Assembly (NCBI GenBank): GCA_016928855.1
Contig: JAFGKA010000039.1
Coordinates: 1-62,671, forward strand
Length of the DNA stretch: 62,671 bases
From: Phycisphaerae bacterium
Lineage (GTDB): Bacteria; Planctomycetota; Phycisphaerae; UBA1845; PWPN01
Direction of reading: 5' to 3'
Every line of letters starts with the position of its first letter. Positions within the stretch are counted from its first letter, which is position 1. Under the pieces are notes generated by a model. The model did no database searches, was not told the origin of the DNA, and saw nothing but the letters and a program-made list of their open reading frames with translations. This document shows, piece by piece, positions 1 through 62,671 of this stretch. Made by a program: the position numbers and the translations under genes.

Positions 1-102
1 GACGGGCTCGATACTCCTGCCCTTCTTGCGAAGCTTCTCCATCTGGCGTCGGGCGTTGGCGCGTCGCCGCGCGACGGGAACGTAGGGGGCCCAGAAGGGC
101 AT
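1..102 (-). CDS. SWIM zinc-finger-type protein, first 34 codons only (gene continues beyond the window start)
   Basis: Minus-strand ATG at 102-100, 11 nt downstream of the SNF2 stop. Hand translation MPFWAPYVPVARRRANARRQMEKLRKKGRSIEPV resembles the basic N-terminus of SWIM-domain partners of SNF2-associated-domain helicases. The SWIM motif itself is off-window. Confidence 0.45.
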   Translation of the reverse strand, partial: MPFWAPYVPVARRRANARRQMEKLRKKGRSIEPV

Positions 103-113
103 GTTCTGTCTCC

Positions 114-2795
114 TTACATCGCCGCCCGGGTCACATCCAGGCGGACCAGTTGCAGCAACTCGTCATCCGGCAATTCGGTCAGGTTGACTTCACTGTCGGC
201 CGCGAGGATCTCGTCGGCCAGGTGTCGCTTCTCCGCAATCAGTTGATCGATCCGCTCCTCGACCGTCCCGTTTGTGATGAACTTGTGCACCAGCACATTG
301 CGCTTCTGTCCGATGCGGAACGCCCGGTCGGTCGCCTGGTTTTCGACGGCCGGGTTCCACCAGCGGTCGAAGTGGATCACATGCGAAGCCGCCGTCAGAT
401 TCAGGCCCGTGCCGCCGGCCTTGAGCGACAACACGAAAAACGGCGGCCCATCGTCCTCCTGAAACTGCGCGACGATGTCCTTTCGTTGCTTGACGCTCGT
501 TCCGCCGTGCAAAACGAGGCCGGAGCGGCCGAAGACCGTCGCCAGGTGATCCGCCAACGGCGTGATAATCTCGCGAAACTGCGTGAAGATCAAGACCTTC
601 TCCTGACGTTCGGCCAGCTCTTCGCAAATCTCGCCAATACGCTGAAACTTGCCGCTATCAGAGGGGTTGTAGTCGCTGTCGCCGGTCAGTTGGCTGGGAT
701 GATTGCAGACCTGTTTCAGCCGCAGCAGGGTCTGGAGCACCAGGCCGCGCCGGGCGATGCCATCGACGTTCTCTAAGGCCGATTGCAGTTGCCGGACAGT
801 CTGTTCATAGAGCTTGACCTGCGGCTTGGTCAGGTTGCAGTAGCGCGGCGTTTCCGTCTTCTCCGGGAGATCGGCGATGATCGAACGGTCCGTCTTCAGC
901 CGCCGCAGGATGTACGGACCGACCAACTGACGCAACGGCGCAAACTGATTCCTCTCGCGGGCCTCCAGGCTCTTGATAAACGATTTGAACACGGTCGGCG
1001 AACCCAGCAGACCAGGATTGAGGAAGTCGAAGAGTGACCAGAGATCGCCCAGGCGATTTTCTACCGGTGTGCCGGTCAGGACAATCCGAGCACCGGCGGA
1101 GAGCTTCTTGGCGGCCTTGCTCTGACGAGTCGAGGGATTCTTGATCGCCTGAGCCTCGTCGAGAATCACCAGTTGCCAGTCGAATTGCATCAGCCAATCC
1201 TGGCGCGTCAGCATGGAGTAGGTCGTGACGGCCAAGTCGGTTCCTGAAAGACGACCGAGGGGATCCTTCCCGATCTGATCAAGCGTCCGACGATCCGCCT
1301 CGGCCGGATGCAGAAACGTCAGTCTGAGGGACGGCGCGAAACGTTCCGCTTCAGCCCGCCAGTTGCCAAGAAGAGATGCCGGCACGACCAACAACGACGG
1401 TGTGCGCTGCCGGTTCGTTCGTTTTTCCCGCTCGTTCAACAACAGTGCCAGCACCTGGATCGTTTTGCCTAAGCCCATGTCGTCCGCCAGACATGCGCCA
1501 AGCCCCAGCGACGTCAGGAATCGCAGCCAGTTGAGCCCTTCCTGCTGGTAGGGTCGGAGCGTACCGTTGAACCCGCTGCATGGGCCGGCCGGATCAAGCT
1601 CCGCCGGGTCACGAAGTCCCGCCAGGATACGTCGCATCCCTTCGCCGGCCGACACGTGCACCCACGCGCGTTCTTCTTCAACTTGCACCTCATGCTGCAG
1701 GTCCGCTGAGGCCCCGGCCAGAAGACGCATCCCCTCAATAAACGAAATCTCTCCGCTCTTTGCCTGCTTCTCGATGGCTCGCCAGTGATCGAGCGCCTCC
1801 CGCAGCTTCTCGCGATCCACCTCGACCCATCGGCCTTTGACCAACACCAGCCCATCTTCGCCAGCCAGCAGTTCGGCCAGTTCACGCGGCGAAACAGTCT
1901 CGTCGCCCAGAGCCATTTTCACGTCGAAGTCCAGCAGCGCGTCGGTTCCGAGGGTTGACTTCTTCGTTTCGCCGATCGTGACGGAGACCCGCGGGCGAGG
2001 CCGCTTCTTCCACCAATCGGGGACACGAACAGACAGGCCGGCATCCTCGAGCGCGGGTACCGATTGCAGGAACGTGTAGGCCCGCTTTGCCGTCCAGGCC
2101 ATAGGCTGATAGATCTCACCCGATTCCACCATCGCTCTGACCCACGGGCAACAGTCGGCCGCCCTCTGCACCGGCGAAAGCAGTTTGATCAGGCCGGGCC
2201 GGTTCTTCGCTCCGGCATACTGTTCGAGAGCCTTGCGAAGTGGCAGGTGCTTGAGTTGCCCGCCGGCGCCGAAGCCCGTCGCATAGGTCGCAAGGAATGC
2301 GAATGGCCGAAGTTCGTCCTGTTTATTCTCTGCGAGGTGGAGGCAGACGCGGCCCACCTGGTGCCATTTTGGGGCACGTGTCTGTAGGAACGTCTCCAGC
2401 TCGCCGGCTGCGACGATCGTCTCACACGTCCATTGGTGTAATCCCGCCCAAATGTCGACGAGAACCTGAATGGTTAGATATTCACCGCCTAGCATGGGGG
2501 GGGCGGTCAAGACCCACGTGCCACACTCAGCGGGCGATGGCGGATCGATCTCGATCGTTTCTGTAGATCCGGAGATGTGACACAACGCGGTGAGATACCG
2601 TTCCGCCACATGTTGCCAGTAGCGCAGGGTGAGTAAATCGCCTGTATCAATCTTCTCGGCCGCCAGCGTGAAGAGTCCCTCTCGCCAGTCCGCAGAGAAA
2701 TGTTCCTGCAACGCTGCCAATCGCGCAGGCGTGGGCCGGTCGTCGGGGGGGTCCCAATACAGATGCCCTGTCGGTGTGAGTCGGATGCTGGACAT
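114..2795 (-). CDS. SNF2/RapA-type DEAD/DEAH-box helicase with a long N-terminal SNF2-associated-type region (YwqA-like architecture)
   Basis: 893-aa ORF. Motif I LADDMGLGKT, motif II VILDEAQAIKN, helicase-C block LKAGGTGLNLTAASHVIHFDRWWNPAVENQATDRAFRIGQ. Confidence 0.9.
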   Translation of the reverse strand: MSSIRLTPTGHLYWDPPDDRPTPARLAALQEHFSADWREGLFTLAAEKIDTGDLLTLRYWQHVAERYLTALCHISGSTETIEIDPPSPAECGTWVLTAPPMLGGEYLTIQVLVDIWAGLHQWTCETIVAAGELETFLQTRAPKWHQVGRVCLHLAENKQDELRPFAFLATYATGFGAGGQLKHLPLRKALEQYAGAKNRPGLIKLLSPVQRAADCCPWVRAMVESGEIYQPMAWTAKRAYTFLQSVPALEDAGLSVRVPDWWKKRPRPRVSVTIGETKKSTLGTDALLDFDVKMALGDETVSPRELAELLAGEDGLVLVKGRWVEVDREKLREALDHWRAIEKQAKSGEISFIEGMRLLAGASADLQHEVQVEEERAWVHVSAGEGMRRILAGLRDPAELDPAGPCSGFNGTLRPYQQEGLNWLRFLTSLGLGACLADDMGLGKTIQVLALLLNEREKRTNRQRTPSLLVVPASLLGNWRAEAERFAPSLRLTFLHPAEADRRTLDQIGKDPLGRLSGTDLAVTTYSMLTRQDWLMQFDWQLVILDEAQAIKNPSTRQSKAAKKLSAGARIVLTGTPVENRLGDLWSLFDFLNPGLLGSPTVFKSFIKSLEARERNQFAPLRQLVGPYILRRLKTDRSIIADLPEKTETPRYCNLTKPQVKLYEQTVRQLQSALENVDGIARRGLVLQTLLRLKQVCNHPSQLTGDSDYNPSDSGKFQRIGEICEELAERQEKVLIFTQFREIITPLADHLATVFGRSGLVLHGGTSVKQRKDIVAQFQEDDGPPFFVLSLKAGGTGLNLTAASHVIHFDRWWNPAVENQATDRAFRIGQKRNVLVHKFITNGTVEERIDQLIAEKRHLADEILAADSEVNLTELPDDELLQLVRLDVTRAAM

Positions 2796-2892
2796 ATCTC
2801 TTGCTTTGTCTCCTCAGCAACAACGCGCGGGAACAGGCCCATCAGCTCATGGCCACAGACCAGTATTGCGCGCCGACAACAGATGGTACTGC

Positions 2893-3273
2893 TCAGAACT
2901 CGAATCCCACGGCGACCCAGTAATGCCAATCACCAATTGCTTGCCGTGTCTGCTCGTCCGTGTCGCCGATGGGCTTCAGTTGCGACAGCGGCACGGCCAC
3001 CCCCCCCTTTCGATCCCAGCGGATGCTCACAAACATCTCGCGCCTGCAATCATCTTCACCAAGCATGCCTATGACTTCCACCTCATCATCGACGCGCAGT
3101 GGCGAGATACTGCGATGCGCAATACACAGTGTGGTGAATGGGAATTGAAGCTTGTCTTCTAGGTAGTAGTACCAGCCCATGGCCCGTTCACCCGCATCGT
3201 AAGCGTCCACGACGACTTCTATCTCGATACGCTGCTCTCGTTTCTTGTCGCGATTCGGCCGTCGTTTCGCCAT
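2893..3273 (-). CDS. Small acidic protein, tentatively CcbP-like (cyanobacterial Ca2+-binding protein family)
   Basis: 126-aa ORF. The blocks AMGWYYYLEDKLQFPFTTLC and IGDWHYWVAVGFEF and the length recall the CcbP family. This is from memory and unverified. Confidence 0.5.
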   Translation of the reverse strand: MAKRRPNRDKKREQRIEIEVVVDAYDAGERAMGWYYYLEDKLQFPFTTLCIAHRSISPLRVDDEVEVIGMLGEDDCRREMFVSIRWDRKGGVAVPLSQLKPIGDTDEQTRQAIGDWHYWVAVGFEF

Positions 3274-3513
3274 CGCAATGCCTCCTGCGGGTGATCGTAC
3301 GTCGGCTCCTCGCCTTCACTTCGCAGGCTGGCCACAGAATATCACACGCGGGATTCCGCCGACACAGGCGTTGCTGCTCCCACCCTCATCCGGGGTGGGC
3401 CAGAACCGAACAAAATACGAATCTCACAACCCGACTGACCCACTTTTGACCCACGCAAGAAAAGAGTCGTGGCGATATATGTCGTAAGTTGTTTTGAGTC
3501 AATAAGATAAGAA

Positions 3514-3577
3514 AGCGTGCGATGGGATTCGGACCCATCCCGGCGCGCCGGGATGGGTTCGAATCCCATCGCCCGCT
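3514..3577. repeat. 64-nt near-perfect palindrome built from two inverted copies of a tRNA T-arm plus 3' acceptor strand
   Basis: Pairing checked base by base. 3519-3545 pairs with 3546-3572 (26 Watson-Crick pairs plus one G-T). It extends to 3514/3577 with one mismatch. The right arm reads GGGTTCGAATCCCATCGCCCGCT, a canonical T-loop and acceptor 3' end. No 5' acceptor, D-arm or anticodon arm is present. Confidence 0.85.
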
Positions 3578-3949
3578 ATCATAACTCATTCCATTTAAAC
3601 GCCTTACGACCAAAGCCTCAACCGATGATGTTCAGCCGAAAGTGGTAATTACCACATCGTCGTCAAGTATCTACCCCAGCTCAGAGGCTGGAATCGAGGT
3701 TCTGTCCCGTTTGACCGGGCTTGTCGCTCAGCCAACTTGGCTGAACGTCGACGGTTCGGTATCGATCTACCGCCGCAACCGTCGCACGGATGTGGAACGC
3801 GCCTGGAGATCCCATCGATCTCTGAAGCACCAATGTATGGGGCAGAGTCACCTGTTTCTCGTTCTTGCTGAGAAGACGGCCTTCAACCGCTTACCGTTTG
3901 CGTGGCTGGCATGGGTCTCAGGTAGCGAGCTATTCTGGTCATGTCAGGC

Positions 3950-3978
3950 TTGTCAGCAGGAGACGGGGTACCTAAGAT
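3950..3978 (+). promoter_or_regulatory. Candidate sigma70-type promoter (TTGTCA-17 nt-TAAGAT) just upstream of the proposed TetR GTG start
   Basis: -35 at 3950-3955 and -10 at 3973-3978. The GTG at 3987 lies 8 nt after the -10, which would give a leaderless or near-leaderless mRNA. Pattern match only. Confidence 0.2.
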
Positions 3979-3986
3979 CGGACGCC

Positions 3987-4670
3987 GTGTCAGAAAATCG
4001 ACCATCAGCCCGAATACGCCGCCCCGCTCACCGCCCAACGAATCGTCTCCGGAAGTCGGATCGGGCCCGGCGCGCGATCATCGATAGCGCAGTCAAGTTC
4101 CTCTGGACGCGCCCGTTCCGGGGAATGACGGTTGCGGACCTGATGGCCCGGACTCGACTCAGTCGGCCGGCGTTCTACCAGTACTTCAGCGATCTCCACG
4201 ATCTGATCGAGGTGCTTCTGCGTGAGGTCGAGTCCATCATGCACCAGACGGCCAACCCCTGGCTCAGCGGAGAAGGTGAGCCGATCGCCGCTCTTCGGGA
4301 ATCGCAGAAAGGCGTCGTGCAGGTCTGTCTTGATCACGGCCCGATCTTCCGGGCCGTTTCGGAGGCCGCGCCGCTCGACGAGCGCCTCGAGCGCGCATGG
4401 TCGGCGTTCACGAAACGCTGGGACGATGTGGTCGAGGCCCGAATCAAGTCGCAGCAGCGAGATGGCTTGATCTCGAAGTCACTGAATGCGCGGCGGATCG
4501 CAAACGCGCTGAATCATATGGATACGACCTTGCTGATTGCGGAATTCGGACGTCGACCGCAAGGTGACCCGAAGGCGGTCCTGGACACGTTGCACCACAT
4601 CTGGACCGCAGCCCTCTATGGCGGACAGCGAGCCGCTCGAATGCCGCGCAAGAGCCCGCGGAAATCATGA
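3987..4670 (+). CDS. TetR/AcrR family transcriptional regulator
   Basis: HTH block RRAIIDSAVKFLWTRPFRGMTVADLMARTRLSRPAFYQYFSDLHDLIEVLL. The longest ORF starts at GTG 3642, but the family domain begins near 4060. An in-frame GTG at 3987 gives a typical 227-aa TetR, so the start is uncertain. Confidence 0.8.
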   Translation: MSENRPSARIRRPAHRPTNRLRKSDRARRAIIDSAVKFLWTRPFRGMTVADLMARTRLSRPAFYQYFSDLHDLIEVLLREVESIMHQTANPWLSGEGEPIAALRESQKGVVQVCLDHGPIFRAVSEAAPLDERLERAWSAFTKRWDDVVEARIKSQQRDGLISKSLNARRIANALNHMDTTLLIAEFGRRPQGDPKAVLDTLHHIWTAALYGGQRAARMPRKSPRKS

Positions 4671-4878
4671 CTGCCCAGGAGGATGAGAATCCTGAAAAAA
4701 CCGATCGCGACCAAGTGGGTTTGGGGCGGCCATCTGTCGCACCGTTAGCGTGGACTCAACCCCGTTCAATACCTTGAGGGATACAACCAACTGTCTTTGG
4801 CCCACAGAAGTGACATAACTCCAAAGGAATAAGCAAGAACGTAGTTAATCAAGAACACCGAAATGAAAGGATGATGAA

Positions 4879-6444
4879 ATGGGCAACTCACTCAGAGCAA
4901 CATCGGGCGTGTTTATAGCGACGTGGTTGAGCGCGCCGGTCTGGGCCGTAGAACCGCCGAAGATGAATATGACGACGGACATTCCCGCGTCCATCACCAC
5001 GCCGGACCGCGTCGAGACACGCATCGGCACCCTCGAGTTCTTCGATGGGATCCCAACCAAGGAGACATCCGAGCTGGTCTACGACTACCTCGACTTCTCG
5101 CGGGCCATGGAGACCTTCCTGAATGGGATCCCCGCCGCCTCGCTTGAAGTACTTCGGCTTGGTGCGGCTTCGCTCGGCGCTAAGAGCTCGAACCAGGTCT
5201 TGTACTTCGACAAGCTGATGGACAGCAAGGCGCTGTTTCTCACCGGCAACACCAGCACCGTCTATTGTTCTCCCTTTCTCGACCTGAAGAAGGATGGCCC
5301 GACGGTAGTTGAAATCCCGGCAGGGGCCGGCCCGGGGACGGTGAACGATGCCTACTTCCGCTTTGCGATCGATATGGGTGCACCTGGCCCGGACAGGGGG
5401 AAAGGCGGCAAGTACCTGATCCTTCCCCCGGACTATGAGGGCGACCTCGAAGGTCCCATCGGCGGCAAGGCACAGGTCATCGACGGCGAGACCTATTTCG
5501 TTGCCAGGTCAACCAGCTATGTGAACTGGGTCGCATTGCGTGGATTCCTCGTCGACGGCAAGCCGGACGCAGCCGCCAAGATGTGGAGGGAAGGCCTGAA
5601 AATCTATCCCCTCGCCAGGAAAGATAATCCGCCCGCGATGGAGTTCATCAGCGGCTCCGGAAAGTCGTTCAACACGATTCACGCCAACAACTTCGAGTTC
5701 TACGAGGAGCTCCACACCGTCATCGAGCGTGAACCCGTCGAGATGCTCGACCCCGAGCTGCGCGGACTCTTCGCCTCCATCGGGATCGAGAAGGGCAAGC
5801 CTTTTGCCCCGGACGCGCGGATGAAGAAAATCATGAACGAAGCGGTGGCGGTGGCGAATGCGACATCACGGGCCATGCTCTGGGACGAGCGCAACAAGGA
5901 CGAGTTCCTCTACGAAGGCAGCTACTGGAAAAGGGGTTATCCAGGCGACAACTATCAGTTCCTCAAGAATGAGGGGATGGGCGGGCGCAACCTGGATGCA
6001 CGGACCAGCTTCTACTACTTTGCCACGGTGAACACCCCGGCGATGGCGATGAAATTGGTCGGCGCGGGATCACAATACGCCTGGGGTTATCTGGACTCCA
6101 ACGGCGACTACCTCGACGGCAGCAAGACCTACAAACTGAACATCCCCAAAGATGCTCCTGCCCTGAAATTCTGGTCGGTGTGTGTCTATGACCCTCAGAC
6201 CCGCTCCATGCTCCAGACGGACCAGACCTTCCCGAGCAAGCAGAGCCAGCGTGACAAGTTGATCCCCAACGACGACGGATCGATCGATCTTTACTTCGGC
6301 CCCAAGGCTCCGGCCGGCAAGGAGGCGAACTGGACCCAGACGGTTCCCGGCAAGGGTTGGTTTGCTCTCCTGCGTCTCTACAGCCCCACCGAGCCATGGT
6401 TCGACAAGACCTGGCGACCGGGCGAGATCGAACTGGTGAAGTGA
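4879..6444 (+). CDS. Secreted DUF1254/DUF1214 two-domain protein
   Basis: 521 aa. Signal peptide, NTSTVYCSPFLDL (DUF1254-type) and KFWSVCVYDPQTRSMLQTDQ ... GKGWFALLRLYSPTEPWFDKTWRPGEIELVK (DUF1214-type). Confidence 0.85.
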   Translation: MGNSLRATSGVFIATWLSAPVWAVEPPKMNMTTDIPASITTPDRVETRIGTLEFFDGIPTKETSELVYDYLDFSRAMETFLNGIPAASLEVLRLGAASLGAKSSNQVLYFDKLMDSKALFLTGNTSTVYCSPFLDLKKDGPTVVEIPAGAGPGTVNDAYFRFAIDMGAPGPDRGKGGKYLILPPDYEGDLEGPIGGKAQVIDGETYFVARSTSYVNWVALRGFLVDGKPDAAAKMWREGLKIYPLARKDNPPAMEFISGSGKSFNTIHANNFEFYEELHTVIEREPVEMLDPELRGLFASIGIEKGKPFAPDARMKKIMNEAVAVANATSRAMLWDERNKDEFLYEGSYWKRGYPGDNYQFLKNEGMGGRNLDARTSFYYFATVNTPAMAMKLVGAGSQYAWGYLDSNGDYLDGSKTYKLNIPKDAPALKFWSVCVYDPQTRSMLQTDQTFPSKQSQRDKLIPNDDGSIDLYFGPKAPAGKEANWTQTVPGKGWFALLRLYSPTEPWFDKTWRPGEIELVK

Positions 6445-6478
6445 CCGAATGAAACAGCCAAGAAACGGAGATGTAATC

Positions 6479-7999
6479 ATGAAAAGAAAACACCATATAC
6501 CCGCGCTGCTGGTATTTGTCGCAGCGCTGTCCGTGACCCTCGGTTCCGCCTTGGCGGCGGAACCCAAATACAAGGCCGACGTGCCTTCGAGCCTGATCAC
6601 GCCAGACAAGGTGCAGACCGAATTCCTCGGCGAGCTCGAGTTCAAGGACGGCATGCCCAGCGAGGCGACCGTTAAGAAGACCTACGACTTCATCGATCTG
6701 GCGCGCGCCACCGAAGCGTTCCTCAATGGCATCCCGCCGACATCCATCTACGCCATGCTGGAAGGCATGAAGGCTACCGGCGCGAATCCGGGCGATCTGG
6801 TTCTTTGGAAGAATTATGGTGACGCACGCACGCTGGCCCTGACCTTCAATACCTCGACGCCCTACGCCTTTGCTGAAATCAATGTCAAGGCCGAGCCGGC
6901 CATCGTGGAAGTCCCGCCCGGACGTCTGGTCGGCGCGGTGGATGATGCCTTCTTCCGCTGGGTGACCGATCTTGGCCTGACCGGCCCGAACCAAGGCAAG
7001 GGCGGCAAGTATGTCTTTGTCGGTCCCGACCATAAAGGTGCGCTTCCCGACGGCTATCGCGTCGTGAAGACCCCCACCTACCGCAACTGGATGTTCCTGC
7101 GTGCGCTGGTCCAGAACGGAGACGTCGAAACGGCCACCCTGGGCCTGAGGACGGAGTTCCGCATCTATCCGCTCTCGCAGCTGAAGAACCCGCCCAAGGG
7201 ACGCTGGGTGGATGCGTCAGGTGCGAAGATCAACACCATCCATGCCAACGACTACAGCTTCTGGCATGAGTTGGACGCGGTGGTTCAATACGAACCAAGC
7301 GATGCCTTCAACCCCGAGCTGGTCGGCCAGTTTGCCGCAATTGGGATCAAGAAGGGCAAACCCTTCGCACCCGACGCCCGGATGAAGAAGATCCTCACCG
7401 AGGGCGTGGCCATCGGCAATGCCACGGCGCGATCAATCACCTTCCGTCCCCGCTTGGAGAGTGCCTATTTTTACCCGGGCAAGCGCCAGTGGTATTCCTG
7501 CTTCACGGGTGGCAGCCACGAATTCATGAACAACGGCGAGCTCGTGCTGGATGACCGCATCATGTTCCACTACTACGCCACCGCCATCACCCCGGCCATG
7601 GCCAAGCCAGTAGTTGGCACCGGCTCGGCCTATGAGATCGGCGCCCACGATTCGGAAGGCCGCTACCTCGACGGCGGCAAGACCTACAAATGCACGTTGC
7701 CCGGCCCGGTTCCCGCCAAGGATTTCTGGTCCTTCGTGGTCTATGACAACCAGACCCGTTCGGTGCTGGAAACCGACCAGAAAACCGGCGGCCTCGACAG
7801 CAACAACCCGTCTGTGAAAGCCAACGCTGACGGTTCCTACACCATGTGGTTCGGGCCTAAGGCACCGGCAGGCCACGAAGGCAACTGGATCCAGACCATG
7901 CCCGGGAAGGGCTACAACATCCTCCTGCGCCTCTACGGCCCGCTGCAACCGTGGTTCGACAAGACCTGGATGCCGGGTGACTTCGAACTGGTGAAGTAG
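6479..7999 (+). CDS. Secreted DUF1254/DUF1214 two-domain protein (tandem paralogue)
   Basis: Collinear with the previous gene, for example GKGGKYVFVGPD, DFWSFVVYDNQTRSVLETDQ and GKGYNILLRLYGPLQPWFDKTWMPGDFELVK. ATG 6479 has a GGAG RBS and gives the signal peptide MKRKHHIPALLVFVAALSVTLGSALA. The longest ORF starts at 6449. Confidence 0.85.
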   Translation: MKRKHHIPALLVFVAALSVTLGSALAAEPKYKADVPSSLITPDKVQTEFLGELEFKDGMPSEATVKKTYDFIDLARATEAFLNGIPPTSIYAMLEGMKATGANPGDLVLWKNYGDARTLALTFNTSTPYAFAEINVKAEPAIVEVPPGRLVGAVDDAFFRWVTDLGLTGPNQGKGGKYVFVGPDHKGALPDGYRVVKTPTYRNWMFLRALVQNGDVETATLGLRTEFRIYPLSQLKNPPKGRWVDASGAKINTIHANDYSFWHELDAVVQYEPSDAFNPELVGQFAAIGIKKGKPFAPDARMKKILTEGVAIGNATARSITFRPRLESAYFYPGKRQWYSCFTGGSHEFMNNGELVLDDRIMFHYYATAITPAMAKPVVGTGSAYEIGAHDSEGRYLDGGKTYKCTLPGPVPAKDFWSFVVYDNQTRSVLETDQKTGGLDSNNPSVKANADGSYTMWFGPKAPAGHEGNWIQTMPGKGYNILLRLYGPLQPWFDKTWMPGDFELVK

Positions 8000-8051
8000 G
8001 CCAACCCAACAACCCATGGAATACATTACTAAATCCGGCGGAGATACGGTA

Positions 8052-9077
8052 ATGAGCACTTGCTCCCACATCGCGATCATTGCAGGCACAAGCGCTGTCT
8101 TGCTTCTTGGCAGCGCCGGGACCTATGCTGAAGGTCCTTCCGACCTCACGCTTTCGCTGTCCTACGCCTCGCTCGCGCAAGCGGACGAGCCGGCTGGCCA
8201 GCAGGCAATCGAGGACGATGAAGTGCCGCGGCCTGCCGCAGGTGACGCTTCATCGACCGATTTGGCCAAGAAGCTCCAGAACCCGGTCGCGGATCTCATC
8301 AGCTTTCCAATCCAGAGCAACTTGGACTTCGGCGGCGGAATCGACCTGCCGTCGACTGGGCGATCGCGCTTTTTTAACCGGGTGCTTCCGCGCGGGCCGG
8401 CGCGTCTCGCCACCCGCGTCCTTAACTTCGCGTTGGGCGAAGAGCCCGACCGCGACCAAGCGTTCAAGTACCTGCTGAACATCCAGCCGGTGATCCCGAT
8501 CACCCTGAACGACGACTGGAACGTGATCAGCCGGACGATCCTGCCGGTCGTCTACCAGGACAACGTACTCGGCGTATCCAGTCAGGGAGGGATGGGTGAC
8601 ATCCTGCAGAGCCTGTTCTTCTCGCCCAAGTCAACGGAGCCGTTCATCTGGGGTGTGGGACCGGTGTTCCTGTTTCCCACTGCCACCGACGACTCACTTG
8701 GGGCCGATCGCTGGGGCATGGGACCCACCGGCGTCATTCTCAAGCAGAGCGGCCCGTGGACGTACGGTATGCTCGCGAACCACATCTGGTCGTTCGCCCG
8801 CGACGACAATCGCAAGGAGATCAACGCCACCTACCTGCAGCCGTTCCTTTCGTATACGTTCAAGACCGCGACGACGCTCTCGTTCAGCACGGAATCGACG
8901 TACGACTGGGTCGGCAATCAATGGACCGTGCCGCTGGTTGGCGGGGTCAGCCAGTTGGTCAAGATCGGCAAGCTGCCCGTGAGTCTGGGTGTGAACGGCA
9001 AGTATTGGGTCGAAGGCCCCGACAGCGCCCCCGATTGGGGAATCCGATTCACGATGACTTTCCTGTTCCCGAAATGA
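8052..9077 (+). CDS. Outer-membrane beta-barrel protein (MetA-pathway/'transporter'-like OMP family, tentative)
   Basis: ATG 8052 follows GGAGA. Signal peptide MSTCSHIAIIAGTSAVLLLGSAGTYAEG, block LQNPVADLISFPIQSNLDFGGG, alternating strand pattern, C-terminus RFTMTFLFPK. Confidence 0.6.
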   Translation: MSTCSHIAIIAGTSAVLLLGSAGTYAEGPSDLTLSLSYASLAQADEPAGQQAIEDDEVPRPAAGDASSTDLAKKLQNPVADLISFPIQSNLDFGGGIDLPSTGRSRFFNRVLPRGPARLATRVLNFALGEEPDRDQAFKYLLNIQPVIPITLNDDWNVISRTILPVVYQDNVLGVSSQGGMGDILQSLFFSPKSTEPFIWGVGPVFLFPTATDDSLGADRWGMGPTGVILKQSGPWTYGMLANHIWSFARDDNRKEINATYLQPFLSYTFKTATTLSFSTESTYDWVGNQWTVPLVGGVSQLVKIGKLPVSLGVNGKYWVEGPDSAPDWGIRFTMTFLFPK

Positions 9078-9104
9078 GCACCGCCGGATTCCTCGGCAAG
9101 TAGA

Positions 9105-10124
9105 TCAATCGAAATGCGACATCCAGGCAATCAGATTCGACATAGCCTGCAGCTTTTCGTCGTCGCCGCGGTGTTGGCTGCAGTCGGTTGTGCAGGGCCA
9201 CCTCGCAAGCCGGCTGTACCGCTCGAATTGCAGGACAGGGCGGTCATCAGCGGCCTGTCGCTTGTCGAGCTTGTCCGGCGAAGACAGTTTGACGACGTCA
9301 TCGAACAGCGTGCCCAGCGGTTCACCCTCGCCACGCTCGATGAGATCGTCCATCAGCATGATTTCCCGCATCACCTCGTTCGTTTCCGGATCGTCGTTGC
9401 TTTGCAGGGAGCGATCCAGATCGCGTGCCTGGGCGTCAAACGAGCGCTGAAGCTCGTCGTCGATGAGCCCATACGCGTTGTCACAGTCCTCGGGGCTGCC
9501 GCCCATCTCGTCAAACGGGGTTTCGTCACGAATTTCCACCTCGTCGTCGTCGTGCAACCGAAGTGAAGTGATGCTCAAACCGCCGTCGGTGTCATTCTGG
9601 GCATCGGGCCCGTCGGTCGGCTCGGCATCTGGGTCCTCCTGGCCAGGAGGCGGCTCCGGATCGCTTCCGACAAACTCGATGACTGGATCGACGAGTTCAA
9701 AGACGGCCCGGCCGTTCTGGCTGAACCACTCGAGGAAGAGGCATGGCTTCCACGTCAGCGGCGGCGGCTCGCCTTCCTTGTTGCGGGCGAACCATTCGCT
9801 GAGCGGGCAGTCAGGGTCTCGGACCTTTCGCTTCGCGGTCATGACGCCCGTCGGGCCCACCTGTTGCCACGCCAGCCCGGCCAGCTTCATGATGCGCTCG
9901 ATCTGCTCGCGTTCGCTCTCGCAGGGCTCAGATGATTCGTCGTCCGGCCACGGCTGCACTTCGAAACGAATATGCCGGCCAGCCAGGTCCGGCGAGCAGT
10001 TGCCGGTCAGTTGCAGTGAGATTGGTCGGTCGACGCCACGGAGCTTCAGCCAGCCACACACGGAATTCTTGCGTGTGTTCACCAGTTCGCCGCACGTCAC
10101 CCATTCGTTGAGCCGCAAAGCCAT
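9105..10124 (-). CDS. Hypothetical protein with a strongly acidic central and C-terminal region
   Basis: 339-aa ORF with GC-rich third positions. No family recognised. Convergent with the OMP gene. Confidence 0.5.
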   Translation of the reverse strand: MALRLNEWVTCGELVNTRKNSVCGWLKLRGVDRPISLQLTGNCSPDLAGRHIRFEVQPWPDDESSEPCESEREQIERIMKLAGLAWQQVGPTGVMTAKRKVRDPDCPLSEWFARNKEGEPPPLTWKPCLFLEWFSQNGRAVFELVDPVIEFVGSDPEPPPGQEDPDAEPTDGPDAQNDTDGGLSITSLRLHDDDEVEIRDETPFDEMGGSPEDCDNAYGLIDDELQRSFDAQARDLDRSLQSNDDPETNEVMREIMLMDDLIERGEGEPLGTLFDDVVKLSSPDKLDKRQAADDRPVLQFERYSRLARWPCTTDCSQHRGDDEKLQAMSNLIAWMSHFD

Positions 10125-10615
10125 CGGTTGCGTCCTCCTCTTTCAACTGCACGACGTGCCACCTGGCGCATCGCGGGACCGCGACATGTTACCGAATCGT
10201 CACCAAAATGTCATCTGTCATCGCCGACCGGCCACACAGTGCAGCAACTGTTCCGAGGCAGACGCATGTCGCGCTTAGATCGGCGTCGAGCATGACTCAG
10301 CTTGGCGGACGAGTCGAAGCTCAGCCACTAGCGTGTTGCGCGTGCGAACGCCGCGACACGGTGCGACAGACCGCAATGAAACGCGAAGCTTGCGAAAGAT
10401 GCGAAACCGCGCTAAGGTCGTGCGAGGAACGGACTTCTGCGGTTACGGCACCGGTTGGAGAATGCGTTTCCCGGGCTGGATCCCGAGCGTCACGATAGAT
10501 TCTGCCGGCCTGACGAGCTGGACGTCACTGGCGCTAGCCACGCGCGCTCCTGCGTCTTCTGAGTGCGGAGGCAAGGTATCTGCCGACACATGTGGAGTTA
10601 CGCTGATGCTGTCCG

Positions 10616-11287
10616 TCACAGAACTCCGAACTCATTGAACACGTCCCGCAGACTGCGCCCTTCGAGCAACTCGCGACGCGACGCATTCTCCTTTCCGATC
10701 TTCTCGGCAGCCCGCTGCAACACCTCATCTTCGACGGCTTGGGGGATGACAACGATGCCATCGAAGTCCGCGAACACGAGCTCGCCCGGCTGCACGAGAA
10801 CGTCGCCGCAGCGAATCGGAACGTCGTAGGCCATCACGCGGCCGCGCCCTTTGCTGTCAAGCGGCCGGATGCCGGCGTAGAACACCGGGAAACCGATGGC
10901 CATGATCTTGCGGCAGTCTCGGATCTGGCTGTCGCAGATACAACCGACGGCACCGTTGCGCTTGGCGACGGTGCTCATCAACTCGCCCCAGGGCGCGTTC
11001 GTACCGGCGGCGTCCGTCGAGTGCACGGCCACGTCGCCCGGCTGCAACGAATCCATCGCGTCGATTTCGAGGCCGTACGGGTCATTGTCGACGTAGTCCG
11101 TCTCCATCCAGCGGAGCGTCCGCGCGCGTCCGACGATGACGCAGTGGTCCGGATCGAGCGGCCGCAGCCGCTGATGCATAGCCTGCTGACGATATCCCAG
11201 TTCGTCAAGGATATCGCACACCGCCGGAACATAGAGGTTCTGTTGTATCCACGCCAGGCGTTTCGGGCCGTCTTCGGGGAGCATCAC
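10616..11287 (-). CDS. RraA-fold protein (class II 4-hydroxy-2-oxoacid aldolase / oxaloacetate decarboxylase family)
   Basis: 223 aa. VCDILDELGY ... GTNAPWGELMSTVAKRNGAVGCICDSQIRD ... GFPVFYAGIRP. Its start overlaps the RidA stop (ATGA at 11284-11287). Confidence 0.85.
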   Translation of the reverse strand: MMLPEDGPKRLAWIQQNLYVPAVCDILDELGYRQQAMHQRLRPLDPDHCVIVGRARTLRWMETDYVDNDPYGLEIDAMDSLQPGDVAVHSTDAAGTNAPWGELMSTVAKRNGAVGCICDSQIRDCRKIMAIGFPVFYAGIRPLDSKGRGRVMAYDVPIRCGDVLVQPGELVFADFDGIVVIPQAVEDEVLQRAAEKIGKENASRRELLEGRSLRDVFNEFGVL

Positions 11288-11712
11288 GTTTCCTCCACTC
11301 GCTGCTCGCCGGCATAGGCGATCAGCTCAACCTCGTATTTCACCAGGTCGCCCAGGCAGCCAATCAGCGTCGTCCGGGCCGGGTAGGGTTCACTGAAGAA
11401 CTCGCGATAAATACGATTGTGGGCATCCCAGTCTTCCTGCCGGGCGAGATAGCAGCGCACCTGAACGACATGCGAGAAGTCCAGGCCGGCCATGCCCAGC
11501 ACGCGAGCGACGTTCTGATACGTGCGGCGGGCCTCGTTTTCAAACGTGTCAGGCACGATCCGGCCCTGCTCGTCGGCCGAGGCCATGCCGGACAGGAACA
11601 CGAAGTCGCCGACCCGCACCGCCGGCGAAAACGGTAGCGACGTCGAGAATACCGCGGGATTGCGAATGAATTGAACGGCGTCGTCAAGCATGGTCACACT
11701 CGTTCCTGCCAT
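11284..11712 (-). CDS. RidA/YjgF/UK114 family enamine/imine deaminase
   Basis: 142 aa. FSPAVRVGDFVFLSGMAS ... PARTTLIGCLGDLVKYEVELIAYA. Confidence 0.9.
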   Translation of the reverse strand: MAGTSVTMLDDAVQFIRNPAVFSTSLPFSPAVRVGDFVFLSGMASADEQGRIVPDTFENEARRTYQNVARVLGMAGLDFSHVVQVRCYLARQEDWDAHNRIYREFFSEPYPARTTLIGCLGDLVKYEVELIAYAGEQRVEET

Positions 11713-11718
11713 CTTGCA

Positions 11719-13479
11719 TCACTCGTCGGTCTTCGCCGCGGGCCTATTGACGATCTTCTCGATCGCCGCGCGAAGCCACGCCTCGTTCTTCGGAAAGTCG
11801 GCGTAGGTCTTCAACTCTGCCAACAGCGGATCGTTCGGTTTGACCCCCGCACTCTGCAGCATCGCGTAGTCCTGAAGCGATTCGGCGAAGACCTCCCAGC
11901 GAATCGAATCCAGCGGACCGTCGGGACCGGGGTAGATCATGAACGGATCGCCGTAGGGAATACTCGGCCAACATGCGTTCGTCGCGTCGTTGAACGGATC
12001 GCCGATGACTTCCTGTTCCATTTTGTGCCAGTAGTTGAAACCCCAGTGCAGGAAGCCTTTGGCGCCGAGCTGGTAGAACAGCCAGCCCGACATGCGGATC
12101 TTCGGCAGCGGCGTGTCAAAGAAACGGTTCAGCCACGGCCCGTGCGGCGCGCAGCAGTAGTAGACCCAATGCGGGATCTTCTCGTCGATATAAGCCTGGG
12201 CGGCGCTGACGATCGGGATCGGAATATCCGTCAGGTCTTGTCTGCCGTACTCGATGTCGCTCAGGGCGTCCATGACCTTCATCCACGGCGCCAGCTCGCG
12301 CAGGATCTCGCGTGCCCGGTGGTAGTTCGTGACATGCTGGCCGCTGCCCGGCTCGTCGGACAGGTGGAAATAGGACGTTTCCAGCAGGCCCTCGGTCTTG
12401 AGGAACGTATGGAATTCGGGCAGAAACTGGCGCAGGAAGTTCAGGAACGTCTCCGAAAAGCCGCTGATGTCCGGCGGCCAGAGCATGACGTACTCCTCGC
12501 CGACCTTCTTGTAGATGCGCTCGGGGTTCTCGACGCCCCAGTAGATCCACAGGTGCGACCATTCGAACTGGCGGAATCCGATCTCCTTGCACATGTCCGT
12601 GAACTGCTTCACGCGTGACCAGTCGAAGACGTACTTTCCCGGCTCGGGCTCATCGATGATCAGGAGCTGGCAGGGCCGCTTGAACGTCTCGCGGCGGTCG
12701 AAGAAGATCGGGACGTAGACCACGTCCGAACCGTGGGCAAGCATGTTCGTCAACTGGTCCTTCGTCAGCTTCCACCAACGCTCGTCGAACATGCCGGTCT
12801 TGTAGTAGTCCCACGTCGCCTCACCCCGCCACCAGTGAATGACCGGGAAGTCGCGTCGCGGCTGCAAGACCAGTCGGCCGACCTTCAGCGTCACCGGCAT
12901 TTCGAGCTGCTGCTTTCCGTCGTGGAGACTCAGCCGCACCGTGAACGTGCGCAGCCCCGGCTTCGCATCGGCCGGGATATTGAGTGTGATCCAGAACGAG
13001 CGGCTCTCGTACGGCCCGATGTTGACCTTGGGCAACGGCCACAGCGGATCGGGCACGAGCCCGGGAATGTGCCCGACGCCGTCCAGCTCGCTCGGTTCCG
13101 TGTCCGTCGTGAAATGGTGCATCGGCACGAGGCCGACGAAGCGCACCTGGGGTTTGAGATCGTCGGCGCCCTCGATCGTGCATTCGGCCACCAGCGGCCA
13201 GATGCGGTCGTTGCGGAAACCGACCTGGAACGCCGTCCTGCTGTTGCGTGCGGCCAGAAGCTCCAGTCGCGCCGCTCCGGGCTCGCTGCGCGGGAAGACG
13301 CGTTGAAGGGAACTCGCCAGCCAGGCGCTCACGCACGAGCCGGCCGGCCCGTCCTGCCGGATGATAACCGGCTCGTTCGCACCCGATGCACGAACGATCT
13401 CCTGCGCGTGCGCTGCGGCCGCCGCCACGATCAGACACACACCGCCGACGAATCCACAGCCTGTGGTCCTGCGTTGCAT
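11719..13479 (-). CDS. Secreted DUF4091 (GH123-like) glycosidase-like protein
   Basis: 586 aa. Signal peptide ending AAAAHAQE, and GAKGFLHWGFNYWH, which is characteristic of DUF4091. Confidence 0.75.
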   Translation of the reverse strand: MQRRTTGCGFVGGVCLIVAAAAAHAQEIVRASGANEPVIIRQDGPAGSCVSAWLASSLQRVFPRSEPGAARLELLAARNSRTAFQVGFRNDRIWPLVAECTIEGADDLKPQVRFVGLVPMHHFTTDTEPSELDGVGHIPGLVPDPLWPLPKVNIGPYESRSFWITLNIPADAKPGLRTFTVRLSLHDGKQQLEMPVTLKVGRLVLQPRRDFPVIHWWRGEATWDYYKTGMFDERWWKLTKDQLTNMLAHGSDVVYVPIFFDRRETFKRPCQLLIIDEPEPGKYVFDWSRVKQFTDMCKEIGFRQFEWSHLWIYWGVENPERIYKKVGEEYVMLWPPDISGFSETFLNFLRQFLPEFHTFLKTEGLLETSYFHLSDEPGSGQHVTNYHRAREILRELAPWMKVMDALSDIEYGRQDLTDIPIPIVSAAQAYIDEKIPHWVYYCCAPHGPWLNRFFDTPLPKIRMSGWLFYQLGAKGFLHWGFNYWHKMEQEVIGDPFNDATNACWPSIPYGDPFMIYPGPDGPLDSIRWEVFAESLQDYAMLQSAGVKPNDPLLAELKTYADFPKNEAWLRAAIEKIVNRPAAKTDE

Positions 13480-13493
13480 GGTCTTCTCCTACA

Positions 13494-15884
13494 TCACTGG
13501 ATCTCAACTCTCATTGTTTCGCCCGGCTTCACTTCGTGCGGACGACCGTTGATCGTGACGGCACGAAGCGCGGGCAAGGGCGGCACGTGCAACCGTACGC
13601 GTGCCGGCGCGAATCGGAATCGCGACGTGAACGATACGTCAAGGCGGCGCCCTTCGTCGGCGAGCCGGAAGCGAAGGGTGACCGGGCCATACTCGGTCGG
13701 GAGCCGCTCGAAGACCGTTTCATGATCGGTCGTCAGCCACGCGAGCGGCACGAGGCGCAACAGGTGCAGGCTGTCCGGTTCGATCTGATCATCGATCACC
13801 GAAAGCCGCGCCGCTTCGATCGTCAACGGCAGCGAAAAGAGCGTTCCGCTGATCCCGCCACGATGCTCACAGCCGATGGACGTCTGGCGAGACACCGCAC
13901 CGGTCAGCAGACTGTAGAGCCCTTCCAGAAACCGCATGCGGTCGGCCGTCTGCCACGCGTGAAAGATGTTCCAGCTATAGCACGGCTCGCAACTCGACTG
14001 CTCGTGATGCAGAGTGATTGGCTGGTGCCACGGTCCCGCGAGATCGTAGCTGCGCGTGTTGGGGCCCTCGCGGAAATAGAGCAGGCTTGATCGCATCAGC
14101 TCGTCATCCGCGTCCATCAGGCCGGCGTAGACCGCAAAGAGAGGCCCGGTGTCGAGGTAGAACGGATGTCTGACGTCCCCGCCGCCGGGCAGGGCCGTAG
14201 GAACGAAGCGGTGATGCCGACCGTCGGTGCCCTCCCATTCCGGCATATGGTCCATGGCCTCTCGCATCGCGCGAACGAACGTTTCGCGATAATCGCGTGC
14301 TTCGCGTGCGAACTCGTCGGCACGCGGATGACCGATACGCTGAAGCAACCGAACGGACGTCGCGAGCCCCTTGTAGTTCCAGCCGTCGTTCCAGACCGCC
14401 TGCTCGCGCTGACCGGTATCCGTGGCGACCGCCGCGGGCAACAGGCCTTTGACACCGTCGTGTGCATCGCTGGCGCGGAAATCGCGGATGAACTCGCATG
14501 CGAGCAGAATCGGATCGGTCCACCGCTCGATGAATTCTTTGTCGTCGCTGACGAGCGCGTGCCGCGCCGCCGCATAGAGGACCGCACCATGGTCAGACAG
14601 CCAGTCGATTGACGTCAGGATCCGCGGCGTGGCCAGGTAGCCGGGATGCTGGCGATACGCGCCGCCCGGCGGGACGATCGTGCCCTGCTCCTGCCGGAAG
14701 ATCTCGAGGTATTTGTCGGCAACGCTGTGGTAGCCGAGACCATCCAGGATCATGGTAATGTTCATCGACGTCGGCGTGGCCCACAGCATCTCGTAATTCC
14801 ACGAGCCGGAGAGCAGGCTGTACCGGCCGGTCTCGGGATGACGCTCGGCAATGACCTCCGCGAACTTGGGGCTGTGCCGGCATGCCTCGTTGATCAGCCG
14901 CTCCGGCGTGTCCACGCGCGCGGCCGTCTCGGGAACTGCGGCCCAGAAGCGACCTGCTTCCGCCAGGGCGGCGTCACGGCCCAGGTTCAACTCCGTGACG
15001 GCGACGTCCCGCTCCGCGGGAACCAGCGGCACGAGGAGATCGACATACGCGTCCTTCGTAGGCGGAAACGACAAGTGCAGATATGCATCCGATTCGTCGG
15101 GACGCTCATCGATGAAGTGAACGCGGTAATTGGTCTTTGCAGCCACCGCCAGGCGGACATTGTGGGCCTCGTCCAGCAGCAGATACGTGTCGGATGCCGG
15201 CGTCTGGGCGAGCGGCTCGAGCCGCAACGCATGCGGGTATGCAGCCATCTGTGGTTGAGCGAGGAGATTCAAATTGCGATCCATGTTGAGGCGGATGTGC
15301 GGCTGGTTGATGCGAACGAGGAAGCCGTACTGCGGAGGAGAGTCGTCTGCCGCAACCTCCGCAACCGAAAGCCGCACCCACGCGAACAGCGGCTCGCTGG
15401 AATCCTGTATCGCTCCGCCACCGGGAACATGCGCGAAGATCTCCTGGCGAAGCGTGATCTTGTCCTGGCGCCATCGCGTCCAGAGCACGGGAACAGGGCC
15501 GTCGTTCCAGCCCTGGTCACCCACGCCGCCATCGCGGTTGCGCAACTGGTACGGCTGGGTTGTGGTTGGCCGGGGAGGGACACCGTCGGACGACGGGATG
15601 AACGTCAACTGCACACCCTGGCCGCGAGCGGGCCAGCGCACCGGAGCTGCCATGAGCGTACCGTCATAGATCACATTGAACCGGAGCGGATTATCCTTCC
15701 AGCCGATTGGCGTCCACACATTCTCGAATTCCGGCCACCAACCGGCGGCAATATCGGCATTCGGCTCGGCCCGTGCGATGCTCTTGCCCGACACACGATC
15801 CACTTCCTGCGCATGTGCCGTGGTTGCGGCCATGGCTAAGCACAGACCGCGTATAAGACCACGAATCATTGCTTGGGGCTGCAT
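13494..15884 (-). CDS. Secreted large protein, six-hairpin (alpha/alpha)6 glycosidase-like, family unknown
   Basis: 796 aa. Signal peptide LCLAMAATTAHAQEV. The helical-repeat region WNYEMLWATPTSMNITMILDGLGYHSVADKYLEIFRQEQG looks like a glycoside-hydrolase barrel. No family assigned. Confidence 0.65.
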   Translation of the reverse strand: MQPQAMIRGLIRGLCLAMAATTAHAQEVDRVSGKSIARAEPNADIAAGWWPEFENVWTPIGWKDNPLRFNVIYDGTLMAAPVRWPARGQGVQLTFIPSSDGVPPRPTTTQPYQLRNRDGGVGDQGWNDGPVPVLWTRWRQDKITLRQEIFAHVPGGGAIQDSSEPLFAWVRLSVAEVAADDSPPQYGFLVRINQPHIRLNMDRNLNLLAQPQMAAYPHALRLEPLAQTPASDTYLLLDEAHNVRLAVAAKTNYRVHFIDERPDESDAYLHLSFPPTKDAYVDLLVPLVPAERDVAVTELNLGRDAALAEAGRFWAAVPETAARVDTPERLINEACRHSPKFAEVIAERHPETGRYSLLSGSWNYEMLWATPTSMNITMILDGLGYHSVADKYLEIFRQEQGTIVPPGGAYRQHPGYLATPRILTSIDWLSDHGAVLYAAARHALVSDDKEFIERWTDPILLACEFIRDFRASDAHDGVKGLLPAAVATDTGQREQAVWNDGWNYKGLATSVRLLQRIGHPRADEFAREARDYRETFVRAMREAMDHMPEWEGTDGRHHRFVPTALPGGGDVRHPFYLDTGPLFAVYAGLMDADDELMRSSLLYFREGPNTRSYDLAGPWHQPITLHHEQSSCEPCYSWNIFHAWQTADRMRFLEGLYSLLTGAVSRQTSIGCEHRGGISGTLFSLPLTIEAARLSVIDDQIEPDSLHLLRLVPLAWLTTDHETVFERLPTEYGPVTLRFRLADEGRRLDVSFTSRFRFAPARVRLHVPPLPALRAVTINGRPHEVKPGETMRVEIQ

Positions 15885-15920
15885 GGTCTTCTCCTTCGTT
15901 TCAGAATGTGGTCGATGACG

Positions 15921-18680
15921 TTACCGACCGGCATCACACCGCACCTCGAGATCCACCGGTGTGTGCAAGTCGGGCAGACGCAGCGTGTCGCCCGATACCT
16001 CGACGGCCACGCTCGGCGTTGCGGTTACTGACGCAATTGAACGCTTCTGCGGATGGCGCAGCCGCAGGCAGACCTCCATTGGCATCCGCCGCTGCGGCGG
16101 ATCGATGTGGATCCGCATCGTGTCGTCCGCCTCCGCATCAATCCGGTAGCTCATGTTCCCGAATTCCGTCGGCGCATCGTTGACGGCCACGTGCTTGCCC
16201 GGTGCGAGCCACGCACGCGGGATGCCCCGGCCGAGCCAAAGCGTGTCGTCCTGCTCGTGCAGCAGCATGTCCCGCACTAACCGGAGCTGGTCGGTGCACG
16301 AGTAGAGATGCGGCAGCGTGTAATGGTTGTGCCCTGTTCGGATGTTTGTGACCTCGACGGGCGAGTACGTGTCGCGCGTCATTCCGAACGCCAGGAACGA
16401 CCAGAACCCCAGCAGTGTCTTGCGCTCCTCGCCGCGTTTCATCGCTGTCGTGAGATAGCCATACGTGTAGGCGTGATCGATGCCCCGTTCGAACTCGCAC
16501 ACACCGGCGATGAGCCCGGCCCGCTTCTCTATGATGTCCATGAGCCTGTTCGCCCGCTTGTCGCGCGGCGGGAGAAAGCCCGTTCCCAGCAGCGGGCTGG
16601 CCACCAGCCCGTAATAGTCGCCGCCGGTGTACTTGCTGAGCTTGAGCAGCCGTTGCGTATCCGGCTCCATCGGCAGAATTGTCTGACCGTTGTCGGCAAA
16701 GGCCGCGGCATCCATCGAGTCGAGGATATCCTGGCGATACTTCGCAGCCTCGATCGCAAACGCGTCGGCCTGTTCGGCACCGATGTCCTTCAACGCGGCC
16801 CCAGAAAGCTCCAGGCCTCGCGCGCACCACACATTGCCCAGATAGTTGAACACCGGCTCGGCGTAATCGTTGTACGGCCGGAACTTGATCAGTCCGCGCG
16901 TCATACCGTCGGCCGGGCCGGCCGCGCGCTGGCGGACGAGCCACTCGCACTGCTTGATGATGCTCGGGCTCACGCGCTCCAGCCACGCGCGATCGCCGGT
17001 GAACTGGTACTGCCGGATCAAGCCAACAAGAAAGCCACCGGGATCGGTCAAGCCGCAGACCTGCGTGTACAGGCCGTCAGGTTGCTGAAAGTGAATCTGC
17101 GTATCCAGGACGCGCGCTGCATGGTCGTGCAAGCCGTACATGTTCATCGCCCACGTGTGCAGCGAGACGCTGTTGCCGAACATCTGCTCATAGAAGCCGG
17201 CGCCGTCATGCGGCTCGACGTAGCCGTCGATCGTGTCGCAGTTCAACAGCGAATAGACGATCCACGCCCGGTAAGCCTCCATCACACGGCGATCGGGCAT
17301 GTCGAACCGCTCCGCGGGCGCGAGTACGTTCCGCCAGAACGCCGCCGTCTCGACCAGCTTCGCTTCAAACGCATCGGCAGTGATCTCGCTGGCCGTCTCC
17401 GGCTGGGGATGCTTGAATCGCACGCACCACCGCGCGGAGCCGTCTCTTGCCTTGGCCGGCCATACATGCCGCGTTTCGCCGCTGCCCCAGGCCAGCGCAA
17501 GCTGTTCAGGCACGCGGCCACCGCGCGACCGCGCGGTCAGGCGGGCGTAGGCATACAGGTCCGTGTCGACACGAAACCCCTCGGATATGGCGAAGACCAT
17601 CAGTTCGTAATCAACGTCGTCACGGCTTGTGCTCAGTATCACCACCGGCAGATAGCCCGCCAGCAAGCGGCGGGTGATCGTGGCGGTCAGGCCGGGGACG
17701 AGGTGCGTCGCAGAGCGGTCCCAGGTGAAATAAGCACCGTTTCCACCCCCGAACGGCACGGGCGGATCGCCGATCTCGAACCACGCGGTCGGCGCTCCCC
17801 AGGGCGTCACGTCCAGCCGCCCAAGGCAGTCCACGCCGAGGTCCAGCGGATGCACCGGCACGCCGACGACTTCGCGCGGCGACTTCATCGGCGGATAATG
17901 GCCGGCGATCGCTTCGAACGTCGGATCGTCGTCGTTCTGCGTCAGGACCGCGTTGACCGGCTCACCCGGCGGTCGCCGCACCGCCTCGCGTTCGGCCTCG
18001 GTCAGTGTCAACACGGCGGGCGGCGTTGCCTCGATGCGCAGATCACCCACGAGACCGCTGACCTTGACGCCAGGCACATCGGCAGGGCCGCGAAACGGCT
18101 TGTGGTCGGCACCGTAGTACTTCCCGACCGCGACGCGCTTCGGCGCGCCGGCGAACGTCGTCGGCCGTTCGATCGTGCGCATGTCGATCCACTTCTCGCC
18201 GTCATGGGATTGAAGGCGAACGTGATCCTGGCCTAGTACGATGCGCACGCGGTGGGCGCAGCCGAAATCGACGCCGCGATCATCGACCTCACGAGCCTTG
18301 CCCCCAACCACGTCGATGCTGTAGAACCGGCCGAATGGCGTCGGCGAAAGCATCCCGACCCCGCACCAGTTGTCGGCATCCCACACGAGATACACGGCGC
18401 CCCATCGTACGACGGTCGCAGAGAGCGTGATGTTGTCTATGCCCAGTTGGCGTTCGATATGCCCAACGCCGTCCAGCGGCCCCTCGACGGCCAGCCAACC
18501 GTCCGTGACCTTGACGGAAGCCTCAGGCGACGCCTTGGGCGACCACGCCGCATCCAGCGTCTCCGAGGCGAAGCGTTCATGCAGCGGAAGCGCCACGTTC
18601 CCGTTGGCTACGGTTGCCGGAACCATTCCCACGCACACGGCCAGCAGCACGAGCCGTTGCAGGCCATTCGTTGCCATCAC
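15921..18680 (-). CDS. Secreted large protein, N-terminal lectin/LamG-like domain plus six-hairpin glycosidase-like domain, family unknown
   Basis: 919 aa. Signal peptide LLAVCVGMVPATVANG. The core SVSLHTWAMNMYGLHDHAARVLDTQIHFQQPDGLY ... QYQFTGDRAWLERV appears distantly similar to the 796-aa neighbour (by eye). Confidence 0.65.
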   Translation of the reverse strand: MMATNGLQRLVLLAVCVGMVPATVANGNVALPLHERFASETLDAAWSPKASPEASVKVTDGWLAVEGPLDGVGHIERQLGIDNITLSATVVRWGAVYLVWDADNWCGVGMLSPTPFGRFYSIDVVGGKAREVDDRGVDFGCAHRVRIVLGQDHVRLQSHDGEKWIDMRTIERPTTFAGAPKRVAVGKYYGADHKPFRGPADVPGVKVSGLVGDLRIEATPPAVLTLTEAEREAVRRPPGEPVNAVLTQNDDDPTFEAIAGHYPPMKSPREVVGVPVHPLDLGVDCLGRLDVTPWGAPTAWFEIGDPPVPFGGGNGAYFTWDRSATHLVPGLTATITRRLLAGYLPVVILSTSRDDVDYELMVFAISEGFRVDTDLYAYARLTARSRGGRVPEQLALAWGSGETRHVWPAKARDGSARWCVRFKHPQPETASEITADAFEAKLVETAAFWRNVLAPAERFDMPDRRVMEAYRAWIVYSLLNCDTIDGYVEPHDGAGFYEQMFGNSVSLHTWAMNMYGLHDHAARVLDTQIHFQQPDGLYTQVCGLTDPGGFLVGLIRQYQFTGDRAWLERVSPSIIKQCEWLVRQRAAGPADGMTRGLIKFRPYNDYAEPVFNYLGNVWCARGLELSGAALKDIGAEQADAFAIEAAKYRQDILDSMDAAAFADNGQTILPMEPDTQRLLKLSKYTGGDYYGLVASPLLGTGFLPPRDKRANRLMDIIEKRAGLIAGVCEFERGIDHAYTYGYLTTAMKRGEERKTLLGFWSFLAFGMTRDTYSPVEVTNIRTGHNHYTLPHLYSCTDQLRLVRDMLLHEQDDTLWLGRGIPRAWLAPGKHVAVNDAPTEFGNMSYRIDAEADDTMRIHIDPPQRRMPMEVCLRLRHPQKRSIASVTATPSVAVEVSGDTLRLPDLHTPVDLEVRCDAGR

Positions 18681-18717
18681 GCACCACGCCTTTCAATACG
18701 GGTCCTCTCGTGAGCCG

Positions 18718-19743
18718 TCATTCCGAGTCCTCGCGAGGCATCGCGGCGGAGTTGCGCTCGTCGCACACGATTGCTTCTCCGGTCCGAGCCGATCGTTCAC
18801 ACGCCGTCGACACCTCCAGAGCGCGAAGCCCGTCGGCAACCGTCGCCACCCGAGCCTCGCCGTACTCAATCGCTTCGGCAAATACGTCGTACTGCCGATC
18901 CCACTCCGGCGCCATCGGCGGCAGGGCCAACGCACCGGATGCGCCGGCGATCCACCACGATCCGCGGCCCGTCGATAAGCTCAGCTCGACTCGGCCATCG
19001 GGACCTTCGACGGACACGGTGCACGGCGGCAGCTCCGGCAGCAGCCAGCCGATTTCGATCTCCAACGTCGAGCTGTCGGCCAAGTCGACGCTCGCCTGCC
19101 AGACGTTTGGACCGGCCAGGTCGTCTTCAGTGCGCGTTGCCGTCGCGCGAATGCGCTTCCACGGCGACGAATTCCAGAGCACCGCGTAGTCGATCACGTG
19201 TGATCCCTCGTGCGTCATTGCGGAACTGTCGCGCAGAAAGCCCTGGATGCGAGTAAAGTGCTCCGTGTCGGCACGGTCGAGCTTCTCGTCGTAGATCGCT
19301 ACGTGATATCGCGCCGGCGTTCCGATCTTGCGTGCCAATTGTCGGATCATCTCGACGCAGGCGCCATAGCGCAGGACGAAACCCACCTGGAACACGCCTC
19401 CGCATCTGGTGATGGTATGTGCCATGCGCCGACCGTCTTCGATCGTCGAGGCCAGCGGCTTCTCGTCCAGCACGGGAATCGATCGCTCCAGGCATGCGAT
19501 CGCGACATCCGGGCTGACCTCCGGCGGCAGCGCCAGCACTGCTGCGTCGACGGCTTCCCCGTCCAGGAGGGCTCGCCAGTCCGTATACGTCGCGGCAGCG
19601 CCGGCTTGACCGGCAAGGCGCTTCGCTCGTTCGAGACGCGTGTCACACAAGGCAACGGCGTGGAACTGCGAATGGCGCATCAGCGCCGGCAGATGGCCGC
19701 TCTCGGCAACCGCACCGCAGCCAATGATTGCCACGCGGTACAC
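18718..19743 (-). CDS. Gfo/Idh/MocA family NAD(P)-dependent oxidoreductase
   Basis: 341 aa. Rossmann start VAIIGCGAVAESGHLPAL. The GTG start shares one base with the upstream TAG stop (TAGTG at 19741-19745). Confidence 0.9.
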   Translation of the reverse strand: MYRVAIIGCGAVAESGHLPALMRHSQFHAVALCDTRLERAKRLAGQAGAAATYTDWRALLDGEAVDAAVLALPPEVSPDVAIACLERSIPVLDEKPLASTIEDGRRMAHTITRCGGVFQVGFVLRYGACVEMIRQLARKIGTPARYHVAIYDEKLDRADTEHFTRIQGFLRDSSAMTHEGSHVIDYAVLWNSSPWKRIRATATRTEDDLAGPNVWQASVDLADSSTLEIEIGWLLPELPPCTVSVEGPDGRVELSLSTGRGSWWIAGASGALALPPMAPEWDRQYDVFAEAIEYGEARVATVADGLRALEVSTACERSARTGEAIVCDERNSAAMPREDSE

Positions 19744-21656
19744 TAGCGTCCCCCCTTATCCGATACGCCGCACATGGCTGGCACGCCCTCGCCCGGCATC
19801 TCGGATTCGCCGGTTGCCTCCGTTCCGGCAACCGACGCCCGGTAGCTGCGCAGCCAGCAGGCGTAGTACGCCCAGCCGCTCAGCACGCCGACCAGCAACA
19901 GAGCGGCTGACGCCGCCCAGCGCAGCAGCACCGCAGTAAAGAACGCCCACGTGATCGCAAAACAGAAGACGATGCCACAGCCGGCCGCGCGCAGATCCCA
20001 CGTGCGCTCCAGCCGCCGCTGTCGCGCATCGACGAGCCCCTCGGCCTCCAGTGCGGTGCGTACAGGGCCCCACAAGCCGGGCGGTCGAACCTGACGATAG
20101 AACCGGCGAAGCACTTGGCGCGACTCGGGCTTCGTCAGCAGCGAAACCAGCACGCTGCCACCCAGACCGACACCAAGCAGCAGCAGCGTGGGCTGCCACG
20201 CCGGTCGATCCTTCCATTCCAGACCAAACCAGACGAGTGCCGAAAGCGGAACGGATATCAGAATGCCGAAGATTTCCCCCCAGACATTGAACCGCCACCA
20301 GAACCACCGCAGCCACGAAAGCGGCAGCGCCGGCGCAATCATCGCCGCGTTGATGAAGAACACCCAGGGGCCAATGTTCTCGATGCCAAGCGCCAGTCCG
20401 GTGGCCAGCGCCATCATGACGATCATGACGCACCGCGTGACGCGGATGTACTCGCGCTCCGGCGCGTGAGGCCGCACGTGGCGCCGATACAGATCGTTGA
20501 CGACGAAAGCCGATCCCCACTGCAACAGCGTGCCGACGGTGGACATGTAGCCGGCCAGCACTGCCGCGACGAGCAGCCCGCCGAAGCCGGGAATCCGGTC
20601 CGCGTAGCGCACGACGAGCTGCGACCACACGCTGATCGACGGCGCTGTCGAGCCGTCGGCGAGGACCATCGTTTCGCGCGTCCCGGCATCTGCCGCAGGG
20701 AACATCGCGATCGCGAGCACACCCAACGGCAGCAGCGGGATCATCCGCACCACGAGGCTCAGGACGCAACTGAACATCTGACCGAAGACGGCGTGGCGTT
20801 CATCGCGGGCAGCCAGGCATCGCTGCGCGGTCCAGCCCTCGCCGGCACACGGACTGCCGGCGAGAAAGAGACCGATGAGAATCAACGCGAAGAATGTTGC
20901 CGGGCCGACGTAACTGTTCGTGCCAGCCGACGGCGGGAAGATCTGCCAGAAATCCGCGCCGCGCGCCGCCATCGCCCGCTCGAGCAGTGCGGCATAGCTG
21001 CCGTGCTCCTGCACGCCGAAGAACCACACAATCAGAGCCGCGACGAAGAAGATGAAGAACTGCGGAACGTCGATATACGCCGCACCGAGCAGGCCGCCCA
21101 TCAGCGTGTATGTCAACGTGATCGCGCCAAACACGAGGACAACCGAGAACGGCGTCCAGCCGATCAACGGCGCGAGAAGCTGGGCAAGCATGGCCGTGCC
21201 GTAGCCGAGGAAGACGGTCGCCCAGCCGAGGCATGCATAGACGCCGAAGAAGCCGCGAAACACTGCCGCACCACGGCCGGAATAGCGGAACTCGATCAAC
21301 TCGCCCGTCGTCACCAGCCCGGTGCGGCGCCACATCTTTGCCCAGAACACGCCGACCAGCGGCATCCAGATCGGCCAGGCGATCCACGCGATCTGGTTGA
21401 GGTACATGAACCCGCCGACGAAAAACAGCCACACCCAGCCGCCGCCCGAGTCGGCGTAGGTCGCGGTGTTTGAGAAGCCGATGACCCACCAGGGCAGACT
21501 GCGCTCGCCAATAAGGAAGCCATTGGCCGATTTCGTTGCGGCGCGCGAGAAATAGAGCCCCAGTGCGATCATCGCGCCGGAATAGACAGCGATCACTGCC
21601 CAGCCGGCGGTGCCCAGGCGAAGCGACTGCGTGGCTGCCAGCACCGCCGAACTCAT
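19743..21656 (-). CDS. Sodium:solute symporter (SSS) family transporter
   Basis: 637 aa and polytopic. FLIGERSLPWWVIGFSNTATYADSGGGW. The start overlaps the upstream stop (ATGA at 21653-21656). Confidence 0.85.
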   Translation of the reverse strand: MSSAVLAATQSLRLGTAGWAVIAVYSGAMIALGLYFSRAATKSANGFLIGERSLPWWVIGFSNTATYADSGGGWVWLFFVGGFMYLNQIAWIAWPIWMPLVGVFWAKMWRRTGLVTTGELIEFRYSGRGAAVFRGFFGVYACLGWATVFLGYGTAMLAQLLAPLIGWTPFSVVLVFGAITLTYTLMGGLLGAAYIDVPQFFIFFVAALIVWFFGVQEHGSYAALLERAMAARGADFWQIFPPSAGTNSYVGPATFFALILIGLFLAGSPCAGEGWTAQRCLAARDERHAVFGQMFSCVLSLVVRMIPLLPLGVLAIAMFPAADAGTRETMVLADGSTAPSISVWSQLVVRYADRIPGFGGLLVAAVLAGYMSTVGTLLQWGSAFVVNDLYRRHVRPHAPEREYIRVTRCVMIVMMALATGLALGIENIGPWVFFINAAMIAPALPLSWLRWFWWRFNVWGEIFGILISVPLSALVWFGLEWKDRPAWQPTLLLLGVGLGGSVLVSLLTKPESRQVLRRFYRQVRPPGLWGPVRTALEAEGLVDARQRRLERTWDLRAAGCGIVFCFAITWAFFTAVLLRWAASAALLLVGVLSGWAYYACWLRSYRASVAGTEATGESEMPGEGVPAMCGVSDKGGR

Positions 21657-22522
21657 TCGCTCGCCTCCGTCGTTCCTCGCGGATCCGGCAAGCCGAGCAA
21701 CGACAGAGCGTCGCGGTGAACCAGCGCCTCGATCTCTTCGGCCGGCAGCGTGAAGCGGTCGATACGAATGTCACACATCGCTCGCAAGCCGCGCACGCTC
21801 TGCTCCACCGTCGTGACGGGAAAGTCCGTGCCAAAAAGCAGCTTGTCCCATACGCCATACTCTTCGACGAGCATCAGGGTGTGGAACAGTTGCCACGGCC
21901 GGTAGAACAGCGCGCTGACGTCGGCGTAGACGTTCGCATGCTTGCGGATGACCGCGACGGTCTCGCCCTCGTACGGATGGCCCATGTGCGCCAGGACGAT
22001 CTTCACATCCGGAAACCGCCGCGCCACTTCATCGAGGTTCCGCGGCAGCGTGCACTCCAGCGGCGCCTTCGCAATGAATGTTGTTCCCGTGTGCAGCAGC
22101 ACCGGCAGGCCCTTCGCCGCCGCATAGCGCCATAACGGATCAAGTCGCTCATCCTGCGGAAGAAAGCCGGCGTACATCGGCATGAGCTTGATCCCGCGCA
22201 GCCCGAGCTGTTCGTGGCCGGTGCGTAGTTCGTCCTCCCAGCCGCTCTGCGTCGGATCGACCGACAGAAAGCCCAGCAGCCGTCGCGGATCGTGCACGAC
22301 GTAGGCGGCGACCTGTGCATCGTCCAACCAGACACCCGACAGCCGGGCCTTACCGCCGAACACGATCGTTACAACATCTTTGCCGCCGGTCGCGGCACGG
22401 TATGCCTCGTGATCGCTGACAGCCGTTGCCGCGGCCGCTCTCGTTCGCTGCGCATCAGCCAGGAACGATGCGGAGAAGCAGTCCGTACCCGGCCAGCAGT
22501 GCGCGTGGACATCCACAATCAT
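21653..22522 (-). CDS. Amidohydrolase_2-type metal-dependent hydrolase
   Basis: The family begins at MIVDVHAHCWP. That ATG (22522) overlaps the creatininase stop as ATGA, so the 41 upstream codons of the longest ORF were trimmed. Confidence 0.8.
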   Translation of the reverse strand: MIVDVHAHCWPGTDCFSASFLADAQRTRAAAATAVSDHEAYRAATGGKDVVTIVFGGKARLSGVWLDDAQVAAYVVHDPRRLLGFLSVDPTQSGWEDELRTGHEQLGLRGIKLMPMYAGFLPQDERLDPLWRYAAAKGLPVLLHTGTTFIAKAPLECTLPRNLDEVARRFPDVKIVLAHMGHPYEGETVAVIRKHANVYADVSALFYRPWQLFHTLMLVEEYGVWDKLLFGTDFPVTTVEQSVRGLRAMCDIRIDRFTLPAEEIEALVHRDALSLLGLPDPRGTTEASE

Positions 22523-23298
22523 GTTGAGCCCTCCACGCCTGGCGCATCCGGCCAGCAGCTCACGAGCAGTTCCTTGAGTGCCCCGACCGTGATGTCGAGG
22601 ATCTTGCGACCCTTCTCGGCGGTCGCCAGAGACGGTTTGCCCCACGCACCCGTCTTGGTGATCCGCTCCATCGGCACGGCGCGGCTGGCCGCGCCACCGG
22701 TCAGCAGGTCGCCCCGCATCATGGGTGACGCGGCTGGGATGCCATCGTCTTTCGCGACAGCCATATCAACGAGGTCAGGCCGCAGGGCCAGCACGACGCT
22801 GGTCTCCAGTTCGCACGCATGGCCGACGGCCGGGTAGTCACCGTCGACGAGTGGTCGCAGCCGCTCGGCCGCCACGCGGAACCAGGCCGTCGATACGACC
22901 TCGACCTCAGGCCATCGCGCTGCCGCCTGTTCGAGGACCACGCCGGCAATCGAGCTGTTGCCGCCGTGGCCGTTGAGCAACAGAAACCGACGGAATCCGT
23001 GGCGCACCGCCGCAGCCAGCGTTTCCAGCACCACACAGCGAAACGTCTCATGCGTCAGCGTGAGCGTGCCGGTGAAGGCCATATGGTGCTCACTGCAGCC
23101 GACACGCGGACCAGGCATCACAAGAAGGCGCCCGCCACAGACGGCATCGAGCCGTACGGCGAACTCGTTGATGATCAGGCTGTCAGTCATCAACGGCAGA
23201 TGCCGCCCGTGTTGCTCAACCGCGCCGAGCGGCAGAATACACACCGTCTCGCGTGATACGTCCGCCATGCGAAGGGCGCTGAGTTCTTCCCACTTCAT
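22519..23298 (-). CDS. Creatininase-fold (creatinine amidohydrolase family) hydrolase
   Basis: LPLGAVEQHGRHLPLMTD, LLLNGHGGNSS, VGHACELETSV. ATG 23298 overlaps the upstream stop (ATGA), so the longest ORF (to 23442) was trimmed. Confidence 0.85.
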   Translation of the reverse strand: MKWEELSALRMADVSRETVCILPLGAVEQHGRHLPLMTDSLIINEFAVRLDAVCGGRLLVMPGPRVGCSEHHMAFTGTLTLTHETFRCVVLETLAAAVRHGFRRFLLLNGHGGNSSIAGVVLEQAAARWPEVEVVSTAWFRVAAERLRPLVDGDYPAVGHACELETSVVLALRPDLVDMAVAKDDGIPAASPMMRGDLLTGGAASRAVPMERITKTGAWGKPSLATAEKGRKILDITVGALKELLVSCWPDAPGVEGST

Positions 23299-23786
23299 GC
23301 GTGCACCTCCAGCGGCAAATAGCCGACGAAGCCCGCGATTCGCCATTGCCCGCCGATTCGATGAAGGCGATAGAGCGTCTGCGCCGACACCTGCCATCGC
23401 TTCCCGTTTTGCAGCGGCGCATCGATCTTGAACTGTTTCCATGCCACCGCGCGGTCGGTGTGGATTTCGATGCGGTCCAGCGTAGTCAGTTCGAATAGCA
23501 GCGTCAGTCGATCGCCGACGACCGGCTTGCAGCGATACTCTTCAGCCATGTGCAGCCAGCGATCGCGATAGCCGTCAAGCGTTGGATATTCGAGCGACCA
23601 ATCCGCCGGATCCGCCGATCCGTTTGCGCTGATGCCCTCAAAACGGTCCGCCGCAAAGTCGTTCGCCACAAGCGACCAGTCGGCCGAGGCGAACGCACGG
23701 TTGTCGCGTGTAACGAGCATTTCCCAAATCGCATGCCGGTCTGGCTCGCTCGCGGCATCAAACGGATTGATCCGCTTGTCGTTCAT
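23295..23786 (-). CDS. NTF2/SnoaL-like small protein
   Basis: 163 aa. Size and pattern (IWEMLVTRDNRAF ... WRIAGFVGYLP) fit an NTF2-like fold. The call is weak. Confidence 0.5.
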   Translation of the reverse strand: MNDKRINPFDAASEPDRHAIWEMLVTRDNRAFASADWSLVANDFAADRFEGISANGSADPADWSLEYPTLDGYRDRWLHMAEEYRCKPVVGDRLTLLFELTTLDRIEIHTDRAVAWKQFKIDAPLQNGKRWQVSAQTLYRLHRIGGQWRIAGFVGYLPLEVHA

Positions 23787-24553
23787 CAGCAGCCTCCCCG
23801 GCGCTGCAGCAGCCGCGCGGCATTGCCGTAGAACACCTGCTCGGCCTCCGCCGCGGTCAGTCCGGCTTCCACCACGTCGTCAATCCGCTCGGCCAGCAGC
23901 TCCCACGTAGCCGCGCCGAAGTCGGAGCCGAACAGCACCTTATCCGCGCCGCCCGTCGCCACGAGGTGCAGCAGATCACCGCCACGCGGGCCGCAGAAAC
24001 AGGCGTACAGATTCGGCACGTCGCGGATAAGCTGTGCCGCCGCATCGACGTAGTCAGCCAGGCCGGCGTGCCCGAGGATAATCGTTGCCTCCGGCACCCA
24101 GCGAGCGACCTCGGCAACCTGAAACGTCGTGCAGTACGGCGGCGTGCCGTCGTGAAAGATCACCGGAGCGTCGTGCCGTGCGGCAACGCGCAACAGCCCG
24201 GTCATCGTTTCTTTCAGCATGCTCGGAGCGAACGCCTGCAGCCACGGATGCAACTTCACGCCGCGAAACCGCGCATCGCTCAGCCGTTGTTCCAGTTCTT
24301 CCGCCGCAGCCGGCCCGTCCTTCGGATCCACCGTCGCGAACGGAATCAGTCGGTCGGGATATCGATCGGTCTCGGTTACCAGCGCCTCATTGTGGCTCTC
24401 GCAATTGCCGTAGAACCCCATAACCGTGAAGACGCAGGAGGCTTCGACGTCGAAGCGATCCATGGCCGCGACCATGGCCTCGGCCGTCGGCAGCGGCTGC
24501 CCAAGCCAGTGCCGATCAAGGTGCGTGTGGAAGTCGATGATTCGCATGCCCAT
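23786..24553 (-). CDS. Amidohydrolase_2-type metal-dependent hydrolase
   Basis: 255 aa. MRIIDFHTHLD ... ATIILGHAG ... VLFGSDF. Confidence 0.8.
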   Translation of the reverse strand: MGMRIIDFHTHLDRHWLGQPLPTAEAMVAAMDRFDVEASCVFTVMGFYGNCESHNEALVTETDRYPDRLIPFATVDPKDGPAAAEELEQRLSDARFRGVKLHPWLQAFAPSMLKETMTGLLRVAARHDAPVIFHDGTPPYCTTFQVAEVARWVPEATIILGHAGLADYVDAAAQLIRDVPNLYACFCGPRGGDLLHLVATGGADKVLFGSDFGAATWELLAERIDDVVEAGLTAAEAEQVFYGNAARLLQRRGGC

Positions 24554-24559
24554 CCTCGC

Positions 24560-25288
24560 TCAGAGGCCAAAGAGCCGTTTGGCGTTGTCATGCAGAATAG
24601 CTCGCCGCGCGTCCTCGGCGAGGCCAAGCCGTTCCAGCGTCCGCAGGCATACCGCGTATCGATTTCGGGGTTCGGCGCTGCCAAACACAATGCGCGACGG
24701 CCCGTGCGCTGTGACGAGCGCCCGAATACCGTCGCCGATCATCATTGAGGTATCGACGTACAGGTTCGGAATCGCGGCAAACGTGCCGGGCAGATCGAAC
24801 CACATGTCGGCAAACCCGCCGAAGCCGGCGATGAACGGCGTAGCTGGCAGCCGCCGTGCTACCTCGGCGACGGCCAGCAGATCCGCGCACACGTACGTAC
24901 CCGTCCGCACCAGCACCGGCCAGCCGTATTCCGCGGCACGTTCGAACAGCGGCATCGCGATCGACTCGGTGGGCATGAACCCCTGTCGCGTTGGATCGAG
25001 AAAAAGACCGACAGCGCCGTCGTCGCGGCCGCGAGCCACGGCGTCCAACGCCTTGCCACCCCACCACGGATTGGCCGTGACCAGGCCGCGAATGCGTGGG
25101 CCGGCCTTCAGCACAAGGGCGTTGCCGGCAGCGTGATCGACGACGAGGCCCGCACCCATCGGACGTGCGATAGCCATCGTCACTTCCGCAGCGTCCATGC
25201 GTCGAAGCAATGTCTCGGCGTCGAGATGCAGGTGCGCTTCTTCGCCAAGCATCGCGTGCGCATCAATGACGGGCAGCGTATTGAGCAT
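24560..25288 (-). CDS. Amidohydrolase_2-type metal-dependent hydrolase
   Basis: 242 aa. PVIDAHAMLG ... RIVFGSAEP. The start overlaps the enolase-family gene end by 26 nt. Confidence 0.7.
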   Translation of the reverse strand: MLNTLPVIDAHAMLGEEAHLHLDAETLLRRMDAAEVTMAIARPMGAGLVVDHAAGNALVLKAGPRIRGLVTANPWWGGKALDAVARGRDDGAVGLFLDPTRQGFMPTESIAMPLFERAAEYGWPVLVRTGTYVCADLLAVAEVARRLPATPFIAGFGGFADMWFDLPGTFAAIPNLYVDTSMMIGDGIRALVTAHGPSRIVFGSAEPRNRYAVCLRTLERLGLAEDARRAILHDNAKRLFGL

Positions 25289-26381
25289 CAGGCTCCACTC
25301 CGAATCCGGGCCCGGTCGGCAACGCTACGCAGCCATCACGAAACACGATTGGCGGCGTCACCGATGAGGTTTTGTAGAACAGCGCCGCCATGAGATCGCA
25401 GGCATAGCGGTCCACCGGAAACGCCGAAAGGCTCGCGGCCAGGCAAACCATCGGCGCCAGCCCCAAGTCCGTCTCCAGGTTCGAGCCGATCGCGCAGGCC
25501 TTACCGGCGGCCTGAGCCCGCTGTGCCATCGCGATCGAATGCGTGAATCCGCCATTCTTGCCGGGATAGACCGAGAGGATGTCGAACGCGTCTTGGTCGA
25601 GTGCATCTTCGAGTTGGCCCGGTGTGAAGATACCTTCGTCGACCATGACCGGCACGCTCACTCGGCGGCGCACCTCGGCAAGCATGGCAAGTCGGTCCCG
25701 CGGCGTGGGCTGCTCCACGAGGCCAAGATCGTAGGCCAGCAACGCCTCAATCGCCCGAATAGCGTCATCCGCTGTGGGATACGCGCCGTTCGCATCGACC
25801 GTGAAGATCGGTTCTGGCCCGAGTCGTTCACGCACCGCGCGCAGCCGCGCGACGTCGTCAATGCCCGGCTTGCCGGTCTTGAATTTGAGCGTCCGCACGC
25901 CCTGGTTCCAGAACTCGACCGCGAGTGCGACAGTCTCTTCCGGCGGATAGGCGCCGATGCTCACACGTGTCGGGATCCACTCAACCGGCTCGCGATCAGC
26001 AATCAGCCTCCACACGGGTACACCCTGCATTCGGGCCCACAGGTCCCACAACGCCGCGTCCACCGCTGCCTTGGCGAAGGCGTTGCCGTGCAACTCGCCA
26101 TCGAGAATGACCAGCGCTTCCGACGGATGCTCGAACTCAGCGCCAACCAGCCGCGGCGACATGAAGTGCTCGATCATCCATTTCGCGGTTTCGGCCGACT
26201 CGCCGCTCCAGATCGGCGCGGTCGTCGCCTCGCCAAAACCTTGCAGGCCGTCGTCGCCGGTGAGCGTCACGGTCACATAGCGAGAGGCCTCATGCCGCCC
26301 GAGAAACGAGACAATCGCGCCGTTTGACCGAACGGGATGGTCGACAACCGTTGCCTCAATCTTCTGAACGCGCAGTGTCAC
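25263..26381 (-). CDS. Enolase-superfamily enzyme, muconate-lactonizing (MLE) subgroup (racemase/epimerase/cycloisomerase type)
   Basis: 372 aa. KxK in TLKFKTG, metal ligands in TVDANGAY, LVEQP and MVDEG, second catalytic Lys in YPGKNGG. The GTG start overlaps the ROK stop (GTGA at 26378-26381). Confidence 0.85.
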   Translation of the reverse strand: MTLRVQKIEATVVDHPVRSNGAIVSFLGRHEASRYVTVTLTGDDGLQGFGEATTAPIWSGESAETAKWMIEHFMSPRLVGAEFEHPSEALVILDGELHGNAFAKAAVDAALWDLWARMQGVPVWRLIADREPVEWIPTRVSIGAYPPEETVALAVEFWNQGVRTLKFKTGKPGIDDVARLRAVRERLGPEPIFTVDANGAYPTADDAIRAIEALLAYDLGLVEQPTPRDRLAMLAEVRRRVSVPVMVDEGIFTPGQLEDALDQDAFDILSVYPGKNGGFTHSIAMAQRAQAAGKACAIGSNLETDLGLAPMVCLAASLSAFPVDRYACDLMAALFYKTSSVTPPIVFRDGCVALPTGPGFGVEPDAQYAARH

Positions 26382-27604
26382 AAATTCGCCTCCGCCTCGC
26401 CAAATCGCGCACCGATCGACGGATACGCAAACAGTCGGTCCCGCGCATCAGCCGCAATGCCGAGAAACGCCGATGTCTCGCCCAGTTCGGCCAGGCGGAC
26501 CTCAATTCCCTGCAGCAACTCGCCGAGTGCGTACTCCGGCAGCGCCCGTTTGAGCGGGTCGAGCAGCAGTTCGCCGGCTTGCACGAACCGGCCTCCGAGA
26601 ATGATTCGCTCGGGGTTGAGGAGACTTACCGCATTGCCCAACCCGCGCGCGAGCGCCCGGGCCGCCTCGGCAAGAATCTCCCTCGCGCGGGCGTCGCCCT
26701 CGCGAGCCGCCTGAAGCATCTGCGTGAAATCATCGTTGGGCATCTCGCCGCGCAGCGTCACCCATTCGGCTTGTTCGGCTGGCAACTGGCGCCACCGTGC
26801 TGCGAGGCGTGCCGGTGCGACATGGGCTTCGAGGCAGCCGCGCCCCCCGCAACCGCAGGGAGGGCCATCCTCGGACACACGCGTATGTCCGATTTCTCCC
26901 GCCGAGCCGTCGCGCCCGACGAGCAGCCGGCCTCGCTCGACAATGCCGCCGCCGATCCCCTCGAGCAGCGTTACGAACAGCGCGTTCTGCGCCCCGCGCC
27001 CGGCCCCGAACGACACTTCGCCGAGGGCCTGCCAGCTATCGCCGCGTTGAATGACCGTGGGTCGGCCTGTGGCTTTGCGGAGCGCCTCGGCGACGGGTAC
27101 GTTCTGCCACCCTGGTACGTTGACCGCCCGGACCGCACCGCCGGTTGCGATATCGACGGTGCCCGGATCCGCCGCACCGACGGCCACAATTCGCACACCA
27201 AGCTTCGGGGCGGTATCGACTGCCAACGTTACCGCCCGCGCGATGCGGCGCAGTCGTCGTTGGGCATCTTCTTCGAACGGGCCGTCCCACCGCCGCTGCC
27301 ATCGAAGCGTACCGCCGAGGTCCGTCACGGCGGCGTTGATGTGGTCCTGGTCGTACTGTACGCATGCCACGCCCAGGCCCCGCAGATCAATCTCGAGCAG
27401 CGTTTGCGGCCGGCCACGGCCGTTGCCGCCCGGCGGTGCCACGACGCTTTCGCGGATCAGCCCATCGCGAAGCAACTCGCCACAGATTTCCGACAACCGC
27501 GAAATCGGCAGGCCGGTGCGATGGTGCAGACCGACGCGTGATTCCGGGCCCTCGTGAAACAGCGAGGCGCAGACGAGCAGGCGATTGTAGACCGGCTTCG
27601 TCAT
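26378..27604 (-). CDS. ROK family transcriptional regulator
   Basis: N-terminal wHTH (RVGLHHRTGLPISRLSEICGELLRDGLI), LLEGIGGGIV, zinc motif CGCGGRGCLEAH. ATG 27604 gives 408 aa. The longest ORF reaches 27715. Confidence 0.85.
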   Translation of the reverse strand: MTKPVYNRLLVCASLFHEGPESRVGLHHRTGLPISRLSEICGELLRDGLIRESVVAPPGGNGRGRPQTLLEIDLRGLGVACVQYDQDHINAAVTDLGGTLRWQRRWDGPFEEDAQRRLRRIARAVTLAVDTAPKLGVRIVAVGAADPGTVDIATGGAVRAVNVPGWQNVPVAEALRKATGRPTVIQRGDSWQALGEVSFGAGRGAQNALFVTLLEGIGGGIVERGRLLVGRDGSAGEIGHTRVSEDGPPCGCGGRGCLEAHVAPARLAARWRQLPAEQAEWVTLRGEMPNDDFTQMLQAAREGDARAREILAEAARALARGLGNAVSLLNPERIILGGRFVQAGELLLDPLKRALPEYALGELLQGIEVRLAELGETSAFLGIAADARDRLFAYPSIGARFGEAEANL

Positions 27605-27817
27605 GCGCCTGCCCTTGGGCCACCAGGCGAGGGGCGGGGCCGGGATTCGAATCGCCTTCGGCTTGCCGCGTGCCATCAGTCCTCGTTCCCGAAAATGATT
27701 CCAATTATGGAACAATTCACCATCAACGGCTCATCTGGTCAGTTAGGGCGGCCGTCATTCTGCCGTCCTGAATGAACGCAAGGTGGGAATCGGCCTTCTC
27801 GCACGCGCCGAAACCCC

Positions 27818-27846
27818 TTGACATAATACTTCCAGAATTGAAAATA
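27818..27846 (+). promoter_or_regulatory. Candidate sigma70-type promoter in the AT-rich divergent region between the ROK gene and the 1136-aa gene
   Basis: TTGACA at 27818-27823, a 16-17 nt spacer, then GAAAAT/AAAATA at 27840-27846. It lies in the only AT-rich patch of this intergenic region. Pattern match only. Confidence 0.25.
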
Positions 27847-28006
27847 ACACGATCTCTGCGGTGCGTCAAGATGCGTCCGGAACCGTGTTGCGAGTCGGCC
27901 TTGCCGGCGCGGGTTTGAGATGGTATCAGCGACCCGCCACGCTCGGCATCGTCATCTTGGCGGTGACGGTGGTTCTCAACATCATCTTCTGGTAGCAGGA
28001 GTGGGT

Positions 28007-31000
28007 ATGCGCTTCATTCGCACAGTCATGCTCGCCTGGCTCGGAGGGCTGGTCGGATTCGCCACCCCGGCCGTCGCCGCCACACCGACATGCGGATTTG
28101 CCCGTCAAGCCATCATCGTGGACGGCCGGCTGGACGACTGGAGCGGAATCCAGCCCAACGTCGTCCAAGGCCGGGAACACCTGTGGTTCGGCCAGGGCAT
28201 GACGCCGGATAGGTGGCGGGACGACAGCGACCTGAGCTACCAGTGGCGCGGTGCGTGGTTTGGCAACAAGCTGTTCTTCGCCTTCGAAGTCACCGATGAC
28301 CACGTGCTCGATCCGACACAGCCCTCTGCCTTTCTGTGCGATTGTGTCGAGATCTACATCGACTACGCCAACCGCGGCGGCCGGCGTGTCCACGTGCTCG
28401 ACGGCCGGGAGGATTGGTTCGCCGCCTGCAAGCCCGGTGAGCTGCTGGGCTACGAACTGCAGTTCCTGCCCACCCAGCCCGCCCGCGTATATCTCGACCA
28501 TGCTGACAAGTATCTGGTCGCCAAACCGCAGACCGAGCGTTTTGTCCGCGAATGGGCCGGCGAAATCGTCGCCACGAAAACGGCCCAGGGTTACTTGATG
28601 GAAATCGGTTTCGCCTTGCCCGATGTGGCGATCAGCGCGGGACGCACAATGGGTATTGAGACCGGGGTGTGCGACGACGACGGCGCCGGACGTGAGAGCA
28701 TCATGATGTGGACCGGCACCAAGGGCGACTTCTGGTTGACGATGGACGGGTACGGCAAGGCGACTCTGGCCGACGGCGGTGAACCTCGCAAACCGGAAAC
28801 GCGCCCGATCGGCAGTCTGGCCACGGGCGCCGTCGTTCTTGGCGTTCAGAACGCGGACATGAGCTGGGGCTTGCGAATCGCGGACGCGGGCCGGGCTTCA
28901 TGCCATCAACCCAGCCCCGTTCAACTGGAGTTCTACCGGGAGAGCGTCCGGAACGTACTGCCGACCAGTCGCGAGCAGCTCCGACTCTGGCAATACGCGA
29001 CAAGCCGGCCCGCCTTCGGCTGGTCCAGGCAGGACTTCGATGCGTCGGACTGGCGCCAAGGTCCCGGCGGCTTTGGAGTAACCGGTACACCCGGAGCGGC
29101 GGTGAGCACGAAATGGGATACGTCCGACATCTGGTTGCGGAATGAGTTCGACCTTGACGAAGTACCGAAGGGTCTGTTGTGGCTGGTTGTTCATCACGAT
29201 GAGGACGCCCAGCTATTCATCAACGGCGTGGAGGCCGCGAGGCTTCGCGGCTACGTCACCAGCTACGCAGAGGTGCAACTCGCGGATGAAGCCATCGCCG
29301 CCTTGAAGCCGGGCCGCAACCTGCTGGCCGTTCACTGCCATCAGACGGGTGGCGGACAATTCATCGACGCCGGCCTGGTCGAACGCACGGCCATCAGCTC
29401 CCGACGGGCTGCCGGCTACGATACGCTTGATTTCCGCTCAAAGCAGATTCTGGGGCGTGCCAGCATCGCATGCGGGTCCACTGTCAAGGTGACCGTCGAG
29501 GATCGCTGGTCCATCGCCGGCGATGTACTTCACCTGGATCGCACCGTGAAGGTTTCCGGCGACGCTCCAGAAGGCTTCCTCTCCGCCATCAATCTCCCGT
29601 TTGAGAAGCCCATGGGGTGGTCTCAGGTGGACTGGTTCGTCCCGGGAATGATCTACGGTGGCTTCGACTACCTGACCGAAACCGCCATCGGCGGCAGAGC
29701 CCACTACCAGCCAGGCCAGTTCACCATCCGCATTCGCGAAGATCGCCTGCCCGCGCCGCTCCTGGCCGCTCGCTTTGAGGATGGGCACACTTTGGCCATC
29801 CTCAATCCGGCACCCCGCGGAGACACCACGGCTGCCGACTCACTCGATATCCAGGCGATCACGCTTACCGACGGACGATTCCGGTTCGGTTCGATCGGCG
29901 CAGAAGAACGCGGCGACGGACTGTCTGTCGGATATTGGTTCCCTGGCACGGAGGGCGAAGTCACCTACCGCGGTGACACATATCCCGGCGGGCACCTGCA
30001 CCGGTGGCGGCGACGCTACCACCCGCTGGAGGACGGCCTCGAACAGCACTATCAGGTCGCGTTTCGCTTTGGCCGTTCAGAAAGCTTTCCGAATTACATG
30101 CAGGCGGCCTGGCGCTGGGCATGGAATTCCCTCAAACCGGCAGTTGTGCCAGTCGACACTGATACAGCCCGGCGCAGCCTGATCGATGCCCTCGCCTCCT
30201 GCGTTGTACAGAAGGATGGCCGGACAGGTATTCCCAATTTCGTCGATTCCATGTCGAAGGACCTGGAGAGGGCCGACCGCAAGGCCATCATGGGATTCAC
30301 CGGCAAGAATCTGGAATCCGCATACTTCATGCTGCGCGAGGCGTCCCTGCCCGGCGACAGAGAGCGCAGCCAACATCTGCGCAAGCTGGCCGAACAGATC
30401 ATCGATTCCTTCGTTCGCCTCAAGATCGATCCACCTGCCGGCGAAGGTTTCAATCTGGACGACGGCCGGCCGAAAAATGCGTTGTGGGACGAGCAGATCT
30501 ACCTGCGTTCCTTCGGCGACGATATCAAGATCCTGCTGAAAGCTTATCAGCACGAGCGCAAGGAGGGCCGCGAGCATCCGGACTGGCTGACCTGGTGCCG
30601 GCGATTCGGCGATTGGCTGCTGACGCAACAGCAGGAAGGCGGAGGCTTTCCACGAACGTGGCAGGCCGGCAGTGGCAAGGTCGTATCGGCATCGCCCAAC
30701 TCGAGCTTCAACGCGATTCCCCTGCTCACACTGCTGAGTCAGATCACCGGCGAAGCCCGCTACCTGAACGCCGCGGCACGGGCGGCGGAGTTCTCATGGG
30801 AGAACGGCCAGGCTCGCGGGCAGTTTGTCGGCGGCACTATCGACAATCCGGATGTGCTCGACAAGGAGGCGGCTACCCTGTCGCTCGAGGCGTATCTCGC
30901 GCTTTACAGAGCAACGGGCGATCATCGCTGGGTGGAGCGGGCCCGGGCCGCCGCCGATTTCGCCGAGACGTGGATCTACATCTGGGATGTGCCGATGCCC

Positions 31001-31417
31001 AAGGATGATCTCAATGCGGGCATCCACTGGAAACACAACGTTTCCACCGTCGGGCTGCAGCTCATCGCATCCGGCCATTCCTTGGTCGATGCCTACATGG
31101 CCTTTGATGCCGACGACTATGCCGAGCTGTACAGACTCACCGGGGATGCGCACTACTTCGATGTCGCGCGCCTCTTGCTGCACAACACCAAGGGCATGCT
31201 CGCCATGCCCGGCCGAACGTATGATCTGGGCGTACCGGGATGGCAGCAGGAACACTGGAGCCTGGCGCCGCGCCGTGGCTACGGCCTCCATCGCGGCTGG
31301 CTGCCCTGGGTCACGACTAGCCACTTGAACGGCATCTTCGGCGTCATGGATCTCGATCGAGACCTGCGGACACGACTGTTGAGCGATAAGTCAGACAGTA
31401 AAGGCAAGACCCCATAA
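28007..31417 (+). CDS. Secreted multidomain protein: CBM9-like domain, galactose-binding-like domain nested in an uncharacterised ~800-aa core ending in an (alpha/alpha)-barrel-like region
   Basis: ATG 28007 after AGGAG gives the signal peptide MRFIRTVMLAWLGGLVGFATPAVA. CBM9-like AIIVDGRLDDWSG ... GNKLFFAFEVTDDHV ... CDCVEIYIDY. Galactose-binding-like DIWLRNEFDL ... LKPGRNLLAVHCHQTGGGQFIDAGL. Confidence 0.8.
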   Translation: MRFIRTVMLAWLGGLVGFATPAVAATPTCGFARQAIIVDGRLDDWSGIQPNVVQGREHLWFGQGMTPDRWRDDSDLSYQWRGAWFGNKLFFAFEVTDDHVLDPTQPSAFLCDCVEIYIDYANRGGRRVHVLDGREDWFAACKPGELLGYELQFLPTQPARVYLDHADKYLVAKPQTERFVREWAGEIVATKTAQGYLMEIGFALPDVAISAGRTMGIETGVCDDDGAGRESIMMWTGTKGDFWLTMDGYGKATLADGGEPRKPETRPIGSLATGAVVLGVQNADMSWGLRIADAGRASCHQPSPVQLEFYRESVRNVLPTSREQLRLWQYATSRPAFGWSRQDFDASDWRQGPGGFGVTGTPGAAVSTKWDTSDIWLRNEFDLDEVPKGLLWLVVHHDEDAQLFINGVEAARLRGYVTSYAEVQLADEAIAALKPGRNLLAVHCHQTGGGQFIDAGLVERTAISSRRAAGYDTLDFRSKQILGRASIACGSTVKVTVEDRWSIAGDVLHLDRTVKVSGDAPEGFLSAINLPFEKPMGWSQVDWFVPGMIYGGFDYLTETAIGGRAHYQPGQFTIRIREDRLPAPLLAARFEDGHTLAILNPAPRGDTTAADSLDIQAITLTDGRFRFGSIGAEERGDGLSVGYWFPGTEGEVTYRGDTYPGGHLHRWRRRYHPLEDGLEQHYQVAFRFGRSESFPNYMQAAWRWAWNSLKPAVVPVDTDTARRSLIDALASCVVQKDGRTGIPNFVDSMSKDLERADRKAIMGFTGKNLESAYFMLREASLPGDRERSQHLRKLAEQIIDSFVRLKIDPPAGEGFNLDDGRPKNALWDEQIYLRSFGDDIKILLKAYQHERKEGREHPDWLTWCRRFGDWLLTQQQEGGGFPRTWQAGSGKVVSASPNSSFNAIPLLTLLSQITGEARYLNAAARAAEFSWENGQARGQFVGGTIDNPDVLDKEAATLSLEAYLALYRATGDHRWVERARAAADFAETWIYIWDVPMPKDDLNAGIHWKHNVSTVGLQLIASGHSLVDAYMAFDADDYAELYRLTGDAHYFDVARLLLHNTKGMLAMPGRTYDLGVPGWQQEHWSLAPRRGYGLHRGWLPWVTTSHLNGIFGVMDLDRDLRTRLLSDKSDSKGKTP

Positions 31418-31453
31418 GAAGCTTCGGCAACCGCGAGCGCAGCAGGAAGTGTT

Positions 31454-34400
31454 GTGAGGAAGACGATGATTCGTAACCTTGTTCTGACGGGATGCTTCAT
31501 CGCGGGCCTGCCGGCGCTGGCTGCCACCAATAAAGCACATTACTACGGCCACGACGCGGTGGTGAATGAGCACGGCGTCATTTCACCGTGGTATCAAGGG
31601 CTCAACGGCCAGTGCGACTACCGCGTCCGCATCGCGGCGGAAACCCTGAAACGCTACCCATGGACGACCACCAAGGACGCCATCGCCGCGTACCCGGCCT
31701 ACGTGTTCAGCGGGCAGTGGACGATTGCCGCCGACGGCGCGATCACCCCGCTTCCCACCAGCGACTGGGACACCGCCGACATCGGCCAGCGATCGGTCTG
31801 CGTCCTGTTCGGCATGATGGACTACTACCGCTACACCGGCGACCCGGCGGCCATCGCACATCTGACCTATATGGGCGACTTCCTGCTCGATGCCTGCCAG
31901 ACGCCGCCGGAGCATCCGTGGCCCAATTTCCCCATCAGCGTCCCCATCAAAGGCAAGGTGTTTCAGAAGTGCGACCCTAACGGCATGATCCAACTCGATA
32001 TTTGCGCCAACATGGGTCAGGGCCTGCTGCGCGCTTATCAGGTCACCGGCAACCAGCGATGGTTCGCCGCCGCCAGGCACTGGGGTGACCTGCTCGCCGA
32101 ACGGTGCGACCTCGATCCCACCGCCGATCCGTGGCCGCGCTACGCCAACCCCGAGGCCGCTCCCTGGAAGAACAACAAACAGACCGGCGGTGTGGTCTTG
32201 ATCCTCGGGTTCCTCGACGAATTGATCCGCCTGGGCCACAGCGGCAAGGACGGCGCGGTTCTCAAGGCCCGCGAGGCCGGCATCCGCTACCTGGCTGACA
32301 AGTTGTTGCCTGCCTGGCACGTGGACGACACCTGGGGCCGCTACTTCTGGGACTGGGAAAACCCGACACAGTGCTGCACGCTCGCCGCCGAGGTCCCCGC
32401 TTATCTCGTCGCCCAACGGCAACTGTTCCCGAACTGGCGCTGCGACGCCCGCAACATCATGACCCTTTTCTACAACCGCACCAGCCCCGCCCCGGAATCG
32501 GGCGGCGACGTTTACAGCGGTGCTTGGGCCTATCCGGAATCCAGTTCGTGCTGTGGCCGATCGTTGTGGTATTCGCCTCTGCTCGTCGGGAGCATCCTGG
32601 GGCAATACGCAGCCGTGTCCGGCGACGCCTGGATGCGCGAGATGGCCGTGCGCCAGTTGATCCTCCAAACCTACGACATCCATGAAACCGGCGTGACCGA
32701 AGACAACATTGATGGCGGTATCGTCGTCAACGGTGCCTGGCTGAACATTGCCCATCCGCTGCCCCTGCGCTGGGTGCTGGCAGCGATCGGCTGGCTGCCG
32801 GAGGAACTGGGCGCCAGCCGCGAGAACCACATCGTCCGCTCCAGCGCAGTGGTAAGCCAGGTCCGCTACGGCGATGGTGACATTGCGTATTCGACTTTCG
32901 ACGCCCCGCCGGAAACGGTGGATGTACTGCGACTGGCCTTTGCGCCCCAGCAAATCACAGCAAACGAACGCGCGCTCAGCGAGCGTCAGGATCTTTCAGC
33001 CAACGGTTACACTGTCAAGAAACTGTCCAACGGCGACACCATCGTTCACGTTCGCCATGACAGTGCAACCAGGGTGCGAGTGCGCGGCGAAGACCCTCAG
33101 CGTGTTCTTGACGCTTCCGCCTTGACCTTTGACGGCGCCTGGACCACGCGCGAGGAGACGGAAGCCTCGGGCAAGACATTGCGGGCGACCGAGGCTGGCG
33201 GCGCTGCCGTAGCCGCCAAATTCGAAGGCAACCAGGTCCGCCTGATTGGCGACGTCGGTCCGGCGGGCGGGTTGGCGGAGGTGTTTGTCGATGGCGTGAA
33301 ACAGCTTGTCCCCGTGGATTGCTGGAATCCAACGCCTCGCAGCCGGCAGGTGCTTTATTACAGGAACGGTCTTTCTGACGGCGAACACACCTTGAAATTC
33401 GTCGCCACCGGCACGGCCAACCCTTACTCACAAGGCCGCCACATCTACGTCGACGCCGTGCAGTTCTCGGCCGAGAACGCACCGGGCGGTCCTTCCGCCG
33501 GAACCGGTCCAACAGAGGCTCAGCGGATGATCCTTGGCTATCCGGCCCGGCAGGATTACCGCGATGCCGATGGCCATCTGTGGCGTCCTGGAACGGAGGT
33601 CGTGACGCGTCTAGCGCCCCTGCGCGACACGGTGGCGGAGTGTTGGTGGACCGATGCCGTCACCGAACCGATTACCGGCACGCCCGACCCGGAGTTGTAC
33701 CGTTATGGCTACCATGCGCGAGATTTCTGGGTGAACCTCACTGTCGGCCCGGGCAAGTATTATGTGCGGCTGAAGTTTGCTGCTACACGCGGCCTGGATA
33801 CACGCAAGAACTGCTTCGACATCCTGCTCAACGGACGCAAAGTGGTTGAACGGCTCGACGTGGCCGGCACCGCCAGCGGGGTGAACAAGGCGGCCGACCT
33901 CGTGTTTAACGGTATCACTCCAAAAAACGGCATCATTGAGATCCGTTTCACCAGTCCACTGGTGGGCGACGGAGGTCAGACGGTGCGGGGCGAGGCCTTC
34001 GTGCAGGCCATTGAGATCGGGCCGGGCCCCGGCGGCCAGGGTGCCACGCCTGTTTCCTCCACAGCGTCTGCCCCGGCCGGCAACCTGCTGCTCAACCCGG
34101 GATTCGAGGAAACAAAGGCCGGCGCGCCTGCCGACAAGCACGGGCAGTATGCGGGTGACGAATGGCGTGCCGAACTCAAAGGCTCGGCCATGGTTTACCT
34201 CTGGCAGGAAAGCGCCTTCGCCGGGCGCCCGGCGGAGGGTCTGCCCGAGTTTCATTCCGGCCAGGGCGCCCTCCGCACGCACGCCGAGAAAGACTGCCAC
34301 GCCCAAATCTACCAGGACGTCGTTGTCCAACCTGGCACCACCTATACCGGCTCCGTGTGGGTGCGCGCGGTGGACCTGCGTGGCAAAGGCTTCGGGAACG

Positions 34401-37117
34401 ACCCCGCCGAGTCTGCCGCGCTCCTCCTGCTCGAACTGGACGACAACAACAAGGTCCTGAAATCACACGAACGGGTGCTGGTAACGAAGGCCGGTCCGTA
34501 CAGGCTCTTGTCGAAGACCATCACCACCGGAAGGGAAACCACCACGGTCCGATTCTCGCTGGAAACCATCCTGAAGTGCTCCTACACAGAAGGCCACGTC
34601 ACCTACGATGACTGCGCCGTTCTTCGGGGGCCTGCTGCTACACCTGCCGTGGGTGACGGCGTCGTGAAGGATCTGCTTCCCGCCGCACAAGACATGCTGC
34701 GCGGATACATGGTCAAGTCGGTCAAGCCCATGCCTGAGCATCCCGGCATGATCCGGGTCAACTACTTCTCGAAAGCGCTGCCGGAGCCCCTCTTTCGGGA
34801 CGACCAATGGGACTGGGGCGACTGTGGTGCCCGGGCCGTGCAGGCATGGATCTGGCTGCGTGAAATGACCGGTGACAGGCATTTCGGTGAAGCCGTTGAG
34901 CAGGGCGAAATCAAGGCGCTGCTTCACGTGCTGGCCCCCGACACCGGTATGCCCTTCGTTCCGGAACGCTCCAAGCCCCAGGAGGGTACTTACTACTACG
35001 AGATGTGGGATCAAGGACGCACATTGCGGGCACTGGTGGCGATGTGGCAGGCTGAGACCACCGAACAGGCAAAGACGGATTTGCGCGGCCGAATTGACAA
35101 GATGATCTCCGGACTGAGTCAGTCAGCCACACGCGGGAGCGATCCGAAGTTCGGCTCGTTCGCTATCTATCCGTTCGAAGGTGGCAGGAATGTGCCCACC
35201 AACACGTGCGCGCTTCCCGCCGCAGGGCAACTTGTCGAACCGCTCGCCGAGTACTGGGCTGCTACCGGTGACGTCACGACCCGCGAGTTTCTTGACGAAT
35301 TGCTGGCGGGTGTCTTCTCCGGCAAGGAGGGCAAGTATGCGCGCTTCGAAGAGGACGGTTCGTTCTACGGGCACTTCCACGGCCATGCCGCCACCGCTCT
35401 GGGCGTTGCCAAGTTCGGCAAGGCGCTCTGCGAAAAGGGCGAGAAGAAGCGGGGACTGGAACTCCTGCGGTGGGCGAAGAAGGTCTACGACTGGACAGTC
35501 TCTCCGCACAACGGCCACGGCGGTTCGTCGTGGGGCTGGTTCCCGGAGAACACCGGGGAAGACCAGCAGTCGGTCAAGGAATACGCCGAGATTTGCTGCG
35601 TTGCCGACATGATCGAGTTTGCCGCACTGCTTGCCGAGTGCGCTGAGTTTGACAGCCAGTTGCACGAATGGGATTCCTTATGGGATCATGTCGAACGCTA
35701 CACCTTCAACACTATCCTTCCGCTTCAGTTCAGGATCACGGACGAGTACAAGGCCGCGTTGAAACACGCCATCACTGGCAACAAGATACAGAACGGATAT
35801 GTGCAATTCGAGCTGGACGCCAATGGATGCTTCAATCACGAGACAGCGGGACATCAGACGCTGATCACGGACACCAAGTCGGCGATTTCGCAACTGACTT
35901 ATGGAGTCGCCTACGATGGGAAGCAGGCCGTATGGCGCTATAAGGCGGGAATACGTGTCCAGCCCGTAGGCTTCGACAGCGACACTTCCCGCACCGTGAC
36001 CCCCGCCGGAATAGACGGCGTGGTTCAGACCATGGACAAAGCGCTCCGGATCGAAAGTCAGTCCGTGTGCGGGGACGGGCCGTATATCGTCCGGCGCCTG
36101 CGGATCGTCAATGCGGGCCAGGCGCAACTGAGGGATGTGCGGCTTTCGTGCATGGTGAATGTGGACACCGTCGATTACGACCATGATGTGGGTCAGGTTG
36201 AGTCGGACACCGGCTGGGCAGTGGTACATGACCAAGCTGGCTCGAGCTGGGCTGGCTTTGCAGGTGACCCCAAACCCGGCTACATCACGGCTGATGATGT
36301 TCAGCAACTGGTGGCCGGAGACGGATTCGACTGGAAGCAGTCGAAACGAAGCTTTCACGGAAACGTCGCGCTGGCCGCCGGATGGGATCTTGGCGCCCTG
36401 GATGCCGGAGAGAGCAAGACCGTGACGGTAACATACGCGGGCGCATCGAACCGGTACGATTTGCACCGTGCCTTGCGCCACGAGAAGTTCCCCGAGAAGC
36501 CCGTTTCGTCAGAAAGCATCGATGCCGCTCTGGCGGTTGCAGAGAGGCTCGCCGGTTCATGGGTGGCCCTCTTCATGCCGAACGAGTGGTACTGTCGCCA
36601 GCCTGACGGGCCGGTCGAGATCTATACCGCCGGCTGCTGCGCTTACTCCGGCCCCAGAGCGCTGTATGCGTGCTGGAAGTCGGCCGTAGCCGACGACGGC
36701 CAGACGGTGAAGATACGGATGCCGGTCTGCTGCAGAAGTGAGGTCCTGATCCAGACCGTGACAGAGGGCCCGGATCTTGTACGGCAGGAAATCCGGATGC
36801 ACCAGACGCGGCTTGTTTCCGTGCGGATTCCCGACTGGGCAGATATCGGAAAGACGCAGGCCTGCAACGGCCGGGGTGACCGGCTCCAATTGCGCACGGA
36901 TGGACGTTGGCTGCAGTTGGGGAAGATCAGACAAGATACGACCGTCACCATCACCTACCCCCTTTCCGACAGGGAGTCGACGGAACGGGTTGCCGGTGCC
37001 GGCAAGAGCATGGGGTTTTCGCCGGCGACCGAGCAGCGCTCTTTCACCGCGATCTACCGCGGCAATATCGTCATCGGCATGAAGCCCCGGCCCGAAACGT
37101 TGCCTGTCTTTCCATAG
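31454..37117 (+). CDS. Giant secreted multidomain protein (1887 aa): helical-barrel regions, malectin-like domain, CBM4/9-like domain
   Basis: Signal peptide LVLTGCFIAGLPALAA. Malectin-like DADGHLWRPGTEV ... YGYHARDFWVNLTVGPGKYYVRLKFAA ... FDILLNGRKVVERLDVAG. CBM4_9-like GNLLLNPGFEETKAG. The start may be GTG 31454 or ATG 31466. Confidence 0.8.
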   Translation: MRKTMIRNLVLTGCFIAGLPALAATNKAHYYGHDAVVNEHGVISPWYQGLNGQCDYRVRIAAETLKRYPWTTTKDAIAAYPAYVFSGQWTIAADGAITPLPTSDWDTADIGQRSVCVLFGMMDYYRYTGDPAAIAHLTYMGDFLLDACQTPPEHPWPNFPISVPIKGKVFQKCDPNGMIQLDICANMGQGLLRAYQVTGNQRWFAAARHWGDLLAERCDLDPTADPWPRYANPEAAPWKNNKQTGGVVLILGFLDELIRLGHSGKDGAVLKAREAGIRYLADKLLPAWHVDDTWGRYFWDWENPTQCCTLAAEVPAYLVAQRQLFPNWRCDARNIMTLFYNRTSPAPESGGDVYSGAWAYPESSSCCGRSLWYSPLLVGSILGQYAAVSGDAWMREMAVRQLILQTYDIHETGVTEDNIDGGIVVNGAWLNIAHPLPLRWVLAAIGWLPEELGASRENHIVRSSAVVSQVRYGDGDIAYSTFDAPPETVDVLRLAFAPQQITANERALSERQDLSANGYTVKKLSNGDTIVHVRHDSATRVRVRGEDPQRVLDASALTFDGAWTTREETEASGKTLRATEAGGAAVAAKFEGNQVRLIGDVGPAGGLAEVFVDGVKQLVPVDCWNPTPRSRQVLYYRNGLSDGEHTLKFVATGTANPYSQGRHIYVDAVQFSAENAPGGPSAGTGPTEAQRMILGYPARQDYRDADGHLWRPGTEVVTRLAPLRDTVAECWWTDAVTEPITGTPDPELYRYGYHARDFWVNLTVGPGKYYVRLKFAATRGLDTRKNCFDILLNGRKVVERLDVAGTASGVNKAADLVFNGITPKNGIIEIRFTSPLVGDGGQTVRGEAFVQAIEIGPGPGGQGATPVSSTASAPAGNLLLNPGFEETKAGAPADKHGQYAGDEWRAELKGSAMVYLWQESAFAGRPAEGLPEFHSGQGALRTHAEKDCHAQIYQDVVVQPGTTYTGSVWVRAVDLRGKGFGNDPAESAALLLLELDDNNKVLKSHERVLVTKAGPYRLLSKTITTGRETTTVRFSLETILKCSYTEGHVTYDDCAVLRGPAATPAVGDGVVKDLLPAAQDMLRGYMVKSVKPMPEHPGMIRVNYFSKALPEPLFRDDQWDWGDCGARAVQAWIWLREMTGDRHFGEAVEQGEIKALLHVLAPDTGMPFVPERSKPQEGTYYYEMWDQGRTLRALVAMWQAETTEQAKTDLRGRIDKMISGLSQSATRGSDPKFGSFAIYPFEGGRNVPTNTCALPAAGQLVEPLAEYWAATGDVTTREFLDELLAGVFSGKEGKYARFEEDGSFYGHFHGHAATALGVAKFGKALCEKGEKKRGLELLRWAKKVYDWTVSPHNGHGGSSWGWFPENTGEDQQSVKEYAEICCVADMIEFAALLAECAEFDSQLHEWDSLWDHVERYTFNTILPLQFRITDEYKAALKHAITGNKIQNGYVQFELDANGCFNHETAGHQTLITDTKSAISQLTYGVAYDGKQAVWRYKAGIRVQPVGFDSDTSRTVTPAGIDGVVQTMDKALRIESQSVCGDGPYIVRRLRIVNAGQAQLRDVRLSCMVNVDTVDYDHDVGQVESDTGWAVVHDQAGSSWAGFAGDPKPGYITADDVQQLVAGDGFDWKQSKRSFHGNVALAAGWDLGALDAGESKTVTVTYAGASNRYDLHRALRHEKFPEKPVSSESIDAALAVAERLAGSWVALFMPNEWYCRQPDGPVEIYTAGCCAYSGPRALYACWKSAVADDGQTVKIRMPVCCRSEVLIQTVTEGPDLVRQEIRMHQTRLVSVRIPDWADIGKTQACNGRGDRLQLRTDGRWLQLGKIRQDTTVTITYPLSDRESTERVAGAGKSMGFSPATEQRSFTAIYRGNIVIGMKPRPETLPVFP

Positions 37118-37129
37118 GTATTCGACTAT

Positions 37130-37145
37130 GTCAGAGATGTCTGAC
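37130..37145. terminator. Short hairpin between the convergent giant gene and the fusion-sulfatase gene
   Basis: GTCAGA-gatg-TCTGAC, a 6-bp stem with no U-tract. Weak. Confidence 0.15.
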
Positions 37146-37177
37146 GTCGGGCCTTCCATGCTTGCTCGACTCTCATG

Positions 37178-40100
37178 CTATTCCTTGGCCGATTGCGCTC
37201 GCCGTATGGCCTGTGCTTGGCGAACGGCGTCAACTTGTGCCCAAGGCTGGACTTCGCAACGCCGCGCGTAGTCCTCATACATCGCTTCGAGTTGTCGAAC
37301 CTTGTCGGGCATTTCGGCGGCCAGGTTGTTCAGTTCGGCGCGATCCGCGTCGAGGTTGTACAGTTCCCAGGGCTGGGTGTACTCGCTGACCAGCTTCCAC
37401 CGCCCGGCGCGGACCGCACGGTTACCCGTGTGTTCCCAGAAGATCGCTCGGTGGCCGTCCCGCTGCCTGCCGCGAAAGACCGGCGCCAAGCTCTTGCCTT
37501 CCAGCGGGAGAATCTCCATGCCGTTATGGTATTGGGGGTACTGGCAGCGTGCCAGATCGACGCACGTGGCCATGACGTCGATGACGTGACCGACGTCGCG
37601 GCTGATGCGACCTTGCCCTGCGATGCCTTCAGGCCAATGGGCAATCAGTGGTGTGGCAATACCGCCTTCATGCGTGAAGCACTTGAGCTTTCGGAACGGC
37701 GTGTTCGAGGCGTTGGCCCAGCCGGTCCCGTAGCTGATGAACGAGTTAGCGCCGCCCCAACGCTCAGCCGGCACATCGTCGCGTCGGTTGAAGCCAAGTG
37801 GCCCGCCACCCAGGGCGCCCCCGTTGTCGGAAAGGAAGAGAATCAGCGTGTTGTCCAATTGACCGCTCTGCTCGAGATAGTCCACGATCCTGCCGACGTT
37901 CTGATCCAACCGATCGACCATGGCCGCGTAGATCGCCATGCGAAGATCCATCTCGTCTTGCTGGGCTTCGGAGAGCGAATCCCAGGCAGGCACGGGCCCA
38001 CCGCCATAATTCCTCCATGTCGGCGATTCGATGCCTTCACCACGCGACGAAAGCGCCCAACCGGGGCCGGCTATGCCCATTTCCTGCTGACGTCGATATC
38101 GTCGCCGTCGGACTTCGTCCCAGCCGATACGGTACTTGTCGCGGTAGCGGGCGATGTCATCGGGCCGGGCATGTAACGGCCAGTGCGGCGCGTTGTAAGC
38201 GATGTAGGCGAAGAACGGTTTGTCACCCCGAGATTGCGACTCCGTCATGAACCGAATGGCGTAGTCAGTGAACACGTCCGTCGTGTAGTAATCAGGTTCA
38301 AACTCGGCGATCAGCTTGTCGTCGAGCGCGAAGGGGCGCCGATAGCGGGGGTGGTTCGGCTGGAAGTAGTTCGCAGCGCCTTCGAGGACACCGTAGTAAC
38401 GATCGAACCCCCGGCGGCGCGGCCACGATCGGGGATCCAGGTATCCGACGTGCCACTTACCGGTCATCATCGTATCGTATCCACCGCGTCGGAGTACTTC
38501 CGCGATGGTGACGCAGCGGGAGGTAAGCCGTCCGCGATAACCCGGGTGGCCATAGTCTTTCGGGTCCTTCGTTCCGTCGGATGGGCGAGTCTCGCCGGTC
38601 ATCTCGCCGATACCTGCCTGGTGCGGATACAAGCCGGTCAGCAGTGACGCCCGTGTCGGGCAGCAGCGGGCCGTGTTGTAGAACTGCGTGAAGCGGAGTC
38701 CACCCGCGGCCAGTCGGTCGAGGACGGGCGTGTCGATTTCGCCACCGTAGCAACCCAAATCAGAAAAACCCAGATCGTCGGCCAATATCACGACGATATT
38801 GGGGCGGTCGCGAACCTCGGCCCGGGGTTGCGCGTTCTCCGTGGCTTTCTGCAGCTCAGGGGCTGTACTGGACCGCGGAAGGTCCTTGAGTCGACGAAAG
38901 AGATCGGGGTCCAGTTCCATCAGACCGAAGATGCCGTTCAACTGGCTGGTCGAGACCCACGGCAGCCACACACGATGCAGCCCGTAGCCGCGCCGCGGCG
39001 CCAGCGAGTAGTGCTCCTGCTGCCAGCCGGGGCCAATCAGATCGTACGTGCGCCCGGGGATCGCGACCATCGCCTTGGTGTTGTGCAGAAGGATCCGGGC
39101 GACGTCCAAGTAGTGCTCGTCGCCGGTCAGCTTGTAGAGCCTGGCGTACTCGTCGGCGTCGAAACTCATATAGGCGTCGACCAGCGAATGTCCCGACGCA
39201 ATCAGTTGTAGCCCGACGGTCGACACGCCGCGTTTCCAGTGCAGGGCCTCATTGTCGGCGTCGGCCGGCATCGGCACGTTCCAAATGTAGATCCAGGTCT
39301 CCGCGAAGCTGGCCGCCGCCTCGGCACGGTCAAGCCATTTGCCGTCGTGGGTTGCTTCGTAGAGAAACAGGTAGGCTTCCAGGGAAAGCGTCCCGGCTTC
39401 CTTGTCGAGGACGTCGGGGTTGTCGATCGTACCGCCAATGAAACGGCCGTCGGCCTGGCCATTCGACCAGCAGAACTCTCCGGCACGAAGTGCAGCCTCC
39501 AGGTACTCTGCGCTGCCGGTCATTTCGTGCAGCAGCACCAGGAGCGGAATTGCATTGTAGGAGGAGTTCGGCGAGTCGAGTTGGACGGTTCCCGTAACAG
39601 GCAGCCACGCCCGGGGGAACCCGCCGCCGGGCAGTTGTTGAGTCAGAAGCCAGTCGGCGAACTCTCGAGCCTTGGCCAGCCACTCCGAATGGACTCGCCC
39701 GTGCTCTTTCTCCCGCCGATAGGCCCGCAGCAGGGCCTTGAAACCATCTCCGAACGAGCGGAGATAGACTTCGGGCAGACCGCGATGGCCGAGCGCCGTA
39801 GTCAGTTCCCCGCTCTCGATCTTGAAGCCCTCGGCCTCCGGAGGCGACATCTTCCAGCCCAGAAATGACTGGATCACCTTCTCGCCAAGCCGGCGCAGTT
39901 CCGTCCGTCCTTCCGTGTCGTCCAGCACTGCCTCGGCAAGGAGGCACTCGGCCGATTCCAGAGCCTTGCCCGTGAAGCCCATGACCGTTTTCGGATCAGG
40001 ACGCGGCGAACCACCGGGTACGCTCCGAAACGTGTGGGGCAGGCCGGCACGGTCTTCCACTTCCATTACATTGCCAGCCAGCGTCTTGACAAGCGACTTT

Positions 40101-41098
40101 CTTACCAGATCGATGTCATGCGGATTGACTTGCGGATCGAGCGTCTGCCAAGCCCAACGCCACGCCGACGCGATGCTCCTCGCGAAATTATCTTCCCGAC
40201 CGAAGCGGAATGACACTTCGTATTGTTGAACCAGGCCATCAGCGATCGGATGGTAGCGTCGGCGCCACTGGTGGAGCTGACCGCCGGGATAGGTGTTTCC
40301 CTGGTACATCTCCTCGCCTTCGGTTCCGGGAAACCAGTAGCCGAGGGCGAGGCCGGTGTCGCGCTCCTGGCCGCCGATGGAGCCGAACCGGAGACGCTCG
40401 TCGATCACAGTGCCGGGCAGGACCGTCGTACTTTCGGCGGCTGTGGTTTCGCCGCGCGGGGCCGAGTTGAGCACGGCCAACGTCGAACCGTCGCGGAAGT
40501 GGCCGGCCACCAGCGGGGCCGGCAACCGGTCTTCGCGAATGCGCACCGTGTAGCTGCCCGGGTGGTAGTAGGCTCGCCCGCCGATGGCGTGGACCGTCAA
40601 GTTCTCGAATCCGCCGTAGATCATGCCGGGGGCAAACCACCTTACGTCGGGCCAGGCCAACCGCTGCTGAATGTGCAATGTGATTTCAGAAAGGAACCCG
40701 CCGGCGGCGCCTCCGGACACGCGCACCGTGCGTACCACCCGCAGCACCGGACCATCGATCGACCAGCGATCCTCGACGTCGATCGCCGCACCCTGGTAAG
40801 CGATGTGACTCTTGCCTGCGAGTGCATCATCGGCCTTCACCAGCGAGTCGTAGGCCGCCGACCTGCGGACAACGTCACCGGGATCCTGGCCCCAGAATTC
40901 AATCGCCGCCGGCTCGGGTTGCGATACCGAAGCGAGCCCGGCGCCCTGCACGCGAAGTCCCCAGCCCTGCGGACTCCGTACGCCGTCCACTTGGGCGCCT
41001 CCGCTCAGCCGGCCAAGCGAAATCGTCTGCTCCGCAGCGATACTGCTCGCTTGCGAGACTGACACAAGTGTGGCGACGCATACTGTTATTTGGCGCAT
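37178..41098 (-). CDS. Fusion protein: uncharacterised ~760-aa core (paralogue of the 28007-31417 core) + linker + complete Cys-type (formylglycine) arylsulfatase domain
   Basis: Real start ATG 41098 (or GTG 41107 after GGGAGA), giving the signal peptide MRQITVCVATLVSVSQASSIAA. The core is collinear with the 28-kb protein. The sulfatase domain begins at RPNIVVILADDLGFSD (38806 downward) with CCPTRASLLTG and has no signal peptide of its own. No stop lies between the two parts. Confidence 0.85.
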   Translation of the reverse strand: MRQITVCVATLVSVSQASSIAAEQTISLGRLSGGAQVDGVRSPQGWGLRVQGAGLASVSQPEPAAIEFWGQDPGDVVRRSAAYDSLVKADDALAGKSHIAYQGAAIDVEDRWSIDGPVLRVVRTVRVSGGAAGGFLSEITLHIQQRLAWPDVRWFAPGMIYGGFENLTVHAIGGRAYYHPGSYTVRIREDRLPAPLVAGHFRDGSTLAVLNSAPRGETTAAESTTVLPGTVIDERLRFGSIGGQERDTGLALGYWFPGTEGEEMYQGNTYPGGQLHQWRRRYHPIADGLVQQYEVSFRFGREDNFARSIASAWRWAWQTLDPQVNPHDIDLVRKSLVKTLAGNVMEVEDRAGLPHTFRSVPGGSPRPDPKTVMGFTGKALESAECLLAEAVLDDTEGRTELRRLGEKVIQSFLGWKMSPPEAEGFKIESGELTTALGHRGLPEVYLRSFGDGFKALLRAYRREKEHGRVHSEWLAKAREFADWLLTQQLPGGGFPRAWLPVTGTVQLDSPNSSYNAIPLLVLLHEMTGSAEYLEAALRAGEFCWSNGQADGRFIGGTIDNPDVLDKEAGTLSLEAYLFLYEATHDGKWLDRAEAAASFAETWIYIWNVPMPADADNEALHWKRGVSTVGLQLIASGHSLVDAYMSFDADEYARLYKLTGDEHYLDVARILLHNTKAMVAIPGRTYDLIGPGWQQEHYSLAPRRGYGLHRVWLPWVSTSQLNGIFGLMELDPDLFRRLKDLPRSSTAPELQKATENAQPRAEVRDRPNIVVILADDLGFSDLGCYGGEIDTPVLDRLAAGGLRFTQFYNTARCCPTRASLLTGLYPHQAGIGEMTGETRPSDGTKDPKDYGHPGYRGRLTSRCVTIAEVLRRGGYDTMMTGKWHVGYLDPRSWPRRRGFDRYYGVLEGAANYFQPNHPRYRRPFALDDKLIAEFEPDYYTTDVFTDYAIRFMTESQSRGDKPFFAYIAYNAPHWPLHARPDDIARYRDKYRIGWDEVRRRRYRRQQEMGIAGPGWALSSRGEGIESPTWRNYGGGPVPAWDSLSEAQQDEMDLRMAIYAAMVDRLDQNVGRIVDYLEQSGQLDNTLILFLSDNGGALGGGPLGFNRRDDVPAERWGGANSFISYGTGWANASNTPFRKLKCFTHEGGIATPLIAHWPEGIAGQGRISRDVGHVIDVMATCVDLARCQYPQYHNGMEILPLEGKSLAPVFRGRQRDGHRAIFWEHTGNRAVRAGRWKLVSEYTQPWELYNLDADRAELNNLAAEMPDKVRQLEAMYEDYARRCEVQPWAQVDAVRQAQAIRRAQSAKE

Positions 41099-41136
41099 TC
41101 GGTTCACGTGAGTTCTCCCACTCAGCGGGTCCGTCG

Positions 41137-42678
41137 TTACCAGAACACGACGTACAGCCCTACCGTGATGAGGATGATCGTAATGCCGATCCATCTCACA
41201 GCAGGAGAGGTGGTCATGTCGAATTCCCCGTTGATCGGCATCTGGCGCGGTTTGGCCAACGGGCGAAGCCACGTGATCACGGCCATCACCAGGACGAGAA
41301 TGATGAAGGTGACCGCGATGCGATTGAGAAACGCCATGGGCAGCATTCCCGTTGCGTTGAGTGCGTACAACGCACCGTAGGCAATCGGGTTCAGCAACAG
41401 CCCGGTCACAGCCGCAGCGGCGGGCGCTCGCTTGACGAAGAATCCGTACATGAACGTGGCCAGGACGCCCACGGTGACGAACCCCTGGAACTCCTGAATG
41501 AACTGGAAGATGCCGGCGTTCAACTTGCCGAGTTGCGACCCGATCAGGCAGCCGATGACGACGAACAGGACGGTCATCGAACGACCGATCCAGATAAGTC
41601 GCGATTGCGACGCTTGCGGGGCAAGGTGCCGTTTGTAGACGTCCATCGTGAAGATGGTCGAGGCGGAGTTGAGCATCGAGGCCAACGAGCTGACGATCGC
41701 CCCCGCAATGGCGGCGAAGATCAGCCCGCGCAGCCCGGCCGGTATCAGTTCGCGAATGAGCATCGGGAAGGCTTGGTCGCTGTTTCCGAGTCGATCGCCG
41801 AAGTGGCCGGCGGCAATGATGCCGGGAATGACGATCATGATCGGCAGGATGATCTGGATTCCCGCGGCCATGAGCACGCCGAACTGACCCTCCCGAAGAG
41901 TTCGGGCCGCCAGGGCCCGCTGGGCGATGTATTGGTTGAAGCCCCAGTAGTAGAGGTTGGGGATCCAGATGCCCAAGAGCAGGGCCGAGCCGGGCAGTTC
42001 CATCACCCGCTCGGGCAGCACCATGTGCATCTTGTCGGCGTTCTGCTGCCAGAAGGGACCGATACCGCCGACGGCTCCAAAGGCGTACGCCGTAACCGTC
42101 GATCCGCCGATCAGCAAAGCCAGTCCGAGGAAGAGGTCGGCCCAGGCGACGGACTTGAGCCCGCCGTACGTGGTGTAGAGCGCCGCGATGGCGCCGACCA
42201 GCCACACGGCGGCTGCCAGGTCTGTCCCGAAGATAGTGTGGATCGCCAACCCGCCCGAATAGGCCACCGACGAGATCGTCACGCCCACGTAGATGACCAT
42301 CATGAACACGGACATGATGTTGCGCGCGGTGCTGCTGAATCGGTATTCGAGGTACTCGGGGATCGTGTAGATGCCCGCGCGAAGTAGTCGGGGCAAGAAG
42401 AACATGGCCACGATCGCCAGCGTGATGGCCGCGATCCAATCGTAGCTGGCCACAGCCAGCCCGACGTTGCGCGCCCCGGCTCCGTTCATGCCGACGAACT
42501 GCTCGCTGGAGATGTTGGCTGCAATCAGCGACAGGCCGATGATCGGCCAGATGAGCCCGCGACCGGCGAGGAAGTAGTCCTCGCTCGTCTTCTCTCGCCG
42601 GCCCTTGTACATGCTGAAGGCGACGACAAAACCAATGAACCCGACGAATAGCGCAACGTCCGTCCAATGGAGTTCCAT
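41137..42678 (-). CDS. Sodium:solute symporter, SGLT-like (SSF family)
   Basis: 513 aa. SEDYFLAGRGLIWPIIGLSLIAANISSEQFVGMNGAG. Confidence 0.9.
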   Translation of the reverse strand: MELHWTDVALFVGFIGFVVAFSMYKGRREKTSEDYFLAGRGLIWPIIGLSLIAANISSEQFVGMNGAGARNVGLAVASYDWIAAITLAIVAMFFLPRLLRAGIYTIPEYLEYRFSSTARNIMSVFMMVIYVGVTISSVAYSGGLAIHTIFGTDLAAAVWLVGAIAALYTTYGGLKSVAWADLFLGLALLIGGSTVTAYAFGAVGGIGPFWQQNADKMHMVLPERVMELPGSALLLGIWIPNLYYWGFNQYIAQRALAARTLREGQFGVLMAAGIQIILPIMIVIPGIIAAGHFGDRLGNSDQAFPMLIRELIPAGLRGLIFAAIAGAIVSSLASMLNSASTIFTMDVYKRHLAPQASQSRLIWIGRSMTVLFVVIGCLIGSQLGKLNAGIFQFIQEFQGFVTVGVLATFMYGFFVKRAPAAAAVTGLLLNPIAYGALYALNATGMLPMAFLNRIAVTFIILVLVMAVITWLRPLAKPRQMPINGEFDMTTSPAVRWIGITIILITVGLYVVFW

Positions 42679-42693
42679 ATGCTCATCCTTGGG

Positions 42694-43056
42694 CTATCTG
42701 AGGCTTTCTTTCCGGGCTGACGGTAAGTCTGTCCGGGGTTCGATACGGCGTTCGTCGTCCATGTTGATGCGGAGGATGGCGGGCCGCTCGCGAAACGGTG
42801 CGAGGGAATCATGGCCGAAGAAGGTTGCCCACCAGTGGCCCTGCTTGTCTTGGAAGAACACGTTGTGGCCGCCGTGCGGGATGGCCAGGTACGCCTCACT
42901 CCAAGGGCCTGAAAGGTCGTCGGCAGTGGCCACCATGCAGTTGTAACAGCGCTGTGCCGTACCGACCATGCCGCTGGCAAGGCCCAAGGCGAGCAGCCAG
43001 AGCAGACCGCATTGAGCGTGAAGTGTCACACACTCCTCCCCTTTTGCAGGCGTCAT
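42694..43056 (-). pseudogene. GH43-like last-blade stub (about 90 residues of family resemblance) preceded by a signal-peptide-like segment
   Basis: ATADDLSGPWSEAYLAIPHGGHNVFFQDKQGHWWATFFGHDSLAPFRERPAILRINMD resembles the C-terminal blade of GH43-type beta-propellers. There is no room for the other blades, because the sulfatase gene ends at 43070. Confidence 0.4.
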
Positions 43057-43069
43057 GCTACTCCCCGCT

Positions 43070-44671
43070 TCAGGAAGCCCGACGAGAAGCTTCAACGGCA
43101 ACATCGGTCGCCGGGACGGGGGCCGTATCCTCGTTTCCCACGGGCCGGGTTGTTGCCGGTTCCCGGCGGGTCGGATCTTGCTCGCTTAACGATGGCAGCG
43201 ACTTTCGCCAGATCAGCAACCGCTTGGCCAGCCGCTGGGCGATGTCCGGATACCGCCCGGCAACGTTGTTCGACTCCGACGCATCTTGCGACAAGTCGTA
43301 CAGTTCCAGCCGACTCCCGTCGCGGTCCATCAGCAGTTTCCACTGTCCCTCACGAATGGCGAGACTTGGACTCCGATCGGTCGGCTTGCCCGGCTGAAGA
43401 TAGGTTCCATCTCGGCCGTATTCCCAGAAGATCGGCGTTGCGCGGACAGGCTCGTCTCCCAGGAATGCACCACTCAAATCCTCGCCGTCGAAATCAACAG
43501 GTGGCGTCTCGATCCCTGCCAGCTTCGCGAAGGTCGGAAACACATCCACCGCAGCCAGGACCGTTTGTCGAACCACTTTTCCCGCCGGAATGGTGCCTTT
43601 CCAGCGGGCGATCATCGGCATCCGTATCCCACCCTCGTAGAGACTCCACTTTCGCCCTCGGAAACCGGCCGTGCTGCCCGGCGGGTCATAACCTCGTCTG
43701 TAGTAGCTGGGCCAAGCGGTCGGGCCGTTGTCGCTGGTCAACACGATCAAGGTTCGTTGGGCGAGGCCAAGCGAGTCGATGGCAGCAACGAGGCGGCCGA
43801 TCTGCCCGTCCATTTCGTCAAGCACGGCACAGAAACGCTGTTGAAACGGATTGTCTTTGAAACGTTCGTATTTCGCGACGAGGCTTTCGCGAGGCTCGTG
43901 CGGGTCATGCACGTCGTTGAGCCAGAGATGGAGGTAGAATGGCCTGTCCTCGTTTTCCTTGATGAAGTCGATGGCCCGGTTGACATAGATCTCGGTTAGC
44001 TGGTGTTTGGCAGCCCGCGATATCGTTCCTTGCCCCAATCGCTCGCTTTGATCGGACAACCGGCCCGGCGGCAGCACCCGGTCACCCAGGCCCTCGAATG
44101 ATACCAGCGACTCCTGGAAGCCATACGCCTGGGGCAACGGCGCATCGTCCACGTCACGCCCTCCCCCCATGTGCCACTTGCCGAAATGCGCCGTTGCGTA
44201 GCCGCCTTCTCTAAACGCCCGTGCCACGCATGGCACCTCGGGGTCGAGGAAGTCGCGCATCCCGCGTGCGCGGTTTCGCTCTCGCGAGTCAAGGTACGAG
44301 TGGATCAAGTGCCGTGCCGGGTACTGGCCGGTGGTGAACGCGACGCGCGACGGAGAGCAGATCGGCGAGTTGACGTAGAACTGGGCAACGCGGACACCTT
44401 CCGCCACCAGTCGGTCGATATGCGGGGTCTTGACATCCTTATTCCCTGTACAGCTCAAGTCGCCGTAGCCCATGTCGTCAACGAGAATGAAGACTATGTT
44501 CGGCCGAACCGGCGGTGACTCACCCGGGGACACGGTCGGCCCCCCAAGGCAAACGGCGATGAGAGTCACGAACACGCAAAGTGGCTTACCGAGAATCTGC
44601 TCTCGCGAGTCCAAGCAACTCCGCGCGCCGGGCTGCCACTCATGGTACAGTCCGCTGTTCTGCATCGTCAT
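43070..44671 (-). CDS. Cys-type (formylglycine) sulfatase
   Basis: RPNIVFILVDDMGYGDLSCTG ... SPICSPSRVAFTTGQYPARH. ATG 44671 is preceded by GGGAGGA. The longest ORF reaches 44725. Confidence 0.9.
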   Translation of the reverse strand: MTMQNSGLYHEWQPGARSCLDSREQILGKPLCVFVTLIAVCLGGPTVSPGESPPVRPNIVFILVDDMGYGDLSCTGNKDVKTPHIDRLVAEGVRVAQFYVNSPICSPSRVAFTTGQYPARHLIHSYLDSRERNRARGMRDFLDPEVPCVARAFREGGYATAHFGKWHMGGGRDVDDAPLPQAYGFQESLVSFEGLGDRVLPPGRLSDQSERLGQGTISRAAKHQLTEIYVNRAIDFIKENEDRPFYLHLWLNDVHDPHEPRESLVAKYERFKDNPFQQRFCAVLDEMDGQIGRLVAAIDSLGLAQRTLIVLTSDNGPTAWPSYYRRGYDPPGSTAGFRGRKWSLYEGGIRMPMIARWKGTIPAGKVVRQTVLAAVDVFPTFAKLAGIETPPVDFDGEDLSGAFLGDEPVRATPIFWEYGRDGTYLQPGKPTDRSPSLAIREGQWKLLMDRDGSRLELYDLSQDASESNNVAGRYPDIAQRLAKRLLIWRKSLPSLSEQDPTRREPATTRPVGNEDTAPVPATDVAVEASRRAS

Positions 44672-44857
44672 CTGGTCCTCCCGATTTCGCGTGCGGTGTC
44701 GGTCGCGGTCAGCCGTCCGACACAAAACACAGTCCGATGAACCTCCGGGGACGTGAAGATCGGGTTCCTGTAACCGGTGGCCGTCGCCTGCCTGGCGGTG
44801 ATGTAGCCGTGATGTGGTCCACGCAAGCGCCGCCAGGGTGCTTCACAATGTCGTTTC

Positions 44858-45247
44858 ATGGAAGATACCCCTATCGGCGGGGCGCTCGTCGTACGTGAGT
44901 GGTTCGCGCACGTAACCGCCAACGATGAGACAGGCCGCTGCGCCGGCTCTTTCGAGCTGTTGCCCAACCAAACGCGCTTTCTCAAACAACTCGTCCACGG
45001 GGGCTACTTTATCCCGACCATCGCAACGTTCAAACCGAGCGAACGCGGGCGCTTCGGGTTAGTGGAAATGCGGGTACAGTGCCGAGTCGGAAATCGCCTC
45101 AACCTCAGGCCGGGAAAGCGCCCCCGCCTTCCCAGAACGCCTTTCGGGCAAGCTCCAGTAGCTCGAAGCTGCGGCCGTCGTCATCTTCTCGTGTCCGGCC
45201 GGTCAGGCCGCGAAGCCGCCGTCGGACAGGCCACGGTGGCGTGCTGA
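44858..45247 (+). CDS. Hypothetical small ORF (coding signal only in the first ~70 codons)
   Basis: Third-position GC is high from MEDTPIGGALVVREWFAHV to about GRFGLVEM and then decays. No family recognised. Confidence 0.25.
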   Translation: MEDTPIGGALVVREWFAHVTANDETGRCAGSFELLPNQTRFLKQLVHGGYFIPTIATFKPSERGRFGLVEMRVQCRVGNRLNLRPGKRPRLPRTPFGQAPVARSCGRRHLLVSGRSGREAAVGQATVAC

Positions 45248-45596
45248 TGGACCCGTTATCAAACCGCGGTTGGTCAAAAGTTGGTCAATCAGACTTGTTG
45301 CCGCACGAACTGTCGCGCGTCCCGCTGACGAGCTGAACGTGATCTTGGGCTTCAAGGCAGAGAGGTCGACCCTCTCCTGTCTTCCCCCAGGCTAGGGGCA
45401 ACCGGCAACACTGCTCGTCTGGGATGCGGGTACGATGTACTGGAATTCGTGGGCTCCTCCGGGGGAGGAAAGTCGGGGACATGGCGGAATCACTGTGAGG
45501 CGCATCGGCGTCAGTTGCCGAAGCCAGCAGATCGCCCGCTTGCCTGAGAGCGATCGTGTTCCACGGCTCCCTGGTCAGACCTCTATATCCCGATCG

Positions 45597-46610
45597 TCAC
45601 CCGGACGCAGCGTCTGGCTGCCGTCGCAGGGTGTCCGATGGCAACTCGCCGAAGCATCCCTTGTAGGCGCGAGCGAAATCACCGAAGTGCCAGAAGCCCC
45701 ACCGCAGTGCCTCGGTGGTCACCGTGGTCGTGCCGTGAGTCGCCGCCCGCAAGGCCTGCCGCACCCGATGGAGCCGAAGCCGGGTCAGGTACGCAATTGG
45801 CGAGATCCCCATCAACTCCTTGAAGGCGTACTCCAAACTCCGCTCGCTGACTCCAGCTGCCTTACACAGGTCGGTCACACAAAGACGTTCTCCGGCATGT
45901 GCGAGGGCGTAATCCTCGGCGGTCCGTACGATCTGGCTGTAAGCTTGCCGTGTCAGGTCACGAGGTCCCGACTGGGCGGTCTTCGCCGAACCGAGCGTCG
46001 CCAGAAGGGTTTCGAGGAGTTCGACTTGAGCGGCGGTCTGTGTTTGTGGCAGATCAAACACCTGGGGCTGTGTCGCGGCCGCATTGATGAGGTGTCGCCC
46101 CCAGTCATACAGGGCGTGGGCGGCCGCCGGATCCGGCTGTAACAACTCGACGCCGCGTGGAACGCGCAACTCGCCCTCCCTGCGCCGGCCACGGAGGTGC
46201 GTCTGGATATCGTCGGGCGGGACGAAGAAGGATATGCTCTCGTAAGCAGCCGCCACAACGAAATCCACTTCGATGTCTGCAGCAGCCACCAGCAACCGAT
46301 CATGGCCGACGGGCAGCCCATTCAACGTGCCGACCGCTCGTGGGCCGAAGGCGACATACGCCACCAAACCGCTCTGCACTCTTGTGCGCGTGCGGATGGG
46401 CTGGTTGGTCGAGTAGAACAACAGCAGGCTTGCGCCAAGACGAACGGCGATTCTCTTCGCTCTCAGAGGGCTGGATTGCAGCTGTACTGCATCCTGCCCG
46501 ATCACCTCGATGTTCTCGCCAACCGCTGTCGGGTCGCTGATCTCGACCACCGTAACAGCCGGCTTCGGGCTAAGTGGAGCGGTCCTAAATGTTGACACCG
46601 GCTTTTCCAT
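45597..46610 (-). CDS. AraC/XylS family transcriptional regulator
   Basis: C-terminal double HTH: VTDLCKAAGVSERSLEYAFKELMGISPIAYLTRLRLHRVRQAL ... EALRWGFWHFGDFARAYKGCFGELPSDT. Confidence 0.85.
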   Translation of the reverse strand: MEKPVSTFRTAPLSPKPAVTVVEISDPTAVGENIEVIGQDAVQLQSSPLRAKRIAVRLGASLLLFYSTNQPIRTRTRVQSGLVAYVAFGPRAVGTLNGLPVGHDRLLVAAADIEVDFVVAAAYESISFFVPPDDIQTHLRGRRREGELRVPRGVELLQPDPAAAHALYDWGRHLINAAATQPQVFDLPQTQTAAQVELLETLLATLGSAKTAQSGPRDLTRQAYSQIVRTAEDYALAHAGERLCVTDLCKAAGVSERSLEYAFKELMGISPIAYLTRLRLHRVRQALRAATHGTTTVTTEALRWGFWHFGDFARAYKGCFGELPSDTLRRQPDAASG

Positions 46611-46712
46611 GTTTTGCGGAAATCCGATAGACGCCCGCGTACCTCCGACTGCACAATGCCCCTCGCGTCCAGGCTGCCTTCCAGCCGAGGGGTGATCCAG
46701 GGAGTGCCGGAC

Positions 46713-46865
46713 ATGTCGCGCACACTGTCAAAAGCTGCCGTAACTCTTGCTGCGATCCTAGCTTTCGGTCCGTCTGTTACGTTAGCAGACGGCAACCCGA
46801 AGGGCAAACCGGACCTACTGCACATCGTCCTTGACGACATGCGCTACCTCCAGACTGCTTCATAA
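46713..46865 (+). pseudogene. 50-codon sulfatase N-terminal stub (signal peptide plus first strand), or a leader ORF for the porin gene
   Basis: MSRTLSKAAVTLAAILAFGPSVTLADGNPKGKPDLLHIVLDDMRYLQTAS. KPDLLHIVLDDMRY mimics the sulfatase KPNIxxIxxDDxxy start. Third-position GC is atypically low. Its stop sits inside the porin RBS (TAAGGAGA). Confidence 0.35.
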
Positions 46866-46874
46866 GGAGATCCA

Positions 46875-48335
46875 ATGACGGCAAGACGCTTCTGTGTAAT
46901 CATGATGCTCGCCCTGTTCGGTGACTTCGCCCGTGCCCAGAGCACGCGACCGGCCGCACAGGGAAACGCCGACGGCAACGCGACCGCGGAGCCTGTCGCC
47001 ACGTCCCAACCGGCGCCCCCGCCGTTTTTCCGGCTCGACTACAGCGGCGATTTGCTGCATAGGCCGGCATTGACCGGAGACTGGGGCGGCGTGCGGAGCC
47101 AACTGGCGGAAAAAGGCATCTCGTTCAACGTCGAGACACTAAACTACACCCAGGGAAATGCCCACGGCGGCAGGTCCACCAACAACGCCTTCCGCTATGG
47201 CGGTTCGGCGGACTACATCCTGCAACTGGATACGGGGCGAATGGGCCTGTGGCCGGGGGGATACTTCAAGATCCGCGGCGAGACCCGATGGGGGGAGGGT
47301 ATCACCGAGCAGGTCGGAGCCATCGCGCCACCGCACTTCGACGCCATCCTTCCAGCCCTCGAACCCAATGGAGTGACAACGCTCACCGAGTACTACATGA
47401 TGCAGGTCCTCAGCGAGAAGCTGGGCGTAATCGCCGGACAGGTGGACCCGTCGCGACTACCCGGCGGAAATGTGTTTACCACCGACCCGTATGGCCAGTT
47501 CATGAACACGGCAATCTGGCAGAACGTCGCCTCGTTCTCAGTCGTTCCCTATTCGGCCATGACCGCCGGCCTGATCTACATGCCGACCAAGTGGCTCTCG
47601 GGCGCGACGATGGTGATGGACTCCTACGGTCTGCCGTCCTTCAGCGGCTTCGAGAGTGCGTTTCATTCCCCACAAGCCACGACCATCCTCCAGGGCCTGA
47701 CCCTTAACATCAAGCCCTTTAACCTCGACGGGCATCAACGATTCAATTTCGCCTACTCGACGCGGGAACACACCCAACTGGACGACTTGGGACGGCTGGC
47801 CGTGGCCGGTGTCCCCGTGCGGCCGTTCTCCCGGCTGGGTTTCCCGGAATCCCCGGCGGTCCTCGGGCGCCGGTGGCGGCTGCCGAGCGCACTGCTGCGG
47901 GCGGCAGCCAGACGCGCGCTCGCGCCCGACCCGACGAACAGCCAGAACTGGGCCTTCTGGTACGATTTCGACCAGTATCTCTACCAGTCGCCTGAAGACC
48001 CGACGCAAGGCTTCGGCCTGTTCGGTGGCTTTGGCCTCACGCCGGGCAACTGGTTTCCCGTCTCGCAGTCCTACACCTTGGGCCTGGGGGGCAAGGGGCT
48101 CATTCACGGTCGCCCGGGGGACCGCTACGGCGTGGGCTACTACTGTCTGAACCTTTCGAGCGACATCCCCGCGCTGTTCGACCTGAACGCCGAGCAGGGA
48201 GTCGAGGTGTTCTACAACTTCGAGGTCACCCCCTGGTGCCACATTACGCCTGACCTGCAGATCATTGCGCATCCTGGCGGTGGTGACCAGGATGTCGCTG
48301 TCGTCTACGGATTGAGGATGCAGGTTTCGTTCTAG
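46875..48335 (+). CDS. Carbohydrate-selective porin, OprB family
   Basis: 486 aa. Signal peptide, LTGDWGGVRSQLAEKGISFNVETLNYTQGNAHGG, C-terminal YGLRMQVSF. Confidence 0.85.
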   Translation: MTARRFCVIMMLALFGDFARAQSTRPAAQGNADGNATAEPVATSQPAPPPFFRLDYSGDLLHRPALTGDWGGVRSQLAEKGISFNVETLNYTQGNAHGGRSTNNAFRYGGSADYILQLDTGRMGLWPGGYFKIRGETRWGEGITEQVGAIAPPHFDAILPALEPNGVTTLTEYYMMQVLSEKLGVIAGQVDPSRLPGGNVFTTDPYGQFMNTAIWQNVASFSVVPYSAMTAGLIYMPTKWLSGATMVMDSYGLPSFSGFESAFHSPQATTILQGLTLNIKPFNLDGHQRFNFAYSTREHTQLDDLGRLAVAGVPVRPFSRLGFPESPAVLGRRWRLPSALLRAAARRALAPDPTNSQNWAFWYDFDQYLYQSPEDPTQGFGLFGGFGLTPGNWFPVSQSYTLGLGGKGLIHGRPGDRYGVGYYCLNLSSDIPALFDLNAEQGVEVFYNFEVTPWCHITPDLQIIAHPGGGDQDVAVVYGLRMQVSF

Positions 48336-48570
48336 ACCAGAACTGAAAGCTGGTTGACCTTACCCTGCGGGAGACAAGGGAGCCGATGGGCTGCAAAAAC
48401 GGAGTCTGGACTCATGGAAACGAAGACATGCGCCAGGCCGGCCTTCGGGTGTGCCGCGCCTCTCTCAAAGGAGAGCACGTCGCCAAATCACGCTCACGTG
48501 GCATTTTCATCGGCATTGTCCGTCGTGCCGCTATTTCGTCACGTTCTAGACCAAACAACGTAGAAGGAAC

Positions 48571-50961
48571 ATGAACGACATGAAAGCACACATTCTCCTC
48601 GCCACGATCAGCGTCCCCCTGGTCTGGTTAGCGCTACCGACAGAGGCGCAAGAAGTCCTGCCTTTTCCACCGAAACAATCCGGCAGCACTGCTGGCCGCA
48701 CAATACAGGAGTCGACCTACAGCCCGAAGCCGGCACAGAGCCACGCGCCCGGGGGCGCGCCGAACATCATCATCTTCCTCGTGGACGATGCGGGACCGGG
48801 ATTGCCGAGCACCCTTGGCGGCGAAGTGAAGACGCCCACGATGGACCGCCTCAGGCAACAGGGCATCGCCTACAACCGGTTTCACACCACCGCCATGTGC
48901 TCGCCGACGCGCGCCTCCCTGCTGACCGGGCGGAACCACACCCGCATCGGGGCCGGCCAGATTGCCGAATTCGCCAACGATTGGGACGGCTACACCGGCA
49001 TCCAGCCCAAGAGCAGCGCTATGGTCCCGGAGATTCTGAAGAACTACGGCTACCACACCGCGGCTTGGGGCAAGTGGCATAACACGCCCGCCGACCAGAC
49101 CTCTGCGGCCGGTCCATTCGACTACTGGCCCACCGGCTACGGCTTCGAATACTTCTACGGCTTCCTCGGCGGCGAGTCGTCGCAGTACGAACCCAACCTG
49201 GTGCGGAACACGGCCCTCGTGGAGCCGAACAAGCCCAAGGACGGGAAGAAGTATCACCTGAGCCAGGACCTCGCCGACGACGCCATTACCTGGATGCGGC
49301 AACACAAGGCGGTCAGGCCGGATCAGCCTTTTTTCATGTACTGGGCGTCCGGCGCAACCCACGGCCCGCACCACATTATGAAGGAGTGGGCCGACAAGTA
49401 TAAGGGCAAGTTCGATGACGGCTGGGACAAGTATCGCGAGCGCGTGTTCGCCAACGCCAAAGCCAAGGGCTGGATCCCACAGAACTGCCAGCTCACGCCA
49501 CGGCCTGCCACCATGGCATCCTGGGACAGCATCCCGGAGGACGAGAAACCCTTTCAGCGCCGCCTGATGGAACTCTTCGCCGGCTTCGGAGAGCACGTGG
49601 ACCACGAGATTGGTCGCGTAGTGGACGAGGTGGACCGTCTCGGTTACCGCGACAACACGCTGATCATCTACATCTGGGGCGACAATGGCTCTTCGGCGGA
49701 GGGGCAGAACGGATCAATCAGCGAACTGCTGTCAGTGAACAGCATCCCGACCTCCATCGCGCAACACATCAAGGTCCTAAACGAACTTGGCGGTCTCGAC
49801 ATGCTGGGTTCGGAGAAGACCGACAACATATACCATGCGGGATGGGCGTGGGCCGGCAGCACGCCGTACAAGGGCACGAAGTTGATGGGTTCACACTTCG
49901 GCGGGACACGCAACCCGATGATTGTCTCGTGGCCCGCGAAGATTAAACACGACCCGACACCGCGCGCGCAGTTCCTGCACTGCATTGATGTTGTGCCGAC
50001 AATCTACGAGGTGGTCGGCATCAAGCCCCCCAACGTCGTGAACGGCATTCCGCAGGACCCGTTCGACGGTGTCAGCTTCGCCAGCACCTTCAACGATGCC
50101 ACGGCACCGGAGGTCCGGCACACGCAGTACTTCGACATCATGGCCAGCCGCGGGATTTACCAGGACGGCTGGTTTGCCTGCACGCCGGGGCCGCGCACTC
50201 CCTGGCTCCCGGGGGTGCCGAAGGGATTCTTCGACGAGAAGCGGCAGCTTCTCTGGACGCCGGACCAGGACAAATGGGAGCTCTACAACCTCAACGAGGA
50301 TTGGTCGCAGGCCAATGACCTCGCGGAACAAATGCCCGAGAAGCTCGCCCAGATGAAGGAAGTCTTCACCATGGAGTTCGCCAGGAACAAGGGCTTCCCG
50401 GTGGGCGGAGGCCTCTACACGGTTCTGATTCGTCCGGACCTTGGGCCGCAATCGCCGTACACCTCGTGGGAGTTCTCCGGGGACATCCAGCGCCTGCCGG
50501 AGCTCGTGGCCCCCAAACTTGGCAATCGGGAAAACGTGGTCACGATTGATGCGGACATCCCGACGGACGCCAACGGAGTGCTCTACGTGCAGGGCGGATT
50601 CTCCGGCGGCCTATCGTGCTACATCAAGGACGGCGCGCTCAACTACGAATACAACCTGTTCGAGGTCCAGCGCACGCAGATCAAGGCAAAGGACAAACTG
50701 CCCGTTGGCAAGGTGAAGATCGAGGTGGAGACCAAGTATGTGGTGAAAAAGCCGGCCGGTCCGCTCAATGTGACCCTGAAGGTGAACGGCAGGGAAGTGG
50801 CCAAGGGCCATGTGCCGGTCAGTGCGCCCGCTTTTTTCGGCACCGATTGCTTCGACATCGGCACGGACCTCGGTTCGCCGGTGACGCTCGACTACTTCGA
50901 GAAAGCGCCGTTCACATTCAACGGCACGATCGCCAGCGTCCACGTGGAATACACCGAATGA
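48571..50961 (+). CDS. Large Cys-type arylsulfatase (about 800-aa class with C-terminal beta-sandwich extension)
   Basis: APNIIIFLVDDAGPGLPSTLGG ... TTAMCSPTRASLLTGRNH. Signal peptide present. GAAGGA RBS. Confidence 0.9.
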   Translation: MNDMKAHILLATISVPLVWLALPTEAQEVLPFPPKQSGSTAGRTIQESTYSPKPAQSHAPGGAPNIIIFLVDDAGPGLPSTLGGEVKTPTMDRLRQQGIAYNRFHTTAMCSPTRASLLTGRNHTRIGAGQIAEFANDWDGYTGIQPKSSAMVPEILKNYGYHTAAWGKWHNTPADQTSAAGPFDYWPTGYGFEYFYGFLGGESSQYEPNLVRNTALVEPNKPKDGKKYHLSQDLADDAITWMRQHKAVRPDQPFFMYWASGATHGPHHIMKEWADKYKGKFDDGWDKYRERVFANAKAKGWIPQNCQLTPRPATMASWDSIPEDEKPFQRRLMELFAGFGEHVDHEIGRVVDEVDRLGYRDNTLIIYIWGDNGSSAEGQNGSISELLSVNSIPTSIAQHIKVLNELGGLDMLGSEKTDNIYHAGWAWAGSTPYKGTKLMGSHFGGTRNPMIVSWPAKIKHDPTPRAQFLHCIDVVPTIYEVVGIKPPNVVNGIPQDPFDGVSFASTFNDATAPEVRHTQYFDIMASRGIYQDGWFACTPGPRTPWLPGVPKGFFDEKRQLLWTPDQDKWELYNLNEDWSQANDLAEQMPEKLAQMKEVFTMEFARNKGFPVGGGLYTVLIRPDLGPQSPYTSWEFSGDIQRLPELVAPKLGNRENVVTIDADIPTDANGVLYVQGGFSGGLSCYIKDGALNYEYNLFEVQRTQIKAKDKLPVGKVKIEVETKYVVKKPAGPLNVTLKVNGREVAKGHVPVSAPAFFGTDCFDIGTDLGSPVTLDYFEKAPFTFNGTIASVHVEYTE

Positions 50962-51054
50962 TGCATCCGTTAGGGTCGCGAATTGCGCGGGCCGTCTCGG
51001 CACGTCCGGCGCGGCCGGTGAGTTCCGGGCTCCCTCGTGAGGGATACAACTTAT

Positions 51055-52032
51055 ATGGAGATGAAGCAGGTCAGCGACAACTGCTTCGCGGTCCTGAACG
51101 ACATGGACTGCATACATGACGCCAACTCCGGCCTCATCAACCGGGGCGGGGGCGTTGTGATCGACACGCAGTCGGACCTGGGCCATGCGCGGCAGATGAT
51201 CGAGATGTTCAGCAAGGTGTGGCCTGCAATGCCGAAACGGGTCATCAACACGCACGAAGACGCGGACCACGTCTGGGGCAATCAACTCTTCGAGGGCGCG
51301 GAGATCATCGCCCACCGGTCGGTGCCGGAGCGGATGAAGCACGTCGCCAATCCTAAGGAGCGTCAGAAACTGCTGCCCGGCGTCGGTGATTTGCACACGC
51401 GCCTGGCAGTCAAGGCACTCCATCCCGGCATCGCCGCAGCCGGCCAGCAGCTGCGGGAGGACTATAACTTCGACGGGATCGAACTGGTCCTGCCGACGAC
51501 CTTGTTTGACGCCCGCTACGAGCTGGACTTTGACGGCACAGAGGTCCACCTGATCTACGTCGGCCCGTGCCATCAGGTCGGGGACACGATCGTCCATGTA
51601 CCCAAGGAGCGCGTGGTGTTCGCCGGTGACGTGATCTTCCGACAGTGCACACCGATGGGCTGGACGGGATCGTACGAAAAGTGGTTCCAGTGCCTCGACC
51701 TGATGATCCAACTCGACCCGGAAGTCATCGTCCCCGGCCACGGCCCGCTGTGCGGGATCGAAGGAGCAATGGACATGAAGGCGTATCTCCAGTATGTCCG
51801 CGAAGAGGCGAAGAAGTGCTTCGACGAGGGACTCACGGCGCTGGATGCCGCCAGGCAAATCGAGTTTGGCCCCTACGGCGAGTGGCGTGCGCCGGCGCGG
51901 TTGTACATGAACGTCGAGCGGGCGTATCGCGAGTTTCGCAACGAGCCCGCTTGTGCGCCTTGGAACATGGTGGAGATCTTCGATGCCATCTACGAGGTGG
52001 CCAAAGCTAAAGGAGTTGAGGTCGAATTCTAA
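51055..52032 (+). CDS. Metallo-beta-lactamase-fold hydrolase with a variant metal motif
   Basis: VINTHEDADHVWGN (H-x-D-x-D-H instead of H-x-H-x-D-H), later VIVPGHGPL. The start is ambiguous (GTG 51037, ATG 51055 or ATG 51061). Confidence 0.75.
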   Translation: MEMKQVSDNCFAVLNDMDCIHDANSGLINRGGGVVIDTQSDLGHARQMIEMFSKVWPAMPKRVINTHEDADHVWGNQLFEGAEIIAHRSVPERMKHVANPKERQKLLPGVGDLHTRLAVKALHPGIAAAGQQLREDYNFDGIELVLPTTLFDARYELDFDGTEVHLIYVGPCHQVGDTIVHVPKERVVFAGDVIFRQCTPMGWTGSYEKWFQCLDLMIQLDPEVIVPGHGPLCGIEGAMDMKAYLQYVREEAKKCFDEGLTALDAARQIEFGPYGEWRAPARLYMNVERAYREFRNEPACAPWNMVEIFDAIYEVAKAKGVEVEF

Positions 52033-52168
52033 TCCGGTCCAGAAACAGGCAGGAACGTCGTCATGGGACCGATCCGCTTTACCATTGCGCCCAGGAGCCC
52101 TGCGAGACAGTAGAAACCCAGGTGGCCGCGCGGCTGACGCGCCGCCCCATTCCGAAGGAGAGTAAATC

Positions 52169-53281
52169 ATGAAGGGACCACCACTGTGCATTATTGCGAT
52201 CATGCTGGCCGCCGTCGTGCTGGGTGCGCCGCAGGCCGCCCTGGCCCAGGCGCCCGCGGCGGGTGACGTGGCGGCCCAGGCACCGATCAAACTCGGCGCG
52301 GCTGAGCTGCAGAAGCTCGTGGCGCCGATCGCGCTCTACCCGGACGCGCTCCTGGCTCACGTTCTGCCGGCGTCTACCGCGGGTCTGGACGTGGTTCAGG
52401 CCGCGCGGTTCCTGCGCCAGAACAACGGCAAGGCCGAACCGAAGCCCGATGAGAAGTGGAACACGAGCGTGTTCGTGCTGCTGCAGTTTCCCGACGTGCT
52501 GTACCGCATGGATGAGGACTTGGCCCGGACCGACGAGCTGGGCAAGGCCGTCCTCGCGCAACAGGCCGATGTGATGAAGGCCATCCAGCAGGTCCGCGCG
52601 GCGGCGATGGCCAATGGGACGCTACAAACCAACGACAAGCAGAAGGTCCTCATTATGCAGGAGGCAATCCAGGTCGTTCCCGCCGATCCGCAGGTGGTGT
52701 ACGTGCCCACCTATAACCCGACCGTAGTCGTAGTCAAGGACGACGATAACAGCAACGCTACCGCCGCGGCCGCGATTGGATTCGGCGCGGGGGTGCTGGT
52801 CGGCGCGCTGTTGGCAGACGACGATTGCGACTGGCACGGGGGTTACGTGATTCACGGCCCGCACCCGGTTCCCTACGGCACGTATGCTCGTCCCGCCGCC
52901 CCGTACAACCCGCGCGGTGTGTACGATCCGCGAGGCCGCTATGACCCGCGCGGCGTGGCTGATCCTCGCGGTGTTGCCGATCCGCGCGGAGCACGTGATC
53001 CTCGCGGCGTGGCCGATCCCCGAGGCGCTGCCGACCCGCGCGGAGCGCGTGACCCCCGAGGCGCTGCCGATCCGCGAGGCGTGACCGATCCCCGCGGCGC
53101 TGCTGACCCGCGCGGAGCACGCGATCCTCGTGGCGTGGCGGATCCCCGAGGGGCAGCAGATCCCCGTGGCGTGGCTGGCCGCGGCTCGTTCGGGAACATG
53201 TCGAGCGGTACCCGCGCAAACTATACGAGCAGCCGTGGCCATAGCAGCCTGGGTGGCGGCAGGCGCGGCGGGCGGCGCTAA
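52169..53281 (+). CDS. DUF3300 family secreted protein with a C-terminal DPRGxx hexapeptide array
   Basis: LVAPIALYPDALLAHVLPASTAGLDVVQAARFL is the DUF3300 signature. AAGGAGAG RBS. Signal peptide present. Confidence 0.85.
   Translation: MKGPPLCIIAIMLAAVVLGAPQAALAQAPAAGDVAAQAPIKLGAAELQKLVAPIALYPDALLAHVLPASTAGLDVVQAARFLRQNNGKAEPKPDEKWNTSVFVLLQFPDVLYRMDEDLARTDELGKAVLAQQADVMKAIQQVRAAAMANGTLQTNDKQKVLIMQEAIQVVPADPQVVYVPTYNPTVVVVKDDDNSNATAAAAIGFGAGVLVGALLADDDCDWHGGYVIHGPHPVPYGTYARPAAPYNPRGVYDPRGRYDPRGVADPRGVADPRGARDPRGVADPRGAADPRGARDPRGAADPRGVTDPRGAADPRGARDPRGVADPRGAADPRGVAGRGSFGNMSSGTRANYTSSRGHSSLGGGRRGGRR
52907..53176 (+). repeat. 15 tandem 18-nt units encoding (N/D)PRGxx inside the DUF3300 gene
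   Basis: NPRGVY DPRGRY DPRGVA DPRGVA DPRGAR DPRGVA DPRGAA DPRGAR DPRGAA DPRGVT DPRGAA DPRGAR DPRGVA DPRGAA DPRGVA. The units differ at synonymous sites. Confidence 0.95.
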
Positions 53282-53377
53282 CGTATGCGGCTCTGGGGTG
53301 AGCTGAGCACTTTTCGGCAGACACCCCCGTGGAGAAGTTTCGATCCCGGGTCCACTACGCGTTAGGAGAAGCAGCAC

Positions 53378-54307
53378 GTGACCAACACAAGACGCATCGG
53401 AATGTTGCTGGCAGCAACACTCAGTACAGCCATAGCCGGTGGGCAGGTTCCGGACTCTCAGCCCACCCAACAGGTTTTCCCGACCACGCAGGCGGCCGTC
53501 GACACGCTTCTGAAGGCGTGCAAGGACAACGACTCGGCCGCGTTGGTGCAGATGCTGGGTGAGCGGTACGGCGAACAGCTCAAGCGGGTCGACGATGGCG
53601 ACGAGCGCCGATATCGGCAGGCCTTCTATGACAAGGCTCAGGCGCACCTAAGCGTAGAGAAACGTGGGGACGCCAAGGCCATCCTCATCGTCGGTCGGGA
53701 ACTCTGGCCGGTGCCGATCCCGCTCGTGAAGGAAGCCGGGGGCTGGCGGTTCGATACCGACGCCGGCCTTGAGGAACTGCTGGCGCGGCGCATCGGCGAG
53801 AACGAACTCGCGGTGATTGACGTGTGCCAGGAGTATGTTCGGATGCAGGCGGACTATGCGGCTGTGGATCGCGACGGTGACGAGGTGCGCGAGTATGCAC
53901 AGCAAATCGTCAGCACCGCCGACAAACGCGACGGCCTGTACTGGGAGCGCGACGTAGCAGCGAAGGAGCGGCCCAGCCCGTTGGAGGCGTTGCTGCCCGA
54001 CAGCTTTGGCGACGTGAAGGACTCCAGGCCCGGTTCTCCGCACATGGGCTATTACTTCAAGATTCTCACTCGCCAGGGCGCCAACCCACCCGGTGGCAAG
54101 TACGACTATGTCATCAACGGGAACATGATCGCCGGGTTCGCTCTGGTGGCTTGGCCAGCGGACTATCGAGCCTCGGGCGTCATGACTTTCGTCATCAGTC
54201 ACCAGGGCAAACTGCTCGAGAAGGACCTCGGTCCGGACACCGCCAAGCTGGTTGAAGCGATGACCGAGTACAACCCAGATAAGAGCTGGACAGCAGTCAG
54301 ACCATGA
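53378..54307 (+). CDS. DUF2950 family secreted protein
   Basis: GYYFKILTRQGANPPGGKYDYVINGNMIAGFALVAWPADYRASGVMTFVISHQGKLLEKDLG. GTG start after AGGAGAA. Confidence 0.85.
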   Translation: MTNTRRIGMLLAATLSTAIAGGQVPDSQPTQQVFPTTQAAVDTLLKACKDNDSAALVQMLGERYGEQLKRVDDGDERRYRQAFYDKAQAHLSVEKRGDAKAILIVGRELWPVPIPLVKEAGGWRFDTDAGLEELLARRIGENELAVIDVCQEYVRMQADYAAVDRDGDEVREYAQQIVSTADKRDGLYWERDVAAKERPSPLEALLPDSFGDVKDSRPGSPHMGYYFKILTRQGANPPGGKYDYVINGNMIAGFALVAWPADYRASGVMTFVISHQGKLLEKDLGPDTAKLVEAMTEYNPDKSWTAVRP

Positions 54308-54470
54308 CTTGCTGCATTCGTGTGACGAAAACGAGAGACGCGGCTCTTTTCAGGTCTTTGCCACGTAGGATACGGGTACGGCGGGGCAAACAGATGTTGG
54401 CCATGACCGTCCAGACCAGGCACAGCGGTAATGGCGGTCACTCAGTGGTGCACGACAGGGCAGTGATTTC

Positions 54471-55442
54471 ATGAGGTGCATTGCAGTGCAGCGATCACTC
54501 AGAACGGCTACTGCTGCGAAACCAGTTGCAGCTTTCTTGATCTCCGGCCTGCTTACGTCCGCGCTGCTCGGTTCGTGTTGTCCGATAGGTGCACCTTCGA
54601 CGCCAGGTGTGTATCAGGTCTCTGTAGAGAGCGGCCGGAGACCGACAGCATCCGGGGAGTGGGTTGCCTATGACCTGTTCATTCCGCAGCCGGACCCTGC
54701 ATTGCCGCCGCCGCCCTGGCCGGCGGTCGTGCTGAGTCACGGATTTGCCCGCGACCGCACGCGCCATCGGGACAACGCGATGTACCTGGCCCAGCGGGGC
54801 ATCGTCGTACTGACGCCGAACATGGCCAGTCTGCTCGGCGGCGAGTCGGCCCAACTGAACAACATCGCGGACGTGGTGGGCGACGTGGCGTGGCTGGCCG
54901 AGCGAGGCGAAACGCCCGACGATGCACTGGACGGGCTGGTGGATCCGGCGCGGATCGGCCTGGCGGGGCACAGCGCGGGCGGCGCCGTATCGTTCGAGGC
55001 CGCCATTGACGCCCAGCATACGGCCACGCCGGTCGCGGCTGTTGGCCTGCTGGATGCGGTGCCCTGGGACCGGACGATCGCGCGGGCGGCGGACTTCCCG
55101 GCGATACCGTTTGCGAGCTGGCGCTCCGAGCCCGCTCCCTGCAACGCCGGGGGCAACATTCGACTCCTGCTCGGCGAAATGCCGTTCCCGACGGAGGACG
55201 TGCGGATCGTCGGGGCCACGCACTGCGACCCCGAGAACCCCTCCGATGCGTTGTGTGCACTGGCTTGCGGCCGGAGCACAGCCGAACGGCAGGCCCTTTA
55301 CCAGCAGTTCCTGTATCTTTTCGTCCGTGACGCGCTCCAGGCCCCGCCCGTTCCAAACGAGACCGTGACGTACCCAGAAGCGCTCTATGAGGCCGCCGTC
55401 GCCGGCTCGATCGCGCGCGCAACTGCTGGCCTGGCAAAATGA
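54471..55442 (+). CDS. Alpha/beta hydrolase (dienelactone-hydrolase/chlorophyllase-like), probable lipoprotein
   Basis: AVVLSHGFARDRTRH, nucleophile elbow GLAGHSAGGAVSF. Lipobox-like LLGSC in the N-terminal hydrophobic stretch. Confidence 0.7.
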   Translation: MRCIAVQRSLRTATAAKPVAAFLISGLLTSALLGSCCPIGAPSTPGVYQVSVESGRRPTASGEWVAYDLFIPQPDPALPPPPWPAVVLSHGFARDRTRHRDNAMYLAQRGIVVLTPNMASLLGGESAQLNNIADVVGDVAWLAERGETPDDALDGLVDPARIGLAGHSAGGAVSFEAAIDAQHTATPVAAVGLLDAVPWDRTIARAADFPAIPFASWRSEPAPCNAGGNIRLLLGEMPFPTEDVRIVGATHCDPENPSDALCALACGRSTAERQALYQQFLYLFVRDALQAPPVPNETVTYPEALYEAAVAGSIARATAGLAK

Positions 55443-55481
55443 GGAGACGCCAATCGCGCACGCTAGCTTTGGAGATGTGAT

Positions 55482-56597
55482 ATGGATTCGATCGACCTGA
55501 CAAGCAGCCGCTTGCCGGCACTGGTGCTCGATTCCGCGAACGCCGGTGTGTATGTGACCGATACCGAGCGACGGATCATCTATTGGAACAAGGCGGCCCA
55601 GCGGATCACCGGCTGGCAAGCAGACGAGATACTGGGCAAGCAATGTCTCGACCAGGTCCTCTGCCACGTCGACAAGGACGGCCGAGAGCTGTGCGGCGAG
55701 GAGTTCTGCCCGCTGCATCGCGCGATCACGACCGGCACATCAAGCGACGTACCGATCATCGTGTTCGCGCGAACGGCCAACGGCGGGCGGGTCCCCATGC
55801 GGGTCAGTGTGGCACCGCTGCGCGCCGAGGACGGCCGCATCGTGGGCGGCGTAGAAACCTTCCACGACATATCCACCGAGTTGGGTGACTTCCAACGCGC
55901 CCAGCGGATCCAGTCGCAATGTCTGCTCAACGAGGCCGTCGATGATCCACGGCTGGAGGCTCACGTCCATTACGCTCCTCACGATGTGGTCGGCGGTGAT
56001 TTTTGCGCTATCAGCCGCCCTGCGCCAGACCGGTATGCGTTCATCGTGGCGGACGTGATGGGACACGGCATCTCGGCCGCCTTGTACACGATGTACCTGC
56101 GGTCGCTGTGGGATGACCATCGCAGCCAGGAGACGCCGGCTGCCCTTCTCTCGGCGATGAACCGTCGGCTCAGCAGCGTGATGAGCGGCCACGGCGCGTT
56201 CGCAACGGCTGTCTGCGGCATGCTGGACGTAGGCAGTGGCTGCCTGCGGCTTTCCAGCGCTGGTGGGCCGGGGCCGATGCTGTTCCACGCGGACGGCAGT
56301 CAACTGACGGTGAGCTCTTCTGGATTCCCAATGGGGTTGATTGAGGATGGCGAGTACGATCAGATCGAGCGACGCCTTGACCGCGGTACCCGCCTACTGT
56401 TGTGCAGCGACGGGGCGGTCGAAATCTGCGGGGCCGACGGCCGGCAACTGGGAATCGACGGATTGATGCGTCTCTTATGCGAGATGGGCTATCCCGCGGA
56501 GAACCTCGACTACGGTGTCTTGGAGCAGCGGTTGCTGACGTACTCCAACAGGATTCGCTTCGATGACGACTTGACGTTTCTCGAGATTCACCGCTGA
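55482..56597 (+). CDS. PAS sensor domain + PP2C/SpoIIE-type serine phosphatase
   Basis: PAS: YWNKAAQRITGWQADEILGKQC. PP2C: VGGDFCAISR ... FIVADVMGHGISAALYTMYL ... LLLCSDG. Confidence 0.85.
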   Translation: MDSIDLTSSRLPALVLDSANAGVYVTDTERRIIYWNKAAQRITGWQADEILGKQCLDQVLCHVDKDGRELCGEEFCPLHRAITTGTSSDVPIIVFARTANGGRVPMRVSVAPLRAEDGRIVGGVETFHDISTELGDFQRAQRIQSQCLLNEAVDDPRLEAHVHYAPHDVVGGDFCAISRPAPDRYAFIVADVMGHGISAALYTMYLRSLWDDHRSQETPAALLSAMNRRLSSVMSGHGAFATAVCGMLDVGSGCLRLSSAGGPGPMLFHADGSQLTVSSSGFPMGLIEDGEYDQIERRLDRGTRLLLCSDGAVEICGADGRQLGIDGLMRLLCEMGYPAENLDYGVLEQRLLTYSNRIRFDDDLTFLEIHR

Positions 56598-56611
56598 TCT
56601 GGGAGCCATCA

Positions 56612-56870
56612 TGCAGGTGGATGCGTACCTAATCACGACGGAGCACCTGCTCGAACCCGTCGGTGCGCGGGGCATGTCCGAGCCTGGTTTCTCGATGAAA
56701 CCGTTCGATGGATAAAGATCACCTCCGCAACGTCCCAGGAGGTCGAGCAGGCCCTCCGGCCACTGGAATTACAGCCGCACATCGTGCAAGCGTGCGCGAA
56801 TCCTCAACCACCCCAGGTCGAGGTTTTCGAGAAGGTTCTGTTCGTGGCCATGGCCCTGATCGCGTCCTGA
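56612..56870 (+). pseudogene. CorA-like Mg2+/Co2+ transporter N-terminal fragment, start and body in different frames, truncated
   Basis: ATG 56612 follows GGGAG. The frame from 56634 reads ...VRAWFLDETVRWIKITSATSQEVEQALRPLELQPHIVQACANPQPPQVEVFEKVLFVAMALIAS-stop (codons verified by hand). This parallels the CorA blocks WIDL..P..EE...L...LHPL..ED....QRPKVE.Y...LFIV. That frame has no start codon, and no transmembrane part follows. Confidence 0.4.
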
Positions 56871-57130
56871 TAGACCGGCTGGGGAAAGTTCACCGGGAAG
56901 TAGTTGAACAGGTAAACCGCATCGGCGCCCTGCGAGAGGACCGCTGTGGCAGCCCCGTGGGCCATCTCGGGGCTGGCGCCAGTTGCCAGGCGTGGATCTG
57001 CGGCCCAACGCGTAGTCTCGCTGCAAGTCCGGCGCAATACGACGCCCAGCCCGGTGAGCCGGAAGTCGTCGCAGGAATGCACGATTGCCAGCCGGCCAGG
57101 CTGGACGTCGTCAGCGGCTGCCTGCCGGTT
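56804..57130 (-). pseudogene. C-terminal remnant of an unidentified minus-strand gene
   Basis: The frame has high third-position GC: ...AIVHSCDDFRLTGLGVVLRR ... AVLSQGADAVYLFNYFPVNFPQPVY. The only upstream start would overlap the divergent sulfatase start. The last ~20 codons are antisense to the CorA fragment. Confidence 0.25.
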
Positions 57131-57274
57131 GCGGAGCGAGTGATAATGTGCAGAATCTGGCAAGGATCCGCACAGGCGTCGAAAGGGGATATCCGGGCAA
57201 CGTGCCGCATCCCCAGAGACACTGTTCCTCGGCCTGGTCGCTCGCAAGTCGACTTCAAACAAAGCGAGGGCGTC

Positions 57275-57976
57275 ATGATACCCCGACCACTTCTCGCTGT
57301 CTTCGGCGTACTCGTGGTTTTTCCCGTTGGGCTTCACGCGGAATCCGCCCCGGCTAAGCCCAACATCGTTGTCTTTCTCGTCGACGATATGGGCGTCATG
57401 GATACCTCGGTGCCGTTTCTAACAGACGAGACAGGCGCAGCCAAGCGATATCCCCTCAATGACTACTATCGCACGCCCAACATGGAACGGCTGGCGAAGC
57501 AAGGCATCCGTTTCAACAACTTCTATGCCATGAGCGTCTGTTCGCCGACGCGCATCTCCATCATGACCGGCCAGAACGCTGCGCGGCATCACACCACAAA
57601 CTGGATCGATCCCGACAAGGACAATCGAGGTCCCTGGGGTCCCCCGGAATGGAATTGGAGTGGTTTGAAACGCGACGACGTGACGTTACCACGGTTGTTG
57701 CAGAAGGCCGGCTATCGCACAATCCACGTTGGAAAAGGGCACTTCGGGGCGCGTGCTTTTGAAGGTGCCGAACCGAAGAACCTCGGTTTCGACGTGAATG
57801 TCGGAGGTGCTTCGTTTGGATCACCTGGCAGCTACTACGGCGAGGACAGCTACGGCCTGGGTACGCGGAGAGCTTCCAGCGCCGTGCCGCATCTGGAGAA
57901 GTACCATGGCACCGAGACGTTTCGTGGTGGCCCACTCGGTGACCAGCCGTCGGTACGCAGCATGGCTCTCGGGTGA
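57275..57976 (+). pseudogene. Truncated Cys-type sulfatase (N-terminal ~215 codons only)
   Basis: GAGGG RBS. Signal peptide MIPRPLLAVFGVLVVFPVGLHA, KPNIVVFLVDDMGVMD, MSVCSPTRISIMTGQNAARHH. Family resemblance ends near VPHLEKYHGTETF (about 57915). The tail is antisense to the integrase fragment. Confidence 0.75.
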
Positions 57977-58084
57977 ACCGTACTTGCCGAGGTAGTGCGC
58001 ATGTCCGCCGAACCAGACGACGGCCTGGCCGGAGGGCCTGTGAAAACAATAGTTGGGAACCTTGTATTTTAGTCGGGGCATCAT
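57821..58084 (-). pseudogene. Tyrosine integrase N-terminal fragment (about 50-55 codons), catalytic domain missing
   Basis: AAGGAG RBS, tandem ATGs at 58084/58081. MMPRLKYKVPNYCFHRPSGQAVVWFGGHAHYLGKYGSPESHAAYRRLVTEW is the stereotyped head of planctomycete/verrucomicrobial island integrases. The remainder of the ORF is antisense to the sulfatase. Confidence 0.65.
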
Positions 58085-58203
58085 GCGACTCCTTTGTCCG
58101 CGCCAGACCGGTAGTCTTACCGGCTTGTTAAGGACTTCTGGGCCGCACTGCCCGACGCAGGCAGGCACGCTAAACAGCGTTCGGCACAGGCATTATACCA
58201 CAA

Positions 58204-58275
<72 letters not shown>

Positions 58276-58290
58276 ATACCTATATATAGT

Positions 58291-58319
58291 CATATACAGC
58301 ACTTACATCGCTGCGTCAA
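58291..58319 (-). promoter_or_regulatory. Candidate promoter of tRNA-Gly (TTGACG-17 nt-TATATG on the minus strand)
   Basis: -35 at 58319-58314 and -10 at 58296-58291, followed by a TATATA-rich leader. The tRNA 5' end is at 58275. Confidence 0.3.
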
Positions 58320-58369
58320 GTCCCGTTGCGTCCCGTTGAATGCCGTTTAGTCCCTTTCAGTGCCGTTAG
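58320..58369. repeat. Five contiguous 10-nt imperfect direct repeats (one helical turn each) just upstream of the tRNA-Gly -35
   Basis: GTCCCGTTGC GTCCCGTTGA ATGCCGTTTA GTCCCTTTCA GTGCCGTTAG. Confidence 0.8.
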
Positions 58370-58856
58370 TTACACCCAAACCGCCAGAAAAACGCCAGAT
58401 CCGAACCCGCCGGTTGGCAGGTGTTCGGGTCTCCGATGAGTCCTCCCCCAGAAGCTGGGCGGCGCTCCCGGCTCTCTGGGTATCGGGAGTCGCTGAGTGG
58501 CCCGGAGATGGATATCCTGCCTGGCATGCAGAAACGGCGCTAGAAGAAACACCCCCGCCTGGACGGTTACGTTTGGTTCCCCGGCATCACCCATCCGCAG
58601 GGACGACCACGGGCATTCGCCGACGCCATGAAGGCGATGGTCCGTGGCTTCATCGAGGTCAACAACATCCCCGTCAAACAGATGGAGGCATACAGGTCGG
58701 TGTCGTCGCTGCGATTGATACCACGGTAGACCCTGCGCCCGATCTCGCTACCGTTGTTCGCGATGGCTCCGGTTACGAAAATATGGCACTCTCAAGAACA
58801 TCAGGGGGGAGCTCCCGGCCTACGACGCTACTCTCGAAGCGTTGGAGCGAGGCGAA

Positions 58857-58965
58857 CCCGCCGAATACATCCAGTTCCCAGCTTGCGTCGAACCCGGCCT
58901 GGAACATGTTCTGGCCGCGAACGGAGGCGTCGTCGCTGGAGGAACCGTCATGAGCAAACGGAAGC
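58857..58965 (-). pseudogene. Fragment of a NodT/OprM-type outer-membrane efflux factor
   Basis: SSSDDASVRGQNMFQAGFDASWELDVFGG matches the family block ...aGfDAsWElDlfGg. No other part of the ~470-aa family is present. Confidence 0.45.
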
Positions 58966-59040
58966 AACGTCGAATGTGGACGCCGGAGCAAGAGCTGCAG
59001 CTGGTTCTCGAATCGCTGCAATCCGACCGCCAGGCGCCAG
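58950..59040 (+). mobile_element. IS3-family transposase OrfA head (about 30 codons), no transposase body
   Basis: MSKRKQRRMWTPEQELQLVLESLQSDRQ resembles the IS3/IS911 OrfA start MSKRKRRxFTPEFKxxVVLEALRG. It abuts the NodT fragment on the other strand. Confidence 0.4.
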
Positions 59041-59248
59041 TAGGCAGAAGCAGAAGGGAACGGCAGGCGGATGCGGCTCCACCGCTCTCCACGGCAGCGT
59101 CGCGCCCCCGCAATTCAAAGGGGCTTCGGCCGTGAGCTCAGCCGAACGGCTGACGCCTGTTTCGTTACCTCCATCGCGCCCTGTGGTCTGGGACTCAGCC
59201 TTGAATCTGCGAGCATCTGCGAAAATCTGCGGTTCGACGCATCTTTAA

Positions 59249-59352
59249 TGAGGAGTCAGGAGACAGAAGACAGGAGACAGAGAAAGCCAGTGGGCAGTAG
59301 GCAGTCGGCAGCGGACGGAAACAGGTAGAAGGCAGAGGGCAGTAGCAGACAC
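59249..59352 (+). repeat. About 100-nt purine-rich low-complexity tract with short reiterated motifs (CAGGAGACAG, GGCAGT)
   Basis: Hand count: 20 pyrimidines in the 90 nt from 59251 to 59340. Contains AGGAGTCAGGAGACAGAAGACAGGAGACAGAGAAAG and GGCAGTAGGCAGTCGGCAGCGG. Confidence 0.8.
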
Positions 59353-59550
59353 TCCGACGCCTTCCTGTTCGTTCTCGCCGTCGTTTTTTTGACGCTTGCG
59401 GTCGGTGGACGCGTTCCGCTCGGGTCGAGAGAAGCCAGACCCCGCCACACTGAACACGTACGCCGGAACGCGACACGGTCGGCGTGTCTTGCCGAGACAA
59501 TGTTGCCCCCCTGCCGTTCGCCGAGTGCCCCCGCCGCCGGGTCGCCGTCC

Positions 59551-60219
59551 TCAGGTGGGGCGACGTCGGCGGGCGAACAGGACGGCACCGGTACCCAGCA
59601 ACAGGGCCGTGACCGGTTCGGGGACAGCCTTGATGCGCACCGTCACCTCGCTGCCCTGGTCGAAGCGAATCAACGGGTTCGGGCTGTTCGTGGTGTTGAA
59701 CGTGCTGAGCCGCAGCCAGCGGGTCGGGACGCCGTCCACGAATGTCCAATCGACCTTGTACGACGCGGCGCCGTTGAACGCCGTCGAGCCGTCCACGCCC
59801 GCGGTGCTCCCGACCGCGATGCTAGCCGCGGTCGAACCGGAGAAGCTCGGCTCCTGGAACATCACTTCCGTGCCGTTGGCAAAGCCCTCGAAATCCTGCA
59901 CGACCACCGGCCCGGGGGGCAATCGCGTCGACGACGTAGTCGATCCAGAGGGTGATGGGCGTGGTGATACCGACGTGATTCCGGAAGCGCAGATGCTCGA
60001 TCGAGCCGTAGGCCAGAATGCAAGAATTGCCTCCCAAACACTCAACCCGCACGGCGTGCTGAATACACCGGCCCGCCTTCGCGAAGCGCCGCGGCGCCCC
60101 GATGATCGAGATCCCGCCGCCGGGTCTTTCCTGGTGGTTTTGGGCCGCTTCCGGCGCGTGGCCACCTGCCGCGTGCGTGAATCGACGCGATCGCCCGTGT
60201 CGTCGTTGGGCATCGTCAT
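59551..60219 (-). CDS. PEP-CTERM-anchored protein, probably frame-disrupted (C-terminal ~120 codons well supported)
   Basis: C-terminus VPEPVTALLLGTGAVLFARRRRPT (PEP motif, TM helix, Arg cluster). Upstream of the G6 tract at 59914-59919 the coding signal moves to another frame. No signal peptide is visible in any frame. Confidence 0.55.
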   Translation of the reverse strand: MTMPNDDTGDRVDSRTRQVATRRKRPKTTRKDPAAGSRSSGRRGASRRRAGVFSTPCGLSVWEAILAFWPTARSSICASGITSVSPRPSPSGSTTSSTRLPPGPVVVQDFEGFANGTEVMFQEPSFSGSTAASIAVGSTAGVDGSTAFNGAASYKVDWTFVDGVPTRWLRLSTFNTTNSPNPLIRFDQGSEVTVRIKAVPEPVTALLLGTGAVLFARRRRPT

Positions 60220-60332
60220 TTGCGATGAGAGCTGGCGATTGGGCCCAGTGACAGAACGCTGTCTGCTCTGGCGGCGACGAGGGCGCGTGACGCCCTCCGG
60301 CGTACGGCCGAAGATGGGAAAGGCTCAGCCGG

Positions 60333-61835
60333 TTACGGCCGGTTCCATTTGTCGTCCGCGAACTCCTGGCCGAGTTCCAGCATGCCTGTCTTTGGATCGC
60401 GCGGCCCCGTATCGAACGGATCGTTTGTGTCGGCGATCCATCGCTGCAAGCGGGTCTCCATTTGCTGCTGGACATCGGCGAACTTCGCCTTCCCGGCAAG
60501 GTTCTGCATCTCCAGCGGGTCGTTGTTCCGGTCGAACAGCATCGGTTCGCGCTCGTTGTTGTGCCAGCGGGCGTAGACCCAGCGCTCGGTGCGGACGCCG
60601 CGCCAGTAGCCGACCCATTTGCCGCGATACGGCCAGCCGGGCCCCATGTTCTGGAGGTACACCGAATCCGGCGGCGGCGGGCCTTCTTTGCCAAACGCGA
60701 CGTGCGAGAGGTCGTGGCCCTGGACGCCCTCGGGCACGCCGAGCCCGCAGAGCCCCAGCAGCGTAGGCATCACATCCACACTGCTGAACATCACCTTGGT
60801 TCGGCTCTTGGCCTGCACGCGACGAGGGAACCGCATCAGAAACGGAATGTGGATCGCCTCATCATAGGGCGTAGACTTCGAGGCGCGCATCGAGTGATGC
60901 ATCCACTTGTCACTCGGTTTGCCGTAGCCGTGACTGCTGAGGTGGTCGCCGTGGTCCGAGGTGAAGCAGACGATGGTGTTGTCGGCAAGGCCCAGTCGGT
61001 CCAGTGCCGCCAGGAGCCGGCCCATCTGTTCATCCAGCGCCGAGATGCACCCGTAGTAGTCAGCGAGTTCCTGCCGGGCGAAGGCCGCCATCTGCACGGG
61101 CACATTTCGGGGCAGGTCAACCGCGGCCGGGTCGTAGACCTTGAACCGCTTCGGGTATTGATCGTACGGCCAGTGCGGCGGGGCCCAGGCCATGACCAGC
61201 GCGAACGGATCGTCCGCCCTTGTCCGCGTGTGCTCTTCCACAAACCGGATCGCCAGATCGGTCTCGCCCTCCGGCGCCCATTTGTCGAACGGGATCGGCC
61301 CGCGTTCATTCTCGTGATAGCTGGTCTTGTAGAAGCCGGATCCGCAGTCATACGCCGCCATGTAGTCGAAGCCGTAGCGCTTGTCCGGCGTGTACGGGCC
61401 GTAGCCCAGGTGCCACTTGCCGATGAAACCCGTGTGATAGCCGGCGTTCCCGAGCACCTGGGCCAACGTCACCTGATCCGGCTTGAGACGGTATTCGTTA
61501 TCGATGACACCCGTGCAATGACCGTACCTACCCGTCAGGATCTGGGCCCGGTATGGCGAACAGAGCGGGTGACTCGAAAACGCCTGGTCGAATGCCATGC
61601 CTTCGCCCGCCAGTCGATCCAGGTTCGGCGTCCGAACGACCTCGTTGCCACTCGAACCGAGCGCCGTGTACCGGAGCTGATCGGCAAAGACGAACAGGAT
61701 GTTGGGCCGCGCCCGCTGCGAGTCGGCGGGAGCCGCTCCAGTCGCCTGACCGGGCATGGATGACAACAGTCCAATGGCAACGCCGCAGAGCGCCCCGAGC
61801 CCGCCGCGACGGATCTTTCGTACCTGCATTTCCAT
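60333..61835 (-). CDS. Cys-type (formylglycine) sulfatase
   Basis: RPNILFVFADQLRYTALG ... HPLCSPYRAQILTGRYGH. ATG 61835 follows GGAGAG and gives the signal peptide MEMQVRKIRRGGLGALCGVAIGLLSS. The longest ORF reaches 61880. Confidence 0.9.
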   Translation of the reverse strand: MEMQVRKIRRGGLGALCGVAIGLLSSMPGQATGAAPADSQRARPNILFVFADQLRYTALGSSGNEVVRTPNLDRLAGEGMAFDQAFSSHPLCSPYRAQILTGRYGHCTGVIDNEYRLKPDQVTLAQVLGNAGYHTGFIGKWHLGYGPYTPDKRYGFDYMAAYDCGSGFYKTSYHENERGPIPFDKWAPEGETDLAIRFVEEHTRTRADDPFALVMAWAPPHWPYDQYPKRFKVYDPAAVDLPRNVPVQMAAFARQELADYYGCISALDEQMGRLLAALDRLGLADNTIVCFTSDHGDHLSSHGYGKPSDKWMHHSMRASKSTPYDEAIHIPFLMRFPRRVQAKSRTKVMFSSVDVMPTLLGLCGLGVPEGVQGHDLSHVAFGKEGPPPPDSVYLQNMGPGWPYRGKWVGYWRGVRTERWVYARWHNNEREPMLFDRNNDPLEMQNLAGKAKFADVQQQMETRLQRWIADTNDPFDTGPRDPKTGMLELGQEFADDKWNRP

Positions 61836-62055
61836 GATCGGCTCTCCGCCGTGATCACGACTACTGACGGCTGTGGGCACGAATCAGGATCGACCACAGG
61901 CATCCGGGCGGCAACGGCGTCAAGGGGCCGGCCCAGAGTTCCATCAGAAATCGGTATGGCCAGGAAACCTCCGGACGCCCATCAGTGTAGCCGCCCGGCC
62001 CGGCGAGAGCGAGTTGCGGGAGAAACAGACAGCGGTTTGGCGAGGCGGGCCGTGT

Positions 62056-62094
62056 GGATGCCGCGGGGGAGCGGGTTGAGACCCCGCGGCATCC
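62056..62094. repeat. Perfect 13-bp inverted repeat (hairpin, 13-nt loop) in the non-coding tail
   Basis: GGATGCCGCGGGG-gagcgggttgaga-CCCCGCGGCATCC. No U-tract. Confidence 0.7.
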
Positions 62095-62296
62095 GGCCTG
62101 TGTCCACTGTCCAACGGTCCTACTGACTCCACAGCCCCAGCTCGGGATACACGCACCCCAAAGCTGTTCGTGTCCACGGGGTCTGCTGTCGCCCCGAAAA
62201 ACGCACCGTGTCAAACTCCTGCGGCGTAGTTTTCCACGCCCGGGTCCGCGAAGAAGGCGAAATCACAGACCCGGGGCGTGGAACCGCACAGACTCA

Positions 62297-62321
62297 AACG
62301 GCATTGACTCCTCATGCCGTT
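62297..62321. repeat. 8-bp hairpin AACGGCAT-tgactcctc-ATGCCGTT
   Basis: Read directly from the sequence. It shares the TGCCGTT core with the 10-nt repeats at 58320-58369. Confidence 0.6.
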
Positions 62322-62671
62322 CCAGAAGGCATTCCCGTCCCCGTGGACGCACTGGATAGGCCCTGACCATCGGGAGGACAGAAAAGATACACTCCCGAGC
62401 GGGAAACACCTCAGCGCGAACCGGGTGCCGCACACGTGACCTCAACAGCCACGCTTGCTATAGCTAGTTACGAACCGGATTGGAACCGCCAAATACGATC
62501 TGGTGCGAACGACCTACCAGAGGTTGGCGGACCAAGGCATGAACCGAATGAATGATACCGAGGGGAACAACAACCTCAGATCACGCCACAGACCTCGTTC
62601 ATCACTACTATACACGCGCTTATCGGAAGATGTCAACTGCGTTTTGCAGAAAAACTTGAATGAGTACCGGC

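Follow-up and report, generated by a model that had tools for sequence, protein, structure and literature searches.

Among characterised systems, the closest analogue of the operon described here is the ong (GlcNAc1A) pathway of Pseudoalteromonas. This pathway includes the GH20 protein OngA, the sodium:solute symporter OngIT, OngB, OngC, the essential RidA protein OngD and the RpiR regulator OngR (PMC9537276). The window analysed in this study, 62,671 nucleotides of a Phycisphaerae contig (JAFGKA010000039.1, assembly GCA_016928855.1), harbors a run of 14 minus-strand genes (10616-27715) encoding a ROK regulator, three secreted glycosidase-type proteins, one transporter and nine cytoplasmic proteins. 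We read it as a ROK-controlled catabolic operon for a glycan with beta-linked N-acetylhexosamine (GalNAc or GlcNAc), and the route as an oxidative, non-phosphorylative N-acetylhexosamine (HexNAc) pathway analogous to ong but with non-homologous enzymes; each of the two statements is given a probability of about 0.5. No description of the gene set or of the pathway was found in a full-text literature search.

The 14 open reading frames listed in the earlier note are all present on the minus strand at the coordinates given there, and genes called independently on the source contig are the same. All junctions are overlaps or gaps, the largest gap being 37 nt as had been stated. Re-reading them in the sequence returned GTGA between the ROK and MLE genes (26378-26381), a 26-nt overlap between MLE and the first Amidohydrolase_2 gene, AH2a (25263-25288), TGATG between AH2b and the NTF2-like gene (23784-23788), ATGA at 23295-23298, 22519-22522 and 21653-21656, and TAGTG between the symporter and Gfo genes (19741-19745). 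Only the RidA/RraA junction (11284-11287) had been misread as ATGA; it is GTGA (GTGATG over 11287-11282 on the coding strand), and the genes still overlap. The remaining junctions are gaps of 6, 37, 36, 14 and 6 nt. Those of 37, 36, 14 and 6 nt join the glycosidase cassette, where Shine-Dalgarno motifs of its own take the place of overlaps. GGAG(G)-like motifs precede most starts, and four genes likely start downstream of their longest-frame starts: ROK at ATG 27676 instead of TTG 27715, the creatininase-family gene at ATG 23298, AH2c at ATG 22522 and possibly AH2b at ATG 24547.

Such tight packing alone is ordinary in a high-GC operon; what raises this one above chance is the conservation of gene order in other genomes. 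The order, which the earlier note had proposed to follow across genomes, is kept in other Planctomycetota (at least four further planctomycete loci). GCA_003427375.1 carries ROK-MLE-AH2-AH2-NTF2-Creat-AH2-SSF-Gfo-p919-GH123-RidA-RraA with 56-78% protein identity, and the metagenome contigs L014 and L018 show the order of the window, L018 without the creatininase gene. The cultured Aquisphaera insulae possesses an 11-gene cytoplasmic and transport core, with glycosidases not located inside the operon. The 14 genes are a real, conserved operon in this planctomycete and would be transcribed as a single transcript.

The ROK-family regulator (26378..27676, minus strand, like all operon genes below; Pfam ROK 1e-49) comprises 432 amino acids from ATG 27676, also according to the gene caller, its longest frame reaching 27715. 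The protein is NagC/Mlc-like: profiles of NagC and Mlc cover residues ~54-424, a span that takes in the DNA-binding portion at the N terminus, with scores far below the equivalog cut-offs. A sigma-70-like promoter heading the operon (27841..27869, minus strand, TTGACG-17 nt-TATTTT with a TG), recognised by consensus match only, is the sole minus-strand promoter-like match upstream of or within the operon, the total of such matches in the region being at chance level; a second one lies downstream of RraA. The orthologous locus in L018 has a resembling TTGACA-17-TATCTT upstream of ROK. Scanning the whole window for TTCCA-N4-TGGAA with at most one mismatch gave three matches (0.95 expected), two of them inside the 244-bp intergenic region. 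The first of these (27830..27843, unstranded, TTCCAGAATTGAAA) overlaps the operon promoter at its -10/start region as well as a divergent promoter-like site (27818-27845), while the second (27699..27712, unstranded, TTCCAATTATGGAA) matches the palindrome exactly and lies immediately upstream of the ROK start codon. Both are probable ROK operators, by which ROK would control the operon, and related AT-rich motifs are found upstream of ROK in L006, L018 and L004. The divergent site precedes a gene for a secreted protein of 1165 amino acids (27920..31417, plus strand) with Pfam CBM9 and a weak GH76/GH127-like region. This protein, which is not conserved as a neighbour in L006 or L094, is possibly co-regulated and might belong to the unit.

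The earlier note had described three glycosidase-like proteins with signal peptides. For GH123 (11719..13479, 586 aa, signal peptide) this is confirmed by Pfam (GH123_cat, 1.2e-87); the Asp-Glu pair of its HLSDEP motif is kept in orthologues, and the protein is expected to be a beta-N-acetylhexosaminidase. The two larger proteins, p919 (15921..18680, 919 aa, N-terminal signal peptide read by eye) and p796 (13494..15884, 796 aa, secreted), have no match in Pfam and no sequence match in PDB, and for them the description is supported by AlphaFold models of the fold. For p919 (pLDDT 89), two beta-sandwiches, an (alpha/alpha)6 barrel and a further beta-sandwich are predicted, with GH78, GH95, GH63, GH15, GH94 and BT_1020 as best Foldseek matches at ~10% identity; all of its 91 homologues are annotated as hypothetical. 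For p796 (pLDDT 90.8), a beta-sandwich and an (alpha/alpha)6 barrel are predicted, matching GH95, GH116, GH52 and GH94. With 24% identity over ~500 amino acids (E 3e-19), p796 is a distant paralogue of p919; in L004 and A. insulae, homologues of p796 adjoin the operon. Both proteins represent novel families with a predicted glycosidase-type (alpha/alpha)6 fold.

The other family calls made earlier were also borne out by Pfam (ROK, MR_MLE_N and MR_MLE_C, three Amidohydro_2, Creatininase, SSF, GFO_IDH_MocA, Ribonuc_L-PSP, RraA-like), except that NTF2-like is reached at sub-threshold level only. The MLE-subgroup enolase-superfamily enzyme (25263..26381, 372 aa) has the L-Ala-D/L-Glu epimerase YkfB, muconate cycloisomerases and N-acylamino acid racemases as closest solved relatives. 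It retains the acid/base and metal residues (aligned with YkfB: KxK, Asp, Glu, Asp and Lys), while the FDFD segment of YkfB reads YACD. By analogy, it is proposed to act as a dehydratase/deaminase or 2-epimerase on a 2-acylamino- or 2-amino-aldonate. AH2a (24560..25288, 242 aa, Pfam Amidohydro_2) has HxM or HxA for HxH in all four orthologues, A or E for the final Asp, and replacements at the later His positions (the strand-5 His is R in three of four and kept in L026). Having lost its catalytic residues, it is probably non-catalytic and likely a partner of AH2b (23786..24553, 253-255 aa, Pfam Amidohydro_2), which retains the catalytic HxH, His, His and Asp and whose PDB relatives are all remote. 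The creatininase-family metal amidohydrolase (22519..23298, 259 aa; Pfam Creatininase 4e-64), a candidate N-deacetylase by analogy, scores below the MftE, creatininase and IolN cut-offs, MftE being its best NCBIfam match. AH2c (21653..22522, 289 aa; Pfam 5e-35) retains metal ligands and catalytic residues; among solved structures the uncharacterised BB4693 is closest to it, and by analogy AH2c is a candidate lactonase. Since AH2c is absent in L017 and L020 and the creatininase in some window-like loci, the roles of both may be accessory.

Import would be mediated by a sodium:solute symporter (19743..21656, 637 aa; Pfam SSF 6e-33, TIGR00813), whose orthologues in relatives are located at the same position and 73-76% identical. 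The Gfo/Idh/MocA NAD(P)-dependent oxidoreductase (18718..19743, 341 aa) contains an EKP motif and GSHVID and is proposed, by analogy, as a sugar C1 dehydrogenase; because its likeness to the Gfo of L009, a clear amino-sugar cluster, is limited to the Rossmann domain, this comparison does not support C1 specificity. The RidA-family enamine/imine deaminase (11284..11712, 142 aa; Pfam Ribonuc_L-PSP 2e-21, below the TIGR00004 cut-off) retains in its PARTT motif the Arg characteristic of RidA proteins that hydrolyse imines. In the RraA-like protein (10616..11287, 222-223 aa; Pfam 1e-35), the Arg-Asp pair known from HMG/CHA aldolase 3NOJ recurs as IRD, with GE for GD; the protein shares the best NCBIfam subfamily PRK08245 with the type-B locus and is proposed by analogy as a class II pyruvate aldolase/decarboxylase.

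The NTF2-like protein (23295..23786, 163 aa, no Pfam match) is the marker of the conserved module. Its family is compact (317 representatives, some with weak, sub-threshold DUF4440/SnoaL matches), and N7, R17, D28, D43 and K117 are invariant. NTF2::RidA fusions are frequent; other members are fused to AraC HTH domains, and the NTF2-like domain may therefore be a ligand binder and not an enzyme. Its neighbourhoods match components of the ong pathway: one holds Gfo, a D-aminoacylase-like Amidohydro_3 protein, a D-Ser-dehydratase-like PLP enzyme and a lactonase, another GH20, SDR, RpiR and RidA. The NTF2-like/RidA module stands beside unrelated N-acetylhexosaminidases, GH123 in planctomycete and GH20 in Rhizobiales-type loci. 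Across 36 metagenome loci flanked by 4 kb or more on each side, which are related contigs and not independent samples, MLE (8 loci) never co-occurred with an OngC-like deaminase (12), nor creatininase (7) with an MlrC-type peptidase (23). MLE was accompanied by creatininase and RidA in 7/8 loci each and by RraA and the symporter in 6/8 each, and a sugar-type dehydrogenase was found with nearly all loci (SDR 32/36, Gfo 19/36).

We infer substrate, step order and every enzyme-to-step assignment as follows. GH123 and the two (alpha/alpha)6 proteins would trim the glycan extracytoplasmically and set free the monosaccharide, which would be imported by the symporter, oxidised at C1 to the lactone by the Gfo dehydrogenase and hydrolysed to the N-acetylhexosaminate by AH2c or the AH2a/AH2b pair. 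N-Acetylhexosaminate is chemically an N-acyl amino acid. Acetate could be removed from it by a metal amidase (the creatininase-family protein or AH2a/b), before or after the MLE-type enzyme takes the proton from C2, with elimination of the 3-hydroxyl. The enamine/imine would pass to the NTF2-like protein and RidA, yielding 2-keto-3-deoxy-hexonate and ammonia, and the RraA-like aldolase would release pyruvate and glyceraldehyde without phosphorylation. Every step is assigned by analogy, since an NCBIfam scan of the 12 operon proteins other than p919 and p796 gave no score at or above an equivalog cut-off. The HexNAc reading is favoured by the two unrelated hexosaminidase families beside the module, the ong-like oxidised-amino-sugar gene sets around the NTF2 family, both mutual exclusions, the NTF2::RidA fusions and the RidA Arg, the intact MLE residues together with solved MLE relatives whose reactions involve the alpha-protons of N-acyl amino acids, the Arg-Asp pair of the RraA-like protein, the NagC/Mlc-like regulator and the conservation of the operon in further planctomycete loci. 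It is weakened by a PfkB kinase adjoining RraA in L048, which fits a phosphorylative end, by the 4-carboxy preference of known RraA-like aldolases and by an identity of merely 26% between planctomycete and marine MLE.

It is unlikely that the cytoplasmic module degrades N-acyl amino acids, D-amino-acid peptides or some other nitrogen compound that is not a sugar, with MLE as racemase/epimerase, creatininase and AH2 as amidases, RidA and RraA finishing the keto acid, and the glycosidase cassette inserted later and only loosely related. This would fit the nearest solved MLE relatives, a dipeptide epimerase and N-acylamino acid racemases, but the ammonium-binding DxD segment of YkfB is the one replaced by YACD. 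The peptidase MftE within the creatininase family, MlrC-type peptidases in place of creatininase in related clusters, and PutP and PanF as best equivalog matches of the symporter also point to nitrogen compounds, while the NagC/Mlc-like regulator, the nearly ubiquitous sugar-type dehydrogenases and the genes found elsewhere with the same NTF2 family (a lactonase, and sugar ABC or GH20) argue against them. A marine seven-gene module surrounded by housekeeping genes lacks a glycosidase, as does the interior of the A. insulae operon; nevertheless, five independent arrangements tie genes of the same three glycosidase families to the operon.

Equally doubtful is a uronate/aldarate route, possibly for N-acetylhexosaminuronic acid, mirroring the Udh-Gli-Gci triad reportedly found in Agrobacterium: a dehydrogenase would form an aldaro-lactone, amidohydrolase_2 isomerise or open it, an MLE lactone cycloisomerase yield keto-deoxy-aldarate, and the RraA-like aldolase release pyruvate and tartronate semialdehyde. 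The operon does hold a dehydrogenase, amidohydrolase_2 and MLE-type triad; the NCBIfam model that fits MLE best is muconate/chloromuconate cycloisomerase, and the PDB relatives of MLE include the sugar-acid enzyme 3,6-anhydro-L-galactonate cycloisomerase. Known RraA-like aldolases (HMG/CHA aldolase, 3NOJ among the PDB relatives) use dicarboxylic 4-hydroxy-2-oxo acids, and nearby sulfatases are compatible with a glycosaminoglycan-like polymer containing uronic acid. Left unexplained, however, are RidA, the NTF2::RidA fusions, creatininase, the exclusion between MLE and the PLP amino-acid deaminase and the link to OngB/OngC-like genes, and none of the operon proteins turned out to belong to a family of uronate dehydrogenases, polysaccharide lyases or unsaturated glucuronyl hydrolases.

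Least probable are two or three abutting transcription units (ROK-to-Gfo, glycosidase cassette, RidA-RraA): the cassette, with its gaps and own Shine-Dalgarno motifs, is missing from the A. insulae operon and divergently arranged in a PLA4 MAG, and p919 stands alone in Singulisphaera, but in the window, in GCA_003427375.1 and in L018 the cassette occupies the identical site, with Gfo on one side and RidA on the other, a p919-like gene accompanies the core even in the distant L026, neither a promoter-like site nor a terminator excess was seen inside the operon, and RidA-RraA, being downstream of the cassette, would be left without a promoter were the cassette transcribed on its own.

The unit is composite, its three secreted genes forming a separable cassette, and the operon is modular, occurring as a core with or without these glycosidases. 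Profile and literature searches placed the set in no described operon, and the undescribed glycan or modified-sugar catabolic system proposed in the earlier note is probably what the locus encodes, narrowed to an oxidative HexNAc pathway and marked by an NTF2-like family that is consistently placed in amino-sugar-acid clusters.

Fourteen ORFs were read on the minus strand between 10616 and 27715, as the earlier note had claimed. In order, they encode a ROK regulator, an MLE-type enolase-superfamily enzyme (MLE), two amidohydrolase_2 paralogues (AH2a and AH2b), an NTF2-like protein, a creatininase-family protein, a third amidohydrolase_2 (AH2c), an SSF/SSS symporter, a Gfo-type dehydrogenase (Gfo), two secreted proteins of 919 and 796 aa (p919 and p796), a GH123 protein, RidA and an RraA-like protein. 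Pfam confirmed the families ROK, MR_MLE, three Amidohydro_2, Creatininase, SSF, GFO_IDH_MocA, GH123_cat, RidA and RraA-like. Consecutive genes overlap at eight of the 13 junctions, read on the minus strand as GTGA between ROK and MLE (26378-26381), 26 nt between MLE and AH2a (25263-25288), TGATG between AH2b and the NTF2-like gene (23784-23788), ATGA at NTF2-like/creatininase (23295-23298), creatininase/AH2c (22519-22522) and AH2c/symporter (21653-21656), TAGTG between symporter and Gfo (19741-19745) and GTGA (GTGATG) between RidA and RraA. Only the last of these differs from the junctions noted before, having been given as ATGA. The remaining five, AH2a/AH2b and the four around the three secreted proteins, have gaps of 6, 37, 36, 14 and 6 nt. 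GGAG-like motifs are found upstream of most start codons of the operon. An independent gene caller, applied to Logan contig SRR13394437, recovered the same operon genes, four of them shortened at the start (432 aa for ROK, 253 aa for AH2b, 259 aa for creatininase, 289 aa for AH2c).

The operon order is conserved in other planctomycete loci, as a gene-neighbourhood search revealed. A 10.9-Mb planctomycete contig (GCA_003427375.1) carries ROK-MLE-AH2-AH2-NTF2-Creat-AH2-SSF-Gfo-p919-GH123-RidA-RraA with 56-78% identity and without p796. At this locus, a histidinol-dehydrogenase-family gene and an SDR gene (15708-17817 of L013), both absent from the window, extend the operon beyond RraA; their products might act on the aldehyde that the aldolase releases. 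The same order is found again on two metagenome contigs (L014 and L018), on L018 without creatininase, and creatininase and AH2c are variably present at L016, L017 and L020. The cultured Aquisphaera insulae has an 11-gene operon (ROK to Gfo-RidA-RraA) with no glycosidase inside; immediately downstream of it, in convergent orientation, is a p796 homologue (45% identity). In a PLA4 MAG, a separate unit composed of p796, p919, a 415-aa ORF and GH123 lies divergently to a ROK homologue. A scan of the genome collection with p919 gave just four loci, including two in Singulisphaera, both of which harbor p919 alone, without the operon. Identities were 57-58% for p919 (Singulisphaera) and 59% for the NTF2-like protein (A. 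insulae), values that suggest an Isosphaeraceae-like planctomycete as the source. Given this varied placement in relatives, the three secreted genes are a cassette inserted between Gfo and RidA. The junctions are in line with this, since overlapping codons give way to short gaps precisely there.

All three secreted proteins begin with a signal sequence of the basic-hydrophobic-AxA type (read by eye). The GH123 protein, a candidate beta-N-acetylgalactosaminidase, matches Pfam GH123_cat (1.2e-87) over 322 of 324 profile positions, and HLSDEP with the adjacent Asp-Glu catalytic pair is kept in it and in three orthologues. In GH123 and GH20 this pair is the mark of a substrate-assisted mechanism, which requires a 2-acetamido sugar. 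For p919 and p796, searches of Pfam and of PDB sequences gave no domain and no usable relative. Their homologues are all unnamed: 91 for p919, in Planctomycetota and Verrucomicrobiota, and 187 for p796, in Planctomycetota, Phycisphaerae, Armatimonadota and Acidobacteriota. AlphaFold models from 32-sequence alignments (pLDDT 89 and 91) confidently predict for both proteins an (alpha/alpha)6 barrel with beta-sandwich domains in front of it, and the Foldseek neighbours are GH78, GH95, GH63, GH15, GH94, GH116 and GH52 (approximately 10% identity, TM 0.3-0.5). The "glycosidase-like" description in the earlier note is supported by the models at the level of fold, but not as membership of a known family; by the Pfam and PDB sequence searches, neither protein is assignable to a CAZy family. 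With 24% identity across approximately 500 residues (E 3e-19), p796 and p919 are, judged by their sequences, distant paralogues, and invariant acidic residues are retained in the barrel of both (D491, D545, D604, D734, E775 and E808 of p919; E328, D489, E524, E628, E633, E673 and D698/D699 of p796). One fusion protein of the p919 family (P0198, 1511 aa) also contains PF25778 and a divergent polysaccharide deacetylase domain (PF04748), which hints that the family may act on N-acetylated polymers. Furthermore, p796 and GH123 have an identical translation-initiation stretch, AGGAGAAGACCATGCA (15884-15899 and 13479-13494), and similar signal peptides that both end in AHAQE; this common 5' end suggests a duplication.

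Among the 12 operon proteins scanned (ROK to Gfo and GH123 to RraA), none reached an NCBIfam equivalog cut-off, so that the functional argument must be carried by gene context. Aligned with the dipeptide epimerase YkfB, the catalytic positions of MLE read LKFKTG, VDAN, VEQP, VDEG and PGKNGG; with residue roles as in YkfB, the KxK of strand 2, the Asp/Glu/Asp metal ligands and the Lys of strand 6 are retained. The FDFD of YkfB, whose DxD binds the dipeptide ammonium group, is replaced by YACD. This, together with 71-95 bits against cut-offs of 343-500 for the epimerase models, speaks against an L-Ala-D/L-Glu (dipeptide) epimerase; with the muconate/chloromuconate cycloisomerase model TIGR02534, MLE scores 190 bits against a cut-off of 335. 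The nearest solved relatives of MLE abstract the alpha-proton of N-acyl amino acids or are cycloisomerases, and an N-acetylhexosaminate is, chemically, itself an N-acyl amino acid. In the RraA-like protein, the catalytic Arg and adjacent metal-binding Asp of the class II pyruvate aldolase 3NOJ (HMG/CHA) are retained (IRD instead of VRD), but GD is changed to GE and the LigK and PcmE models give 80-95 bits (cut-offs 179-304). RidA and its orthologues carry the PARTT motif with the conserved catalytic Arg, which corresponds to Arg105 of E. coli RidA, needed for imine hydrolysis; at 68.9 against a TIGR00004 cut-off of 106 it is a divergent member of its subfamily. The creatininase protein belongs to its Pfam family and scores 99 bits with the creatininase equivalog (cut-off 235), 116 with MftE (172) and 71 with IolN (245).

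The amidohydrolase_2 paralogues differ in their active sites. AH2b and AH2c keep all PF04909 metal ligands (HxH, two further His and a C-terminal Asp), whereas AH2a lost nearly all catalytic and metal residues in four of four orthologues (window, L013, L094 and L026): HxH became HxM or HxA, the later His R or F, and Asp A or E, and only L026 retains the strand-5 His. AH2a nevertheless always lies immediately ahead of the intact AH2b, and probably serves as its non-catalytic partner in a heteromer. Matches of the three to PDB sequences were limited to uncharacterised or remote decarboxylase entries, which point to no specific role.

The 163-aa NTF2-like protein belongs to a compact family with invariant polar residues (317 representatives at E <= 1e-3 among 1.84 billion), in which fusions to RidA are frequent. 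In two members, P0371 and P0375, the domain is fused in either order to an AraC-type DNA-binding helix-turn-helix and is probably the ligand sensor of a transcription factor; these fusions suggest that the NTF2-like domain of the operon may simply bind a pathway metabolite rather than act as an enzyme. Neighbourhoods of the family were compared at 80 metagenome loci and in eight look-ups, with the neighbours scored by a protein panel, and four recurring architectures (A to D) were found. Type A is the planctomycete operon. Type B, RraA-SDR-MLE-NTF2::RidA-creatininase-SSS, is found on marine contigs, alone among housekeeping genes. Type C, GH20-SDR-RpiR-RidA / NTF2-MlrC, at times joined by a D-Ser-dehydratase-like gene, occurs on Rhizobiales-like contigs including Sinorhizobium fredii. 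Type D consists of ABC transporter, Gfo, Amidohydro_3 (D-aminoacylase-like), D-Ser-dehydratase-like, lactonase, IclR and NTF2 genes; its dehydrogenase and lactonase imply oxidation of a free sugar. The stand-alone type B operon, in part preceded by a further SDR gene, is exemplified by L032 (6610-13095), and approximately 15 further loci were noted (L033-L037, L039, L041, L043, L048, L057, L065, L068, L080 and L092); it holds the subfamilies found in the cytoplasmic module of the window. The S. fredii cluster (L007, CP137017.1, 3081-11988) reads MFS-MlrC-GH20-SDR-RpiR-RidA / NTF2-MlrC(-D-Ser-dehydratase-like) and has approximately 25 similar counterparts, for which no characterisation was found in the literature searched.

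The closest characterised system, by analogy, is the ong pathway of Pseudoalteromonas prydzensis for the C1-oxidised chitin product GlcNAc1A, or 2-acetamido-2-deoxy-gluconate (Jiang et al. 2022, PMC9537276). It comprises the GH20 enzyme OngA, the D-aminoacylase-fold OngB (structure in PMC12017989), the PLP deaminase OngC, the essential RidA protein OngD, an RpiR repressor and an SSS importer, and in complete form is reported only from Gammaproteobacteria and one betaproteobacterium (PMC9537276). The proposed logic of the operon is similar, with an extracytoplasmic exo-N-acetylhexosaminidase, an SSS-family importer and a dedicated repressor, and with a 2-acetamido-aldonate that would be deacetylated and deaminated in the cytoplasm to a 2-keto-3-deoxy acid. 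RidA and the symporter correspond to OngD and OngIT at the family level only. On the other hand, the operon has GH123 instead of GH20 and ROK instead of RpiR, and a Pfam search of its proteins gave no Amidohydro_1 or Amidohydro_3 protein as OngB, no PLP enzyme of the Ala_racemase_N/D-Ser dehydratase type as OngC and no PfkB KDG kinase. It adds the dehydrogenase, a putative lactonase, the MLE-type enolase, the creatininase-family amidase, the NTF2-like protein and the RraA-like aldolase; the first two imply that the sugar would be oxidised intracellularly and not by an LPMO as in the ong pathway. As OngA, OngB, OngC, KdgK and OngR are all absent, the operon would work like the ong pathway without being a member of it.

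The two systems meet in the neighbourhoods of the NTF2-like family, which in other bacteria adjoins OngB-like and OngC-like genes; types C and D hold recognisable ong parts, and OngB-like genes are found just in architectures other than that of the window. The L007-type cluster looks like an ong-type system with homologues of M81 (MlrC) peptidases in place of the deacetylase OngB. Across the 36 loci that extend for at least 4 kb to either side, MLE (8 loci) never co-occurs with the OngC-like enzyme (12 loci), nor creatininase (7 loci) with MlrC (23 loci), while RraA, creatininase, SSS and RidA accompany MLE; the contigs are interrelated, so that these counts are a pattern and no statistical test. 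The pattern suggests non-orthologous replacement, with MLE in the role of the PLP deaminase, creatininase or an AH2 protein in that of OngB or MlrC, and the RraA-like aldolase in that of kinase plus KDPG aldolase.

Non-phosphorylative pathways for L-fucose and L-rhamnose proceed through a dehydrogenase, an amidohydrolase_2 lactonase, an enolase-superfamily dehydratase and an aldolase to pyruvate. The operon would follow an equivalent order of chemistry with the same superfamilies and a pyruvate-forming aldol cleavage, but its enolase is of the MLE subgroup and not of the MR-type acid-sugar dehydratase subgroups, and its aldolase is RraA-like and not of the HpcH or DHDPS type. Moreover, the presence of RidA, the NTF2-like protein and a further amidase suggests that the substrate carries nitrogen.

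The operon, which encloses several uncharacterised protein families, is probably a sugar catabolic operon, and we give a probability of about one half to its being dedicated to the breakdown of a glycan containing N-acetylhexosamine (HexNAc) by an oxidative route. GH123, p919 and p796 would trim the glycan, the symporter would import the released sugar and Gfo would oxidise its C1. The AH2 and creatininase hydrolases would then open the lactone and remove the acetyl group, MLE would catalyse an alpha,beta-elimination, the NTF2-like protein and RidA would convert the enamine or imine to a 2-keto-3-deoxy acid, and the RraA-like aldolase would release pyruvate. Read jointly and in full, as a hitherto unknown, unphosphorylated HexNAc route with MLE elimination in place of the PLP enzyme, NTF2-like/RidA handling and an RraA-fold aldolase at its end, the scheme is tentative and rather doubtful. 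In this full form, MLE possibly acts directly on the N-acetylated acid to give an enamide, the NTF2-like protein would be a new enamine/imine-handling partner of RidA, the inactive/active amidohydrolase_2 heteromer and the creatininase-fold enzyme would be sugar-acid amidases or lactonases, and p919 and p796 would each be the founder of a new glycoside hydrolase family. Several points weigh against the route. Only the Rossmann domain of Gfo aligns with the Gfo of a clear amino-sugar cluster (L009), so that its C1 specificity is presumed and orthology of the two was dropped as an argument. The type A and type B MLE enzymes are far apart in sequence (26% identity), creatininase and AH2c are dispensable at some loci, and a PfkB kinase gene adjoins RraA in L048. 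As the earlier note had supposed, no characterised pathway matches: the literature searched describes neither the gene set nor GalNAc-onate catabolism, and searches on GalNAc1A/N-acetylhexosaminate catabolism, RraA-like sugar aldolases and GH123 of Planctomycetes gave nothing relevant.

Two other substrates are unlikely. The oxidative uronate pathway of Agrobacterium consists of Udh, the amidohydrolase_2 lactone isomerase Gli and the MLE-type cycloisomerase Gci, and a uronate or aldarate route on this model would account for the grouping of dehydrogenase, amidohydrolase_2 and MLE-type genes; the likeness is at superfamily level only, and RidA, the NTF2-like, creatininase and RraA-like proteins and GH123 have no counterpart there. 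Similarly unlikely is a non-sugar substrate, namely an N-acyl amino acid or peptide. Still less probable are several separate transcription units instead of one, for which the gapped junctions could leave room: the only sigma-70-like promoter match on the coding strand, in the operon or ahead of it, precedes ROK (27869-27841), and terminator-like hairpins are rarer than chance within it. The Thermotoga inositol pathway, considered for its creatininase-family IolN beside a Gfo-type dehydrogenase, was set aside, as IolN matches worst among the three creatininase-family models (71 against 245 bits) and IolE/IolO-type genes are missing. The lower pathway of protocatechuate 4,5-cleavage, with LigC (Gfo), LigI/LigJ (amidohydrolase_2) and LigK (RraA-like), was rejected, given the glycosidase context, the low LigK scores and the lack of a dioxygenase or PrpF-type gene.

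ROK aligns with NagC/Mlc profiles over residues ~54-424 (141-148 bits, cut-offs 530-650). With at most one mismatch allowed, three copies of the palindrome TTCCA-N4-TGGAA are present in the window (0.95 expected), two of them in the 244-bp region upstream of ROK (27699-27712 and 27830-27843). The latter copy overlaps the operon promoter and a promoter-like site of the divergent CBM9 gene, and similar AT-rich motifs precede ROK in orthologous loci. The natural reading is that ROK would be an autoregulated, sugar-responsive repressor with the palindrome pair as candidate operators. Rfam and tRNA scans of the operon gave no RNA element, and a simple scan of the 491-nt non-coding gap downstream of RraA (10125-10615) gave no terminator-like hairpin.

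The divergent gene (27920-31417, plus strand) encodes an 1165-aa CBM9 protein with a weak GH76/GH127 signature and is directly followed by an 1887-aa ORF with malectin as its sole Pfam match (31454-37117, plus strand). Five sulfatase-domain genes are located at 37178-42667 and 43070-44725 (both minus), 48571-50961 and 56708-57976 (both plus) and 60333-61880 (minus). One of their products, a fusion protein of 1829 aa, joins a GH76/GH127-like (alpha/alpha)6 region to a sulfatase, and the weak signature is common to this fusion and the 1165-aa protein. An OprB-family carbohydrate-selective porin (46875-48335, plus), the only outer-membrane uptake candidate in the window, adjoins an AraC-type regulator (45597-46610, minus). 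The sulfatases, porin, AraC regulator and giant CBM9/malectin/GH76-like proteins fit a sulfated-glycan foraging island. As in a polysaccharide utilization locus (PUL) of Bacteroidota, extracytoplasmic glycosidases, uptake and catabolism are combined in one regulated locus, with sulfatases and large carbohydrate-binding proteins around it; in contrast, it is a single tight operon including the cytoplasmic pathway, and the Pfam-scanned ORFs of the window include no SusC/SusD pair. Elsewhere in the window, tandem paralogues with DUF1254 and DUF1214 each (4879-6444 and 6449-7999, plus) lie downstream of a TetR/EthR-type regulator (3642-4670), and a tRNA-Gly (CCC; 58204-58275, minus) is the only RNA gene detected.

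Few sources of carbon and nitrogen are as abundant as amino sugars. To our knowledge, the textbook routes for GlcNAc and GalNAc all begin with phosphorylation, and the ong pathway, described in 2022 from Gammaproteobacteria, is the sole oxidative one. The cultured A. insulae carries the core operon, which makes the HexNAc reading directly testable. If it is true, p919 and p796 would be two candidates for glycoside hydrolase families not yet described, a wider range of reactions would be known for the enolase, creatininase and RraA folds, an NTF2-like family of unknown function would gain a role, and a physiological partner would be found for RidA, whose part in the ong pathway has yet to be explained. 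Planctomycetota would then possess a second, non-homologous oxidative route for amino sugars, which the seven-gene RraA-SDR-MLE-NTF2::RidA-creatininase-SSS module would extend to many marine bacteria.

Follow-up and report, generated by a model that had tools for sequence, protein, structure and literature searches.

An operon of 14–15 genes, conserved across several phyla, lies on the minus strand of a 62,671-nt stretch of DNA from a Phycisphaerae bacterium (hereafter, the window). From gene families and gene neighbourhoods we propose, with a probability of about 0.45, that this operon harvests an N-acetylhexosamine, most likely N-acetylgalactosamine (GalNAc), from a glycan and breaks it down by an oxidative, non-phosphorylative route via N-acetylgalactosaminate and 2-keto-3-deoxygalactonate. 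A preliminary description of the segment at 18718–26381 had proposed a route from sugar to lactone, acid and 2-keto-3-deoxy acid followed by aldol cleavage, and this overall logic fits the family set.

Extent and conservation of the operon

All eight genes at 18718–26381 belong to the families previously named (by Pfam, or by predicted structure for the NTF2-like protein), and the quoted motifs TLKFKTG, TVDANGAY, LVEQP, MVDEG, YPGKNGG, EQHGRHLP, NGHGGN and HACELETS were all found in the translations. The segment is only part, namely the cytoplasmic core, of one co-directional array, 27715–10616, in which the spacings between genes range from −26 to +37 nt and each start is preceded by GGAGG. 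Also encoded in it are a regulator of the ROK family, three secreted proteins of glycan degradation, a RidA protein and an RraA-like aldolase. The features are as follows.

27715–10616, minus: operon (14–15 genes), a co-directional array with synteny in 26 genomes
27716..27919, no strand assigned: divergent intergenic region between the operon and a plus-strand CBM9 gene
26378..27715, minus: ROK-family regulator of NagC/Mlc type with an N-terminal extension, first gene (PF00480, 169.8 bits)
25263..26381, minus: enolase-superfamily enzyme, MLE subgroup (ENOL; Pfam MR_MLE_N and MR_MLE_C)
24560..25288, minus: Amidohydro_2 paralogue AH2a, 242 aa (PF04909, 76.8 bits)
23786..24553, minus: Amidohydro_2 paralogue AH2b, 255 aa (PF04909, 99.3 bits)
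23295..23786, minus: NTF2-like protein, 163-aa ORF (AF2 and Foldseek fold)
22519..23298, minus: creatininase-fold metallohydrolase (CREAT; PF02633, 216.8 bits)
21653..22522, minus: Amidohydro_2 paralogue AH2c, ~289 aa (PF04909, 122.2 bits, full-length match)
19743..21656, minus: sodium:solute symporter family transporter (SSF; PF00474, 114.7 bits)
18718..19743, minus: cytoplasmic Gfo/Idh/MocA oxidoreductase (GFO; PF01408, 82 bits)
15921..18680, minus: U919, secreted 919-aa protein (N-terminal hydrophobic leader)
13494..15884, minus: U796, secreted 796-aa protein (AF2/Foldseek fold)
11719..13479, minus: secreted GH123-type exo-β-N-acetylgalactosaminidase (GH123_cat, 294.8 bits)
11284..11712, minus: RidA-family protein (PF01042, 76.9 bits)
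10616..11287, minus: RraA-like protein (PF03737, 123.4 bits)

In Aquisphaera insulae, the gene order ROK-ENOL-AH2a-AH2b-NTF2-CREAT-AH2c-SSF-GFO-RidA-RraA is unbroken. Five Pirellulales/Planctomycetota genomes carry the same genes contiguously, with the NTF2-like and creatininase genes moved after the transporter gene, and the minimal cluster of Isosphaeraceae EP7 consists of ENOL-AH2c-RidA-RraA. Contigs of a metatranscriptome from the same study were at least 99% identical in RraA, U919, CREAT, the NTF2/AH2b junction and ENOL. The ROK gene, whose product aligns in part with the Mlc and NagC models from residue ~54 onwards, lies directly upstream of the enolase gene in 14 fetched loci (61–75% identity in 13 loci, 42% in the divergent L025), and in the window its stop is overlapped by 4 nt by the enolase start. 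The intergenic region 27716..27919, assigned by position only, is probably the promoter/operator; promoter-like hexamers on both strands at 27818–27869 were no more numerous than in shuffled sequence. SSF orthologues (68–77% identical) lie inside the operon in 13 loci, and the transporter is a predicted inner-membrane importer. The Gfo/Idh/MocA enzyme, in which the motifs EKP and HEGSH..D are conserved and whose gene stands immediately beside the enolase gene in the Verrucomicrobiota loci L023 and L028, is proposed to be a lactone-forming sugar 1-dehydrogenase.

The enolase-superfamily enzyme

The enolase-superfamily enzyme had been said to carry the MLE-subgroup signature, and the KxK/D/E/D/K set is indeed present, with K166/K168, D196, E223, D248 and K275 invariant in 14 orthologues. 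Orthologues with 55–78% identity were found in 26 genome loci. The best PDB matches were 1jpm (2.5e-46) and 3i4k (1.5e-43); the top match was the B. subtilis L-Ala-D/L-Glu (AE) epimerase, followed by NAAARs, and the AE epimerase scored 161.6 bits as against 152.5 bits for MLE. The substrates of its nearest relatives of solved structure are dipeptides, N-acyl amino acids and muconates, not plain sugar acids. No cut-off was reached among the NCBIfam curated models, all equivalog scores falling far below them, and the enzyme belongs to an unassigned family of the MLE subgroup. We propose that it is an (N-acetyl)hexosaminate dehydratase; to our knowledge, no enolase-superfamily enzyme acts on hexosaminates.

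The identity of the top match, the MftE peptidase model as the best curated match of the creatininase-fold protein and an M20 peptidase gene near the cluster in L022 are points in favour of peptide or N-acyl-amino-acid salvage, in which the enolase would epimerise dipeptides or racemise N-succinyl amino acids and the hydrolases would be peptidases or acylases. Yet D329-L-M331 stands at the position of the YkfB DFD, and the dipeptide-epimerase DxD motif is absent. The firm clustering with dipeptide epimerases or N-succinyl-amino-acid racemases that, in the preliminary description, would have spoken against a sugar route was not seen, and all 26 neighbourhoods were of carbohydrate type (ROK, Gfo, secreted glycosidases) and not peptide-related. 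With no DxD, no curated cut-off reached and carbohydrate genes throughout, the peptide reading is largely refuted, and we regard it as the least probable of those considered.

An anhydro-sugar route had also been suggested. On that reading, a red-algal-type galactan would supply an anhydro sugar that, once oxidised, would be the substrate of the enolase, then a cycloisomerase of the 3,6-anhydrogalactonate type. The anhydrogalactonate cycloisomerase (ACI, 5xd9) is an MLE-like enzyme that matches the enolase, and the window contains sulfatases, but the ACI match (5e-26) is clearly weaker than those to AE epimerase and MLE (1e-46 to 1e-43) or NAAAR. In addition, the window yielded no genes for an agarase, carrageenase or anhydrogalactosidase, the host belongs to a sediment/soil planctomycete group, and such a route needs neither RidA nor deacylases. 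We consider it very unlikely.

Hydrolases, RidA and the RraA-like protein

The three amidohydrolase_2 paralogues described previously are all Amidohydro_2 members (Pfam), but they are not equivalent. AH2a, which adjoins AH2b in every locus whose sequence reaches far enough, lacks the canonical metal ligands in 16 of 16 orthologues: the HxH, H, H and D of AH2b are replaced by DAHAM, VRTGT, FGGFAD and FGSAEP. Its role is probably that of a partner to AH2b, either non-catalytic or atypical. AH2b, with only distant sequence relatives in the PDB, keeps the canonical ligands (DFHTH, FHDG, LGHAG, FGSDF) in 15 orthologues and is a candidate hydrolase, lactonase or deacylase. AH2c, with conserved DVHAH, LLHTG, LAHMG and FGTDF motifs, is the sole amidohydrolase in the EP7 minimal cluster and a candidate sugar lactonase; its ORF extends to 22645, and an ATGA overlap with an upstream GGAGG at 22522 suggests that translation probably starts there. 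The creatininase ORF extends to 23442, and its true start is probably at 23298, where the same arrangement is found with the stop of the NTF2-like gene. The creatininase-fold protein did not reach the MftE, creatininase or IolN cut-offs; its motifs EQHGxH, HH, NxHGGN and HACExETS are conserved, its gene is missing from operons L009 and L011–L013, and it is a candidate N-deacetylase. We know of no sugar N-deacetylase in the Pfam Amidohydro_2 and creatininase families, and the operon thus offers no deacetylation candidate backed by precedent. The additional hydrolases do support the earlier view that the monosaccharide is a modified one.

The RidA and RraA-like proteins had been assigned to the same route, which is supported by Pfam and by their contiguity with other operon genes in seven genomes: RidA is contiguous with Gfo and RraA in L016–L019, L021 and L024, and with ENOL-AH2c in L003. 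RidA-family proteins are found also in amine-free pathways. The arginine of the RidA P-A-R motif is invariant in nine sequences, and we propose that the protein is a 2-imino-acid deaminase. The NTF2-like protein gave no sequence match in Pfam, NCBIfam or the PDB; the earlier call, beyond the reach of sequence comparison, was confirmed by the predicted structure (AF2 pLDDT, 95.7), since nearly all of the 50 best Foldseek matches listed are natural proteins of the NTF2-like fold, and two are computational designs. This domain is fused to RidA in P0192 and P0211, and the family recurs in clusters resembling the ong (GlcNAc-onate) pathway, in Alphaproteobacteria-type loci with GH20, RidA, Gfo, OngB-like, OngC-like and lactonase genes. 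In no fetched locus (~16 in all, several closely related) did it occur together with both an OngC-like PLP deaminase and a KxK enolase; each locus had one or the other, a pattern that suggests non-orthologous displacement. We propose that the protein helps RidA in enamine/imine or enol/keto tautomerisation, and that its family may serve as a marker of amino-sugar-acid chemistry of the ong type.

In the RraA-like protein, WG-x21-RD is invariant (12 orthologues) and matches the essential Gly-101/Arg-123/Asp-124 of HMG/CHA aldolase; we propose that it is a class II pyruvate aldolase for a 2-keto-3-deoxy acid. Its match to the CHA aldolase model (3e-27) would also suit a LigI/LigJ/LigK-type lower pathway for an unsaturated lactone, pyrone or muconate-like dicarboxylate, possibly sugar-derived, in which two amidohydrolase_2 proteins (lactonase and hydratase) act with the aldolase and an MLE-type cycloisomerase, a family set matching the lower pathways of protocatechuate 4,5-cleavage and gallate. 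This reading is very improbable: neither the window nor the loci examined yielded a ring-cleavage dioxygenase or aromatic-catabolism gene, LigW-type enzymes are no more than remote relatives of the amidohydrolases, with no LigI/LigJ match found, and a sugar is indicated by the regulator and the transporter as well as by the Gfo enzyme and the secreted glycosidases.

Source of the sugar and the proposed route

The GH123 enzyme is 59% identical over 528 aligned residues (E = 8e-229) to the characterised β-GalNAc-ase of Niabella aurantiaca (8q8h/8p4l), which has been described as a β-NGA with a pocket-type substrate-binding site; the assayed members of its group are strictly monosaccharide-releasing. 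GH123 accompanies only some operons: orthologues follow it in L009 and L011–L013, and the Pirellulales versions have U796 instead. U796, with no Pfam or PDB sequence match, is predicted (AF2 pLDDT, 90) to comprise a β-sandwich and an (α/α)6 barrel and matched the GH116, GH95, GH52, GH94, GH65 and GH15 folds with Foldseek probability 1.0 at 10–12% identity; the model suggests that it is probably a new glycoside-hydrolase family. Its orthologues flank the operon in L016, L017, L019, L021 and L024. U919, likewise with no match in Pfam or the PDB, shares ~24% identity with U796 across more than half of its length, the C-terminal part being distantly related, and has orthologues beside the operon in L012, L013 and L018. 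The earlier suggestion of release from a sulfated polymer had as its basis only sulfatase genes 10–35 kb away, and was not upheld.

An amino-sugar substrate is favoured by the identity of GH123, by the NagC/Mlc-type regulator and by the Bacteroidota locus L026, where the ENOL-AH2a-AH2b core occurs with GH109-like, GH123_N, GlcNAc-2-epimerase-family and SIS genes and a DHDPS-family aldolase gene takes the place of the RraA-like one. Amino-acid-type chemistry is favoured by the MLE residue set and nearest relatives of the enolase and by the RidA arginine. Among the modifications previously listed (anhydro, N-acyl, lactam, lactyl), the N-acyl one is preferred in view of GH123, L026 and the ong-like clusters, and the anhydro one is set aside. 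The substrate would then be an N-acetylhexosamine that, once oxidised, is treated like an N-acyl amino acid.

The contexts of L028 (a TRAP transporter, a type for organic acids, after GFO-ENOL), L022 (an aldehyde dehydrogenase) and L023 (a heparinase II/III-like lyase) fit an acidic, non-amino sugar equally well. The same architecture could serve a neutral or deoxy hexose, or a uronic acid that has been oxidised to the aldarolactone. The Amidohydro_2 protein would then be a lactonase or lactone isomerase and the enolase, on the model of the Agrobacterium Udh-Gli-Gci route, a dehydratase or lactone cycloisomerase. A 2-keto-3-deoxy-aldarate or -aldonate would be cleaved by the RraA-like aldolase, and RidA and the NTF2-like protein would perform keto-enol or housekeeping chemistry. 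The tight pairing of enolase and Amidohydro_2 genes, which mirrors the galactarolactone isomerase/cycloisomerase pair, agrees with this, as do the closeness of MLEs to the enolase, equal to that of the AE epimerase, the preference of RraA-type aldolases for dicarboxylic 4-hydroxy-2-oxo acids and the KdgD-like nature of the DHDPS-family gene in L026. However, a non-amino substrate accounts neither for RidA, with its catalytic arginine intact, being a fixed member nor for the RidA fusions of the NTF2-like family and its presence within ong-like HexNAc clusters. The sole glycosidase of confident specificity is a β-GalNAc-ase, and the window yielded neither a uronate isomerase or Udh-type dehydrogenase gene nor one for GH88/GH105. 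We regard a non-amino substrate as rather unlikely, though the most probable of the alternatives.

N-acetylgalactosaminate is, chemically, an N-acyl, β-hydroxy, α-amino acid. In the preferred GalNAc route, the secreted GH123 enzyme, aided by the two secreted proteins of new GH-like families, would free the sugar, the SSF symporter would take it up, and the Gfo/Idh/MocA enzyme would oxidise C1 to give the lactone, which an Amidohydro_2 lactonase, best AH2c, would open to N-acetylgalactosaminate. Before or after dehydration, a metallohydrolase (the creatininase-fold enzyme and/or the AH2b-AH2a pair) would remove the acetyl group. The enolase lysine pair would take the α-proton, chemistry that the MLE subgroup performs on amino-acid-like substrates, and the 3-OH would be eliminated to give an enamine; the NTF2-like protein and RidA would convert the enamine/imine into 2-keto-3-deoxygalactonate and ammonia, and the RraA-like class II aldolase would yield pyruvate and glyceraldehyde.

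The proven ong pathway converts GlcNAc-onate to KDG with an SSS transporter, a GH20 enzyme, deacetylase, PLP deaminase and RidA, the last being essential (PMC9537276). OngB evolved from D-aminoacylases, which implies that such sugar acids are treated in nature as N-acyl amino acids. Both systems have an SSS-type importer and RidA, whereas in the operon the MLE-type enolase would replace the PLP deaminase OngC, and the RraA-like aldolase would replace a kinase and KDPG aldolase. The operon would use enzymes not seen before in this breakdown role.

Extent and conservation of the operon

In the Phycisphaerae contig, the eight genes at 18718-26381 are part of one larger operon extending from a ROK gene (27715) to an RraA-like gene (10616). 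Its 14 genes all run along the minus strand, spaced by -26 to +37 nt, and a Shine-Dalgarno-like GGAGG precedes every start. The features are as follows.

27715, minus strand: ROK gene, upstream limit of the operon
25263-26381, minus strand: enolase-superfamily protein (Pfam MR_MLE_N and MR_MLE_C)
24560-25288, minus strand: Amidohydro_2 protein AH2a (Pfam)
23786-24553, minus strand: Amidohydro_2 protein AH2b (Pfam)
23295-23786, minus strand: 163-aa ORF, NTF2-like (without a Pfam match)
22519-23442, minus strand: creatininase-fold protein (Pfam; likely start 23298)
21653-22645, minus strand: Amidohydro_2 protein AH2c (Pfam; likely start 22522)
19743-21656, minus strand: SSF transporter (Pfam)
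18718-19743, minus strand: Gfo/Idh/MocA protein (Pfam)
10616, minus strand: RraA-like gene, downstream limit of the operon

Pfam searches and the translations bore out the eight gene families named in a preliminary description, together with every motif quoted there. The creatininase-fold and AH2c ORFs were over-extended; starts at 23298 and 22522 yield ATGA stop/start overlaps with GGAGG upstream. Between the Gfo/Idh/MocA and RidA genes lie three genes whose products carry N-terminal leader peptides, namely a 919-aa protein (U919; 15921-18680, minus strand), a 796-aa protein (U796; 13494-15884, minus strand) and a GH123 protein. In the analysis, the host was taken to be an Isosphaeraceae-type planctomycete. 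A metatranscriptome from the same study as the source sediment metagenome contained contigs at least 99% identical to the array in RraA, U919, creatininase, the AH2b/NTF2 junction and enolase, which points to transcription of the array in situ, subject to possible carry-over of DNA. A promoter and terminator scan gave a signal no better than that of shuffled sequence. In the source metagenome, one DNA contig links 10795 directly to 24480, leaving out 13.7 kb, at a depth of 6 versus about 30; the shorter side of this junction is only 21 letters long, and the junction may reflect either a misassembly or a strain whose operon is shorter.

Synteny was analyzed at 26 genome loci carrying enolase orthologues (55-78% identity), against which every protein of the window was searched. 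These loci belong to Planctomycetota (Isosphaeraceae, Pirellulales, Tepidisphaerales and Phycisphaerae), Verrucomicrobiota and Bacteroidota. Aquisphaera insulae carries a contiguous array of ROK, enolase, AH2a, AH2b, NTF2-like, creatininase-fold, AH2c, SSF, Gfo, RidA and RraA genes. The same genes are contiguous in five Pirellulales/Planctomycetota genomes, but with the NTF2-like and creatininase genes after the transporter. Partial versions were found in Singulisphaera and other genomes, and Isosphaeraceae EP7 has a minimal cluster of enolase, AH2c, RidA and RraA genes. The Gfo gene adjoins the enolase gene in Verrucomicrobiota, the enolase-AH2a-AH2b core is kept in Bacteroidota, Tepidisphaerales and Phycisphaerae, and the creatininase-fold gene is missing from some operons. 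At 11 loci, an orthologue of U796, U919 or GH123 lies beside the operon. This synteny indicates that RidA and RraA, which the preliminary description had drawn into its route from 7 kb away, are true operon members, and that here Gfo and RidA have been separated by insertion of the three genes for secreted proteins. At the enolase-only loci L008, L010, L015, L020 and L027, no consistent gene context was found. In Singulisphaera sp. Ch08 (loci L001/L007, 7573-9524), the enolase gene is divergent from an RraA-like gene, which is followed by a histidinol-dehydrogenase-family gene. Enzymes of that family carry out a four-electron oxidation from alcohol to acid, which hints at an alternative source of the acid substrate. 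Literature searches covering this combination of genes, oxidative routes for GalNAc, a function of RraA with sugar acids and planctomycete transcriptomics returned no description of the operon.

The enolase-superfamily protein and its cytoplasmic partners

The enolase contains K166-F-K168, D196, E223, D248 and K275, which are invariant in 14 orthologues and align with their YkfB and MLE counterparts. It thus has the features that define the MLE subgroup, a KxK closing strand 2, a second catalytic Lys closing strand 6 and metal ligands Asp, Glu and Asp, in addition to both Pfam domains. Placement within the subgroup was based on relative phmmer and NCBIfam scores. The best solved relatives were the B. 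subtilis L-Ala-D/L-Glu epimerase (161.6 bits), the muconate-lactonising enzyme (152.5) and N-acylamino-acid racemases (about 132), with E-values of 1e-46 to 1e-32 for the closest MLE-subgroup relatives. The enolase reached none of the curated NCBIfam cut-offs (190/335, 120/201, 116/400, 108/500 and 95/500 bits). Identities as a muconate/chloromuconate cycloisomerase (TIGR02534, 190 bits against a cut-off of 334.95), and an OSBS, N-succinylamino-acid racemase (NSAR) or N-acetyl-D-Glu racemase (models TIGR01928, 120.1 against 200.65, and NF042940, 115.6 against 400) were rejected, and the FucD, galactonate and rhamnonate dehydratase models gave only 33-69 bits.

In dipeptide epimerases, a DxD motif at the end of the eighth strand binds the ammonium group of the dipeptide. 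The D-F-D of YkfB aligns with D329-L-M331 of the enolase, M331 is nearly invariant across the family, and the dipeptide-epimerase models scored 95 against 500 (NF041118) and 71 against 343 bits (NF011708). On the DxD comparison, the curated cut-offs and the gene context, a dipeptide epimerase or NSAR was rejected; the peptide-induced operon that the preliminary description had envisaged as its counter-case does not apply, because every neighbourhood examined was of carbohydrate type. A peptide substrate is only a minor alternative. The same holds for the anhydro-sugar acid that the preliminary description had allowed. The 3,6-anhydrogalactonate cycloisomerase 5xd9 does match the enolase (94.8 bits, 5e-26), but behind more than 30 other solved MLE-subgroup proteins, with sugar-acid dehydratases weaker still (about 62 bits), and no agarase or carrageenase family was found within the window; this identity was rejected on both grounds.

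Members of the enolase's own family are 55-83% identical and come from four phyla. Judged by sequence, the enolase is assigned to a family of its own inside the MLE subgroup that has yet to receive a function and is distinct from the dipeptide epimerases. It shares the full catalytic set (KxK, D, E, D, K) with YkfB, N-acylamino-acid racemase/OSBS and cis-3-hydroxy-L-proline dehydratase, but differs from such enzymes in falling below every curated threshold, in lacking DxD and in forming a separate family. A second KxK enolase family, enol2 (L031, 7167-13100; L026, 7790-8929), is 26% identical to the window enzyme, and the two enol2 proteins share 37% identity. In the Bacteroidota PUL L031, which has SusC/SusD and a sulfatase, enol2 occurs with RraA-like, SDR, NTF2-RidA fusion, CBM9 and SSF genes.

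The Amidohydro_2 proteins were assessed by the Pfam gathering score and by the ligands HxH (strand 1), His (strands 5 and 6) and Asp (strand 8). AH2b (99.3 bits) and AH2c (122.2 bits) conserve all of these ligands. AH2a also passes Pfam (76.8 bits), but the ligands are replaced by HxM, Arg/Lys, Gly and Ala-Glu in all 16 orthologues, so that, although of the amidohydrolase fold family, it is probably no canonical metalloenzyme. The AH2a gene overlaps the enolase gene and adjoins AH2b at every locus with enough sequence to show the neighbour; AH2a and AH2b may possibly form a heteromer of a degenerate (pseudo-enzyme) and a catalytic subunit. A PDB sequence search with the three amidohydrolases returned nothing beyond distant or uncharacterised entries (3cjp and 3irs, for example), and an NCBIfam search returned no match for them. 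The creatininase-fold protein (PF02633, 216.8 bits) conserves the family motifs and matched none of the equivalog models for the four known functions of the fold (MftE, 115.4 against a cut-off of 172; creatininase, 98.7/235; IolN, 70.1/245; ArfB, 23.2/180).

RraA-fold class II pyruvate aldolases have an essential Arg followed by a metal-binding Asp, and a pocket Gly about 22 residues upstream (PMC5065237). In 12 RraA-like sequences, WG-x21-RD is invariant and corresponds to Gly-101/Arg-123/Asp-124 of HMG/CHA aldolase (LigK/GalC; PDB 3NOJ), with equal spacing in the same fold family. The RraA-like protein thus carries the residues of HMG/CHA-type class II pyruvate aldolases and is a putative member of that type. 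It scored 95.5 bits against the CHA aldolase cut-off of 179, and its substrate is therefore probably different. A LigI/J/K-like reading of the operon is a minor one; the context here is sugar and not aromatic catabolism, and the substrate would be a 2-keto-3-deoxy-hexonate.

The 163-aa protein matched no family in Pfam or NCBIfam and no solved structure in a PDB sequence search. Its AlphaFold (AF2) model, built from 37 homologues, had a pLDDT of 95.7 and a pTM of 0.90, and Foldseek gave 169 PDB matches at E <= 0.001. The top matches were nearly all NTF2-like (probability 1.0) and included ketosteroid-isomerase-like proteins, SgcJ and the CaMKII hub. The model accordingly predicts an NTF2-like protein with an alpha+beta cone fold, in agreement with the preliminary assignment. 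RidA (PF01042, 76.9 bits) has a P-A-R motif that is invariant in the window protein, seven orthologues and a Sinorhizobium fredii neighbour. The conserved Arg of RidA binds the carboxylate of 2-imino acids; with PF01042 and this Arg, the protein is predicted to be competent as an imine deaminase.

Secreted proteins and the substrate sugar

The GH123 protein (PF13320, 294.8 bits) is 59% identical (E 8e-229) to the crystallised beta-N-acetylgalactosaminidase NaNga of Niabella aurantiaca. With the catalytic domain and this close characterised relative, it is a predicted beta-N-acetylgalactosaminidase. The NaNga paper describes a pocket-type substrate-binding site and, on structural grounds, places the enzyme in a group in which all assayed members release monosaccharides strictly. 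In a Cyclobacteriaceae genome, the enolase-AH2a-AH2b core lies within one co-directional row with GH109-like, GH123_N and creatininase-fold genes, a second KxK enolase, a DHDPS-family aldolase, an N-acylglucosamine-2-epimerase-family gene, a SIS protein and an MFS transporter.

The NTF2-like family comprises 118 homologues, none with a Pfam domain. Two are fused to RidA, one of them in a Bacteroidota PUL between KxK enolase, RraA-like, SDR and SSF transporter genes. In clusters of Alphaproteobacteria type, GH20, SDR, RpiR and RidA genes are divergent from NTF2-like and MlrC genes, or GH20, RpiR, ABC and Gfo genes are divergent from the NTF2-like gene. In a further cluster of this kind, on two metagenome contigs (L033, 2985-9477; L035, 2158-8465), the row consists of ABC permeases, Gfo/Idh/MocA, Amidohydro_3 (OngB-like), Ala_racemase_N/D-ser_dehydrat (OngC-like), PF10282 lactonase, IclR and NTF2-like genes. 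All of these clusters resemble, family by family, the experimentally established GlcNAc-onate (ong) pathway of Pseudoalteromonas, and the two contigs look like a cytoplasmic ong variant with no need of an LPMO, leading from HexNAc through the lactone and HexNAc-onate to KDG. In all fetched loci, the NTF2-like gene is accompanied by an OngC-like gene or by a KxK enolase, never by both. MlrC-like proteins (DUF1485 and MlrC_C, M81-type) adjoin NTF2-like, RidA, GH20 and SDR genes in S. fredii (L030, 4367-11988) and in L032 (9572-11029), and are a possible further type of hexosaminate deacylase. As a whole, three independent lines, the GH123 identity, the Cyclobacteriaceae row and the NTF2-like family with its RidA fusions, point to an N-acetylhexosamine as the substrate.

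U796 and U919 matched nothing in PDB sequence searches or in Pfam, and their homologues in Planctomycetota, Armatimonadota and Acidobacteriota are annotated as hypothetical. The U796 model (pLDDT 90) consists of a beta-sandwich, an (alpha/alpha)6 barrel and a second beta-sandwich, resembling GH116, GH95, GH52, GH94, GH65 and GH15 at only 10-12% identity. The two proteins are candidates for two new glycoside-hydrolase families.

Other genes of the window were recorded alongside. Two very large proteins, at 27920-31417 (plus strand) and 37178-42667 (minus strand), give weak sub-threshold matches in the same order, GH76-like and then GH127-like, which suggests a common uncharacterised six-hairpin-like domain; one has a CBM9, and the other, of 1829 aa, carries an S1 sulfatase domain fused at its C-terminal end. 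A 1887-aa ORF (31454-37117, plus strand), whose sole Pfam match is malectin, lies downstream of the CBM9-bearing gene and is oriented divergently from the operon. Tandem paralogues, each with DUF1254 and DUF1214 (4879-6444 and 6449-7999, plus strand), lie downstream of a TetR/EthR-type regulator (3642-4670). An OprB-type porin (46875-48335) lies upstream of a DUF3300-DUF2950 pair (52169-54307, plus strand), next to which are a gene of the metallo-beta-lactamase fold and several sulfatases.

A proposed route and its relation to known pathways

We consider it probable (about 0.8) that the operon encodes an oxidative, non-phosphorylative sugar route. The interpretation offered by the preliminary description, from sugar through lactone and acid to a 2-keto-3-deoxy acid, stands in part, with the N-acyl option singled out among the modified sugars it had listed. 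In the amino-sugar version, the secreted GH123 and the two other secreted proteins would free GalNAc, which the SSF transporter would bring in. The Gfo/Idh/MocA enzyme would oxidise GalNAc to the lactone, an Amidohydro_2 lactonase would yield N-acetylgalactosaminate, and one of the metallohydrolases would take off the acetyl group. The enolase would then abstract the alpha-proton and eliminate the 3-hydroxyl, and the NTF2-like protein and RidA, with its PAR arginine intact, would convert the enamine/imine to 2-keto-3-deoxygalactonate and ammonia. Finally, the RraA-like protein, which keeps the class II aldolase Gly/Arg/Asp, would cleave 2-keto-3-deoxygalactonate to pyruvate and glyceraldehyde. 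This model would account for an enolase from a subgroup acting on amino-acid-like substrates, for RidA as a fixed operon member and for the absence of a kinase and a PLP enzyme; we put this amino-sugar, enolase-deaminase version at slightly under an even chance. The reaction proposed for the enolase, in which an alpha-amino acid loses first its alpha-proton and then its beta-hydroxyl, is that of cis-3-hydroxyproline dehydratase.

The L-fucose, L-rhamnose and De Ley-Doudoroff-like routes proceed from a dehydrogenase through a lactone, an Amidohydro_2 lactonase and enolase-superfamily dehydration to a 2-keto-3-deoxy acid and an aldolase, which by family knowledge is the step order proposed here. 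They differ in using enolases of the acid-sugar dehydratase subgroups, where the operon has one of the KxK (MLE) subgroup, and HpcH or DHDPS aldolases, where it has an RraA-fold one; the operon also adds RidA, the NTF2-like and creatininase-fold proteins and a degenerate amidohydrolase. The Agrobacterium tumefaciens uronate route uses a uronate dehydrogenase, an amidohydrolase-superfamily galactarolactone isomerase and an enolase-superfamily galactarolactone cycloisomerase. As described, its adjacent amidohydrolase- and enolase-superfamily enzymes act on a dehydrogenase-made sugar lactone, as proposed here; it is without RidA, NTF2-like and RraA proteins and ends by decarboxylating dehydration to alpha-ketoglutarate semialdehyde. 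The main rival to the GalNAc route follows this scheme, with the same architecture acting on a uronic or neutral sugar and the enolase/amidohydrolase pair acting on its lactone. A TRAP transporter, an aldehyde dehydrogenase, a DHDPS-type gene and a heparinase-like lyase near some orthologues would fit such a substrate, but it leaves the RidA/NTF2 evidence unexplained.

To our knowledge, the established GalNAc and GlcNAc catabolic routes all begin by phosphorylation, with ong as the sole exception. In ong of Pseudoalteromonas prydzensis, which relies on an extracellular LPMO and a PLP deaminase, GlcNAc-onate enters by an SSS transporter, the D-aminoacylase-like OngB (structure, PMC12017989) deacetylates it and OngC deaminates the product to KDG; its RidA protein has an unknown role and is genetically essential (PMC9537276). 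Both systems have a secreted or periplasmic exo-hexosaminidase feeding an SSS-family importer and a RidA-family protein, and in both an N-acetyl-hexosaminate would be handled like an N-acyl amino acid, by deacetylation and then deamination to a 2-keto-3-deoxy acid. From the ong set (OngB, OngC, KdgK, RidA, SSS transporter and GH20), however, the operon has only the RidA and SSS-type parts, without OngB, the PLP-dependent OngC or KdgK; it contains no Amidohydro_1/3, Ala_racemase_N/D-ser_dehydrat, PfkB or GH20 gene, and the whole window gave no OngB-like or OngC-like match. By this comparison, the operon appears to function like the ong cluster without being a member of it. The acid would be made intracellularly by the Gfo/Idh/MocA dehydrogenase and a lactonase, whereas LPMO makes it extracellularly in ong; deamination would begin with an enolase-superfamily enzyme, the ending would be non-phosphorylative through the RraA-like aldolase, and the sugar is probably galacto-configured, in contrast to the gluco-configured sugar of ong.

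We would describe the system as a novel form of the known oxidative catabolism of sugar acids and hexosaminates, assembled from non-homologous parts. At its fullest, the proposal is a tentative one, which we hold with somewhat more doubt than the amino-sugar version itself: the enolase would be the first enolase-superfamily "hexosaminate dehydratase (deaminating)", converting (N-acetyl)galactosaminate to an enamine that RidA and an NTF2-like tautomerase dedicated to this task turn into 2-keto-3-deoxygalactonate, in a full PLP- and ATP-independent GalNAc pathway, widespread in Planctomycetota, Verrucomicrobiota and Bacteroidota, with a pseudo-enzyme-containing heteromeric amidohydrolase and two new secreted GH families. 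With Singulisphaera acidiphila DSM 18658 and Aquisphaera insulae as cultured carriers, the model is open to direct test. If true, it would give functions to an orphan enolase family, a Pfam-less NTF2-like family, a RidA paralogue, a sugar-active RraA-fold aldolase and a creatininase-fold hydrolase, and the combination of NTF2-like, RidA and Gfo genes would serve as a marker set for annotating oxidative amino-sugar metabolism. The operon occurs in glycan-degrading planctomycetes, which are poorly understood, and in relatives of theirs from sediments and soils; under this model it would be a second, enzymatically unrelated solution beside ong, operating inside the cell without ATP or PLP.

Follow-up and report, generated by a model that had tools for sequence, protein, structure and literature searches.

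A planctomycete gene joining an uncharacterised (α/α)6-barrel core to a complete formylglycine-dependent sulfatase

Does a long reading frame that joins a core module of no classified family to a sulfatase represent a genuine gene fusion and, if so, what does the fusion suggest about the function of the core? The question is raised by a gene on the 62,671-nt stretch of Phycisphaerae bacterium DNA (contig JAFGKA010000039.1) that is referred to below as the window. The features of this gene, of the symporter gene next to it and of an unfused paralogue are listed in Table 1.

The fusion gene encodes 1309 aa when read from GTG 41107 and 1306 aa when counted from ATG 41098, the start adopted earlier, and it contains no internal stops. 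The GTG is probably the true start, since GGGAGA lies 8 nt upstream of it and since it is kept in the locus (L086) of P0267, a fusion protein of the same architecture from a different metagenome (86% identity to the window fusion, 98% coverage). There, the GTG and the GGGAGA Shine-Dalgarno sequence are both conserved and an equivalent of ATG 41098 is absent. The layout of the protein runs from a signal peptide through a core of ~715 aa and a 26-aa linker to a complete S1 sulfatase. The n-, h- and c-region pattern suggests that the signal peptide, the only one in the protein and located at the N-terminus, is of the Sec type. The sodium:solute symporter gene probably forms one operon with the fusion. 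Its product is 93% identical to its counterpart in L086, where the symporter gene likewise stands directly before the orthologous fusion, and 7 of 79 loci have a symporter of this type close to the core.

Table 1. Positions of the fusion gene, its domains and motifs, the adjoining symporter gene and the unfused paralogue in the window
Feature	Position	Strand	Basis or remark
Core-sulfatase fusion CDS	37178..41107	-	Stop codon 37178-37180
Predicted Sec-type signal peptide, (MNR)MRQITVCVATLVSVSQASSIA/AEQ	41030..41107	-	n-, h-, c-region pattern, read by eye
Core N-terminal β-sandwich (predicted), residues 24-303	40190..41029	-	AlphaFold2 strands E2 to E278
RIREDRLPAP, family-invariant motif of β-sandwich, residues 187-195	40514-40540	-	
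Core (α/α)6 barrel (predicted), residues 305-738	38885..40186	-	AlphaFold2 secondary structure
GGTIDNPDVLDKEA, invariant barrel motif	39395-39436	-	Family alignment
GWQQEH, invariant barrel motif	39011-39028	-	Family alignment
Interdomain linker LPRSSTAPELQKATENAQPRAEVRD, residues 739-764	38807..38884	-	26 aa; hydrophobic stretch absent
S1 formylglycine-dependent sulfatase domain, S1_4-like, residues 765-1306	37181..38806	-	Pfam PF00884
ADDLG, sulfatase catalytic motif	38768-38782	-	
CCPTR, sulfatase catalytic motif, residues 812-816	38651-38665	-	
GKWHVG, sulfatase catalytic motif	38444-38461	-	
APHWP, sulfatase catalytic motif	38177-38191	-	
SDNGG, sulfatase catalytic motif	37817-37831	-	
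RKLKC, sulfatase catalytic motif	37679-37693	-	
Sodium:solute symporter gene	41137..42678	-	Pfam SSF, E 4e-62; immediately upstream, 38-nt gap
Unfused paralogue: signal peptide, CBM9, ~145-aa insert, core	28007..31417	+	Listed as P0031, 1136 aa

The sulfatase half scores 209.4 bits with PF00884 (cut-off 25), residues 766-1183 being aligned to profile positions 1-299 of 301, and SGSH_C is matched as well. Its top PDB matches and closest solved homologues are 7ALL (E 8e-114), which we take to be BT4683 (3S-Gal; S1_4), and 1HDH (E 4e-99), the Pseudomonas aeruginosa arylsulfatase PAS, both of which differ from the fused domain in being stand-alone enzymes. The DD, CxPxR, K/H, H, DN and K positions all align with 1HDH and 7ALL, every catalytic and metal-binding position as well as R72 of BT4683 is conserved, and the fused sulfatase is thus predicted by its residues to be catalytically intact, with C812 as the presumed formylglycine cysteine. 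Both of these homologues belong to S1_4, and by best match the fused domain is described as S1_4-like. Behind the DNG motif, its loop resembles that of PAS, and E335 of BT4683, which binds the O2 of galactose, is a glycine in the fused domain. As this residue is not conserved and S1_4 is a very large and polyspecific subfamily (PMC9825549), the position of the sulfate is not inferable for the fused sulfatase.

The core is confidently predicted to consist of a β-sandwich followed by an (α/α)6 six-hairpin barrel, a fold of the carbohydrate-enzyme type. Its AlphaFold2 model (pLDDT 92, pTM 0.92) consists of strands as far as residue 278, from where helices follow, and a twelve-helix barrel preceded by a β-sandwich is found by AlphaFold2 together with Foldseek. 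This fold occurs in many glycoside hydrolases and in some polysaccharide lyases. Foldseek matches the core with probability 1.0 to structures of PL27, GH94, GH116, GH63, GH15, GH76, GH88 and AGE (N-acylglucosamine 2-epimerase family) enzymes, and the barrel alone matches AGE, GH76 and GH88 enzymes at TM 0.6-0.67. The comparison with lyase and hydrolase (α/α) barrels that the earlier note had called for gave first rank among whole-chain matches to the PL27 lyase BACCELL_00875 (5NO8/5NOK; E 2.6e-11 for 5NO8). PL27 L-rhamnose-α-1,4-D-glucuronate lyase carries an N-terminal β-sandwich and then an (α/α)6 barrel (PMC8377490), a domain order common with the core, although the resemblance of the model is structural only, with a low TM-score of 0.43-0.45 and 9% identity. 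Across an alignment of 83 sequences, at least 22 polar core residues, including seven barrel carboxylates, are conserved in at least 97%; D110, R123, Y161, R188, E189 and D190 of the β-sandwich reach this level, and the fused copy keeps every family-invariant residue.

By sequence, the core passes no Pfam, NCBIfam or PDB threshold, in keeping with its earlier description as uncharacterised. Pfam returns only partial, sub-threshold matches to GH76, GH127 and AGE (PF03663, PF07944, PF07221), families that share with the core the (α/α)6 helical-hairpin repeats. These matches are short, spanning one to three hairpins below or at the gathering thresholds, and the three families differ from the core in having no conserved N-terminal β-sandwich with a REDR motif. 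Assignment to GH76 was rejected, with scores of 23.6-25.8 bits (cut-off 25.9) over profile positions 96-254 of 366 only; in a PDB profile search with the core family, GH76 appears with E 0.004 over ~90 residues. GH127, a family that also has a Cys/Zn catalytic centre, was rejected with ~25 residues matched at 20-23 bits against 24.9, and PL27, with BT0263 and BACCELL_00875 as reference enzymes, was rejected at the sequence level, the family profile missing 5NO8 at E up to 10. The core family, of ~720 aa, comprises hundreds of homologue clusters from many phyla that are labelled 'hypothetical', and one homologue carries the NCBI name 'glycoside hydrolase family 76 protein, partial'.

The unfused paralogue in the window shows where the core ends as a separate protein, its chain stopping about 20 residues past the last core helix. 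In BLASTP, fusion residues 78-737 align with paralogue residues 495-1153 (numbered from 27920) at 61% identity over 662 aa, and a second collinear block joins fusion residues 24-80 to paralogue residues 293-350 at 40% over 58 aa. The collinearity claimed for the two proteins holds within these blocks and is broken by the insertion of ~145 aa in the paralogue; both peptide pairs quoted in its support are found in the two sequences.

At the junction, the last core helix reaches about residue 738, so the linker comprises ~26 aa (38807-38884) and not the ~35 residues (about 38807-38908) given before. A hidden start codon combined with a signal peptide is absent from all three frames across 38700-39050, which agrees with the view that the complete sulfatase lacks a signal peptide of its own. 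Scanning of the junction gave no Ns or long repeats, and third-position GC is even along the gene (core 0.76, linker 0.73, sulfatase 0.73). The window fusion and P0267 are 86.4% identical in the core, 42% in the linker and 86.2% in the sulfatase. A third fused protein, P0268, has the order CBM9-core-sulfatase and a linker of only ~6 aa, and it is identical in three separate assemblies (ENA, JGI, Logan) of different sources. Both modules are thus found in one frame, reproducibly, in the window gene, P0267 and P0268, as in a CAZyme-sulfatase hybrid. The same architecture in P0267 with a diverged, in-frame linker, and the recurrence of P0268 in three assemblies, support a genuine fusion over a lost stop codon, as the earlier note had argued. 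An assembly or sequencing artefact, by which a deletion or misjoin at 38800-38950 would have joined two neighbouring genes in silico, is highly improbable. It would agree with the exact window protein not being on record elsewhere, with the lack of a match to a linker-specific degenerate DNA pattern in JGI metagenome contigs, and with the closest species genomes carrying the core and sulfatase as two separate genes, but it is opposed by the equal length of the diverged linker in an independent metagenome, by the reproduced second fusion and by the clean and compositionally uniform junction.

In neighbour-joining analysis, the window fusion and P0267 group with 100% bootstrap support, and with the unfused P0001 added at 94%; P0268 groups with the unfused L008 at 95%, and all three fused proteins form a single group in 0% of replicates. 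The branching of P0268 with L008 indicates that fusion arose at least twice, that is, on the sequence evidence core and sulfatase were joined independently in at least two lineages. The sulfatase of P0268 is 78% identical to the separate core-adjacent sulfatase of L008, and P0001, the nearest to the window fusion among the unfused proteins, has no adjoining sulfatase. Three fused clusters were found versus more than 360 unfused homologues; the fusion is rare and may bring little advantage. The sulfatase subtype is also fused elsewhere to GH2 and to a second sulfatase.

A link between core and sulfatase in other genomes, the absence of which was to have counted against the proposal, is seen in P0267 and P0268 and also in 16 of 79 species loci that have a sulfatase within 10 kb of the core. 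In seven of the 79, the core is directly adjoined by a separate, same-strand gene for a sulfatase of the same subtype, downstream in five loci and upstream in two, and these seven span Planctomycetota, Verrucomicrobiota and Bacteroidota. The seven adjacent sulfatases are 46-52% identical to the fused sulfatase, and the other four sulfatases of the window only 25-33% identical to the seven. Where the sulfatase lies downstream, translation of the five junctions shows a stop codon after the core, and in four of the five a signal peptide can plainly be read on the sulfatase. No sulfatase lies within 10 kb in 63 of the 79 loci, among them every locus with the label Acidobacteriota, Terriglobia or Bryobacteraceae, which indicates that the core family is not intrinsically specific for sulfated glycans. 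CBM9 is present in 15 and GH43 in 13 of the 79 loci, SusC/D, GH28, GH106 and GH95 are seen near core family members, and one fused homologue has the rhamnose- and uronate-related GH106, GH28 and DUF1961 in its neighbourhood. The organism labels suggest that the relatives are mainly of soil-type lineages.

There is a good probability that the window gene specifies a real secreted two-enzyme planctomycete protein, formed by fusion of neighbouring genes and performing desulfation and glycosidic cleavage consecutively. Two same-strand neighbours, the core and then the sulfatase, would have been joined by losing the stop codon, the spacer between the genes and the signal peptide of the sulfatase, and the same kind of fusion would have taken place independently in a second lineage. 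The 26-residue linker would serve as a flexible tether between the two domains. The sulfatase would take a sulfate ester off an oligo- or polysaccharide that is sulfated, and the glycosidic bond thus exposed would be cut by the core, or the reverse order may apply; both steps would follow each other extracellularly or in the periplasm, and the released sugar would be imported by the symporter encoded just upstream. Consecutive steps on one substrate are proposed because of the recurrent fusion and the conserved adjacency, and they make the core a candidate hydrolase or lyase for the sulfated substrate on which the sulfatase acts, with the catalytic activity of the core, the step order and the substrate all putative. 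As a weak guess, the substrate could be a sulfated glycan with a high content of deoxyhexose and uronate, e.g., rhamnose or fucose with glucuronate or galacturonate.

That the core does not cleave glycosidic bonds, being instead an AGE-like epimerase or isomerase, or else a scaffold without catalytic function that binds glycans and offers substrate to the sulfatase, is unlikely. Such a role would fit the best barrel-only matches by TM-score (0.61-0.67), which are N-acylglucosamine and cellobiose 2-epimerases and mannose isomerase and not hydrolases, and the weak Pfam GlcNAc_2-epim match in 21 of 39 family members. However, AGE enzymes are cytoplasmic single barrels, whereas this protein appears to be secreted and has an N-terminal β-sandwich like the GH15, GH65, GH94, GH116 and PL27 enzymes; the conserved polar residues and seven barrel carboxylates indicate catalysis rather than binding, and the loci are typical polysaccharide-utilisation loci. 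The fusion might also be neutral, an accidental deletion between operon neighbours having left domains that work independently as in separate genes, with no channelling or coupled specificity. The small number of fused clusters beside hundreds of unfused ones, a linker unconstrained in sequence and length (26 aa versus ~6 aa) and the other fusion partners of the sulfatase subtype would all be expected of it, yet the repeated fusion events, the ~86% conservation of both domains after fusion in the window lineage and the same-strand adjacency kept across three phyla make it a rather unlikely account. For operon partners, a shared pathway would be implied even if their fusion were neutral.

Consecutive action by a secreted two-enzyme protein would not be a new principle, since sequentially acting glycosidase-sulfatase hybrids are already documented. 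In P36 (GH78/S1_25), a protein from the ulvan utilisation locus of Formosa agariphila, Rha3S first loses its sulfate through the sulfatase, after which rhamnose is split off by the GH78 domain (PMC8511951). P36 likewise combines an (α/α)6-barrel glycan module and a formylglycine S1 sulfatase on one polypeptide, its sulfatase domain (PDB 6HR5) is also among the matches of the fused sulfatase, and by analogy the fusion likely acts in consecutive desulfation and cleavage steps as P36 does. The two differ in that the glycan module of P36 belongs to the recognised family GH78, whereas the core belongs to no classified family, in that the P36 sulfatase is of S1_25 and the fused one S1_4-like, and in the planctomycete source of the fusion.

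A wider proposal is tentative and somewhat doubtful, namely that the core founds a new CAZy family of glycoside hydrolases or PL27-like lyases in at least eight phyla, one branch of which, with an S1_4-type sulfatase, has specialised for deoxyhexose- and uronate-rich sulfated glycans of freshwater or soil, for example exopolymers of algae or cyanobacteria, or sulfated glycoproteins. If true, the two independent sulfatase fusions and two Peptidase_M24 fusions would be clues to a substrate class without a known degradation pathway. Large amounts of carbon reside in sulfated glycans, many of whose opening enzymes have yet to be discovered. With two independent joinings to a single sulfatase subtype and with adjacency in three phyla, the core gains a concrete and testable functional link, which suggests a so far unstudied family of enzymes for sulfated sugars and, as assay substrates for the core, sulfated oligosaccharides. 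If the core is active, it would constitute a new CAZy family and would allow polysaccharide-utilisation loci to be better annotated in planctomycetes, verrucomicrobia and Bacteroidota from soil or freshwater.

The fusion gene encodes a putative Sec-type signal peptide (read by eye from the sequence), the core module, a linker and a sulfatase. Pfam recognizes a complete sulfatase domain (PF00884, residues 766-1183, 209 bits) together with a match to SGSH_C, and residues 1 to ~740 give just two weak, partial and sub-threshold matches, to GH76 and GH127. By BLASTP the protein is 61% identical over 662 aa to the unfused CBM9-core paralogue of the window and shares with it a short collinear N-terminal block. 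The description of the fusion in the earlier note is thereby upheld overall, and the collinearity with the paralogue that it proposed stands within each of the two blocks but is broken between them by a ~145-aa insert on the paralogue's side. The insert has no match in a Pfam scan and looks like a galactose-binding-like jelly-roll domain. The paralogue carries an N-terminal CBM9 domain and ends ~20 residues past the last shared helix. Two further details of the earlier note require correction, namely the linker, which measures ~26 rather than ~35 aa, and the start codon. The true start is probably GTG 41107, located 8 nt 3′ of a GGGAGA Shine-Dalgarno sequence on the minus strand, and not the annotated ATG, since an 86%-identical orthologue keeps the GTG at the equivalent position and has ATT in place of the ATG.

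Features of the window, with coordinates and strand
Feature	Coordinates	Strand	Remarks
Fusion, last gene of minus-strand run	ATG 41098 to stop 37178-37180	-	Uninterrupted frame, 1306 aa
Sodium:solute symporter, third gene of run		-	
Sulfatase, second gene of run	43070-44725	-	
AraC-type regulator, first gene of run		-	
CBM9-GH43 remnant	42697-42957	-	87 aa, in ORF 42694-43104
CBM9-core paralogue	28007-31417	+	
Insert of paralogue	~28967-29404	+	Between first β-strands and remainder of core; not in fusion
Sugar-acid block	18718-27715	-	GFO/IDH/MocA oxidoreductase, second sodium:solute symporter, two amidohydrolase_2, creatininase-like gene, enolase-superfamily dehydratase, ROK-family regulator
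Large protein without family assignment	13494-15884	-	
Large protein without family assignment	15921-18680	-	
Large protein without family assignment	31454-37117	+	
Two tandem genes	4879-7999	+	DUF1254 and DUF1214 in each; uncharacterised pair
DUF3300 gene adjoining DUF2950 gene	52169-54307	+	Uncharacterised pair
Elsewhere in window			GH123; OprB porin; three further sulfatase genes, one with a partial sulfatase match only

The fusion is not unique, as a full-length word-index search of a 5.8-billion-cluster collection recovers two further fused homologues, P0267 and P0268. P0267 (1292 aa) comes from another JGI metagenome and aligns to 98% of the query at 86% identity; its architecture is the same, and a sodium:solute symporter 93% identical to that of the window lies directly 5′ of it, as in the window. 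P0268 (1478 aa, 57% identical) has the domain order CBM9-core-sulfatase, and the ENA, JGI and Logan assemblies each contain the identical protein. Between the window protein and P0267, the core (86.4%) and the sulfatase (86.2%) are equally conserved, and the 26-aa linker is only 42% identical with the frame kept, as is characteristic of a genuine tether between two domains; in P0268 the linker is about six residues. Both homologues are recovered by the full-length query alone. A core-only word search missed them, as did a search with residues 107-1306 of 1.84 billion representatives of clusters at 50% identity, which returned no protein covering both halves, and an empty result from either search is not to be taken as absence; for the representative search, the two are probably members of the query's own masked cluster. 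An exact-protein look-up with either start codon found no record of the fusion, and a degenerate DNA pattern specific to the linker had 0 matches among metagenome contigs.

Relatives of the core were collected from a scan of one genome per species, giving 79 loci with record titles from Planctomycetota, Verrucomicrobiota, Acidobacteriota, Bacteroidota, Chloroflexi, Calditrichia, Truepera, two actinobacterial genera (Gaiellaceae, Pseudactinotalea), Ignavibacteria and Sumerlaeales. The core family is linked to sulfatases in other genomes both by the two further fused proteins and by proximity, with a sulfatase within 10 kb of the core in 16 of the 79 loci and the best match to the fused sulfatase adjoining the core on the same strand in seven. 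In L008-L011 and L043 the adjoining sulfatase lies downstream of the core, and in L013 and L016 it lies upstream. These seven share 46-52% identity with the fused domain, against only 25-33% with the four other sulfatases of the window. The translated junctions of all five downstream cases contain a stop codon after the core, and in four of the five a signal peptide is plainly readable ahead of the RPN(I/V) motif of the next gene. The ancestral state is therefore a pair of genes, core then sulfatase, and in the fused genes the stop codon, the spacer between the two and the sulfatase's own signal peptide have disappeared. In a neighbour-joining tree with 200 bootstraps, the window protein groups with P0267 (100%) and these two with the unfused P0001 (94%), P0268 groups with the unfused core of L008 (95%), and a single group of all three fused proteins receives 0%. 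No sulfatase adjoins P0001, which among unfused proteins is the nearest to the fusion in the window. The sulfatase domain of P0268 and the separate sulfatase of L008 share 78% identity, and the fused sulfatase of the window is only ~48-50% identical to either. The tree groupings, the sulfatase identities and the differing linker lengths indicate at least two independent fusion events.

An AlphaFold2 model of the core, built on an alignment of 39 homologues, is confident (pLDDT 92, pTM 0.92) and consists of a β-sandwich (residues 24-303) followed by an (α/α)6 barrel (305-738). For the comparison with polysaccharide lyase and glycoside hydrolase barrels suggested in the earlier note, Foldseek gives as the first match in the PDB the PL27 L-rhamnose-α-1,4-glucuronate lyase BACCELL_00875 (5NO8/5NOK; E 2.6e-11, TM 0.43-0.45, 9% identity), and the second tier comprises other β-sandwich and barrel enzymes of GH94, GH116, GH63 and GH15. 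The barrel alone is best matched by epimerases and isomerases of the AGE (N-acylglucosamine 2-epimerase) family, GH76 and GH88 (TM 0.6-0.67). Database names of the core homologues are almost all "hypothetical protein", and the family is unclassified by sequence. Pfam gives partial hairpin matches alone on 39 members (GH127 in 33, GH76 in 28, AGE in 21), an NCBIfam scan of the family matched nothing, and a profile search of PDB sequences with the family reached E 0.004 at best. Membership of GH76 or GH127 is rejected on the partial, sub-threshold Pfam matches, and that of PL27 on the profile search. In an alignment of 83 core sequences, conservation reaches at least 97% at 22 polar residues. 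These include D110, R123, Y161 and an R188-E189-D190 motif in the β-sandwich, and in the barrel the carboxylates D559, D565, E567, E574, E600, D641 and E695 and the basic residues R447, R496, K566, H662, K675 and R703. The fused copy retains all of them. The pattern fits a catalytic site handling an anionic sugar and is compatible with hydrolase and lyase alike.

These results bear on three alternative explanations. That the fusion was made by assembly is extremely improbable, as the junction contains neither Ns nor long repeats, a hidden start codon with a signal peptide is found in none of the three frames across it, and third-position GC is equal across core, linker and sulfatase. The sequence by itself is free of signs of artefact, and together with the shared architecture of P0267 and the second fused form in P0268 the clean junction sustains the view of the earlier note that this is a genuine fusion rather than a lost stop codon. 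A non-glycosidic core, either an AGE-like enzyme or a binding scaffold, is quite unlikely. A selectively neutral fusion of operon partners is unlikely.

Among solved structures, 7ALL (E 8e-114) and the Pseudomonas arylsulfatase PAS (1HDH, E 4e-99) are the homologues closest to the sulfatase domain, and all catalytic and metal-binding positions align with theirs. The BT4683 paper lists 7ALL without a protein name as one of its four deposited structures; it is taken here to be BT4683, because its residue numbering is consistent with that and because it clusters with PAS, which belongs to S1_4. BT4683 is itself a member of S1_4 that acts on 3-sulfated galactose and has an open, endo-like cleft. 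Its R72 is kept in the fused sulfatase, but its galactose-binding E335 is replaced by Gly. As S1_4 is moreover a very large, polyspecific subfamily in SulfAtlas (PMC9825549), neither sulfate position nor sugar is assigned. In an AlphaFold2 model of residues 107-1306 this half is of low confidence (mean pLDDT 61.5), with 3 aligned sequences there. The same sulfatase subtype is also joined to GH2, as a β-galactosidase-like module, in P0180 (1259 aa), and the homologues P0129, P0146 and P0192, each about 1000 aa long, consist of two sulfatases in tandem.

Recurrent partners of the core in the 79 loci are sulfatases (16), CBM9 (15), one type of GH43 (13) and a symporter (7). SusC/D, BNR_2 and five sulfatases accompany the core in L080, on the same record as L016, GH43, CBM9 and AraC in an Opitutales locus, and GH28, DUF1961 and GH106 beside P0268. 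The core is also fused to Peptidase_M24 (Xaa-Pro aminopeptidase or creatinase fold), a domain that follows the core in P0114 (23 member sequences) and precedes it in P0121. These fusions may hint at glycopeptide substrates; near P0114 (L090, 8001-11363) lie GH95, an enolase-superfamily gene, a cupin and a TonB-like outer-membrane protein. Given these varied neighbours, including a Bryobacteraceae (Acidobacteriota) locus with a core and a TonB-like outer-membrane protein but no sulfatase, the family is a general component of glycan-degrading loci, with sulfatase coupling in some branches only. The neighbours point weakly to rhamnose or fucose and uronic acids. The GH43 partner matches just the uncharacterised GH43 structures 3KST and 4QQS and so gives no substrate clue.

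In the window, the sugar-acid block would fit a non-phosphorylative route for the breakdown of a hexose or deoxyhexose. The GH43 remnant shares 76% identity with the C-terminal end of the CBM9-GH43 protein on the contig of P0267, where the order is CBM9-GH43, symporter, fusion; it lacks the first ~390 aa, in the place of which the second gene of the run lies, and the GH43 gene seems to have been shortened by rearrangement. The three large proteins without family assignment (796, 919 and 1887 aa, the last with a malectin domain) were rejected as distant copies of the core by BLASTP and HMM. The first two, both secreted, are mutual paralogues (24% identity) with weak GH15-like ("oligosaccharide amylase") matches only.

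The architecture, the fold, the intact residues of the sulfatase, the recurrence of the fusion and the conserved synteny are observed here; any activity of the core, the order of steps and the substrate are inferred. Best supported is a bifunctional enzyme, periplasmic or extracellular, whose two domains would act one after the other on a sulfated glycan. Desulfation would expose a residue or linkage for cleavage by the six-hairpin domain, or the order would be reversed, and the product would be imported by the probably co-transcribed symporter. A documented precedent is P36 of Formosa agariphila, in which S1_25 cuts the 3-sulfate off terminal rhamnose and GH78 then removes the rhamnose (PMC8511951). 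Hybrids of carbohydrate-active enzymes with sulfatases are thus already known; new are the fusion partner, a large six-hairpin family with neither a classification nor a characterised member, and the unusually clean link, with two independent fusions and adjacency in three phyla. Rather than a new biological principle, the core-sulfatase pair is a good lead to CAZy family discovery.
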